A stretch of DNA of 47,136 nt from NCBI RefSeq assembly GCF_004010195.1, contig NC_057756.1:4980050-5027185 (forward strand), given 5' to 3'. Shown piece after piece: positions 1 to 47,136 of the stretch. The translations under genes were made by a program, and so were the position numbers. The stretch comes from Chiloscyllium plagiosum (lineage: Eukaryota). Below the pieces are notes generated by a model. The model ran no database searches. It was not told the origin of the DNA and worked only from the letters and a program-made list of their open reading frames with translations. Within the stretch, counting starts at the first letter, position 1. The number at the start of each line of letters is the position of its first letter.

Positions 1-310
1 GTGCTCCCCCACTGACACCTCAGTCACCTGCCCTGCCTTATTTCCCAAGAGTAGGTCAAGTTTTGCACCTTCTCTAGTAGGTACATCCACATACTGAATC
101 AGAAAGTTGTCTTGTACACATTTGAGAAATTCCTCTCCATCTAAACCCTTAACACTATGGCAGTCCCAGTCCATGTTTGGAAAGTTAAAATCCCCTACCA
201 TAACCACCCTATTATTCTTACAGATAACTGAGATCTCCCTATCAATTTGTTTCTCAATTTCTCAGTGATAGGGGGTCTATAATACAATCCCAATAAGGTG
301 ATCATCTCTT
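1..310 (-). mobile_element. CR1-type LINE internal (endonuclease-region) fragment
   Basis: Reverse strand reads like the CR1 ORF2 endonuclease region (VVMVGDFNFPNMDW-like); degenerate. Confidence 0.6.
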
Positions 311-416
311 TCACCATACATGACTCCAGCATAGGGTCAATGTTACTGGGTGTAACATCTTAGTTACAGAAATAGAAAGCTAAAGAAATACTTTCAAAAG
401 CTCAGCCCTTCCATTT

Positions 417-935
417 GAGCCATAGAGATATACAGCACAGAAACAGACCCTTCAGTCCAACTCGTTCATGCTAACCAGATATCCTGAATTAATCTAGTCC
501 CATTTGCCAGCACTTGGCTCATATCCCTCTAAATCCTTCCTGTTCATATACCCATCCGGATGCCTTTTAAATTTTGCCATTGTACCAGCCTCCACCACTT
601 CCATTGGCAGCTTATCCCGTACATGTTGACAAATGGGACTAGATTAATTTAGGATACTTGGTCAGCATGGACAAGTTGGACCGAAGCGTCTGTTTCCATG
701 CTGTACCTCTCTATGATCACCCTCTGCAGGAAAAAGTTGCCCCTTAGGTCCTTTTTAAATCTTTCACTTCTCACCCTCAACCTGTGCCGTCTAGTTCCCC
801 CACCCCAGGGAAAAGACTTTGTCTCTTTATCATATCCATGTCCATCATCATTTTATAAGATCACCCCTCAGCCTCCAACGCTTCAGGGAAAACAGCCCTA
901 ACCTGTTCAGCCTCTCCCTATAGCTCAAACCTTCT
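417..935 (-). mobile_element. CR1/HER1-type LINE 3' end with an internal inverted copy of the tail
   Basis: Same tail as the other copies (catagaga...acagacccttc...); 630-715 is in the opposite orientation. Confidence 0.85.
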
Positions 936-1055
936 CAGCATCGAATTGGGAGATCAAAGGAATAAAGTTGAAAGGCCAAACGGACAATCCTTTCTGAAGC
1001 CATGGGCCTACCTATGGTTCATGCTGGGCTTTTCCCTGGGAGGGTGGGGGAGGTG

Positions 1056-1094
<39 letters not shown>

Positions 1095-1096
1095 TC
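1056..1096. repeat. (CT)n microsatellite
   Basis: Visible dinucleotide run. Confidence 0.95.
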
Positions 1097-1829
1097 CCAC
1101 CCCCACCTGTGATGAGCAAGCCTTTACTCTGCACTGGGCTAAGACCCACCCACCCTGGCACGCCCGTGGTTCACCAACGACCACGTTATCACTGCCGCTA
1201 CCCAGGCTCCTGTTGGGTCACAGCCGTTAGCCACCAAAAGGAACACCAAAAACTAGAGAGAAAAACATAAAAGAAGGAAGGAAGGATAGAGGAAAGGAAA
1301 GGAAGGAAGTGGGCGGAATGATTGCGGATCTGGGCACAAGACCTCACGCCTACTCCACCACTGCCACCTTGACAGAAGGTCACTGCCTGATGTGGAACCC
1401 CTTGGGCTGTTTGCTTGGAGTGGAAACTTTCTGGCTAACGTTATATTTCATTATGGGCCCGGGCCTGAATTGGGGAACAAATCAAGAAAAACACTTTCAC
1501 TGCCATTTGTGCCAAGTTTGGTTTGGAAAACGCCGAAGCGAATGGTGGCGGACACGGCATATTTTCATCAGAAACGCGGAGGAGAGCTGGCAATGGATGA
1601 TGGGCGTGAGACGACCATGCCCAGTCGGGGTCAGTTCAGGGTGATAGGGATTTTGTGCCTACGATGGTGAGGTCAGAGTTTAAATGACCTGGCAAGGAGT
1701 CTGACAGGGAGCATTATGGGAAGGGTCCAACAGGTGGAAAGGACAGCAGATCGGCTTTCTCCATCGACAGAATGTTTCATGAAAGGACATGATCATTGTT
1801 CAGATTGAGGTCACTAACATAATCGTACA

Positions 1830-2205
1830 ATCAGTGAATCCCTGCAGTGTGGAAACAGGCCCTTTGACCTAACAAGTCCACACTGACCCTCCGAAGAGTA
1901 ACCCACCCAGACCATTTCCCCTTCCCCTACATTTACCCCTGAAGAATGCACATGACCTGCACATCCCTGAAGCATTATGGGAAATTTAGCATGGCCGATC
2001 CACCCTAACCTGCACATCCGTGAACACTATGGGACAATTTAGCATGGCCAATCCACCCTAACCTGCACATCTTTGGATTGTGGGAGGAAACCGGAGCACC
2101 CAGAGGAAATGCACGCAGGGACGGGGAGAATGTGAAAACTCCACACAGACAGTCGCCTAAGGGTGGAATCGAACCCAGGTCCCAGTGCTAACCATTGAGT
2201 CACCA
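1830..2205 (-). mobile_element. HE1-type tRNA-derived SINE with internal unit duplications
   Basis: Reverse strand has A-box-like and B-box-like head, the ttctccccgt...ctgcgtg core and the CR1-like tail. Confidence 0.85.
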
Positions 2206-2779
2206 TGATGGAAGAAATAAGGGTTGGCCCACAAATTCTACTGCTGCCTGGAATTTGCATTCAAGAGACGGTGTTGAAGGGGGGGGGGAAAGATGCTGGA
2301 TTGAGGCATTTAACAGGGCATCGGAACTGGTACACATTGTACACCAGCCAGAGAGGGAGTGACTTTTCAAAGGTTTCTTGGGATCTGTGTGGGTGGGTGG
2401 GGTGGGAGAGTTGTTGGACCCTCTTTCACTCCCCCCCCCCCACTGTGGAGAGTAATCCCTCACCCCCACTCTCCCCCACTCCTCCGGTTCGACTTGTGCT
2501 TTATAACTCAAATTTGCGAAACCAGTCTTTCAACCTGCGCCACAGTGAAGGAACATTCGCCTCTTGGTGTCCACTCAAGCGAACGGTGGTTTGACCCACG
2601 GGGCCTTTGAGATTTTCCAGGGTCTCAGCCCCGAAATTCCCGTCTTTCATTCCTCTTGAAGGTGAGCCCCTTCTGCATTCTCCTCCTCCAGCTCACGACA
2701 CCGAGCCCCATCTTGACAGTCGGAGGCCGAGGGGAATGGAACAGAGGTATTGCTCAGACTGTGACCAACGTCGTTGAGA

Positions 2780-4490
2780 GGGTCACGGGAACAGACCCTT
2801 TAGTCCAACTCATCCTGTTGACCAAGTTTCCCCAACTAAACTAGTCCCACCTGCCTGCCCCTGGCCCATGTCCCTCCAAATCTCTCCTATTCATGCCCTT
2901 ATCCAAACGTCTTTTCAAAGTTGGAACTGTACCCCCATCCACCACTTCCTTTGGCAGTTCATTCCAGACACGAACCAAGCTTTGTGTGAAAATGTTGTCC
3001 CTCAGGGCTCTCACTCCTCTCACCTTATAAATATGCCCCCTACTTTTGAACTCCCCACCCTAGAGAAAACACCTTTGCCATTCATCTTATCTGCACCCTT
3101 CAAGATTTTATAAACCTCTGTAAGAACATAGAACATAGAACATCACAGCGCAGTACAGGCCCTTCGGCCCTCGATGTTGCGCCGCCCTGTCATACTAATC
3201 TGAAGCCCATCCCACCTACACTATTCCATGTACGTCCATATGCCTGTCCAATGACGACTTAAATGCACTTAAACTTGGCGAATCTACTACTGTTGCAGGC
3301 AAAGCATTCCATACCCTTACTGCTCTCTGAGTCACCCTTCAACTCCCTATGCTCCAATAAAAGAAGGCTTGGCCTATCCAGCCTCTCCGGATCACCCAAA
3401 CCCTCCAGTCCCGACAAAATTCTGAGCCCTCCAAAATTTAATCGTATCCATCCTATAGCAAAGTGCCCCGAACTGCATACAGTACTCCGGAAGAGGTCTC
3501 ACCAACATCTTGTACAATCTCAATATGACATCCCACCACCTATACTCAATGATGGAAACAATGAAGGCAAGTGTGTTAATACCTGTCTACCCGTGACACG
3601 ACTTTCAAGAACTATGTATCTGAACAAACATGAGTCATAGAGATCGGAAACAAAGCCTTCGGTCCAACTCATCCATGTTGATCAGATATTCTAAATCGAT
3701 CTAGTCCCACCTGCCAGCACCCGGCCCATATCCCTCCAAACCCTTCCTATTCACATACCCATCCTGATGTCTTTTAAATGCTGTAATTGTACCAGCCTCC
3801 ACCAATTCCTCTGGCAGCTCGTTCCATACATGCACCACAAAAAGTTGTCCCTTAGGTCACTTTTAAATTGAGTACAGAAGTTGGGACATCATGTTACGGC
3901 TGTATAAGACTTGGGTAAGGATATGTTTGGAGTAGATTAGATTCCCTACAGTGTGGAAACAGGCCCTTCAGCCCAACAAGTCCACACCAACCCTCTGAAG
4001 AATAATCCACCCCCTTCTGACTGATGTACCTAACGACTATGGGGCCTTTTAGCATGGCCAATTCTCTTGTCCTGCACATCTTTGGATTGTAGGAAGAAAC
4101 CGGAGCACGCGGAGGAAACCCACGCAGACACGGGGAGAATGTGCAAACTCCGCACAGACAGTCGCCCTGAGGCTGGAATCGAACCGGAGATCCTGGCGAA
4201 CAATTATTGCTGCCCTGCTTTAGGAAGGACATCATTAAGTTGGAAAGGATGTAGAAAAGATTTGCAAGGAAGTTACCAAGGGTTTGAGAAGAGGCTGGAT
4301 AGGCTGGGAGTTTTGTCCCTGGAGGCTGAAGGGTGACGAATGGAAGCTCATAAAAGCAGTGAGGGGGATAGATAAGGTGAAGTTTTTTTATCACCCCTGA
4401 GCGGGGGAGTCCAGAACTCGAGAGCATAAATTTATGGTGAGGGGGGGTGGAAACTTTTTCACGCAGAGGATCATGTTGCCAGAGAAAGTG
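2780..4490. mobile_element. Cluster of CR1 3' fragments (both strands) with a nested HE1-type SINE at about 3935-4185 (-)
   Basis: Translations such as NIFTQSLVRVWNELPKEVV match the CR1 ORF2 C-terminus seen throughout the window. Confidence 0.8.
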
Positions 4491-4799
4491 GCAGGGACAT
4501 CGAATTACAAGCTGTGCGTAGGTCAGGCACACGTTTTCTTTTGGTTCATATTTACTGCCATCTCGCTCTCCATGTGGGTCCACCTTGCAGGCCATTTTCG
4601 CTTTGCACCTCGGAATTGGTTTACCGGATTTTTCTGGTCACTCCCCCACGCGGGCATCGACGACAAGTCTGGTATTTGGTGCCTGTCCCTATTGGGCCCT
4701 GCAAAAGGCATCAGTGAGCAGCCATCTTTGTCTGCCACAGCCCGTGTGCTGTCGGTAAACCCACAATGCCGTTCAGAACGAAAACCGCACTCAGCAATT

Positions 4800-6025
4800 A
4801 GAGTTGTCGAGTCAAAGAGGTGTACAGCACGGAAACGGCCCCTTCAGTCCACCTCGTTCATGCTGACCAGATATCCAAAATTAATCTCGTCCCATTTGCC
4901 AGCGCTTGGCCCATATCCCTCTAAACCCTTCCTGTCCTTATATACCTATCCTTTTAAATGTTGTAACTGTACCAGCCTCCACCACTTCCTCTGGCAGCTC
5001 ATTCCATACACGTACCACTCTCTGCGTGAAAAGGTTGCCCCTTAGATCTCTTTTAAATCTTTCTCCTCTCACCCTAAACCTTTAGTTCTGGACTCCCTAA
5101 CCCCAGGGAAATGACCTTGTCTATTTACCCTATCCACGCTCCTCATAATTTTGTAAACCTCTATAAGGTCACCCCTCAGCCTCCGACCCTCCAGGGAAAA
5201 CAGCCCCAGCCTGTTCAGCCTCTCCCTATAGCTCAACTCCTCCAACCCTGGCAACATCCTTGTAAATCTTTTCTGAACCCTTTCAAGTTTCACAACATCC
5301 TTTCTACAGGAGGGAGACCAGAATTGCATGCAATATTCCAAAAATGGCCTAACCAATACTCTGCACAGCTTCAACATGACCTCCCAACTCCTGTACTCAA
5401 TACTCCGACCAATAAAGGAGAGCATACCAAACACCTTCTTCACTATCCTATCTACCTGCGACTCCGCTTTCAAGGAGCTATGAACCTGCACTCCAAGGTC
5501 TCTTTGCTCAGCAACACTCCCTGGGACCTTACCATTAAGTGGATAAGTCCTGCCTTGATTTGCCTTTCCAAAATGCAGCACCTATCTAAATTAAACTCCA
5601 TCTGCCCATTCCTCGGCCGATTGGTCCATCTGATCAAGATCCCGTTGTCCTCTGAGGTAACCCTCTTCGCTGTCCACTACGCCTCCAATTTTGGTGTCAT
5701 CTGCAAACTTATGCCTCCAGATCCAAATCATTGATATTAATGACAAAAGGTAGTGGACCCAACACCGAGCCTTGTGGCACTCCACTGGTCACAGGCCTCC
5801 AGTCCGAAAAACAACTCTCCACCACCAACCTCTGTCTCCTACCTTCGGGCCAGCTCTGTACCCAAATGGTTGGATCTCACCGTGATCTCATCTTGCCACC
5901 CAGGCTACCACGAGGAACCTTGTCGATCGCCTTCCTGAAGAGCATATGGTTCACGTCCGCCTTTCTGCCTGCATCAATCCTCTTCGTTACCTCTTCGAAA
6001 AACTCAGTCAAGTTCGTGCAGCATG
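4800..6025 (-). mobile_element. 5'-truncated CR1/HER1-type LINE (RT C-terminal half plus 3' UTR), frameshifted
   Basis: KFADDTKIGG RT motif (5591-5785 ORF); ORF 5069-5581 contains RDLGVQVHSSLK, LVRPFLEYCMQFWSP and RRLRGDLIEVYKIM. Confidence 0.93.
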
Positions 6026-6029
6026 ATTA

Positions 6030-6270
6030 TTGAAGGAACGGCCAATATTGAGCCCAGGTCAGGATGCTGTGCATCTTGGAAAGGGAGTGCAGTGGTGTTC
6101 TCCTGTATCTGTGCGGCCATTACCTGCCTGGAAGTGGAAGCCATGGACTTTGACGGTGGTGTTAAAGGAGCATTAGTGTAGTGCATCCAGTAGATGGTGC
6201 ACACTATTGTTGGGGAGGGAGGTGGTGGGTGGACATTGAAAGTGGTGAATACCTGGACTTCAAGGCTCAA
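6030..6270 (-). mobile_element. 3' fragment of a second LINE family (related copies at about 28985-29225 and 29800-30290)
   Basis: Shared sequence between the copies (gaaggaac.gc.atat...gtc.ggatg); family assignment uncertain. Confidence 0.55.
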
Positions 6271-6310
6271 GTGATGAGAAGAGACTATACAAATTAAAGC
6301 TCTTTTCTCT

Positions 6311-6630
6311 AGATTAGATTAGATTACTTTACAGTGTGGAAACAGGCCCTTCGGCCCAACAAGTCCACACCGACCCGCCGAAGCGCACCCACCCAGACCC
6401 ATTCCCCTACATTTACCCCTGCACCTAACACTACAGGCAATTTAGCATGGCCAATTCACCTAATCTGCACATTTTTGGAGTGTGGGTTGAAACCGGAGCA
6501 CCCAGAGGAAACCCACGCAGACACGGGGAGAATGTGCAAACTCCACACTGTCAGTCGCCTGAGACGGGAATTGAACCCGGGTCTCTGGCGCTGTGAGGCA
6601 GCAGTGCTAACCACTGTGCCACCGTGCCGC
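6311..6630 (-). mobile_element. Full-length HE1-type SINE
   Basis: Reverse strand starts GCGGCACGGTGGCACAGTGGTTAGCACTGCTGCCTCACAGCGCCAGAGACCCGGGTTCAATTCC (tRNA-like A and B boxes) and ends in (TCTAA)n. Confidence 0.93.
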
Positions 6631-6679
6631 TGATTGAAGTTTTCAGGAGATTAGCAAGAAAAGAGGGTAGAGCGATTTT

Positions 6680-7340
6680 TGAGATGAGTTGTAGCTCAGG
6701 TTGTAAGTCAGCTCGCTGAGCTGGAAGGTTCGTTCTCAGACATTCCGTCACCATACTTGGTAACATCATCAGTCAGCCTCTGGTGAGACGTGGCTTGCTA
6801 TTTCTGTGTCTTGGTCTGTTGTGGTGGGTGATGTCCTTTTTCTGAGAGGTTGGTAGATGGGGTCCATGTGGATTTTGTTTGTTGATGGAGTTTCGGTCTG
6901 AACGCCAGGCCTCGAGAAATTCATGTGCGTGCGCTTGTCCCCAGGATGGACTATTGTCCCAGTCGAACCGTTGTCCCTCTTCGGATACTGGTGATAGTTA
7001 CAGGATACATGAGCAACAACTAACCAATAAAAGACACAACCAGTATCCTTACAGACAGAGGAAGAGGGACACCAGTTCTACTGGGACAATACGTCCACCC
7101 TGGGGCAGACGCACGGCAGGGAACTCCTAGAGGCCTGGCATTCAGACCGGAACTCCGTCAACAAGCACCTCGATTTGGACCCCGTTTATCAACCTCTCAG
7201 AAAAAAGAACTGGAAATGATCTTACCCACCACAACAGACCGAGACACATAGATTGCAAACGGGTCAGCACATCGCCAAAGGGCTCACCAATGATGCTACC
7301 GAGCTTGGTGACGAATCATCTCAGAACGAACCTTCCAGCT
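6680..7340. mobile_element. Penelope-like element (probably Poseidon clade), two diverged 3' ends in inverted orientation
   Basis: Arms at about 6681-6985 (-) and 6995-7340 (+) encode the GIY-YIG C-terminus (RE(F/L)LEAWHSDRNSVNKHLDLDPVYQPL). Decayed hammerhead motifs at about 6740-6772 (-) and 7286-7320 (+). Confidence 0.8.
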
Positions 7341-7554
7341 CAGCGAGCAAACCAACAACTTGAAAGACAGCAGATGAGGGATAAACTATTTCCACTGGTT
7401 GGGCGTTCTCAGGGGCATTGTTTGAGAATTAGGTTCAGAACGTACAGGAGAGATGTTAGGAAGCACAAAGGGTGGCAGACGTTTAGAAATCTCTTCCACA
7501 GATGGCACTGAACGCTCGATCAGTTTTTAATTTGAAATCAAAGACAGATCAATG

Positions 7555-7822
7555 CATCCCTCTTCCATCAGGCAGAAAATACAAAGGTTTGGAAACACGT
7601 ACCAACAGATTCGAGAACAGCTTCTTCCCCGCTGTTATCAGACTAATGACCTGACCGTACATATGTTAGAGTTGATCTTTCTCTGCACCTTCCCTGTGGC
7701 TGGAACGCTATATTCTGCATTCTGTTCCATTACCCTGATGTACTTCTGTAAGGTGTGATTTGTCTGGATATCATACAGAACAATACTTTTCACTGTATCT
7801 CGGTGCATGTGACAATAATAAA
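7555..7822 (+). mobile_element. Rex1/Babar-like LINE 3' end
   Basis: Reads LPSGRKYKGLETRTNRFENSFFPAVIRL, followed by a 3' UTR ending in AATAAA. Confidence 0.7.
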
Positions 7823-8131
7823 CCCAGTATCACATGGAGATATTTTCAGAACCACAGTGTTCTGGAGAATATTACCCTACGCCTCTTCAGGGGCTGGGAT
7901 GATTGTCCGGCACTCCTGTCTCAGAGGTAGGGACACTCCACCCTGTCCCACAGCAGGGCCCCTGCTCCATGTGGGTTTGCGCTGAGAGGAACTGAAACCA
8001 GTAGCCGCCACGTAGTCTCCAGCCAACACGTCTGCACTCAGCAAACGGGGAAAGAAACTTCCCAGCACACTGTCTGGCCCCATTCCCTCCAATCTGGGAA
8101 GAGTCGGCTCTCAACAGAAAGGCAGGATTAC

Positions 8132-8248
8132 CGATGATGGTGTGGGATGACACAGTCTGGCAGTTGGTGATGCCACTCAGGCAAGTGGTCTCTCTCAGTG
8201 AGCAGGAGCCCGAGGAGGCTGAACACGTGAAACATTGAAGAGATCGTC
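8132..8248 (-). CDS. Internal coding exon of a Ly6/uPAR (LU, three-finger; PLA2-inhibitor/uPAR-like) gene, N-terminal half of the domain
   Basis: Acceptor tctctccctttgcAG, donor G|GTAATC, 117 nt, phase 1-1, no stops. Translates (G)RSLQCFTCSASSGSCSLRETTCLSGITNCQTVSSHTII, with the LxCxxC-x6-C-x6-C-x6-C spacing and exon phase typical of LU domains. Confidence 0.88.
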
Positions 8249-8319
8249 CTGCAAAGGGAGAGATTGCAGAGAATTCAGTGAGACTCGGAGTTTCAGTTTG
8301 AGGAGAATTTTCACTCAGG

Positions 8320-8486
8320 GACCATAGTAACTATAGGCCGGTGAGTCTCACTTCTGTTGTGGGCAAAGTCTTAGAGAGAATTGTAAGGGATAGGATTTAT
8401 GCACATCTGGATAGGAATAATGTGACCAAGGATAGTCAGCATGGTTTTGTGAAGGGCAAGTCGTGCCTCACAAACCTTATTGAATT
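8320..8486 (+). mobile_element. CR1 RT fragment
   Basis: NYRPVSLTSVVGKVLERIVRDRI...SQHGFVKGKSCLTNLIEF. Confidence 0.88.
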
Positions 8487-8684
8487 CGAGGGCAGGTAGG
8501 AGGCCAGCACGGGGTGTCCAGGTGGATGGGGTGTGTTGGAGGCGGGAGAAGGGGTCGTCAGAGGGTGGGCGTGAATCTTGGTTGAAGAAGTAGGCGCGGA
8601 GGCGAAGGCGGCGGAAGAATCGTTCGATGTCACGCCGCGTGTTGAATTCATTAATCCGGGAGCATAGGGGAATGAAGGTGAGGC
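8487..8684 (-). mobile_element. Penelope-like (Neptune-type) ORF N-terminal fragment
   Basis: GLTFIP...DIERFFRRLRLRAYFF, the typical pre-RT motifs of PLE ORFs. Confidence 0.75.
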
Positions 8685-9012
8685 CTACCCTAACCTGCAC
8701 ATCCCTGGGCACTATGGGACAATTTAGCATGGCCAATCCACCCTAACCTGCACATCCCTGGGCACTATGGGACAATTTAGCATGGCCAATCCACCCTAAC
8801 CTACACATCCCTGGCCACGATGGGACAATTTAGCATGGCCAATCCACCCTAACCTGCACATCTTTGGTCCATGGGAGGAAACCGGTGCACCCGGAGGAAA
8901 CCCACGTAGTCACAGCAAGAATGTGCAACCCCACACAGTCAGTTGGCCCGAGGCTGGAATTGAACCCAGGGCCCTGGCAGCAGGGGCTAATCCACTGAGG
9001 CACCGTGCTGCC
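8685..9012 (-). mobile_element. HE1-type SINE 5' part with three 53-bp internal repeats
   Basis: Repeated ccctaacctgcacatccctgggcactatgggacaatttagcatggccaatcca followed by the SINE core and head. Confidence 0.85.
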
Positions 9013-10258
9013 CCCTCGGGCACTGAGGGTTTATAAAATCATGAAGGACACAGATTATATTCATTGGAATTGAGGAGAATGAGAGTATCTTATAGATGCC
9101 TAGAAAATTGTGACGGGTATAGATAATACAGGAGTAGAGAGGAGGTTTCCACAGACAGGTGAAACTAGGACAAGGGGGAATAGCATCAAGATTATGGAGA
9201 GCAAATTTAAGACTGAACTGAGAAGGAACGTCTTCACCCAAAGAGTTGTAAATCGGTGGAATTCACTGCCCAGCGAGGTAGTTGAAGCTACCTCAGTGAA
9301 CATTTTTAAAGCTAAGCTAGATTTTTCTGAACCATAGAGGAGCTAAGGGTTACGGTGAGAGGGTGAGGATGTGGAGCTGAGGCCACTCAAACATCAGCCG
9401 TGATCTTATTGAATGGCAGAGCAGGGTCGAAGGGCCGGACGGCCTACTCCTGCTCCACGTTCTCATGTTCTTATGAGTTGAATGATGAGGACGTTTTCCT
9501 CAGAGTGGGGAGGTTTAAAACTGGGGGACATGTTTTAAAGACGGGAGGAGAAAGATTAAAGTAGGACATGAGGGGCAACTTTTTTTTCAGACAGAGAGTG
9601 GTTTGGGTCCGGAATGAACTTCCAAAGGAAGTGATGGATGTGGAGACCGTTACAATGTTGAAACAACATTTGAATAAGCTCATGAATAGGAAAGTTTGGA
9701 GGCCAGATGGGACTACTTTCGTTTGGAAACATGGTCAGCATGGATTGGTCGGGCTGAAGGGTCTGTTTCCTTGTTGTAAGACCTTCTGGTCACCCTCTTA
9801 TCAGAAGGATGCTGTGAAACTTGAATGGATTTATAAGGATGTTGCCAGGGTCAGAGGATTTGAGCTACAGGGAGAGGCTGAACAGGCTGGGGCTGTTTTC
9901 CCTGGAGCGTCGGAGGCTGAGGGGTGACCTTATAGAGCTTTACAAAACCATGAGGGGCATGGATAGGGTAAATAGATGAGGTCTTTTCCCTGGGATGGGG
10001 GAGTCCAGAACTAGAGGGCACAGGTTTAGGGTGAGAGGAGAAAGATTTAAAAGGGGCCTAAGAGGCAACTTTTTCACACAGAGGGTGGTACCTGTATGGA
10101 ATGAGCTGCCAGAGGAAGTGGTGGAGGCTGGTACAGTTACAGCATTTAAAAGGCATCTGGATGGGTATATGAATAGGAAGGATTGGAGGGATATGGGTTG
10201 AGAATGTGGTGCTGGAAAAGCACAGCAGGTCAGGCAGCATCCGAAGAGCAGGAGAATC

Positions 10259-10286
10259 GACGTTTCAGGCAAGAGCCCTTCATCAG
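10259..10286 (-). ncRNA. Minimal type I hammerhead ribozyme motif (G.U at the base of stem II)
   Basis: Reverse strand CTGATGA A GGGC TCTT GCCT GAAA C GTC. Confidence 0.7.
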
Positions 10287-10355
10287 GAAAGGGAAGTGGC
10301 TGGAGCTAACAGAAAGCGATTTGGGTGAAACGACGTCCGGCAACAGACCCCATTC

Positions 10356-10383
10356 CTGATGAAGGGCTTTTGCCCGAAACGTC
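10356..10383 (+). ncRNA. Minimal type I hammerhead ribozyme motif, intact core
   Basis: CTGATGA A GGGC TTTT GCCC GAAA C GTC. Confidence 0.8.
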
Positions 10384-11202
10384 GATTTTTCTCCTGCTCC
10401 TCGGATGCTGCCTGACCTGCTGTGCTTTTCCAGCACCAGCCTCTCGACGCTGATCTCCAGCATCTGCAGTCCTCGCTGTCTCCTTCCAGGGACATGGGCC
10501 AAGTGCTGGAAAAATGGGACTAGATTAGGTTGGGATATTCTGGTCGGCGCGGACGAGTTGGACCGAAGGGCCTGTTTCCGCGCTGGAGGACCTAATGACT
10601 CTGAAAAAGCCAGCACTATCGGGAGAGAACAACAGATGAAAGCTGATAGAACGGAGAAACAGTTGCGAGTGGACAAAAGAATTGAGTTTGATCTTTCGCT
10701 CTGGCCATACTGCAGACAGGAAACAAATTACCAGTCGACAGAAACGAACAGGGCAGGGCTTTCCTGCTGACACACAAGAGAACGTGGACAAAAAAAAAAG
10801 AAACCCCAGGTACAACTTTCTACTTTGAGATGCGATTAAACGTCCAACTAACAAAACTGTGGCAACATTTAAACAAGTTCTACTCATTCAGGAAACGGCT
10901 GGAGCTAACACGAAGCGATTTGAGTGGAACAAAGTTTTGGCACCGACCCCAGCCCACAGATCTGATAGCCTCATTGTTTCTGAACTGTGACCCATCGGGT
11001 CAAAAGGTCATGCCAGACCCTCACTGGGACAGAATTGTTCTGTCAGAAGGGGTGTCCATTCAAAGCATTTGTAAGTGCACAGGAAGTGCTCTACAGGATG
11101 GGAGCTGGATTGCTAGTCTCAAGGGATATAATTCATAGCCATATTAAAGGCTCACAGCTCTTGGAGGAAGTAAGAGGTAGAAGAGAAGTGAGGGATGGAA
11201 TT

Positions 11203-11578
11203 GAGTCATAGAGATGTACAGTACGGAAACAGACCTTTCCAACTCCTGTACTCAATACTCTGACCAATAAAGGAAAGCATACCAAACACCTTCTTCACTA
11301 TCCTATCTTCCTGCGACTCCACTTTCAAGGAGCTATGAACCTGCACTCCAAGGTCTCTTTGTTCAGCAACACTCCCTAGGACCTGACCATTAAGTATACA
11401 AGTCCTGCTAAGATTTGCTTTCCCAAAATGCAGCACCTCACGTTTATCTGAATTAAACTCCATCTGCCACTCCTCAGCCCATTGGCCCATCTGGTCCAGA
11501 TCCTGTTGTAATCTGAGGTAACCTTCTTCGCTGTCCACTACACCTCCAATTTTGGTGTCATCTGCAAACTTACTAACT
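11203..11578 (-). mobile_element. CR1/HER1-type LINE fragment with internal deletion
   Basis: SKFADDTKIGGVVDSEEGYLRLQQDLDQMGQWAEEWQMEFN joined directly to the 3' tail. Confidence 0.9.
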
Positions 11579-11711
11579 AGACGGAGGGAATCGGGATTAA
11601 ATATTTTGGGTATACCAACGCAACAATCTTGCGCATTTATTAAAAAGCACATGCAATAGTGTCCTGTCGGAGGTCAAGGGTCTGAACGTTATCAATTATG
11701 GCCCTGTTTGA

Positions 11712-11990
11712 GTTAGAATCGCAGACCCCCTGCAGTGCAGAGAGGCGCCATTCAGCCCATCCACTCTGACCTCCTGAAGAGCATCACACCCGATCCCAGG
11801 AATCCAGCGCTTTTCCCATGGCCGATCCACCTTAACCTGGACATCTTCGGCCCTTGGGAGGAAACTGAGCGCCTGGAGGGAAATCCACAGGGATAACTGT
11901 GCTAACTCCACAGTTGCCCGAGGCTGGAATTGAACCTAGGTCCCTGGCGCCGTGAGGCAGCAACGCAAACCCACTGAGCCACCCTGTTGT
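11712..11990 (-). mobile_element. Degenerate HE1-type SINE
   Basis: Recognisable head (cccgaggctggaattgaacctaggtccctggcgccgtgaggcagc). Confidence 0.7.
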
Positions 11991-12597
11991 GCCAAGGTCA
12001 TATAATCACCTCTCAGCCCTGAGCGTTCTCCCCACCCCCCACCACACCCACACCCAGACCTGACTACCACAATGGCAACCCTCACCTGTACCTTTGTGAC
12101 CACCAGATACGTCCGCTCCACTCTCTCCTAACCTCGGTGAGCCGGAGACCACGCAAAGCTCTGCCATTTCGACTCAAAACGAATCCTGTTCACCCGTCAC
12201 CCACAGCGCCCGCTGCCCCGTGTCAGCTCCTGAGCAGTTTTCAAATTCTCAAATCCTTCCCTGAGCTCAGCTGTCCCCCTTCCTGACCATGCATTCTCCC
12301 TCTCCTGGCCCTATAACCGTCTCAGATCCCTGCACACCACTTCCGGTCTTTGGGAATAATCTTACGCTTCCATCTCCCCATTAGCTGTGTTGGGTCAGTT
12401 TTTTCTCCTTTCCATCCCAAACGTTCGCACTGATTTACCATCTCAGTCACTCCTTCGCCATCCCCCCCTCCCTCTCCAATGGTCACTGCCTTTTGTTTCT
12501 GCTCTGGGCTCCATAACTATCCGCCCAACTCACTCCTCCTCTCTCTGTGTCAACCCCCTATTTTCCAGGCCTTTCCTGTTCCAGAGAAGACTCAAAA

Positions 12598-14100
12598 TGT
12601 GCACACGTGTGGGTGTGTGTGTGCGCGCGTATATGTGTGTGTGTAAGTGTGTATGTGTCTGTATGTGTGTGTGTGAGAGAGTGTCTGTGTGTGTGTATGT
12701 GAGTGTCTGTGCATGTGAGTGTGTCTGTGTGTGTGTCTGTGTGTATGTCTTTGTGTGTGTATGTCTGTGTGTGTGTATTTGTGTGTCTGTGTGTGTGACT
12801 GTGTATGTCTGTGTGTATTTGTGTGTCTGTGTGTGTATATTTGTGTGTCTGTGTGAGTGAGAGTGTGTGTGTGTGGGTGTGGGGTGCTGGGGTTNNNNNN
12901 NNNNNNNNNNNNNNNNNNNNNNNNNNNNNNNNNNNNNNNNNNNNNNNNNNNNNNNNNNNNNNNNNNNNNNNNNNNNNNNNNNNNNNNNNNNNNNNNNNNN
13001 NNNNNNNNNNNNNNNNNNNNNNNNNNNNNNNNNNNNNNNNNNNNNNNNNNNNNNNNNNNNNNNNNNNNNNNNNNNNNNNNNNNNNNNNNNNNNNNNNNNN
13101 NNNNNNNNNNNNNNNNNNNNNNNNNNNNNNNNNNNNNNNNNNNNNNNNNNNNNNNNNNNNNNNNNNNNNNNNNNNNNNNNNNNNNNNNNNNNNNNNNNNN
13201 NNNNNNNNNNNNNNNNNNNNNNNNNNNNNNNNNNNNNNNNNNNNNNNNNNNNNNNNNNNNNNNNNNNNNNNNNNNNNNNNNNNNNNNNNNNNNNNNNNNN
13301 NNNNNNNNNNNNNNNNNNNNNNNNNNNNNNNNNNNNNNNNNNNNNNNNNNNNNNNNNNNNNNNNNNNNNNNNNNNNNNNNNNNNNNNNNNNNNNNNNNNN
13401 NNNNNNNNNNNNNNNNNNNNNNNNNNNNNNNNNNNNNNNNNNNNNNNNNNNNNNNNNNNNNNNNNNNNNNNNNNNNNNNNNNNNNNNNNNNNNNNNNNNN
13501 NNNNNNNNNNNNNNNNNNNNNNNNNNNNNNNNNNNNNNNNNNNNNNNNNNNNNNNNNNNNNNNNNNNNNNNNNNNNNNNNNNNNNNNNNNNNNNNNNNNN
13601 NNNNNNNNNNNNNNNNNNNNNNNNNNNNNNNNNNNNNNNNNNNNNNNNNNNNNNNNNNNNNNNNNNNNNNNNNNNNNNNNNNNNNNNNNNNNNNNNNNNN
13701 NNNNNNNNNNNNNNNNNNNNNNNNNNNNNNNNNNNNNNNNNNNNNNNNNNNNNNNNNNNNNNNNNNNNNNNNNNNNNNNNNNNNNNNNNNNNNNNNNNNN
13801 NNNNNNNNNNNNNNNNNNNNNNNNNGAGTGTGTGTGAGAGAGTGTGAGTGTGTGTGAGAGAGTATGTGTGTGTGAGAGTGAGAGTGTGTGTGAGAGAGTG
13901 TGAGTGTGTGTGAGTGTGTGTGGGAGAGTGTGAGTGTGTATGAGAGTGTGTGTGTGTGTGAGAGAGAGAGTGTGTGTGTTTATGTGTGTGTGTGTGAGAG
14001 AGAGAGAGTATGTGAATGAGAGAGAGTGTGTGTGAGTGAGTGTGTATGAGAGTGTGTGTGTGCTTGAGAGAGTGTGTGTGTGCGTGTCTGTCTCTCTCTC
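12598..14100. repeat. (GT/GA)n compound microsatellite spanning a 931-N assembly gap (12895-13825)
   Basis: Visible low-complexity GT/GA runs on both sides of the gap. Confidence 0.95.
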
Positions 14101-14344
14101 TCCATCTCTTCCTCCACAGATGCTGCATTTTTCCAGCACATTCTGCTTGTCTTTGGGTGTTTGGACTTCCTGCTTTTGATTATTGGGGCTGGGGTATGAG
14201 CTGGAATGTCAAGCTGAGTTTAAAATCAGATCAGCTACTCAGTGGTGAAGTATATTTAAAACGCTACCTGGCCTACTTTGTTTTGTATGTTAGCTTTACT
14301 GCGTTAAGTTGTTAAGCTTTTGGAATTCTGTATTTGAACGTTCT

Positions 14345-16005
14345 AACCAGGACTGGACCTACTCAGTGATTGGTACGTCCCTGGGGAGTGTTACCTAACA
14401 GAGAGACCTGGGTTCAGGTACATAGTTCCTTGAAAGCTGTGTCACAGGTAGACAGGGAGGTGAGGAAGGCGTTTGGCATGCTTGTCTTTATCAGTTGGAT
14501 TATTGAGTACAGGCGTTGGGACATCATGTTATGGCTGTAGAACATATTAGCAAGGCCATATTTGGAGTACTGTGTAGACTTCTGGTCACCCTGTTATTGG
14601 AAGGATGCTATTAAACTAGAAAAGGTGCAAAAAGGATGTCAGCGAGACTGGAGGGTTTGAGCTATAGGGAGAGGATGAATGGGCTGGGGCTGTTTTCCCT
14701 GGAGCGTCAGAGGCTGAGGGATGACCTTGTAGAGGTTTATAAAATCATGAGGGGCATGGATAGGGTAAATACACATGGTCTTTTCCCTGGGGTGGGGGAG
14801 TCCAGAACGAGAGGGCGTAGGTTTAGGGTGAGAGGGGAAAGATATAACAGAGACCTAAGGGGCAACGTTTTCATACACTGGGTGGTACGTTTATGGAATG
14901 AGCTGCCAGAGGATGTAGTGGAGGCTGGTACAATTACAGCATTTAGGAGGTATTTGGATGGGTGTGTGAATAGGAAGGGTTTGGAGGGATATGGGCCAAG
15001 TGCTGGCAAATGGCACTAGTTTTATTTCGGTTTTCTAGTTGGCTTGGAGAGGTTGGACCAAAGGACAGAACCCCTTCATGCCCCTCACCTTCCAACCCAC
15101 CAACCTTTGCATAAATTGCATCATCCGCCAACATTTCCGTCACCTCCAAACAGACCCCACCACCAGGGATATATTTCCCTCCCCACCCCTATGTGCTTTC
15201 CACAAAGACCATTCCTTCTGTGACTACCTGGTCAGGTCCACGACCCCCAACAACCCACCCTCCCATCCTGGCACCCTCCCCTGCCACCGCAGGAACTGCA
15301 AAACCTGCGCCCACACCTCCCCCCTCACCTCTATCCAAGGCCACAAAGAAGCCTTCCACATCCATTAAAGTTTCACCTGCACATCCACCAATATCATTTA
15401 TTGTATCCGTTGCTCCCGATGCAGTCTCCTCTACATTGGGGAGACTGGACACCTCCTAGCAGAGCGCTTTAGGGAACATCTCTGGGACACCCGCANNNNN
15501 NNNNNNNNNNNNNNNNNNNNNNNNNNNNNNNNNNNNNNNNNNNNNNNNNNNNNNNNNNNNNNNNNCCTGTCAATCTTTCTTCCCACCTATCTGCTCCACC
15601 CTCCCCTCCGACCTATCACCTTTACCCCCACCTCCATCCACCTGTTGTTCCCAGCTGCCTTCTCCCTGGCCCCACCCCCCTCCCATTTATCTCTCCACCC
15701 CTGAGGCTCCCAGCCTCATTCCTGAAGAAGGGCCTTTGCCCGAAACATCGATTTTCCTGCACCTCGGATGCTGCCTGACGTACTGTGCTTTTCCAGCACT
15801 GCTCTAATCTAGACTCTAACCTCCAGCATCTGCAGTATCCCCTTCTGCCTAGGTTGGACCAAAGGGTCTGTTTGCATGCTGCGTTACTCCATGAGTCTAA
15901 TCGGAAAGGATTAGAGGGATAGGGGCAAACGTAGGCAAATGGGCAACCTGGTTGGCATGGACATATAGGGCCGAAGGGCGTGTTTTCACGCTGTGTGACT
16001 TTATG
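14345..16005 (+). mobile_element. CR1 3' portion interrupted at 15065-15850 by a PLE
   Basis: ORF 14636-15019 is the CR1 ORF2 C-terminus; the tail resumes after the TSD at 15851. Confidence 0.88.
15065..15850 (+). mobile_element. 5'-truncated Penelope-like element (Neptune-type): Cys linker, GIY-YIG endonuclease and pseudo-LTR
   Basis: PCHRRNCKTCAH linker, then after one stop FTCTSTNIIYCIRCSRCSLLYIGETGHLLAERFREH. Perfect 15-bp TSD aggttggaccaaagg (15050-15064, 15851-15865). Hammerhead motif at 15722-15749 with GTC changed to ATC. Confidence 0.92.
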
Positions 16006-16426
16006 TCTTGCTGGGACTTTAATCTGTGGGAAGGCATTTCCTCTCCCCTTTGAGACACATCATTTAGTTTCACTTGGCATGCGATTTCGCGAACACTTTC
16101 TGAGCCTGTAGCTGATTAAGCCTCTCCTGTCTTTCTGTTGTGTAACTTGCCAGACCTCAATCACGTATCTATGTAGATAATTCTCCCGTGATTAATATAC
16201 ATGACCGGAAATATCAATTATCTGCCTGCACAACATTGCACTGCCTGTCGTTATAAGCAGAGACCCAGCCTATCTGCTTGAAGGGTGTTGGCACTTCCAG
16301 TGAAAAATAACAATTCAAATATGTGACAACCATAACGTCACCAAACTGAAACTAATCAATGGCTTTTGTGTCATAACTACTTGGATGGCAATTAACGAAA
16401 CAGGTTCTGGGTCACTTTTTAGGGAG

Positions 16427-17265
16427 GTCATAGAGTCATAGAGATGTACAACACGGAAACAGACCCTTCGGTCCAACCCGTCCATGTCAACCAGATATCC
16501 CAACCCAATCTAGTCCCACCTGCCAGCACCCGGCCCAAATCCCTCCAAACCCTTCCTGTTCATCTCCCCATCCAGATGCCTTTTAAATGCTGTAATTGTA
16601 CCAGCCTCCACCACTTCCTCTGGCAGCTCATTCCATACCCGCACCACCCTCTGTGTGAAAAAGTTACACGTTAGGTCTCTTTTATATCTTTCCCCTCTCA
16701 CCCTAAACCTATGCCCTCTAGTTNNNNNNNNNNNNNNNNNNNNNNNNNNNNNNNNNNNNNNNNNNCCATGCCCCTCATGATTTTATAAACCTCTATAAGG
16801 TCACCCCTCAGCCTCTGACGCTCCAGGGAAAACAGCCCCAGCGTGTTCACCTTCTCCTTATAGCTCAAATCCTCCAACCCTGGCAATATCCTTGTAAAAT
16901 CTTTATGAGTCCTTTCAAGTTTCACAACACCTTTCCGATAGGAAGGAGACCAGAATTGCACGCAATATCCCAACAGTGGCCGAACCAATGTCCTGTACAG
17001 CCGCAACATGGCCCCCCCAACTCCTGTACTCAATACTCTGACCAATAAAGGAAAGCATACCAAATACCTTCTTCACTATCCTATCTACCTGCGACTCCAC
17101 TTTCAAGGAGCAATGAACCTGCACTCCAAGGTCTCTTTGTTCAGCCACACTCCCTCGGACCCTCCCATTAAGTGTATAAGTCCTGCCCTGATTTGCTTTC
17201 CCAAAATGCAGCAGCTCGCATTTATCTGAATTAAACTCCATCTGCCACTTCTCAACCCATTGGCC
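16427..17265 (-). mobile_element. 5'-truncated CR1/HER1-type LINE
   Basis: WQMEFNSDKCELLHFGK...LYRTLVRPLLGYCVQFWSP...; tail ends in (catagagt) repeats. Confidence 0.92.
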
Positions 17266-17459
17266 CTGTCGGGCTAAGTGCAGAAGTTCAGTCAAGTTTG
17301 TCTGAAAGAAGGTGCATTTTGAGGAAGGAGAGAAGGTTCAGGCCAGTTGTGAATAAATTCAGCCTCTAAGCATTCGGATTGAAGAATTGCTATTCATATC
17401 TGCCCTGGCCAGCAGCAGCAGTGCGTACAACCCAAAAGCCCCATTCACCAAGGCTCACG

Positions 17460-17855
17460 GAGTCACAGCGTCGTACAGCAGGAAAACAGACCCTTCCATC
17501 CAACTCCTCCACGGCTACCACACATCCCAATCTGACCTGGCTCCATTTGCCAGCGTTTGGCCATCTAAACCCTTCCGGTTCTGATACCCATCCAGATGCG
17601 TTGTACATTGTAGCAGCCTCCACCAGATCCTCTGGCAGCTCGTTCCGTACACACACACACACACCACCTTCTGCGTGAAACGTTTACACCTCAGGGCCCT
17701 TTTAAATCTTTCTCCTCTCACCTTATACCTATCATTGTCAGTTTTGGAGACACCCCTCCTTAGCTGTTTATCCTACCCATGCCCTTCGTGATTCTATAAA
17801 CCATGATAAAGTGACCTCTCAGTCTCCGACTCTTCAGGGAAGAAATGCCCCAGTC
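17460..17855 (-). mobile_element. Degenerate CR1 3' end
   Basis: RNELPEDLVEAA; continues at about 18710-18760 after the SINE. Confidence 0.75.
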
Positions 17856-17857
17856 TA

Positions 17858-18700
17858 TACGGTGGCTCAGTGGTTAGCGCTGCTGCCTCACAGCACCAGG
17901 GTCCCAGGTTCGATTCCAGCCTCAGGCGACTGTCTGTGTGGAGTTTGCACATTCTCCCTGTGTCTGCGTGGGTTTCCTCCAGGTGCTCCGGTTTCCTCCC
18001 ACAGTCCAAAGATTTGCAGGTCAGGGTGGATTGGCCGTGCTAAATTGTCCCATAGTGTCCAGGGATGTGTAGGTTAGCGTGGATTGGCCATGCTAAATTG
18101 TCCCATAGTGTTCAGGGATGTGTAGGTTAGGGTGGATTGGCCATGTTAAATTATAGAGAGAAAGTGAGGACTGCAGATGCTGGAGATCAGAGCTGAAAAT
18201 GTGTTGCTGGAAAAGCGCAGCAGGTCAGGCAGCATCCAAGGAAGGAAAATCGACATTTCGGGCATAAGCCCTTCTTCAGGAAGGGCTTCTTTCCTGAAGA
18301 AGGGCTTATGCCTGAAACGTCGATTCTCCTTCCTTGGATGCTGCCTGACCTGCTGCGCTTTTCCAGCAACACATTTTCAGCATGTTAAATTATACCATAG
18401 TGTTCAGGGATGTGTAGGTTAGGGTGGATTGGCCATGCTAAATTGTCCCATAGTGTCCAGGGATGTGCAGATTAGGGTGGATTGACCATGTTAAATTATA
18501 TCATAGTGTTCAGGGATGTGCAGATCAGGGTGGATTGGCCATGCTAAATTACCCATCGTGTTCAGGGATGTATAGGTTAGATGCATTAGTAAGGCGCAAA
18601 TATAGGGTAGTGGAATAGGTCTGGGTGGGTTACTCTTTGTTGGGTCGGTGTGGACCTGTTGGGCCGAAGGGCCTGTTTCCGTACTGTAGGGATTCTAATT
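17858..18700 (+). mobile_element. HE1-type SINE with expanded 53-bp internal array, interrupted by palindromic PLE P2
   Basis: tRNA-like head at 17858-17925, repeated ggattggccatgctaaatt units, tail gggccgaagggcctgtttcc. Confidence 0.9.
18156..18380. mobile_element. Palindromic non-autonomous PLE insertion (P2) with a hammerhead motif on each strand
   Basis: Near-perfect inverted arms around 18283-18290; exact 14-bp TSD catgttaaattata (18142-18155, 18381-18394). Motifs at 18252-18279 (-) and 18294-18321 (+). Confidence 0.9.
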
Positions 18701-18914
18701 TTATTCAGATTCCTCCCTGCAGCTCAAACCCTCCAGTCCCAGCAACATCCTTGTCAAACTTCTCCAGTGCCTACCAAAGCTGTGATTTCTACTCTTAAGA
18801 AGACCAAGAGCTGGGAACACCACTGCCTGTCATCTCTGGTGCATTCAGGCTTGGAATGATGTTGACAGTTCTTTCATTGCGTCCAGTAATGGAGGGTGAC
18901 TCTCTACGACCTTT

Positions 18915-19335
18915 ACATAGAACATAGAGATGTACAGCACGTAGAGATGTGGGCCCTTTGACCTACAATGTTATGCCCAACATGATGCCAAATTGAACTA
19001 ATCCCTTCTGACCGCCCCTGGTCCATATCCCTCCATTCCTTGCATATCCATCTGCTTATCTAAAAGCATCTTAAACGCCCCTATCATCTACGCCTCTGCC
19101 ATCATTCTTGGCAACGTGTCCCACACTCCGACTACCCTCTGTGTAAAAAGTCCTGCCCCCTCACATCTCCTTTGAACTTTCACCTTAAACGAATGCCCCC
19201 TAATATTAGACATTTCAACTCGAGCCCCCTAACCCAGGCAGCGTCCTGGGAAACCCTCTTCTCCTCCCTCTCCAAAGCCTCCGCATCTTTCCTGTGATGT
19301 GGCGACCAGCATTGAACGGTGTACTCCAGGTGAGG
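18915..19335 (-). mobile_element. CR1-family 3' fragments
   Basis: (atagaac) tail; VRPHLEYTVQCWSPHHRKD. Confidence 0.75.
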
Positions 19336-19719
19336 CCGAACCGAAACGTGCGACTTCGACCTGTTGAGGAGAGCAAAGCCTCTCTTGGGGCAATGAGGGA
19401 TGGGCAATAAATACTGGCCCAGCCAGGGGATGCCCACATCGCGCGGTCACGGTGAATGAAAAGTCAGTCTTCCTGCCCTGGAAACTTTAATCACAGCGCT
19501 GTAATATCTGCAATTCCAGCAAACGTAGCCCCTGTGTCATTGGGGCCCAGCATTGGTCTCCTCTCAGTAAATCAGACTCCCTCCAAGATGAGCATCATCC
19601 CCTTAGGCAGGGTGTACAGAGCTGCCTACAATATCCTGCTGTGCTCTAACCTGGGCTTTCTGTAACTGACATGCCATCGCCTCGCTGACTACTCCAGTCA
19701 TAAGGCTCCTGTTCTCTAT

Positions 19720-20135
19720 TTACTGGCTCACTCTCTCTCTCTCTCGCTCTCTCTCTCTCTGCTGGCTCTATTGCCCTCCCCTCTCTCTCTCTCGCTCTCT
19801 CTCTCTCTGCTGGCTCTGTCACTCTCACTTTCTCTCTATTCTTTTTTGACTGTGTTTCAAGAGGGTTTGCTTATTGGTACTGTTGTGTATATTTGGAACA
19901 TCATAATTAAGTCTAGTTTGGTAAGATATAGTTCTAAAATGATTTTTTATTCTGTTTTTTGTGTTTCATTGTGTAATCTTGTGAATACATTTTTGTCTGT
20001 TTTAAAACCTGGTGATCAACTTAGCTACCTCATTCTGGGTAATTTTCCCTGTACACTTACCAAAACAAATTGCAAAATTATGGCCTGGGCTGCCTGCTTA
20101 AGAATGTTTTGAGTGGTCTAGCCTAGTCCATAACA
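19720..20135 (+). mobile_element. Probable LTR relic (3' part) with CT-rich segment
   Basis: AT-rich body ending ...gtccataACA at a sharp junction with a LINE, resembling a TG...CA LTR end; 5' end not defined. Confidence 0.5.
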
Positions 20136-23100
20136 CCCCTTAATTCTGAGACTATGCCCTCTGGTTTTAAACTCTTCCATGAGGGGAAACATCTTCGCAG
20201 CATTTACCCAGTGAAGCCCCTTAAGAATCTGATATGTTTCAATGAGATCACCTTTCGTTCTTCTAAACTCCAACGAGTAGACTCCAAACCTGTTTAACCT
20301 TACATTGGTAGATGAGTTGCACTTGGAGTCCCAGAAGGCATTCATCAAGATACTTTCCAAGAGGTTAAGTCATAAGAGAAGAACCCACAGAGCTGGAGAT
20401 AGTATATTGGCATGGATAGGAAATCGGCAGGAAACAGCAAGTGGGGATTAGAGGTTCTTTTACAGATGGGAGACCTGTGACCAATGGGGTTCCATAGAGA
20501 TCATCTTACTGCACCTCCATACCAGGGATCATCTTACTGCACCTCCTCTGAAATGTCTCCAACGAAATAACATCTTTCTTAAATAAAGGGACCAAAACTC
20601 CCCACAGTACTCCAGATGTGGTCTCACCAGTACTGTGTACAGTTGCAGTATGATTTCCCTTCTCTTATACTCCAAACCCCTTGAAATAAGGTCCAATATT
20701 TAATTGACCTTCCTGATTACTTGCTGCACCTGTGTGCTAACTTTCTGTATTTCATGCACAAGTACTCTGAAGTCCCTTTGTGTTTTTAGTTGTCTGCAGC
20801 TTTTCCTAATTTCAATAATATTCTGTATATTGTTCTGCCTTCCAAAATGAACAACTTCACATTATCCCCCATTTGGCAAATTTTGATTAGATTTGATTCC
20901 CCACAGTGTGAAAACAGGCTCTTCGGCCCAACAAGTCCATACCAACCCTCCAAGGAGTAACCCACCCAGACCCATTTCACCTCTGACTAATGCACCTAAC
21001 ACTATGGGTAATTTAGCATAGCCAATTCACCTCACCTGCACATCTTTGGGCTGTGGGAGGAAACCAGAGCAAACCCACACAGACACAGGGAGAATGCAAA
21101 CTCCACACAGAAAGTCACCCAAGGCTGGAATTGAACCTGGGACCCTGGTGCTGTGAGGCAGCAGTGCTAACCACTGAGCCACCATGCCACCCAACTTTTT
21201 GCCCACTAACTCAATCTATCTCTCTGTAAAGTGTTTGTATTCCTCTCACAACCTGCCTTTCCACCTATGTTTGTGTCATCTGGAAATTTAGCTCCATATA
21301 TTCACTTCCTTCCTTCACATCATTAATATATTGTAAACAGTTGCGATGATCCCTTTGGAACCCCATTGGTCACACGTCTCCCATCTGTAAAAGAACCTCT
21401 AATCCCCACTTGCTGTTTCCTGCCCATGAGCCGATTTCCTATCCATGCCAATATACTACCTCCAGCACTGTGGGTTCTTCTCTTATGACTTAACCTCTTG
21501 GAAAGTACCTTGATGAATGCCTTCAGGGACTCCAAGTGCAACTCATCTACCAATGTCCCTCTATCCCATCTGGTTGAGACTGCTTCGAAAAGCTCTAATG
21601 AATTAGTCAATTCCCTTTCATGAAGCTATGCTGGCTCTGTTTGTTTAGATTAGATTTTTCATTTGCTCTGCTATTGCTTCCCTAATAATTAATTCCAATA
21701 CTTTTCCAACAGTAGATGTTAGGCTAATTGGCCTATAGTTACCTGCTTTATGCCTGCCTCCCTTTTTGATTAGGGGTGGCACATTAGCAGTTTTCCAGTC
21801 CACTGGTGCTTCTGCAGAATCCAATGATTTTTGGAAAATTACAACCAATGCATCCACCATTCCTGTAGCTACTTCTTTTAGGATCCTAGGATGGAAGCCA
21901 TCATGCCTTTAGCCCCATTGGTTTACCTACAACTGCTTCTTTAGTGATTATATTTAATTCCTCTGCTGTATTCTTTAATATTAAAGGAACAGTCAAAGTA
22001 TCCTCCACCATAAAGACTGACTCAAAATATCTCTTTAACTCCTCTGTTCCCTCAATATGTATTCCCAGGTACATTTTCTAAAGAATTTATGTTCACTTTC
22101 ACCCCTCTCTTTCTTTTCATATATTTAAAGAAGCTCTTAGTGTCAGTTTCTTTATTCCTCACTAGTTTGCTCTCGTCTGCTCAGTCTTTATTATCTTTTT
22201 AGTCCTCCTTTGCTGGATTCTGAAACTATTCCAGTCTTTGGGGCTATCACTGACTTTGACCTCCTTATATGCTTTTTGGTTCAACTTAATGTTCTCCTTA
22301 ACTTCCTTGGTTAATCATGGTGGTTTATCCCTCTCTCACCGGGAATATTTTTGCTGAGAGTCATGACTTACTTCCTTCGAAGGGCTACTGCCTGAAGGGC
22401 TACTGTCAACTTTCCTGCTCCTTGGATGCTGCCTGACCTGCTGTGCTTTTGCTAGTGCCGCACTTTTCTACTCTTACCTTGTTAAATGTTTGCCACTGCT
22501 AGCTTACTGTCATCCCTGCAAAACTAACTGCCCAGTTCACTTTGGATAAATCTATCTGCATTTCATTGTGATTCCCTTTATTTAAGTTAATCATATTGGT
22601 TTCTGACCCAGGTTTCTCACTCTTGAACTGAACCTTGAATTCTATCATGTTATGATCACTGCTTCTTAGAGGATATTTTACTCAGAGATCATTTATTAAA
22701 CCTTACCCATTCAATACAGCCTGCTCTGTGATTGGTCCATGATATTTGATGTGGGAAACTCTCCCTAATGCACTCCGAGTCATTATTGTAGCTACGCTTT
22801 CCAATTTCATTAATCCAATCGACATGAAGATTAAAGTCACCTATAATTTTTGCTCTTTTCTTTTTACATGTTCCTGTTATTTATTGATTTGTAAGCATTC
22901 CCATAGAATGGCTACTCTTGGATCTATACACCATTCCTACCAATGTTTTCTTTTCCTTGCTGTTTTTTTAACCTGGGCCCAAATGATCTGTATGTCATCT
23001 GAGCCTAAGTCATCTCTCACAAATGTCCTCATTTCATTTCTTATTAACAGTGCTACTCCACCAACCCTTCCTTCCCTCCTCTGTCTCTGAAAGGTCAAAT

Positions 23101-23140
23101 TTCCCTTAATGTTAAGTCCTCAGTTATGGTCTACTTGTAA
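20136..23140 (-). mobile_element. Long decayed CR1 LINE ORF2 (endonuclease to RT), with nested SINE (about 20885-21192, -), PLE fragment (about 22378-22475) and inverted duplication
   Basis: VDWKTANVPPLIKKGGRHKAGNYRPISLTSTVGKVLE (21645-21860); ILAWIGNRLMGRKQQVGIRGSF...VTNGVPKGS (21323-21610). Confidence 0.88.
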
Positions 23141-23144
23141 CAGA

Positions 23145-23500
23145 CGCTCTCTCACACACACGCATTCTCTCATTCACACACACATTCTCTCTCTCACACA
23201 CACACATTCTCTCCCTCACACGCACACAGTCTCCCTCTCCCTCTCTCACTCTCACTCTCTCACCATACACACACTCTCCTTCGCTCCCTCACAAACGCTC
23301 ATTCTTTCTCTCTCACACACACACACTCTCTCACTCTTACTCTCTTGCTCACACACACTCTCGCTCACACACTCAAACACGTCACACACACATCCCTCAC
23401 AAACGCTCATTCTTTCTCTCTCACACACACACACTCTCTCACTCTTACTCTCTTGCTCACACACACTCTCGCTCACACACTCAAACACGTGCACACACAC
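23145..23500. repeat. (CA/CT)n compound microsatellite containing a 108-bp tandem duplication
   Basis: ccctcacaaacgctcattc... recurs at 23286 and 23394. Confidence 0.9.
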
Positions 23501-23988
23501 ATATGAGTTTATCTTGCATTTGCAGAATTATATTTGCAGATACATTTCATCTTGTTCAAAAAGCACACAATCTGGAGGCAGTCAGGCAATGGGACATTGC
23601 AACAATTCTTACTGGGAAACAGGACCAGTCTGTTTGGAACACAGACAGACTCTAACCTTACAACTTTAATGCATTGTCTGAGCTGAGATGGCACCTTTTT
23701 TTAAAAATAAAACCTTAAGTTATCTCGGGAATGTAACTTGAAAGAAGTTCTGGAATTTACATATAAATGCCTCAAACCCACATCCCCATTCTAAGTGATT
23801 AAAGACTTGACAGCATTCTAGGTTTGTTCAATACATTGCATCAGTTGTGTGACATGATCTTTTATGATAAATTCTGTGTCCTATGATCCTGCCCCACTAG
23901 CTACCTGATGAAGGAGCAGCGCTCCGAAAGCCAGTACTTCCCAAGTAAGTCTGTTGGACTTTAACCTGGTGTTGTGTGCTTTTGAACG
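23500..23988 (+). mobile_element. PLE pseudo-LTR of a third family with a hammerhead motif at 23905-23933
   Basis: CTGATGA A GGAGC AGC GCTCC GAAA GCCA (cleavage triplet altered), followed by ctgttggactttaacctggtgttgtg terminus. Confidence 0.7.
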
Positions 23989-23999
23989 TAGGTTATAAG

Positions 24000-24600
24000 G
24001 GCAGAGAGGTTATACACAGGACTTTGGTTGGGCCTAGGCTGGAGTACTGTGTGCAGTTCCAGTCTGGGAAGAGTGTGAAATTGGTCCGGGGGAGTGCAGA
24101 CGAGATTCACCAGGATGTTGCCCCAGCACGGCGATGAAGAGAGGCTGGAAAAGCTTGGGATGTTTCCGTTAGAGCTGGAAGGCCGTGGGGGAGGTGGGGA
24201 GGGGGTACATGATGGAGGTGTGCAAGATTACATGGCTGTTTTCCCGGGAGCGTCGGAGGCTGAGAGGTGACCTTATAGAGGATTATAAAATCATGAGGGG
24301 CATGGATAGGGTAAATAGACGAGGCCTTTCTCCTGGGGTGGAGGAGTCCAGAACTAGAGGGTATAGGTTCAGGGTGAGAGGGGAAAGATATAAAGGGGAC
24401 AGGAGAGCCACCTTTTTACGCAGAGGGTGGTGCGTGTGTGGAATGAGCTGCCAGAGGAAGTGGTGGAGGCTGGTAAAACTACAGCATTTAAAACGCATCT
24501 GGATGGGAATATGAACAGGAAGGGTTTAGAGGGATATGGGTCAAATGCTGGCAAATGGGACTAGATTAATTTAGGATATCTGGCCAGCATGGGCGATTGG
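24000..24600 (+). mobile_element. CR1 3' fragments
   Basis: ERRRLRGDLIEDYKIMRGMDRVN. Confidence 0.85.
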
Positions 24601-24966
24601 ACCCATTCCTAACCTATATTTACCTCTGAGTATGGGCAATTTAGCACGGCCAATCCACCGGTGATTGGACCCATTCCCCTAACCTATATTTACCTCTGAG
24701 TATGGGCAATTTAGCACGGCCAATCCACTTTAACCTGCACATCCCTGGGCATTATGGGGCAATTTAGCATGGCCAATCCACCCTAAACTGCACATCCCTG
24801 GACACTATGGGGCAATTTAGCATGGCCAATCCACCCTAACCTACACATCCCTGGGCACTATGGGACAATTTAGCATGACCAAACCACTCTAACGTGCACA
24901 TCGCTGGGCACTATGGGACAATTTAGCATGGCCAAACCACTCTAACGTGCACATCGCTGGGCACTG

Positions 24967-25355
24967 AACCCTCCAACCACAAGGGATGAACTCGGATTTC
25001 ACCAGTTTCCTCATTTCCCCTCCCCCCAGCCTGTCTCAGTCAAATCCATCAAATTCAGCACCGCCTTCCTAACCTGCAATCTTCTTCCCGACCTCTCCGT
25101 CCCCACCCCAGTCTGACCTATCACCCTCACCTTGACCTCTTTCCACCTATCACATTTCCGACGCCCCTCCCCCAAGTCCCTCCTCCCTATCTTTTATCTT
25201 AGCCTGCTGGACCAACTTTCCTCATTCCTGAAGAAGGGCTAATGCCCGAAACGTCGATTCTCCTGTTCCCTAGATGCTGCCTGACCTGCTGCGCTTTTCC
25301 AGCAACACATTTCCATCTCTGATCTCCAGCATCTGCAGACCTCACTTTCTCCTCG
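24967..25355 (+). mobile_element. Neptune-type PLE 3' end / pseudo-LTR
   Basis: Ends the ORF (TLQPQGMNSDFTSF), then pyrimidine-rich UTR, hammerhead, and terminus ctccagcatctgcagacctcactttctcct. Confidence 0.85.
25228..25255 (+). ncRNA. Minimal type I hammerhead ribozyme motif, intact core
   Basis: CTGAAGA A GGGC TAAT GCCC GAAA C GTC. Confidence 0.8.
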
Positions 25356-25950
25356 ACAATTTAGCTTGCCCAATCCACCCTAACCTGCAGATCGCTGGGC
25401 ACTATGGGACAATTTAGCTTGCCCAATCCACTCTAACCTACACATCCCTGGGCACTATGGGACAATCTAGCATGGCCAATCCACCCTAACCTGCACATCC
25501 CTGCACACGATGGGATAATGTAGCATGGCCAATCCACCCTAACCTACGCATCCCTGGACACTATGGGATAACTTTGCATGGCCAGTCCACCCTAACCTGC
25601 ACATCTTTGGATTGAGTTGCCGAGGCTGGAATCGAACCTGGGCCCTGGCACTGTGAGGCTGGTGTGCTTACCACTGAGTTCCCGTGCTGTCCATTAAATA
25701 CCAGCCCAGCGATGCCCACATTCCATGAGTGAATAATGACAGCTGAGAGCAACTCTGTAAAACGGTGCGTGGCCGTCATGAGGACAATATTGAGTCAGAC
25801 AGCTAAAGCCGACTGGTAGATTTTAAGGAGTGTTTCAAAGGGAGCTGAGCAGGATGTGTGCCTGGTCAAGTGAACATTCAGCCACAGACAATGCAAGAGT
25901 CAACACTGAAAATGCTCAAAAAGTGGAAGATCTTAGACATCATTGAGGCT

Positions 25951-25992
25951 GGGTCAAAGTGAGGACCGCTGGGGGTCAAAGGTCAAAGTGCG
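25951..25992 (+). promoter_or_regulatory. Nuclear-receptor DR1 motif cluster (HNF4/RXR/PPAR/COUP-TF type)
   Basis: GGGTCA-A-AGGTCA at 25973-25985, overlapping AGGTCA-A-AGTGCG, plus GGGTCA-A-AGTGAG at 25951; motif match only. Confidence 0.35.
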
Positions 25993-26074
25993 GTGCTGAG
26001 TGGAGGTGCGTTTCCTTTTTATAATTCCTTCCTGGGGATGTGGGCGACTCTGGCTCGGCCAGCAATTATTGCCC

Positions 26075-26251
26075 AGAGGGAAAGAGGGAGGACTGGAGGT
26101 GCTGGAGATCAAGAGTGTGGCGCTGGGAAAGCACAGCAGGTTAGGCAGCATCCGAGGAGCAGCATAAGCCCTTCTTCAGGAATTCTGATGCCCGAAACGT
26201 CGATTCTCCTGCACCGACCTGTTGTGCTTTCCCAGCGCCACACTCTCGATG
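26075..26251. mobile_element. Palindromic PLE insertion (P3), both hammerheads partly deleted
   Basis: Arms gagtgtggcgctgggaaagcac / gtgctttcccagcgccacactc; 9-bp TSD ttattgccc (26066-26074, 26252-26260). Confidence 0.8.
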
Positions 26252-26879
26252 TTATTGCCCTGTTCACAGCCGGCTACATCGCAGTGGGTCTGCCGTCACA
26301 CGTAGGCCCAGGCCAAGAAAGGACAGGCGTTTCATCACCTAGAAGGCCCCGTGACTGCACCAAATCGGGCTTCTCCCTGCCAGCCGACGATGGTTTCCTA
26401 TTTTCGTTGGATTCAAATTGCGCCAGGTGGCAGAAGTTCGGGCGATGGTGCGGACGTGGGTTCCGAGACGCCCTCCAAGTTTCAAACGGGTGTCTCGCTT
26501 CATCTCAGACTGCGTGAGCAGGGAACAGAGCCGGAAACTGGGAAAGGAATTCAGACGAACAATGAGTTCAGTCTTCCTCATGCATAGTGGCAGGAAATTC
26601 CAGCTCATCAGTTGTGCCTGTCAAATTAACAGGCTGAAAGTGTCGAGGCAACGAGGAGTCTGTGGAAGCGATTAATGTGACATCAAATGTCCTGTTTGCT
26701 TGTGGGATCGGTCAGTGTTTGTTTGGCAGTCCCTAAATGCCTTTGGCATTAGTGGTTGGCGAGTGACTTTAATGAGAGTGACTAGGATTCAAACGGACGG
26801 CTGTGTGGGTCAGGCGTCACACGTGGGCCAGACTGGGTAAGGATGGGCTGATTTCCTCCCAGAAAGTTAGACATTAGTT

Positions 26880-27585
26880 CGGGTCATAGAGATGCAGAGC
26901 ACGGAAACAGACCCTTCAGTCAAACTCGTCCATGCCCACCACATATCCGAACCTAATCCAGTCCCATTTGTCAGCAATTGGCCCATATCCCTCCAAACCC
27001 TTCCTATTCATATACCCATCCAAATGCCTCTTAAATGTTGCAATTGTACCAGCCTCCACCACATCCTCTGGCAGCTCATTCCACACATGTCCCACCCTCT
27101 GTGTGAAAAAGTTGCTCCTTTAGTCCCTTTTAAATCTTTCCCCTCTCACCTATACCCTCCAGTTCTGGACTCCTCCACCCCAGGGGAAAGAACCTTGTCT
27201 TTTTATCCTATCCATGACCTTCATGATTTTGTAAACCTCTATAAGGTCACCCCTCAGCTTCCGACACTCCAGGGAAAACAGCCCCAGCCTATTCAGCCTC
27301 TCCTTGTAACTCAAGCCCTCCAACCCTGGCAACATCCTCTCAAGTCTTTCCGAAAGGAGGGAGACCAGAATTGCACGCAATATTCCAAAAGCGGCCTAAC
27401 TAATGTCCTATGTAGCCGCAATGCGACCTCCCAATCCTTATACTCAAAACTTTTGGGTTATGGGAGGAAACCCACACAGACACAGGAAAAAATGTGCAAA
27501 CTCCACACAGGCAGTTGCCCGAGGCTGGAATTGAACCCGGGTCACTGGTGCTGTGAGGCAGCAAGGCTAACCACTGAGCCACCGG
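26880..27585 (-). mobile_element. CR1 3' portion plus adjacent SINE 5' half (about 27450-27585)
   Basis: LPGLEGLSYKERLNRLGLFSLECRKLRGDLIEVYKIM. Confidence 0.88.
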
Positions 27586-27654
27586 GCCTCCACATCATTG
27601 TATTGACTGGTGGAGCAGGCTTCAAGGCCTACTCCTGTTCATATTTTCCACATT

Positions 27655-28200
27655 AGGTTAGATTTTAATGTCACTTGCACGCAGTGCCATTCTCCGGCGT
27701 CATCTTAGAACGCAAGAGTTAGAATTAAAAATAAGAGACGAAAGTAAAGAAACAGATATGAAAGGAAAGGAATGTCTGTGTCACTGTCCTGACAGGCTGC
27801 TATGAACTGGGCCCACCAACATCACCATCACTTGCTGCTGGCAACCCCTTGCTGCTGCCCCCGCCATCTTGGAATCAATTGAAGTATCAGAGCCCACAAA
27901 CTTTCTTGAACCAAGGCCATTGTGTCGTCACTTGAGCCAGCACTGACACCAGAGCCACCATCAACGATGCCGCCATCTTGAATCCTGCGCTCGGCCCCAC
28001 CAACGTCGACGCTGCCACCTCGCTGCTGCCCCTGCTGTTTCTGCCGCAGCCGGTCTCGCCGAACACAAAAGGTTCTGTTTCCAGCAGCTTCTGTGAGGGG
28101 GTAAGGTGAGGGAGAGGCCTGTTTACGACGCGTGGGCCTTGGAAACTGGCATGATTTGTTGCTGCTCGCACGTAAGAATAGAAAATAGCACAACAAAGCT
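27655..28200 (-). mobile_element. Unclassified GC-rich interspersed repeat (a related piece may lie at about 1110-1380)
   Basis: CpG-rich body with repeated CCGCCATCTTG motifs and purine-rich tracts; family not identified. Confidence 0.35.
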
Positions 28201-30354
28201 TCTGTTTCAGTCACTGTCCTTTTGTTCTTCTTTAATCTTTCTTTTCATTGCTAAACACAAACACTGATCAGGAAACTATAGTTCCATATCCAATGCTGAG
28301 TCATTCTCATGCAATTAGAGCGGCCCTCCTTATCTCTGGTATCATTCATGCGAGAAATTGGCTACGTCAGCCCGAGTGAACCTGGCCAAAGTCCGAGATA
28401 TTTTTCTGACTAACCACTCACTTTGCCCTCACTCACTCAGTTAACTAGAAGTCTCTACAATCACTTCTCAGCTTCCCTCTGTCTCTCTCAGCGAAACCTT
28501 CATTCCCATTTTCGACCACTCCAACCCTGAATCACCTACACGTTCCCAACAGCCAGATCTTGCGCTGCAGTGACATTTTCCCTCCCTCTGGTTCCTTTGA
28601 CTCTCACCTCACTGCATTTTGGCCAGAGAGATGTGTGGCCTCAGACTTAGAAACAAAAGAATTTGCTTATGAACTTAACATTGATTGTCCTTCCAAATGG
28701 TGCAACATTGATACGCTACAGTGGTGTACGTCATGGAGCTATACAGCACGGAAACAGACCCTTCAGCCCAACTCGTCTATGCCAACCAGATATCCTAACC
28801 TAATCTAGTCCCATTTGCCAGCACTTGGCCCACATCCCTCTAAACCCTTCCTATTCATGTACCCATCTGGATGCCCTTTAAAGGTTGTACCCACCTTCAC
28901 CACCTCCTCTGTGCGCCAGTCAAAATTGAGCACTGAGCCACATTTGCCTGATAGATTTAGGATCAAGGAAGGCTTGCAAATTCTGCGACACTGAAGGAAC
29001 AGCGATATATTTCCAAGTCGGGATGGTGAGTGGCTCGAAGGGGTACCTGCAGGGGGTGGTGTTCCCACGGAACTGCTGCCCTTAGCCTTCAAGATGGATT
29101 TGGAAGGTGTCTCTGGATCTTTGGTGAGTTTCTGCAGTGCATCGTGTAGATGGTACACCCTGCTGCTACTGAGCATCCCCCGATGGTGGAGGGAGAGGCT
29201 GTGGTGCCAATCAAGCCAGCTTTTGCCCTACACAGCCAATTACTGTACGTGATTGCCTGTCATCCAATCAAAGGCGGGCGGCCCAGTCCCAGGAACTGCC
29301 CGCCCAAACAGAGGGCAGGTAAGCTGCCTCAGCAGCGCCACCGATGGTAATGGCCGTTGTTGGAACTGCAACTGGAAGATGAATGCCATTAATCCCATTG
29401 TGCTCTGAAAGTCAGGTGTGTGTGTCTGGGGTTAGATTTAGCCAGAGCGCAGGCTGGAAAAAGCGTGGGGAGGGAAGATTTCGCTGAAGGCAATCAGTGC
29501 TGTTGCCATGGTTTCTTTGTGGGAGAGATTGTCCTGTCTGGACAAAGGATACCTAAGATAAAGCCCTGCCCTCTGACCCAGAGCTCATTTGAGAGATATC
29601 TCCCACTCCTGTCACACAGTGGCTGACTGTTGGAAAAGTGTCAACAAAGGTTTAAGATATGTGATCGATTTATATTTTATCTTGGATTTTTGAAGTCGGT
29701 CTAGTGGCATATGGGTTTCCTGGGTTTCTGAAAGGATTTAATCATGAACTTGTAGTTATTTCTGTAGCCTGTCCATCATCTATAAGATAAGGCACAAGTT
29801 AGGAGGGTGAGGGAATACTCCCCCTTTGCCCCTGGATGGGGGCAGCTCCAACAACACTCAAGAAACACGTCACCTTTCAGGGACAAAGCAGCCCCTGCTC
29901 TTGATCGGCCCCCACATCCACAAACACCCACTCCCTCCACCACCGACGCTCAGTAGCAGCATTGTGTAGGATCTGCAGGATGCCGTGCAGAAATTCACCA
30001 AACAGCACCTTCTAAACCCACGACCACTTCCATCTAGAAGGCTAAGGGCAGCAGATACATGGGAACACCACCCCCTGCAGGTATCCCTCCAAGCCACTCA
30101 CCATCCCGACTTGGAAATATATCGCTGCTCCTTTCGGGTCCAAATCCTGGTGTTCGCTCTCTCAGGGCATTGTGGGTACACTTAGGGCAGTTCAGGAAGG
30201 TGGCTCACCATCACCTTCTCACGGGGCACTAAGGGACGGGGCAATAAATGCTAGGCCCAGCTAGGGACTCCCATGTCCCATTAATGAACAAATAAAAATT
30301 ATTTGAAGTATTTAACTGTGAAATCCGCTTTCTATGCATGCTTGTGCAGCGGTT

Positions 30355-31880
30355 AGAGCCATAGAGCCAGCACGGAAACAACCCCTTCAGTCCAGCCCGT
30401 CCATGCCGACCCAGATATCCCAACCCAATCTAGTCCCACCTGCCAGCACCCGGCCCATATCCCTCCAAACCCTTCCTATTCATATACCCATCCAAATGCT
30501 TTTTAAATGCTGTCATTGTACCAGCCTCCACCACTTCCTCTGGCAGCTCATTCCACACACGTACCACCGTCTGCGTGAAAAAGTTGTCCCTTAGGTCCCT
30601 TTCACATCTTTCCCCTCTCATTTTAAACCCCTGCTCTTCTAGTTTTTGAATCCCCGACCCTGAGGAGAAAAACTTTGGCTATTCAGAGTTGAAAAGGGTT
30701 GTGCTGGAAAAGCACAGCAGGTCAGGCAGCATCCGAGGAGCAGGAGAATCGATTTTTGGGTTTGGCTATACACCCTAGCTGCGCCCCATGTGATTTTATT
30801 AATTTCCACAAAGTCACCCCTCAGTCTTTGACGCTGCACGGAAAATAGCCCCAATCTATTCAGCCACTCCCTCTCCAGTCCAAGTAATACCTTTGTAAAT
30901 TTTTTCTGAACCTTTCCACATTTAATGACTTATTTCTTGGAGCAGGGAAACCATAATTGAACACAATATTCCGAAAGTCGTCTAACCAGTACAGCCACAG
31001 CATGACCTCTCAACTCCTGCACATGATACACTGATCAACAAAGAGAAAGTGGAGTTGCAGGTTGACAGGATAGTGAAGAAGGCGTTTGGTATGCTTTCCT
31101 TTATTGGTCAGAGTGTTGAGTACAGGAGTTGGGAGGTCATGTTGACAGGACATTGGTAAGGCCACTGTTGGAATTCTGGTCTCCTTCCTATCAGAAAGAT
31201 GTTGTGAAACTTGAAAGGGTTCATAAGGGGCAATTTTTTAACGCAGAGGGTGGTACATGTATGGAATGAGCTGCCAGAAGCTGGTACTTTTGCAACATTT
31301 AAGAGGCATTTGGATGGGCATATGATTGGGAAGGGTTTGGAGGGATATGGGCCAGGTGCTGGCAGGTGGGACTAGATTGGGTTGGGATATCTGGTTGGCA
31401 TGGACTGGTTGGACCGAAGGGTCTGTTTCCATGCTGTACATCTCTATGACTCTAGGAGAGGATGATTAGGCTGGAACTGTTTTCTCTGGAGTGTCGGAGG
31501 CTGAGGGGTGACCTTATAGAGGTTTATAAAATCATGAGGGACATGGATAGGATAAATAGACAAGGTCGTTTCCCTGTGGTGGGGGAGTCCAGAACTAGAG
31601 GGCATAGGTTTAGGGTGAGAGGGGAATGATATAAAAGAGACCTAAGGGGCAACTTTTTCACGCAGAGGGTGGTACGTATGTGGAATGAGCTGCCTGAGGA
31701 AGTGGTGGAGGCTGGTACAATTGCAAACATTTAAGAGGCATTTGGATGGGTATATGAATAGGAAGGGTTTGGAGGGATATGGGCCGGGTGCTGGCAAATG
31801 GGATGAGATTGGGTTGGGATATCTGGTCGGCATGGACGGTTTGAACCGAATGGTCTGTTTCTCTGGTGTACGTCTTGATG
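30355..31880. mobile_element. CR1 fragments (30355-31040 -, 31045-31880 +) with a short PLE terminus at about 30684-30755
   Basis: CR1 tail translations; PLE piece flanked by tttggctat direct repeats (30674-30682, 30761-30769). Confidence 0.85.
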
Positions 31881-32257
31881 ACCCTATGTCCTGGATCTGA
31901 GATGACTGACTTTCAATAACCACGACCAATTTCCGACATGTCAGGCATGACTCCAAGCAGGGGAGACCTTTCCCCCCAAAACAGTTGTTTTCAGCCACGG
32001 CTCCTTGATACCACGCTTGGTCGAATGTAGTCTTGATGTCAAGAGCTGTCCAGAGGGGGCTGAGATGGATCATCCGCCCGACATTTCCGGCTGAAGATTG
32101 CTGCGAAAACTTCCGCCTTCTCTTTTGCACTGACTCGCTTCCATCATCGAGGATGGAGATATTTATGGAGTCCCCCTCCTCCCCTCACCAACGTCCTGCA
32201 CAGCTCCAACATAGCCTCCCTGCTCTCATAATCTACGTCTTGAATGGCAAAGGCAAG

Positions 32258-32352
32258 TTTAGATCAGAGCGGTGCTGGAAAAGCACAGCAGGTCAGGCAG
32301 CATCCGAGGATCAGGATAATCAACGTTTAGGGCAAAAGCCCTTCATCAGGAG
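32258..32352 (-). mobile_element. PLE terminus with an inactivated hammerhead motif (GAAA changed to TAAA)
   Basis: Reverse strand CTGATGAAGGGCTTTTGCCCTAAACGTT at 32322-32349. Confidence 0.75.
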
Positions 32353-32744
32353 TAAAGGCAATTGCCCTGTGGGCCTTATTAACCACACTATTCACGCACA
32401 GGGATCTGTTGACAAGCAATCCCAGGATCCCTCTCCTTCTCTGAGCTCTGTCCAAAATTTTATCGAAAACTGTTTGTCTGCACCTGGTTACACTGTGACA
32501 TTATAAATATATTTTGGAATTTAATGAAGTATGAACGTGCAGAATAAGAGCTTGATGTATAATCCATTCCAGCTATTTCCTGATAGTTGTAGTTTCCTGT
32601 TTTTGTTTTCCTCTCTCTAATTCTTCAACGGGAATGTCAAATTTGCAAAATCTTAATAGGTGCATAGATTAACTCTTCCGGCTGCCTCTTGAAAGATTCC
32701 CGAAATGTCACCATGATTAACAGGGTATTTGGGTCACTTGCTCG

Positions 32745-33815
32745 GAACTTTGAGTTGGGATATCATGTCGAGGTTGTATGTTGGTGAGGCCTTTTCAGGA
32801 GTATTGTGTCCAGTTAGATTAGATCCCCGACAGTGTGGAAACAGGCCCTTCGGCCCAACAAGTCCACACCGACCCTCCGAAGAGTAACCCACCCAGACCC
32901 ATTTCCCTCTGACTAATGCACCTAACACTATGGGACAATTTAGCATGGCCAATCCACCCTAACCTGCACATCCCTGGGCACTGTGGGACAATTTAGCACG
33001 GCCAATTCCCCCCTTACCTGCACATCCCTGGGCACAATGGGACAATTTAGCATAGCCAATCCACCCTAACCTGCACATCCCTTGGCACTTTGGCAATCCA
33101 CCCTAACCTGCACATCCCTGGGCACTATGGGACAATTTAGCATGGCCAATCCACCCTAACCTGCACATCTTTGGACTGTGGGAGGAAACAGGAGCACCCG
33201 GAGGAAACCCACGCAGACACGGGGAGAACGTGCAAACTCCACACAGATAGTCGCCTGAGGGGGGAATCGAAGCTGGGACCCCGGTGCCGTGAGGCAGCAG
33301 TGCTAACCCACTGAGCCACCATGCAGCCCTGTTCGAAGAAGGACATTATTAAGCTGGAGGGGGTTCAGAAAGGATTTGTCAGGGTCTCGCTGGGGAATGG
33401 AGGGTTTGAGTTGGAAGGAGAGGCTGGATCAGCTGGGATTTTCTTCACTGGAGTTTGAGGATGACTGAATGAAGATTTATAAGATCATGAGGGGTATAGA
33501 TAAGGCGAATGACAGGTGCGTTTTTCCCTAAGGTGGGGGGAGTTTCTAGACTAGGTGGCCTATCTTTAGGGTGAGAGGAGAAAGATTTAAAAAGGACATG
33601 TTTTACATACGCGTGCGGATTGAACTTCCAGCGGAAGTGGTGGATGCGGGTAGAGTTACAATATTTAACAGACATTTGGATAAGTACATGAATAGGAAAT
33701 GTTTGTAGGGATATGGGCCAAGTGCAGGCAGGTGGGACTAGTTTAGCTTGGGATTATGGTCAGCATGGACTGGTGGTATCGAAGAGTCTGTTTCCATGCT
33801 GTATGGCTCTATGAC
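32745..33815 (+). mobile_element. CR1 3' portion with nested HE1-type SINE (about 32815-33328, -) carrying 53-bp repeats
   Basis: CR1 sequence on both sides of a full SINE. Confidence 0.85.
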
Positions 33816-33999
33816 CCTCTGTGGATTGTTCACACTTAATCTTTTAAGCTTTGCTAATTTTTATTTCCTAACAGATATTAGTTATGAGCTTCTCTATGTT
33901 TCTGAGCGTTTCGTTATTAGTTCCATTTATTTCTGTGAGGTGATTGGTTGCTTCAACTGACTTAAAACGAACAACTGTGGATACTACAGATCCGAAAGA

Positions 34000-34118
34000 G
34001 AAAAAAAAAACCCAGAAGTTGCTGGAGAAACTCAGCAGGTCTGGCAGGTGTCTGTGCAGAGAGAAAGCAGAGTCAACATTTCTTGTCCAGTAACTCTTCT
34101 TCAGAGAACTCTGATGAT
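34000..34118 (-). mobile_element. Short PLE-like terminus of another family with a decayed hammerhead
   Basis: Reverse strand CTGAAGA AGAGTTACTGGACAA GAAA TGTT, then ccagacctgctgagtttctccagca. Confidence 0.6.
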
Positions 34119-34409
34119 ACAAATCTTGAGCTTTAAATTTAAAACAGGTTTAGGAAACAGTGACGTGAATCTTAAAATGACTCACAGGAGAGACGAAGGT
34201 GGTCTTTTTTTAAAGAAATGTGTTGAAAGCTCAAAAGGTACAGCACCCCAAAACGTACAGGTTACTCAGCACATCTGACACACGGGTTCTGTTGGAAACA
34301 TTGCCTGTGATTAACCCCGTGTCAAAGGTTTGTGTGCTCACTGTCAAACTCTGCGTGACGATCCGGCGTCTCCAGGAGCGAGGTGCTGCACAATGCAAGT
34401 TGTTGTTGT

Positions 34410-34890
34410 GCACTATGGGACAATTTAGCATGGCCAATCCACCCTAACTTGCTAAATTATCCCACAGTGCTCAGGGATGTGCAGGTTAGGGTGGATTGGC
34501 CATGCTAAATTATCCCACAGTGCTCAGGGATGTGCAGGTTAGGGTGGATTGGCCGTGCTAAATTATCCTACAGTGCTCAGGGATGTGCAGGTTAGGGTGG
34601 ATTGGCCGTGCTAAATTGTCCCATAGTGCCCAGGGATGTGCAGGTTAGGGTGGATTGGCCGTGCTAAATTGTCCCATAGTGCTCAGGGAAGTGCAGGTTA
34701 GGGTGGATTGGCCATGCTAAATTGTCCCATAGTGTTCAAGGATGTGTAGATTAGGTGCATTAGTCAGGGGTAAATGTTGAGCAATAGAGTAGGGTAGGGG
34801 AATAGGTCTGGGTGGGTTACTATTCAGAGGGTCAGTGTGGGCTTGTCGGGCCGAAGGGCCTGTTCCCACACTGTAGGGATTATAATCTTA
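34410..34890 (+). mobile_element. HE1-type SINE 3' part with 53-bp array; first unit (34410-34450) inverted
   Basis: Period 53 (gcaggttagg at 34481 and 34534); head absent. Confidence 0.85.
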
Positions 34891-35534
34891 ATTCAATCTC
34901 CTCTGCTCTAAGTCTCCCCAGTCTGTCCGGTTTCTCTTCAAATCCAAAACTCTGCAACCCAGGCAACCCCTGGAAAGTCTTCCCCAACCCAGTGCCATTC
35001 CATCCCTTGCTATCCATGTGGATTCCCAAACTGCACACAGTATGCCAGGTATGGGCTAAACAGCATTTTATACAGTTCCAGGATCACTTCCCTGCTCTTA
35101 TATTCTGCACCTCGTCTAATAAAGGTAAGTGTACAATTCACCTGTGAAAGGTTGAAGAATGTATCCAAGCTCAGGATACCAGTGATCCAAATGGAATTTT
35201 TCGCAGGTATTTAATTTCTTGGCGTTTGTTCAGTAAATGCACATGATACTGCAGCTGCCTCGTTCACAATACTTGCCAAACTGCCCTCTCTGTGTTGAAT
35301 TCCACACCACTTGCCAATCATGCTCTCTGCAAAGACTCTGAAAATTCAGTCTTTTTTATAAGCACAAGAAAACTAACTGGCAATTTTTAAAGATAAAACG
35401 TTCCTTAATTTACCAAGAACCCAAACTCTGTAACACTGAGGAAATGAATGAAAAAATCCGTACGGCTTTTGAAAGAGTATTTGTAAGGTGTTTCTGAGAA
35501 CTGTCAACCGTGAGTACTTTACTTATAAAAAAAA

Positions 35535-35830
35535 GATTAGATTAGATTCCCAATAGTGTGGAAACAGGATCTTCAGTCCACACCCACCCTCCCAGACTCA
35601 TTTCCCTTCATTTACCCCTGACTAATGCACCTAACACTATAGGCAATTCAGCATGACCAATCCACCCTAACCTGCACATCTAAACTGTGAGAGGAAATAA
35701 GATCACCCAAGGAAACGCATGCAGACACGGGGAGAATGTGCAAACTCCACACAGACTGTCACCCGAGGCTGGAATCAAACCCGGGTCCCTGGTGCTGTGA
35801 GGCAGCAGTGCTAACCACTGAGCCACCCTG
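35535..35830 (-). mobile_element. HE1-type SINE
   Basis: tRNA-like head at about 35765-35830; (ttaga) tail. Confidence 0.88.
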
Positions 35831-36547
35831 CTAGCCTGTTGCATTAGGGTTGCGTATGTTTACAAAAGCACAGAAAATTTTAAAAAAGCCAAATTTTAGA
35901 ATTCGACAAGTTTTCTCTCTTCTTACTTCAACTGAGGTTTCTATTATTTGTTTAAAAAAACCTGGACTTTTATTCGAAATGTTTAACTGTTCATAAAAGT
36001 GCAATGCATGATTGTTGCAAGTTTCCATTGTGTGAAGCGCAAATTGAGTGTGTTTTGAAAGTTCCGTTCATTATCGACAGTTACAATTGAAGTCAGTAAA
36101 TGTTGGTTGACTTGGAGAAGCTGGGTTAGTTTTCCTGAGACAGAGAGGAGAGTCAGAAACACGTACCAGAAGCAAATGTGACAACGTTGGAGGGGGAGAG
36201 ATGGTATCGACCAGGACATTTGTATAGTCAATGAATGCATCCTGGATTGATCAACTAATGTGGGCACCAAGATATCCCTGATCGCAGTTAATTATAATTC
36301 TCATACCTTTGATTTTTTTAAATTATTAAGTATAATTTAAATAACCAACACAAAATCACATTTTTGAAGGTATACACTACTGATCAAGATTTTAAACATG
36401 ACTTCAGTTGACATCTGTGCAGGAATGTACGTGAGAATAAATCTTTGTTGAAGCAAAAAGTATCATGGGTAGTGACATGCATATCCACAAAGATTTCTTA
36501 TAGATATGGCAAATTGATAATGGGCAGGTGATTCCACTGATACCAGA

Positions 36548-39500
36548 CACTGTAAAACACTGGGGTACTATAATAGAGGGGACAGATGTATCACTGTGTA
36601 ACACTGGGGTACGGTATTGTTGGGGACAGGTCTGTGACTGTGTAACACTGGGGTACTGTAATGGTGGGGACAGGTCTGTCACTGTATAACACTGGGGTAC
36701 AGTACTGGTGGGGACAGGTCTGTCACTGTGTAACACTGGGGTATGGTATTGGTGGGGACAGGTCTGTCACTGTGTAACACTGGGGTACCGTACTGGTGGG
36801 GACAGGTCTGTCACTGTGTAACACTGGGGTACAGTACTGGTGGGTACAGGTCTGTCACTGTGTAACACTGGGGTACAGTACTGGTGAGGACAGATCTGTC
36901 ACTGTGTAACACTGGGGTACAGTACTGGTGGGGACAGGTCAGTCCCTGTATAACACTGGGGTACAGTACTGTTGGGGACAGGTCAGTCCCTGTATAACAC
37001 TGGGGTACAGTACTGGTGGGGACAGGTCAGTCCCTGTATAACACTGGGGTACAGTACTGTTGGGGACAGGTCAGTCCCTGTGTAACACTGGGGTACAGTA
37101 CCGGTGGAGACAGGTCTGTCACTGTATAACACAGGGGTACAGGTCTGGTGGGGACAGGTCTGTCTCTGTGTAAATCTGGGGTACAGTACTGGTGGGGAGA
37201 GGTCAGTCACTGTATAACACAGGGGTACAGTACTGGTGGACACAGGTCTGTCAGTGTATAACCCTGGGGCATTGTACAGGTGGGGACAGGTCTGTCACTG
37301 TATAACACTGGGGTACAGTACTGGTGGGGCTAGGTCTGTCTCTGTGTAACACTGGGGTACAGTACTGTTGTGACAGTTCTATCGCTGTATCACACTGGGA
37401 TACAGTATTGATGGGGACAGGTCTGTCACTGTGTAACACTTTGGTACAGTACTGGTGGGGACAGGTCTGTCTCTGTATAACACTGGTGTACAGTACTGTT
37501 GGGAAAGGTCTGTCACTGTGTACTGGGGTACAGTACTGATGGGGATAGGTCTGTCACTGTGTAACACTGGGGTACAGTATTGGTGGACACAGGCCTGTCA
37601 CTGTGTAACACTGGGGTACAGTACTGGTGGGGCTAGGTCTGTCTCTGTGTAACACTGGGGTACAGTATTGGTGGGGACTGGTCTGTCACTGTGTACTGGG
37701 GTACAGTACTAGTGGGGACAGGTCTGTCACTGTGTAACACTGGGGTACAGTACTGGTGGGGACAGGTCTGTCACTGTGTAACGCTGGGGTACAGCGCTGG
37801 TGGAGACAAGTCTGTCACTGTATAACACTGGTGTACAATACTGGAGGGTACAGGTCTGTCACTGTATGACACTGGGGCAGTGCACTGGTGGGGACAGGTC
37901 TGTTACTGTATAACAGTGGGGTACAGTACAAGTGAGGACATGTCTGTCACTGTGTAACACTGGCGTACAGCACTGGTGGAGACAGGTCTGTCACTGTATA
38001 TCACTGCAGCACAGTACTGGTGGAGACATGCCTGTTACTGTGTTACACTGGGGTACCGTACTGGTGGGGACAGGTCTGTCACTGTGTAATACTGGGATAC
38101 AGTACTGGTGGGGACAGGTCTATCACTTTATAACACTGGGGAACAGTACTGGTGGGAACAGGTCTGTCACTGTGTAACACTGGGGTACAGTACTGGTGGG
38201 GACAGGTCTGTCACTGTATAACACTGGGGTACAGTGCTGGTGGAGACATGTCTGTTACTGTGTAACACTGGGGAACAGTACTGGTGGGGACAGGTCTGTC
38301 ACTGTATAACACTGGGGAACAGTACTGGTGGGGACAGGTCTGTCACTGAATAACACTGGGGTACAGTACTGGTGGGACAGTTCCGTCGCTGTATAACACT
38401 GGGATACAGTACTGGAGGGTACAGGTCTGTCACTGTATAACACCGGGGAACAGTACTGGTGGGGACAGGTCTGTCACTGTGTAACACTGGGATACAGTAC
38501 TGGAGGGTACAGGTCTGTCACTGTATAACACTGGGGAACAGTACTGGTGGGGACAGGTCTGTCACTGTCTAACACTGGGGTGCAGTGCTGTTGGAGACAT
38601 GTCTGTTACTATGTAACACTGGGATACAGTACTGGTGGGGACAGGTCTGTCATTTGTATATCACTGGGGAACAGTACTGGTGGGCACAGGTCAGTTACTG
38701 TATAACACTTTGGCAAATACTGGTGGGGACAGGTCTGTCACTGAATAACACTAGGATACCGTACTGGTGGGACAGGTCCGTCGCTGTATAACACTGGGGT
38801 ACTGTACTGGTGGGGACAGGTCTGTCACTGTGTAACACTGGGGTACCGTACTGGTGGGGACAGGTCTGTCACTGTGTAACACTGGGGTACAGTACTGGTG
38901 GGCACAGGTCTGTCACTGTGTAACACTGGGGAACAGTATTGGAGAGTACAGGTCAGTCACTGTATAACACTAGGGCACAGTACAGGTGGGGACAGGTCAG
39001 TCACTGTATAACACTGTGGTGCATTACTTGTGTGGACAGGTCTGTCACTGTGTAACACTGTGGCAAGGTACTGTTGTGGCCAGGTCTGTCACTGTGTAAC
39101 AGTGGGGTACAGTACTGGTGGACACAGGTCAGTCACTGTATAACAGTGGGGTACAGTACTGGTGGACACAGGTCAGTCACTGTATAACACTGGGGTACAG
39201 TACTGGTGGGGACAGGTCTGTCACTGTGTACAGGGGTACAGTACTGGTGCGGACAGATTCAACGCTGTGTAACACGGGTACAGTACTGGTGGGGACAGGT
39301 CTGTCACTGTGTAACACTGGGGTACAGTACTGGTGGGGACAGGTCTGTCCCTGTATAACACTGGGGTACAGTACTGGTGGGGACAGGTCTGTCACTGTGT
39401 ATAGGGGTACAGTACTGTTGGGGACAGGTCTGTCAGTGTATAACACTGGGGTACAGTACTGGTGGGGACAGGTCTTTCACTGTATAACACTGGGGTACAG

Positions 39501-39935
39501 TAAAGGTGGATACAGGTCTGTCAGTGTATAACACTGGGGTACAGTAAAGGTGGGGACAGGTCTGTCACTGTTTACTGGGGTACAGCACTGGGGGGGACAG
39601 GTCTTTTGCTGTATAACATTGGGGTACAGTACTGGTGGGGACAGGTCTGTCACTGTGTAACACTGGGGTACAGTACTGGTGGGGACAGGTCTGTCACTGT
39701 ATAACACTGGGGTACAGTACTGGTGGGGACAGGTCTGTCACTGTATAACACTGGGGTACAGTACTGGTGGGGACAGGTCTGTCACTGTGTAACACTGGGG
39801 TACAGTACTGGTGGGGACAGGTCTGTCACTGTATAACACTGGGTTCAGTACAGGTGGGGACAGGTCTGTCACTGTATAACACTGGCGTACAGTACCGGTG
39901 GGGACAGGTCTGTCTCTGTATAACACTGGGTTCAG
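36548..39935. repeat. 44-bp tandem satellite, about 77 copies
   Basis: Unit CACTGGGGTACAGTACTGGTGGGGACAGGTCTGTCACTGT(G/A)TAA. Confidence 0.97.
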
Positions 39936-40134
39936 TCATCGCTTCTCAGGGAATGGGTATGGTGGAGAAGGCAGGCCGTGCATGGGTGCCACAACAGGTT
40001 GGGAAATTGTACCCATTGTTCAGGCCTCAGTGTGTTACTGGATTCAGCCCAACGGGCTCGCCCACCTGATGCAGTGATCCCGGGTTGTGAATCCCTTCCC
40101 TGATCCCAATTCACTGAACGGCAAGGGTTTTTCA

Positions 40135-40445
40135 GGTTAATTTCCCTACAGTATGGAATCAGGCCCTTCGGCCCAACAAACCCACACTGAACCTCTGAAG
40201 ATTAACCCATCCAGACCCATTCCCTTACATTTACCCCTGACTAACGCGTCTAAAACTATCGGCAATTTAACACGGCCAATTCACCTGACCTGCACGTCTT
40301 TGGATTGTTGGAGGAAATCGGAGCACCCGGAGGAAACCCAAGCAGTCATGGGGAGAACGTGCAAACTCCACACAGACAGTCGCCAGCGGCTGGAATCGAA
40401 CCCGGGTGCTGTGAGGCAGCAGTGCTAACCACTGAGCTACCAGGC
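40135..40445 (-). mobile_element. HE1-type SINE
   Basis: Same core and head as the other copies. Confidence 0.85.
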
Positions 40446-41164
40446 CCCTCCATCCTCTGGCACCAACTGGGTGTGGGCACGATCTGGTAAATGAACACTT
40501 TGGCAGACGACCCCCACCCTCCAGGGAGGATGGAGCTGCACTGGACGAGATGCCGAGGAGATCCTTCAAGATATCCACCTGTCCATCCTGTGATGGAATG
40601 GTTTAGCGATGAGGACAGGCTGCATAAGCGCAGGGCATTGTCCTTCGAGCAGAGGAACCTGATAGAGGTGTGGTAAGGTCATAGGGGGATGGACAGCCGC
40701 TGAGTTGAAGGGTCAGTAATGGCGCACGGGGGTGGTTAATCTTGAAAGTGAAAGGCAGCAGGTTTCGAGGGGAATTGAGGAAAACCTTTCAACTCAGAGG
40801 TTCTTCGGGAGTTTGGCATGCACTGCCTAGGAAGGTGGCTGAGCCAGGAAACATCACAACCCTTACACAGTACGTGGGTGAGCCATTGAAGTGTCATAAC
40901 ATACATGGCTCTGGGCCTAATGCAGGAAAGTGGGGCGAGTGTCGATACCTTTGGTGGTTCAGACTCAATAGGCTAAAGCACTGTATTCTTCAATGATCAG
41001 TGATGAACTAACTCCTCAGAGGCTGGCGTCACATCCCCAAGTCCCCCTTTTATTCACACCCGGAGAGTGGTCCACACTGACCCAGCACCCTCAGAGCCAG
41101 CTGTGAGAGTGAACAGAATCTCTGACCCTCCTCTTCCTATCTGTCAGCCAGAGACCCTCAAATG

Positions 41165-41660
41165 ATAAGACCATGAGACAATAAGACATAGGAGCAGAAA
41201 TTTGGCCATTCGGCCCATCGTGTCCGCTCCGACATTCAATCATATCTGATAACTTTCTCAACCCCATTCTCCCGCTTTCTCCCCCTGACCCTTCACCCCC
41301 TTGATACTCAGGAACCTATCCATCTCAGTCTTAAATATACTCAATGATCTGACCCTCACAGCCTTCGGTGGCAGTGAATCTCACAGATTCCCCACTCTCT
41401 GGCTGAAGAAGTTTCTCCTTATCCGTCCTAAAAGGTCTTCCCTTTATCCTAAGGCTGTTCCCTTGGGTCCGAGTCTCTCCTCCCAATGGAAACATCTTCC
41501 CAACATCCACTCTGTCCAGGCCATTCAATCACAGCGCCCCTCATCCTTCTAAACTCTATTGAGTCCTCAACTGTTCCTCATTTATTAAGCTTTTCACTCC
41601 TGGAACCATTCTCATGAATCTCCTCTGAACCCGCTCCAGGGTCAGTATATCCAGAGCTGA
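41165..41660 (-). mobile_element. CR1-family 3' end
   Basis: GLDRVDVGKMFPLGGETRTQGNSLRIKGRPFRT; (ataagacc)-type tail. Confidence 0.85.
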
Positions 41661-42664
41661 TAGAACTTCGGAACTACGTTGGACCAGATTAAAAGCCAGG
41701 GCTCTCTGATTGGACCAGATTAAAAACCAGGGCTCTTTGATTGAACTAGGTTAACAGCCAGGGCTCCCTGATTGGACCAGGTTAACAGCCAGTGCTCCCT
41801 GATTGGACAGGGCTAACAGCCAGTGCTCCCTGATTGGACAGGGCTAACAGACAGGGCTCCCTGATTGGACTGGGCTAACAGCCAGTGCTCCCTGATTGGA
41901 CCGGGTGAACATACAGGGCTCCCTGATTAGACCGGGTTAACAGCCAGGGCTCCCTGATTGGTCCGGGTTAACAGCCAGGGCTCCCTGATTGGACCGGTCT
42001 AACAGCCAGGACTCCCTGATTGGACTGGGTTGACAGCCAGGACTCCCTGATTGGACCGGGTTAACAGCCAGGGCTCCCTGATTGGACTGGGTTAACAGCC
42101 CGGGCTCCCTGATTGGACTGGGTTAACAGCCCGGGCTCCCTGATTGGACCGGGCTAATGGCCAGGGCGCCCTGATTGGACCGTGCTAATGGCAAGGGATC
42201 CCTGACTAGGCCGGGTTAACAGCCCGGGCTCCCTGATTGGACTGGGTTAACAGCCAGGGGTCCCTGATTGGACTGGGTTAACAGCCCGGGCTCCCTGATT
42301 GGACTGGGTTAACAGCCAGGACTCCCTGATTGGACCGGGTTAACAGCCAGGGCTCCCTGATTGGACTGGGTTAGCAGCCCAGGCTTCCTGATTGGACTGG
42401 GTTAACAGCCCAGGCCCCCTGATTGGACTGGGCTAATGGCCAGGGCTCCCTGATTGGACCGGGCTAATGGCCAGGGCTCCCTGATTGGACCGGGTTAACA
42501 GCCCGGGCTCCCTGATTGGACCGGGTTAACAGCCAGGGCTCCCTGATTGGACCGGATTAACAGCCAGGACTCCCTGATTGGACCAGGTTAACAACCACGG
42601 GTCCCTGATTGGACTGGGTTAACAGCCAGGACACCCTGATTGGACCAGGTTAACAGCCAGGGAT

Positions 42665-42888
42665 AAAGTGAGGACTGCAGATGCTGGAGATCAGAGCTGA
42701 AAATGTGTTGTTGGAAAAGCGCAGCAGGTCAGGCAGCATCCAAGGAGCAGGAAAATCGATGTTTCGGGCAAGAGCCCTTCTTCAGGAAGAAGCCCTTCCT
42801 GAAGAAGGGCTCTTGCCCGAAACGTCGATTCGCCTGCTCCTTGGATGTTGCCTGACCTGCTGCGCTTTTCCAGCAACACATTTTCAGC
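42665..42888. mobile_element. Palindromic non-autonomous PLE insertion (P4) with a hammerhead motif on each strand
   Basis: Inverted arms around 42789-42795; TSD-like taacagccagggat / tagcaaccagggat (42651-42664, 42889-42902). Motifs at 42758-42785 (-) and 42799-42826 (+). Confidence 0.9.
42799..42826 (+). ncRNA. Minimal type I hammerhead ribozyme motif, intact core
   Basis: CTGAAGA A GGGC TCTT GCCC GAAA C GTC. Confidence 0.8.
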
Positions 42889-43471
42889 TAGCAACCAGGG
42901 ATCCCTGATTGGACCGGGTTAGCCGTTCCAATCTGGAAACTCATATTCTATGAGCTCCATCAGGCTGACCTCATTATAATTAGTATAGTGTTTGTTTTGC
43001 CAACAAGGAGTGCCACCTTTGGAGAACTGGAGATAAAAGCTATTCATGCCTTTCCAAGAAAGCACACCTTATCACCGATTCCAACAATGAATGATGAATA
43101 ATATTGATTTGTACCGTCTGGAATGCATTTAACATTTTCTGGGTTTTCCCTCTGGCCTCAAAGTGTTTGCTGGGTTTCTACAATAAAAGAGCAAATCTGT
43201 GTCTCTCAGCAGAGCACCAAGTCACCTTATTAATTTTGCTCCATTTACAGCCGCACTATAAACCTTTCATACTCGATAACGTTTTCAGTGAGACATTGAG
43301 TTGGAGGTGTCATTGCAAGTTTTTGTAGATAGCTGCTCATTTTAATTCTGCTCAACTTGTACCAGAACGATACATCAATAAAAAGACCTGGAGAGACTCC
43401 ATGGGAAAAAAAAGTCTGTTCTTTTCCCAGGTAATTTGGAAAAGTTAGATCCCGGAGTTAGGCCTGACTTG

Positions 43472-43842
43472 ACACTTCAACCCCAGGGCATCAATGTGGA
43501 CTTCAACAGTTTCCTCATTTCCCCTTCCCCCACCTCACCCTAGTTCTAAACTCCCAGCTCAGCACTGTCCCCATGACTTGTCCGGACTTGTCCTACCTGC
43601 CTATCTCCTTTTCCACCTATCCACTCCACCCTCTCCTCCCTGACCTATCACCTTCATCTCCTCCCCTACTCACCCATTGTACTCTATGCTACTTTCTCCC
43701 CACCCCCACCCTCCTCTAGCTTATCTCTCCACACTTCAGGCTCACTGCCTTTATTCCTGATGAAGGGCTTTTGCCCGAAACGTCGATTTCGAAGCTCCTT
43801 GGATGCTGCCTGAACTGCTGTGCTCTTCCAGCACCACTAATT
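43472..43842 (+). mobile_element. Neptune-type PLE 3' end / pseudo-LTR
   Basis: TLQPQGINVDFNSF ORF end, pyrimidine-rich UTR and hammerhead. Confidence 0.85.
43757..43784 (+). ncRNA. Minimal type I hammerhead ribozyme motif, intact core
   Basis: CTGATGA A GGGC TTTT GCCC GAAA C GTC. Confidence 0.8.
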
Positions 43843-43940
43843 GAGAGATCACGAGCCTTATTTGTTTACCATGGAGGTCAGTCACTGAACATACTTACAA
43901 GAGGCTACCAGTATACATTTAATAAAAGGGAACGGCATTT

Positions 43941-44429
43941 AAAGTCTGTGTGAAGATTTGTAGCTCGGGTGCTCGTTGTTGTGGTTCTGTTCGCCGAGCT
44001 GGGAATTTGTGTTGCGGATGTTTCGTCCTCTGTCTAGGTGACATCCTCAGTGCTTGGGAGCCTCCTGTGAAGCGCTTCTGTATCTTTCCTCTGGCATTTG
44101 TAGTGGTTTGAATCTGCCGCCTCCGGTTATCAGTTCCAGCTGTCCGCTGCAGTGGTCGGTATATTGGGCTCAGGTCGATGTGCTTATTGATTGAATCTGT
44201 GGATGAGTGCCATACCTCTAGGAATTCCCTGGCTGTTCTCTGTTCCCTGGCACTCATCCACAGATTCAATCAATAAGCACATCGACCTGAGCCCAATATA
44301 CCGACCACTGCAGCAGACAGCTGGAACTGATAACCGGAAGCAGCAGATTCAAACCACTATAAATGCCAGAGGAAAGATACAGAAGCGCTTCACAGGAGGC
44401 TCCCAAGCACTGAGGATGTCACCTAGACA
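43941..44429. mobile_element. Penelope-like element (probably Poseidon clade) with about 180-bp inverted arms (P5)
   Basis: QRTAREFLEVWHSSTDSINKHIDLSPIYRPLQR (GIY-YIG C-terminus); arms at about 44030-44212 and 44248-44430; TSD gggaacggcattt / gggaatggcattt (43928-43940, 44430-44442). Hammerhead CTGAGGA T GTC..GAC GAAA CATC at 44017-44050 (-). Confidence 0.9.
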
Positions 44430-44584
44430 GGGAATGGCATTTTTATTAAATTCAAAATGAAAAAAAAAAGCAATATTGGATTGTGCAAGAGACTCAAAAC
44501 AATCTCAATGCAACAATCAGTCATAAATATTTTGTTGTTTTACCTTCAACATTAACCTTATAGATATGTAAACCTCACAACAAA

Positions 44585-45860
44585 GTCATAGAGTCATAGA
44601 GCTGTAGAGCATGGTCATAGACCTTTCAGTCCAACTCATTCATGCCAAGTAGATATCCTAAATTAATTTGGTCCCATTTGTCAGCACTTGGCCCATATCC
44701 CTCTAAACCCTTCCTATTCATATACCCATCCAGATGCCTTTTGAATGCTGTCATTGTATCAAACTTCACCACTTCCTCTGACAGCTCATTCCATACACAC
44801 ACCACCCTCTGCGTGAAAAAGTTGCCCCTTCGTTCCTTTTTAAATCTTTCCCCTCTCACCCTAAACCTATGTGTCTATTTTTGGACTCTACCCACCCCAG
44901 GGAAAAGACTTTGTCTATTTACCCTATCCATGCCTCTCATGATTTTATAAACTGCTATAAGGTCACCTCCTCAGCCTTCAGCGCTCCAGGGAAAACAGCC
45001 CCAGCCTGTTCAGCCTCTCCCTGTAGCTCAAATCTTCCAATCCTGGCAACATCCTTGTAGATCTTTTCTGAACCCTTTCAAGTTTCACAACATACTTCAG
45101 GCAGGCAGGAGACCAGAATTGCACACAATATTCCAAAAGTGGTCTAACCAACATCCTTTAAGGCCACAACATGACCTCCCAATTCCTATACTCAATGCAC
45201 TGACTAATAAAGGAAAGTGTTCCAAACACCTTCTTCACTATCCTATCGACCTGAGACTCCACTTTCAAAGAGCTATGAACCCACACTCCAAGGTCTCTTT
45301 GCTCAGCAACTAATCATCACCTTAAAGCCCTATCCAAGCACCTTCATGATTTTATAAATCTCTATAAGGTCACCCCTCAGCCTCCAACGCTCCAGGGAAA
45401 ACAGCCCCAGCCTATTCAGCCTCTCGCTGCAGCTCAAACCCTCCAACCCTGGCAACATCCTTGTAAATCTTTTCTGAACCCTTTCAAGTTTCGACATCTT
45501 TTCGATAGGAAGGAGACCAGAATTGCGCGCAATATTCTAAAAGTGGCCTCACCAATGTCCTGTACAGCCACAACATGGCCCCCCCAACTCCTGTACTCAA
45601 TTGGGTTGGGGAATGGGTCTGGGTGGGATACTCTTTAGAGGTAAATCTTTGCTGTACCCTTTCAAGTTTCACAGTTTTCCTGTAGCAGGGAGACCAGAAT
45701 TAAACACAAATTCCAAACGTGGCCTAACCAACAGCCACATGACCTCCCAACTGCTATACTCAATGCTCTGACCTGCCTTCTTTACTATCCTATCGACCTG
45801 CGACTCCACTTTCAAGGAGCTATGAACCTGCATTCTCCAAGGTCTCTTTGTTCAGCAATC
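44585..45860 (-). mobile_element. CR1/HER1-type LINE 3' portion followed by two rearranged partial repeats of the same region
   Basis: The KLERVQ / RPLLEYC segment occurs three times (about 45060-45140, 45470-45560, 45650-45730). Confidence 0.85.
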
Positions 45861-46177
45861 CCTCTCCACCTTAAAGCTCCCTATTCAGATGATGCGGCCA
45901 TAGTTCTTTTCTGGAACTTTCTCCTTATTGACTTCTCAGCATGTTCGGAGTGGACAGGTGGGTTCAGTAGCAGTGTTTAGCTTTGACTGAATCCGCACAC
46001 ACCACCTGACTTTCTGGCCAGTCCTGAGAGACTGGACCCGCATCGTCAGTGAGCAGAGTTTGCTTTCTTCCTTCTATTCCATTTTCCTAATGCGTTGAAC
46101 TGTTCACCTCAATGCACGCACTCCTGAAAAATGCAGGCACCAACAAACATCCGACGCCCGCCACTGCTCTCAAAATA

Positions 46178-46410
46178 CCCACCCTAACCTACACATCACT
46201 GGGCACTATGGGACAATTTAGCACGGCCAATCCACCTTAACCTGCACATCCCTGGACACAATGGGACAATTTATCATGGACAATCCACATTAACCTGCAC
46301 ATCACTGGACACTATGGGCCAATTTAGCATGGATATCTGGTCGGCATGGACAGGTTGGACCGAAGGGTCTGTTTCCATGCTGTACGTCTCGATGACTCTA
46401 TGACTCTAAT
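46178..46410. mobile_element. SINE 53-bp units (-) fused to a CR1 tail (+)
   Basis: Three units, then ggatatctggtcggcatggac...tatgactct. Confidence 0.75.
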
Positions 46411-46589
46411 GCTGGCTTGCTCCATTCAAGTGCAATTGAAGTCTGAGGAGCTGGAGTTGAAATGAGAACACTTACTTCAGAGAACCATTTAACAGTGCCC
46501 GGTCAAAATATGTGTGCACGGAGATTGCTATCAAAGTAAGAGGTGCTCACCAATTCTCAGTAGGTTGTTAACACAGAGTCCCAGAAAAT

Positions 46590-46915
46590 ACCTGGGGACC
46601 CAGGCTCGAATCCTCCACACAGCTGATGGTGGAAATTGAACTCGATAAAAATGTCTGGAATTAAGATCACAAAGATAGGGAGGGGTGGAGGGAATTTGTA
46701 ATTAAGTGTCTAATGATGACCGTGAACACTTTGTCAACTGTTGGGAAAAACCCATCTGGTTCATGAGCGTCCTTCAGGGACAGAAACCGCCCTCCTTACC
46801 TGGTCTGGGCCTACATGAGACTCCACACCCACAGTGATGTGATTGGCTCTTAACTGCCCCCTGGGCAATTAAAGATGGGCAATGACTCCTGACGTGGTCA
46901 ATGATGCCCATAAAT
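46590..46915 (+). mobile_element. Second SINE-like family sharing its 3' tail with the second LINE family
   Basis: B-box-like ggctcgaatcc and a tail gggcaattaaagatgggcaa similar to 19388-19440 and 30224-30280. Confidence 0.55.
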
Positions 46916-47047
46916 CACATCCAGTAAGTCAATAAAAAAAAGCAAAGGTCTGAGCTCAAGCTTACTGCTCAATGAAGGATATCAGCGATGGACAGAAGAT
47001 GTGGGTAATAGAAATAGCTACCAGGACAGAGACAGGAAAAAGATACA

Positions 47048-47136
47048 GGAGCTGGAGGGGGTTACAGAGATAGGGAGGGGTGCAGGGGCTGGAGGGGGTT
47101 ACAGAGATGGGGAGGGGGTGTAGGGGCTGGAGGGGG
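47048..47136. repeat. G-rich about 38-bp minisatellite running off the window end
   Basis: gctggagggggttacagagat(a/g)gggagggggtg(c/t)agggg repeated. Confidence 0.85.

Follow-up and report, generated by a model that had tools for sequence, protein, structure and literature searches.

Minimal hammerhead motifs of truncated Penelope-like elements in a window of the Chiloscyllium plagiosum genome

Minimal hammerhead motifs were described in 2014 in the pseudo-LTRs (pLTRs) of metazoan Penelope-like elements (PLEs), fish Poseidon and Neptune elements included (Cervera and De la Pena, PMC4209133); the visible rows of Fig. S3 of that paper hold no cartilaginous fish. Endonuclease-bearing PLEs have an architecture of inverted pLTRs plus a 'tail' (Arkhipova et al. 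2013, PMC3846280; Craig et al. 2021, PMC8557442). For PAc, the Poseidon element of Anolis carolinensis, hammerhead cleavage needed the element's protein (Frangieh et al. 2024, PMC11167929). The animal non-LTR retrozymes, reported in the one chondrichthyan sampled, likewise carry type I hammerheads in short units related to PLE pLTRs (Li, Clavereau, Pollet, bioRxiv 10.64898/2026.07.22.740005).

We analysed a stretch of 47,136 nucleotides from C. plagiosum (the window), in which 14 hammerhead-shaped motifs were each located (Table 1). Most of these are minimal hammerhead motifs in the pLTR ends of truncated PLEs; they are ordinary retroelement debris, and they add cartilaginous-fish examples to the class described in 2014. 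As in that class (PMC4209133), the motifs combine CUGANGA, an extra base, a G-C-closed stem II, GAAA, a 2-nt palindrome and UH, lie in pLTRs after a GIY-YIG ORF, and occur mostly as solo copies of truncated elements, with dual copies on opposite strands and many sequence families per genome.

Table 1. Motifs, element fragments and host exon located in the window
Positions	Strand	Feature	Details
6739-6772	-	Older Poseidon-type motif, stem II GUUACC/GGUGAC	A13>G, C15.2>U; left arm, pair 6681-7363
7287-7320	+	Decayed inverted partner of the 6740 motif	Absent from the original prediction
8129-8248	-	Host exon, Ly6/uPAR-like, AG/GT borders	Sole candidate for the direction of host transcription
10259-10286	-	Family A motif, G10.1·U11.1	Left arm of pair with 10356; descriptor
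10356-10383	+	Family A motif C3 to C17, intact core	Right arm, head-to-head pair; descriptor, folding
15081-15494	+	Neptune-type PLE ORF remnant (by linker), upstream of 15722 motif	PF01541, E 2e-5; 71% to P0009
15722-15749	+	Family A motif, G16.2>A, palindrome broken	3' pLTR of 5'-truncated element
18252-18279	-	Family A motif, C15.2>U	Left arm, fold-back unit 18158-18380
18294-18321	+	Family A motif, G10.1·U11.1	Right arm, fold-back unit 18158-18380
22379-22450	+	Degenerate family A remnant	Sequence comparison
23905-23933	+	Separate-lineage motif, stem II GGAGC/GCUCC, helix I 3 bp	Core broken: U16.1 replaced by C
25228-25255	+	Family A motif, intact, predicted unsequestered	Within solo pLTR 24966-25352
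26079-26250		Internally deleted family A fold-back unit	9-bp flanking direct repeat; absent from the original prediction
30683-30760	-	Family A tail-only insert, start inside stem II	9-bp flanking direct repeat
32322-32349	-	Family A motif, G12>U and C17>U	Solo mini-insert
34075-34104	-	Decayed motif, 3' tail in common with family A	Both stem II pairs adjoining core lost
42758-42785	-	Family A motif, G16.2>A	Left arm, fold-back unit 42661-42889
42799-42826	+	Family A motif, intact core, predicted locked in hairpin	Right arm, unit 42661-42889
43757-43784	+	Family A motif, intact, predicted unsequestered	C-terminal PLE ORF remnant 43486-43632 precedes
44017-44050	-	Poseidon-type motif (by eye), broken copy	After endonuclease C-terminus 44245-44081; left arm, unit 43941-44430
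44248-44430	+	Inverted partner arm of 44017	179/183 identical; truncated inside stem II

The motif set and its assignment to PLEs

A descriptor asking for at least 2 bp in helix I matched nine times in the window and in none of 200 dinucleotide shuffles, and 11 sites with at most one defect were found, against none in 60 shuffles; because the shuffles yielded no such sites, the set lies far above chance. The published strict descriptor (RNAmotif, Cervera 2014 Fig. S7, with 3-7 contiguous helix I pairs, run in our own implementation) matched nowhere in the whole window, as helix I of family A, to which 10 of the motifs belong, is only 2 bp long and is followed by a U·U. No Rfam family reached its gathering threshold across the whole window; a search of 43400-44500 up to E=10 gave six matches, all to miRNA families rather than hammerheads, hairpin-driven and far under threshold. 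Further CTGA-GA...GAAA matches at 1939, 7890, 23123, 30660, 32091, 34111, 35436, 46049 and 46443 failed the descriptors and were rejected, as was a site at 31694 that scored at chance level. A structure-neutral pattern scan for relatives returned 4 viral and 52 metagenome loci, which we treat as chance; none of the 56 had BLAST similarity to the window, and one had a 4-bp stem.

The original prediction of at least four families is right only when subfamilies count as families, since the five stem II variants form three lineages: (i) family A with 34075, which have a common 30-nt tail at 83-87%, (ii) 44017 with 6740, alike in endonuclease and pLTR, and (iii) 23905 alone. Across lineages the core is preserved, but stem II and helix I are not; the helices of the three lineages differ as a whole and do not align base by base.

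Same-strand PLE protein remnants lie upstream of 15722, 43757, 44017 and 6740, all four of which are located downstream of an RT/GIY-YIG ORF in a terminal repeat, and on these remnants family A, 44017 and 6740 were assigned to PLEs. The nearest proteins were RT-bearing PLE-type ORFs of Chiloscyllium punctatum. The remnant before 15722 carries a C-x4-C-x2-C linker, the start of the GIY-YIG endonuclease and one stop codon, and that before 43757 matches P0009 at 68%. The linker, which fits CX2-5CxxC both in 15081-15365 and in P0009, suggests that family A is a Neptune-type PLE, a call made without a tree that does not separate Neptune from Nematis. P0003, which has RT and an endonuclease motif and, as read by eye, no extra Zn-finger linker, matches 44245-44087 at 81% and 7043-7204 at 51%; 44017 and 6740 thus appear to be of Penelope/Poseidon type (RT then GIY-YIG, linker absent), again by eye and not by tree. 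As in PAc, the ORF is of Poseidon type; members of the 44017 family have a Met codon where stem II begins at its foot, in the reading frame of the P0006 ORF and 28 nt before the cut site, a distance that is 26 nt in PAc (PMC11167929). Protein-assisted cleavage was assayed for PAc; the window holds only broken fragments.

All four predicted motifs with other stem II sequences (23905, 44017, 6740 and 34075) exist, but none is intact, each having a defect in core or helices; the extra base after A9 is A in two of them and U in the other two. At 23905 the triplet would not be GUC, the 15.2-16.2 palindrome is GC, and no link to a PLE protein was found in the window. The copy at 44050-44017 has G16.2>A, an unpaired 1.1-2.1 and only three contiguous stem II pairs. 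Majority letters at 44016, 44019 and 44029 show that most genomic copies of this family have a helix I of 3 bp and the ACGU palindrome, 15.2-16.2 being CG in 68-89% of genomic depth; the window copy is thus a decayed member. By structure alone 6772-6739 is at chance level, with three defects (shuffles give 0.58 such sites).

Family A: core, helix I and pattern of change

Rescanning confirmed the 10 predicted family A copies, their states and all five loops (TTTT, TCTT, TTAT, TAAT, CTTT): the four intact copies, all on the forward strand, keep every conserved core base, the predicted G·U is G10.1·U11.1 in both copies, and each change in the four point-mutated copies was located. The conserved core CUGANGA...GAAA...UH is present in 9/10 copies (the exception, 32349, has G12>U), the extra base after A9 is always A, and the 15.2-16.2 palindrome is CG in seven. 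Stem II, at 4 bp, is at the short end of the range in PMC4209133 and is closed at 10.1-11.1 by G-C in eight copies and G·U in two. Helix I consists of 2 bp (C-G, U-A) in every copy, which falls within the broad sense of PLE-pLTR hammerheads (at least 2 bp; Cervera 2014 Fig. 2/S3) and departs from the 3-bp descriptor of that paper, UC/GA being followed by U·U in nine copies and by C·U in the tenth (U at 1.3 in 10/10, U at 2.3 in 9/10). Majority letters of loose-end reads from three DNA runs likewise gave GAUU.

All seven changes in core and stems fall at CpGs (7/60 cells vs 0/180, p=5e-5), and the loop changed in 8/40 cells vs 0/180 non-CpG core or stem cells; N7 and the loop vary while all non-CpG core bases are invariant. 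The prediction that the loop varies and the stem stays fixed, as in a structured RNA, is supported in part: the pattern is real, but stem II showed no compensatory change among the 10 copies, and the downstream tail varies about as little, with 6 changes, all singletons, in 310 cells (p=0.09). Because the tail is also invariant and covariation is lacking, the pattern appears to reflect a few source elements and not selection acting on the window copies.

Insertion architecture and the origin of the short copies

Five inverted pairs and one broken pair were found in the window, and head-to-head pairs hold six of the 10 family A copies. Six units showed flanking direct repeats of 7-14 bp, target duplications being unresolvable for units inside tandem arrays (18158, 42661, 24966). 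The unit of the 10259/10356 pair (~10198-10487) is flanked by an 11-bp and the unit 43941-44430 by a 14-bp direct repeat, each with one mismatch; the arms of 18158-18380 are identical at 86/89 positions. The 32322-32349 insert, flanked by an 8-bp direct repeat, starts 4 nt upstream of C3. A start at the cleavage site was considered for the 30683-30760 insert and rejected on the position of its flanking duplication. Unequal head-to-head arms, flanking duplications of 8-14 bp and heavy 5' truncation are as in described PLEs (PMC3846280, PMC8557442); unlike those, the paired units here have shrunk to 200-690 bp, with several inversions centred on the front edge of the hammerhead. In three DNA runs, from three organisms, depth rises ~2.5-6-fold at the hammerhead 5' edge and 835-955 contigs diverge immediately before 43753; the same runs yielded 22, 11 and 11 contigs with an opposite-strand joint 43753/43794.

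We put at roughly 0.85 the probability that 13 of the 14 motifs are hammerheads in the terminal repeats of truncated PLEs (23905 likely too), likely inert in their genomic setting. Full-length source elements would carry the motif in both pLTRs, where, judging from the literature, its likely substrate is the element's own multi-unit RNA, cleaved by a dimer or with the aid of the element's protein. Reverse transcription would start near the 3' end and usually stop early; most inserts comprise just the final 90-130 nt, and they often have a mirror-image copy on the 5' side and a short target duplication. Inserted copies would then decay neutrally, consistent with the changes at CpGs. RNA transcribed across a mirror-image pair is predicted to form a long hairpin in which the core is buried; solo copies are without a partner.

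It is possible, if unlikely, that the family A hammerhead has lost its nuclease function, in active source elements too, and is kept as a protein-binding, promoter or RT-stop signal, the last of which would set the 5' edge of the mini-inserts, helix I having shrunk to 2 bp. The family-wide U·U at the third pair fits this, as do copies that start at the motif's front edge and not at the cut site, and mutants of the Anolis element with a dead hammerhead were still able to insert in vitro (PMC11167929). However, an invariant non-CpG core beside a variable N7 and loop is the pattern expected under selection for catalysis in the source elements, PLE motifs with a 2-bp helix I have been published (Culex, Drosophila and Oikopleura rows of the PMC4209133 alignment), and an extended D. 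virilis construct cleaved weakly. We are similarly doubtful of a related reading, in which the 2-bp-plus-U·U hammerhead, seen in three sampled species, would act as a ribozyme gated by protein or as a structural signal fixing RT stop and fold-back.

That the short units form an independent non-autonomous family, retrozyme- or SINE-like and amplified through its own small or circular RNA, is improbable. Most copies are under 140 nt and fold-back units 18158-18380 and 42661-42889 have arm ends in common, but the centres of the fold-backs differ, and three copies extend upstream into ORF or UTR, as in a truncation series. Retrozymes are direct tandem repeats with a hammerhead in each unit (10.64898/2026.07.22.740005), whereas no tandem array in the window is built of a hammerhead-bearing unit and the paired motifs are inverted.

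Host transcripts and significance

For the six head-to-head family A copies, folding within +/-200 nt predicted P(stem II)=0, in keeping with predicted hairpins that bury the core; energies are nearest-neighbour and ignore protein help. Two of the four intact copies are predicted to be locked in this way, among them 42799, which is 958 nt from 43757. In the intact copies 25228 and 43757 stem II is predicted to be retained, an observation that speaks against inertness. The double-hammerhead fold (4+2+2 bp) reached -13.3 kcal/mol vs -24.1 to -27.0 for competing dimers, in 42-nt pieces and with no positive control.

A Pfam scan of 132 stop-to-stop frames of at least 55 aa, mainly in non-repeated DNA (shorter exons would escape it), gave a single match that passed the curated cut-off of its family: a fragment of reverse transcriptase at 8302-8496. 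In ~2% of a single-cell poly(A) library, a weak test, no RNA read ends piled up at GUC, and at no position did many molecules begin or end (80/2528 reads 99% alike); RNA-seq ends at the cut site are absent for PAc as well (PMC11167929). Family A RNA from other genome sites is abundant, with a depth over the core of ~385 reads on one strand and ~607 on the other, which makes pairing in trans possible.

The predicted cutting of host pre-mRNA by the window copies is unlikely, because most copies are mutated or predicted to form dead hairpins; the nearest same-strand unsequestered partner of a free intact copy is 18.5 kb away, and all four intact copies are antisense to the sole host exon found. 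It is very improbable that intact solo copies are live in host transcripts, cutting at GUC through long-distance cis or trans pairing or with PLE-protein help: four full cores, the abundant RNA, cleavage of the Anolis hammerhead once protein was added (PMC11167929) and depletion of related retrozymes from Xenopus introns (preprint 10.64898/2026.07.22.740005) favour it, but against it stand, besides the distance, the locked 42799, the folding energies and the opposed exon, a depth of 0.4-2 reads over the low-copy flank 43844-43921 and the poor cleavage of published dimers.

Were host pre-mRNA cut by intact copies, their density of about one per 8 kb (in this window only) would mean a large hidden load on long introns; the evidence in the window points against such a load. 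Published hammerhead counts that require 3 bp in helix I would overlook the family most frequent in the window. Young, abundant and marginal in helix I, family A is convenient material on the role of PLE hammerheads, and if the protein-gated or structural-signal reading is true, it would be a direct test bed for their function.

Recognition of the hammerhead motifs

All 14 minimal hammerhead motifs listed in the original prediction are present in the window, at positions that mark C3 for plus-strand copies and C17 for minus-strand copies, and the states and loops described for family A (stem II GGGC/GCCC) were borne out. The published descriptor of the minimal hammerhead (PMC4209133, Fig. S7; our own implementation) returned no hits over the window, because it demands three contiguous helix I pairs. 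With helix I lowered to two pairs, it returned nine hits, all in family A, and none in any of 200 block-wise dinucleotide shuffles. A relaxed scan of the window found six sites with no defect, five with one (23905 among them), none with two and two with three, the corresponding values from 60 shuffles being 0, 0, 0.05 and 0.58. Family A and the 23905 motif therefore exceed chance on structure alone; those at 6740, 44017 and 34075 are recognised through homology, not structure. Rfam found no hammerhead among these motifs.

Coordinates of motifs and other features in the window
Feature	Position	Strand	Remark
Family A motifs	10356; 25228; 42799; 43757	+	intact
Family A motif	10286-10259	-	G·U
Family A motif	18294		G·U
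Family A motif	15722		point-mutated
Family A motifs	18279-18252; 32349-32322; 42785-42758	-	point-mutated
Non-A motif	23905
Non-A motifs	44050-44017; 6772-6739; 34104-34075	-
Host exon	8129-8248	-	120 nt
ORF fragment	8480-8690	-
Gap	12895-13825		931 N
Minisatellite	36548-39930		44 nt x 77 copies
Minisatellite	41679-42662		31 nt x 32 copies; fold-back 42661-42889 inserted at its end
53-nt-unit arrays	1955-2071; 8687-8862; 18004-18571; 24704-25605; 32926-33130; 34450-34755; 46179-46333

The four motifs outside family A, put forward as further hammerheads, are all broken. At 23905, which is single-copy in the window and showed no protein link there, stem II has 5 bp and helix I 3 bp, but U16.1 is replaced by C; the predicted GUC triplet does not extend to this site, where the palindrome is AGC(U) and the triplet would differ. 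The 44017 motif carries G16.2>A and lacks pair 1.1-2.1. The 6740 motif carries A13>G (the other member of its inverted pair, at 7287, has decayed further), and the 34075 motif has lost both stem II pairs adjoining the core. Contigs and reads over the 44017 family carry a letter other than the window's at 44016 (>98% of DNA depth), 44019 (68-89%) and 44029 (>96%), the majority letters giving an ACGU palindrome and a 3-bp helix I; the window copy is therefore an exception within its own family.

Helix I of family A consists of C-G, U-A and then U·U. Because the GAUU strand is also found in the majority of loose-end reads (three DNA runs), this 2-bp helix I with U·U is the family state, not decay in the window. 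Covariation of stem II within family A failed to appear, with no compensatory change at any of the seven named or 13 predicted pairs. The seven changes in core and stem II all fall at CpGs (7/60 CpG cells vs. 0/180 others) and six are transitions, suggesting neutral decay after insertion. The contrast originally drawn between a variable loop and a fixed core and stem is real in the counts (8/40 for loop and N7 vs. 0/180 for non-CpG core, among copies that are not independent); however, given this non-independence and a tail that varies about as little as the core does (p=0.09), it points to constraint in a few source elements rather than in these copies. The real structural support comes from comparing lineages, where both helices differ and the core is unchanged.

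Potential for cleavage of host RNA

Cutting of host pre-mRNA by intact copies, as originally proposed, is not supported: paired copies are predicted to be locked, the free intact copies lie 18.5 kb apart, and the intact motifs are opposite the host exon. Helix III cannot close in a monomer, as both the sequence and the literature indicate. Within ±200 nt of context, stem II has a predicted probability of 0 in each of the six paired copies and of 0.5-1.0 in 15722, 25228 and 43757; the predicted fold-back hairpins reach -180 to -419 kcal/mol. A partner in inverted orientation is antisense and so cannot be used for a dimer. Intact same-strand copies are spaced by 14,872, 17,571 and 958 nt, the last pair including the locked 42799. 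The double-hammerhead fold is predicted at -13.3 kcal/mol, vs. -24.1 to -27.0 for competing dimers (no positive control), some of which pair via an overlapping GUCGAU near-palindrome.

The four intact motifs all lie on the plus strand and the sole host exon found is on the minus strand, where the nearest motifs are 6772 (broken) and 10286 (predicted locked). This exon is 97% identical to exon 2 of the C. plagiosum uPAR-like (Ly6/PLAUR) protein and has intact AG/GT splice borders. No other exon of this protein was found within the window, whether in the 39 kb upstream or in the 8 kb downstream, though the 931-N gap might contain the first. The exon is either part of a long-intron gene or a displaced exon copy. 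The ORF fragment 230 bp upstream of it, which presumably resembles the N-terminal region of Penelope-like elements (PLEs), gave no Pfam match.

RNA was sampled from one single-cell poly(A) run, read to ~2% (2,528 reads placed, 80 of them with at least 99% identity). RNA of family A came from both strands at about 3:2, while RNA of the 44017 family (Poseidon) at 43948-44077 was about 9:1 on one strand, which is the element sense if the usual mate convention holds; the low-copy flank had a depth of 0.4-2. No place collected many RNA ends, a weak test in such a library at this sampling. Published work reports poor cleavage by minimal hammerhead dimers, and describes an Anolis motif that cleaves only with protein, is dispensable for in vitro insertion and gave no RNA-seq ends (PMC11167929). 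Counting in favour of harm, related retrozymes are described as depleted from Xenopus introns (preprint 10.64898/2026.07.22.740005).

Lineages and insertion of the elements

The window consists of animal DNA saturated with repeats (25,092 of 47,136 bases match elsewhere within it; 1,043 are N), and the repeats around the motifs are ones we take to be HE1/V-SINE and CR1/L2. Seven places show tandem amplification, 2-6 times, of a 53-nt unit within a SINE-like repeat, and two of the family A inserts (18158 and 24966) went into arrays of this kind. Among named proteins, the nearest belong to bamboo sharks, namely PLE-type ORFs of Chiloscyllium punctatum and the uPAR-like protein (C. plagiosum, 97%).

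At least four families had been proposed; five stem II variants do occur, but they represent only three lineages, as drawn from the 30-nt tail that 34075 has in common with family A (83-87%), the protein links and the single-copy 23905. A reading frame on the strand of the 15722 motif, and upstream of it, combines a C-x4-C-x2-C linker with the beginning of a GIY-YIG domain (PF01541, E 2e-5, above cut-off). This frame is 71% identical to database protein P0009, which goes on upstream into RT-like sequence; the C-terminus of P0009 has a further match at 43486-43632, in the region upstream of 43757. This type of linker is described as a mark of Neptune/Nematis-type PLEs (PMC8557442). Endonuclease C-termini upstream of 44017 and 6740 match proteins P0002-P0007 (76-87% and 38-61%, respectively), of which P0003 and P0006 contain RT. 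Residues 6-54 of P0006 span the 44017 motif without a break; stem II has a Met codon at its foot, an arrangement shared with the Anolis Poseidon element (PMC11167929). The 44017 and 6740 motifs are also close to those aligned for Clonorchis sinensis in the 2014 paper (stem II GUCACC/GGUGAU, helix I GCA/UGC), a likeness for which either ancient common ancestry or transfer might account. P0002, P0007 and P0008 (matching 44245-44037) are isoforms recorded in the database for three host genes of C. punctatum (5'-nucleotidase domain protein, MAP3K7 and NUDT6) that end in 44017-element sequence in the element's sense; these ends are either terminal exons predicted within PLE ends or artefacts of the gene models.

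Three head-to-head pairs hold six of the ten family A copies (arm identity 78/87, 86/89 and 87/94), and 44017 and 6740 are likewise arms of inverted pairs. Six of ten units tested have flanking direct repeats (11, 14, 9, 8, 9 and 7 bp); three of the others lie inside tandem arrays and one has just 5 bp. Inverted terminal repeats with short duplications are a PLE pattern already described (PMC3846280), and dual motifs on opposite strands are mentioned in the 2014 paper (PMC4209133). The filler between the arms of fold-back 10286/10356 (10287-10355) matches 10891-10951, 600 bp downstream, at 77% identity over 61 nt, and may be nearby sequence taken up at the centre of the inversion.

In seven of ten full motifs, the copy starts within ~10 nt upstream of C3, the other three extending upstream into UTR or ORF. 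Across 43740-43765, genome-wide depth rises ~2.5-6-fold in three DNA runs, in which 955, 887 and 835 contigs depart from the window's sequence immediately ahead of 43753 (in part into upstream sequence of another subfamily), and an opposite-strand joint at this point recurs in all three. Copies therefore tend to start at the front edge of the motif, which precedes the cut site by 32 nt.

In the open-licence literature, we found no paper on hammerhead ribozymes of shark Penelope elements (one match used "shark" for head shape); the 2026 preprint (10.64898/2026.07.22.740005) sampled one chondrichthyan. The original list overstates the diversity of functional motifs; the motifs themselves are real, rightly recognised and of a known class.

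Follow-up and report, generated by a model that had tools for sequence, protein, structure and literature searches.

How short palindromic insertions come to carry a hammerhead ribozyme motif on each strand, and whether they spread as units or are built afresh, is the question raised by four loci (P1 to P4) in a 47,136-nt stretch of the Chiloscyllium plagiosum genome (NC_057756.1, positions 4,980,050 to 5,027,185). This stretch is called the window here, and all coordinates refer to it. With a probability of roughly two in three, each palindrome consists of two 5′-truncated stubs of a Penelope-like element (PLE), set head to head by twin target-primed reverse transcription, likely with run-off at the RNA 5′ end, and closed by end-joining.

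P2 (18156–18380) is a palindrome with an arm-to-arm identity of 94% over 189 nt. It is bounded by an exact 14-bp target-site duplication, CATGTTAAATTATA, with matching + strand copies at 18142–18155 and 18381–18394, and its excision in silico restores one unit of the 53-bp tandem array (18004–18571) in which it lies. A PLE tail of about 36 nt (18156–18191, − strand) is present in one arm only. The outer end of this tail is the putative first start site of the reverse transcriptase (RT), and a 47-mer across it has 12,864 exact genome matches. The shared part of the tail-bearing arm (18192–18282) has the element sense on the − strand and a 5′ end at −3, on a scale where the C of CUGA is 0 and the predicted cut falls after +27. 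An 8-nt centre filler (18283–18290) follows, which matches adjoining arm sequence and varies among copies in the centre tables. The tail-less arm (18291–18381, + strand) ends at the putative second RT start site and has 1 nt in common with the duplication. A 2-nt deletion specific to P2 is found in both arms.

P4 follows the same plan (42651–42902; element 42665–42888, duplications 42651–42664 and 42889–42902), with an arm-to-arm identity of 92% over 194 nt. The first-pass annotation had described P2 and P4 as inverted pairs of PLE termini with a hammerhead core in each arm, which these identities confirm, and as flanked by 14-bp duplications. The latter is exact in P2; in P4 the length is right but there are two mismatches, and the position at the edge of a 31-bp array makes the duplication less clean. 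The window holds minisatellites at 36548–39930 (77 copies of 44 bp) and 41679–42662 (32 copies of 31 bp), P4 lying at the end of the latter.

P1 and P3 had been assigned to the same plan, and the assignment stands in part. Like P2 and P4, P1 has hammerhead cores (CUGAnGA, stem II, GAAA) in back-to-back order on its two strands, but P1 (10187–10498) belongs to an older subfamily, is oriented opposite to P2 with its tail on the right, and has an 11-bp duplication with one mismatch and a 63-bp filler. P3 (26066–26262) is a decayed pair of arms, again flanked by an 11-bp duplication with one mismatch, but with deletions in both arms and the hammerhead motif intact on neither strand. The filler of P1 (10290–10352) is 77% similar to 10891–10951, about 600 bp downstream, a stretch whose first few bases are those of the cDNA end. 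No other match was found among the loci gathered, and the filler looks like a templated insertion captured from nearby DNA.

A single-armed copy on the + strand (25150–25352) runs upstream into the pseudo-LTR (pLTR) and has TTATCT and an initiator-like sequence upstream of its motif. This copy (about 25090–25352, array 24704–25605) and P2 both lie in 53-bp tandem arrays of one SINE-like repeat, which we take to be HE1-like. An inverted arrangement in a 53-bp SINE-associated array at 34402–34533 forms a hairpin, with miRNA-model matches below the gathering scores.

Each arm corresponds to the 3′ terminus of a PLE, and copies that run upstream reach a GIY-YIG coding region. One long copy (L288) contains a 749-codon open frame that ends upstream of the same terminus, with an RVT_1 match (E = 1.2e-8) and a GIY-YIG match (E = 2.9e-4) that, at 21.5 bits, is just below the 22.6 cut-off. 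It also carries the CX4CxxC linker CNRRRCNTCAH and IIYCIRCSRCGLLYIG, with two cysteines in the GIY-YIG core; a linker of this type and the core cysteines are described as features of Neptune and Nematis (PMC8557442). These domains and the linker support the Neptune-type RT/GIY-YIG parent proposed earlier, which from its sequence is best called Neptune-like, the features being common to Nematis too. All 20 long copies examined are 5′-truncated, with assembly gaps at such places, and two of them (L301 and L287) have a short inverted arm at the 5′ end. A complete copy preceded by a pseudo-LTR is missing from these 20, so the order of ORF after tail in the RNA stays a proposal.

The hammerhead was identified by pattern and by the published description of minimal hammerheads (PMC4209133). 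Its features are those of the minimal type I class: CUGAnGA, a bulged base, G10.1-C11.1 in stem II, GAAA, a palindromic 15.2-16.2 pair, NUH and a short helix I. Loop II differs between subfamilies and stem II is kept; no compensatory change was seen. An Rfam scan of the window up to E = 1 returned nine matches, none of them to a hammerhead family and all of hairpin type with scores below gathering, and the four in P2 and P4 with E < 0.3 are to hairpin miRNA models, below the gathering score. In P2, the − strand motif (18248–18282; CUGA from 18279, predicted cut 18252/18251) has a C15.2-to-U change, and the + strand motif (18291–18325; CUGA from 18294, predicted cut 18321/18322) has a G·U pair closing stem II. 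The claim of hammerheads on both strands holds for P2, where both motifs pass a pairing test only through G·U pairs left by C-to-T changes, but not for P4, which passes on the + strand alone.

The P2 RNA is computed to fold into a rod at −181 kcal/mol, a z-score of −23.6 relative to 200 shuffled sequences; for the other strand the value is −178 kcal/mol. Viroid-like RNAs have a rod-like architecture, and back-to-back hammerheads in a hairpin are a signature used in searching for them. The likeness to viroids and retrozymes that had been drawn for these loci is nevertheless geometric only: each palindrome strand has a single sense motif that is preceded by its complement, and in P4 the hammerhead fold, when imposed, is computed to be about 57 kcal/mol less favourable than the rod. 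The ribozyme is predicted to be buried by the rod fold in the palindrome. Minimal motifs are reported to need a partner on the same strand and to cleave poorly (PMC4209133). This need and the folding cost both speak against a self-contained non-autonomous family, in which a hairpin RNA with ribozymes on both strands would be mobilised as a unit. So does the state of the motifs: both are intact in none of 16 random and 2 of 13 tail-selected palindromes, and the higher figure of 16 in 28 comes from palindromes picked for their likeness to P2.

The proposal of such a family had more to recommend it, including high copy number, shared outer ends and some recurring centres. PLE pLTR sequences can be mobilised in trans (PMC3846280), and retrozymes have been argued to derive from pLTRs (bioRxiv 10.64898/2026.07.22.740005). 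Genome-wide, at least 6,683 loci have a tight junction in which two back-to-back core halves are separated by at most 30 nt; exact counts gave 17,207 copies reading through upstream and 38,564 arms for one 21-mer, and reversed-pattern controls of the genome searches gave no matches. A sample of 60 stretches of the 3.56-Gb assembly, picked by round coordinates (575,795 non-N bases), contained 75 insertions with arms of at least 60 nt; 21 of them were paired, 17 with a gap of at most 30 nt. By extrapolation, head-to-head junctions are estimated at about 1e5 genome-wide. The 30 best BLAST-like matches of P2 look uniform only through selection for P2 likeness, and P2-selected copies were listed apart or left out in the counts of motifs, boundaries and pair lengths. 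The shared end points noted in the window are borne out genome-wide by the tabulated palindrome ends.

Whether the palindromes descend from a unit can be read from how their arms are related. Across 121 tight palindromes drawn from all the loci gathered (118 pairs scored), the within-copy arm distance was 0.060, as against 0.106 between left arms, 0.098 between right arms and 0.101 between left and right arms of different copies. Arms pair by copy and there is no left or right lineage. Non-CpG diagnostic sites agreed within copies in 107 of 116 and 110 of 117 cases (62 expected for each), and 44 rare alleles were common to both arms, compared with 2.2 (maximum 10) in 500 re-pairings. CpG sites agreed in 83 of 104 cases with 80 expected, no excess over chance. 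Since the non-CpG sites agree and the CpG sites are at chance, the two arms of a copy started out alike and did not become so afterwards. That CpG sites disagree as often as chance predicts rules out gene conversion as the source of the likeness.

The centres are heterogeneous as well, with 41 types among 57 copies. Recurrent centres occur on different haplotypes; the commonest sits on two, and its right ends range between 88 and 125. The boundary at which palindrome arms stop is also that of single-armed copies. No copies descending from a master unit, with a fixed centre and side-specific variants, were found in the samples of 121 and 57 copies. It is almost certain that the palindromes are made anew at each insertion. 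Replication as a unit is rejected for the bulk, the samples leaving room for a small subfamily, and the self-contained ambisense ribozyme family of the first-pass annotation becomes very improbable: its arms pair by copy and not by side, its centres differ, solo arms share its boundary and most copies lack two intact motifs.

RNA reads are compatible with this. In one poly(A) single-cell run, 2,298 reads lie on the terminus, in both orientations, and 94% of them continue into unlike sequence. At 97% identity, 543 reads match the P2 region, of which 99% continue into unlike sequence, and P2's own flanks have almost no reads. No pile-up of read ends was seen at the terminus in this library, a type blind to caps and small circles. 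The RNA search suggested earlier found family sequence on both strands, as a hairpin RNA mobilised as a unit would have it, but in this single poly(A) run the reads run into unlike flanks and have no discrete ends. They fit passive read-through from many copies.

The outer ends of the palindromes fall at two sites. Of 98 young palindromes examined, 88 are flanked by duplications. Within these 88, the duplication is 14–16 bp long in 73, the tail-side end falls at reference position 123–125 in 87, and the tail-less arm ends at 85–91 in 77. The two sites lie about 35 nt apart and leave a 30–40-bp tail at one end of the unit only. Duplications accompany 88 of 96 tail/tail-less palindromes versus 18 of 42 solos, and the caller found none in 96 cases on swapped flanks. 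Tail-less single arms also exist, 7 of 15 with duplications. In vitro, the Poseidon RT PAc uses two internal start sites that bound the tail, and both nicked strands are extended (PMC11167929). By analogy, the two outer ends may correspond to these two RT start sites. All four palindromes with a tail on both arms (L027, L058, L124 and L229) are without a target duplication, unlike the tail/tail-less pairs, and are possibly two separate events joined across a deletion.

The inner ends of the two arms differ in a directional manner. Arm 5′ ends lie within 7 nt of each other in 70 of 100 pairs; the tail arm is shorter by at least 8 nt in 23 and the tail-less arm in 7, an asymmetry with p = 0.005. 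In three copies (L088, L091 and L051), the tail arm stops near the start of the other arm, which runs 39–313 nt further upstream, with duplications intact, as L1 twin priming on a single RNA would leave them. In the 23 pairs with a short tail arm, copying of one arm from the other is excluded in both directions. A later asymmetric deletion at the centre could mimic some of the 23, without favouring one arm. Target duplications are also kept by twin-primed L1 insertions (PMC11702581). It is very likely that each palindrome embodies two RNA-templated syntheses.

These lengths bear on a fold-back of the tail-primed cDNA, which would stop at the boundary, snap back, be copied as the second arm and join the other target end. 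Under such a step the second arm could hold nothing beyond what the first contains, at odds with the 23 against 7 bias and its extremes of 39–313 nt, and leaves unexplained the second-arm ends at 85–91, where single arms also begin. It would account for the fact that the arms of one copy nearly always have the same haplotype; in about 4 of 121 copies (L010, L107, L123 and L202) the arms are of different haplotype, which fold-back does not explain and which weakly suggests two RNAs. Fillers that are local copies, such as GGGCTT, would also suit a self-primed cDNA, and a hairpin with a 3-nt loop is one way to draw the commonest centre, which occurs in 10 of the first 50 listed loci by eye. Self-priming has been proposed for head-to-head pLTR junctions (PMC3846280). 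On balance, fold-back is unlikely. The stereotyped fold-back at the ribozyme that had been offered as the alternative to a unit family is right in that a stereotyped step occurs at each insertion, but this step is not at the scissile bond and twin priming is the likelier form of it.

Where both syntheses end can be located closely. Among 73 young-subfamily arms not selected for a junction, 56 end at −1 to −9 (12, 4, 19, 10, 6, 3, 0, 1 and 1 at successive positions) and 17 read through. Ends at −3 number 19 and ends at −4 number 10 in this set; because −3 is at least as common as −4, trimming must be assumed. Once a copy extends as far as −12, it continues at least to −37 in all 30 cases, several of them ending at assembly gaps. 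No arm stops at the cut site among 100 listed arms inspected by eye, with one near +35, and ribozyme cleavage is on this count ruled out as the cause of the boundary. The boundary lies 32 nt upstream of the cleavage site, and its edge is the A of TC-A-TTCC, which presumably represents an initiator-like sequence, judged against the consensus. Of 64 read-through copies, 43 have TTATCT starting at −30 and 13 have it starting at −32, and the hexamer is kept across young and old subfamilies despite differing intervening bases. In D. virilis, Penelope is transcribed from an initiator inside the pLTR (PMC2377424). D. virilis Penelope has a splice acceptor, but a boundary of that kind was rejected here, there being no AG upstream in any subfamily displayed. 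From its sequence context, the boundary is somewhat more probably than otherwise the transcription start of the source RNA.

An extra base at the junction is consistent with such a start. After …GGAAT the next base is C in 3,810 cases and A or T in 2,556, in a genome with 20% C and 59% A+T, and C follows the boundary base in 7 of 10 cases in the unselected set. In L197, L206 and L208 the target offers no C at that place. One extra base at complete L1 5′ ends marks copying of the cap (PMC11702581). One palindrome centre, for which 1-nt homology is also an explanation, contributes about 600 of the 3,810 (18 of the 100 rows listed); C matches the target in 5 of 11 solos (by eye), and some C's match the partner arm. 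The flanking G of one truncated source copy is an unlikely origin for the excess, as the sequences after the C are diverse. In an older subfamily no C excess is seen, C and T each following in 10 of the 100 rows listed (by eye), and the edge is softer, with ends out to about −24.

The boundary A is also the first base of helix I, where AUUC pairs with GAAU or GAUU. This coincidence, together with the older subfamily's lack of a C excess, would be expected if twin synthesis were halted by RNA structure or a protein footprint at the ribozyme, such as a dimeric hammerhead or a bound element protein, and ribozyme folding has been found to depend on the element's protein (PMC11167929). An RT moving 3′ to 5′ would, however, meet the 3′ strand of helix I about 30 nt earlier, where there is no pile-up of ends. 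Neither the initiator-like sequence nor TTATCT at −30 nor the untemplated C would follow from a structural stop. Nor does it sit well with a second hammerhead-bearing PLE family, in which 15 head-to-head pairs (100 rows listed, by eye) have scattered centres with spacings between 34 and about 2,200 nt. A boundary set in this way is rather improbable.

The second family is represented in the window by a palindrome at 43930–44430, with 183-nt arms that are 98% complementary, a 35-nt spacer, a hammerhead motif near the outer ends and flanks that suggest a duplication of about 11 bp. One of its 21-mers has 13,254 exact genome matches, and its head-to-head pairs have scattered spacing. The family is probably of Poseidon type, the nearby frames having no CX2-5CxxC linker. 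Inversion is general in this genome, and the pinned centre is particular to the P2-type family. A third hammerhead-bearing terminus at 23905–23990, single-armed and with a different stem II, likely belongs to another PLE family, and the degraded terminus at 34018–34104, from a more distantly related PLE family, has a broken hammerhead motif on the − strand.

The sequence of events under twin priming can be outlined as follows. A GIY-YIG endonuclease, the presumed enzyme, would nick both target strands at the observed spacing of about 14–16 nt; nicking of both strands has been demonstrated in vitro for another PLE (PMC11167929). One nick would prime cDNA synthesis at the end of the RNA tail and the other about 35 nt further in, with both cDNAs usually copying the same RNA or RNA of the same source, in keeping with the concordance of the arms. 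The tail-primed strand would follow behind and abort early more often, a suggested cause of the observed length bias. Both syntheses would traverse an uncleaved ribozyme, as the lack of stops at the cut site indicates, and most would end no more than 9 nt upstream of CUGA at the initiator-like A, the putative start site, with a frequent extra C expected from cap copying (an excess confined to the young subfamily). Trimming of both free 3′ ends would follow, and they would be trimmed no further before being joined, presumably by host end-joining, via short homologies and locally copied fillers. The resulting palindromes would be dead ends that, being without the predicted upstream part of the promoter, decay; read passively inside host transcripts, they would form the predicted rod that buries the ribozyme.

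Much of this architecture is already known for PLEs. Head-to-head inverted pLTRs, a one-sided tail and a target duplication are standard (PMC3846280, PMC8557442), and the endonuclease-bearing groups Penelope/Poseidon, Neptune, Nematis and Naiad resemble the palindromes in having an inverted 5′-truncated copy, a 30–40-bp tail at one end and duplication around the whole unit (PMC3846280, PMC8557442, PMC2377424), as well as a hammerhead and an initiator-like sequence in the pLTR. Here, by contrast, both arms are usually reduced to 90–125 nt, centres are confined to 9 nt just upstream of the ribozyme core, and the estimated copy number is about 1e5. Dual minimal type I hammerheads on opposite strands in Schistosoma mansoni, attributed to truncated PLEs, are alike, but those motifs lie 100–700 bp apart, with no target duplications or junction analysis in the available part of the report (PMC4209133), whereas those described here abut within 0–30 nt.

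Target-primed reverse transcription by PAc of Anolis is similar in that both strands are nicked and extended, two internal RT starts are used and uncleaved RNA is the main template. PAc, however, belongs to the Poseidon clade and not to Neptune, its ORF starts inside the ribozyme, and the accessible account does not deal with inverted products, with how second strands are joined or with run-off at the 5′ end of the RNA (PMC11167929). LINE-1 twin priming likewise involves a second nick that primes a second cDNA, kept duplications, an end-joined inversion and an extra 5′ base, but L1 inversions barely overlap and lie at scattered places, while palindrome arms overlap almost fully and begin at two fixed starts (PMC11702581). 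Retrozymes and viroid-like RNAs share the non-coding character, a type I hammerhead, a PLE pLTR origin and a predicted rod-like fold (bioRxiv 10.64898/2026.07.22.740005; see also PMC7229834). Retrozymes are same-strand tandem repeats processed to circles, in contrast to the single inverted pairs with mostly broken motifs found here (bioRxiv 10.64898/2026.07.22.740005), and no tandem repeat lies over P2 or P4.

No prior account of minimal centre-pinned palindromes, PLE twin priming or a PLE strong-stop was found in a search that covered few subscription journals, no Repbase and no supplements. What appears to be new, the architecture being familiar, is the junction statistics and the mechanism that they suggest. 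The origin of the tandem or inverted ends and the one-sided tail of PLEs has been described as still undefined (PMC8557442), and only the first steps of PLE insertion have been rebuilt in vitro (PMC11167929).

The palindromes offer in vivo evidence for twin priming and, less surely, for run-off at the RNA cap. Their junctions predict a one-base transcription start, two RT starts, a template that stays uncleaved and second arms not copied from the first. They also call for caution, since back-to-back hammerhead hairpins can arise in bulk as by-products of retrotransposition, and palindromes inside host transcripts would yield long double-stranded RNA. A further and tentative proposal, with less than an even chance of being correct, is that the PLE RT has an LTR-like strong-stop: synthesis would begin at the tail, pass through the uncleaved hammerhead and reach the cap after about 125 nt, and would then have to jump to a repeated RNA end for a full element with its pLTR to arise, and the palindromes and short solos would be failed jumps from two fixed starts on both target strands. 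If this is true, the estimated 1e5 or so frozen intermediates would explain the tandem and inverted ends of PLEs.
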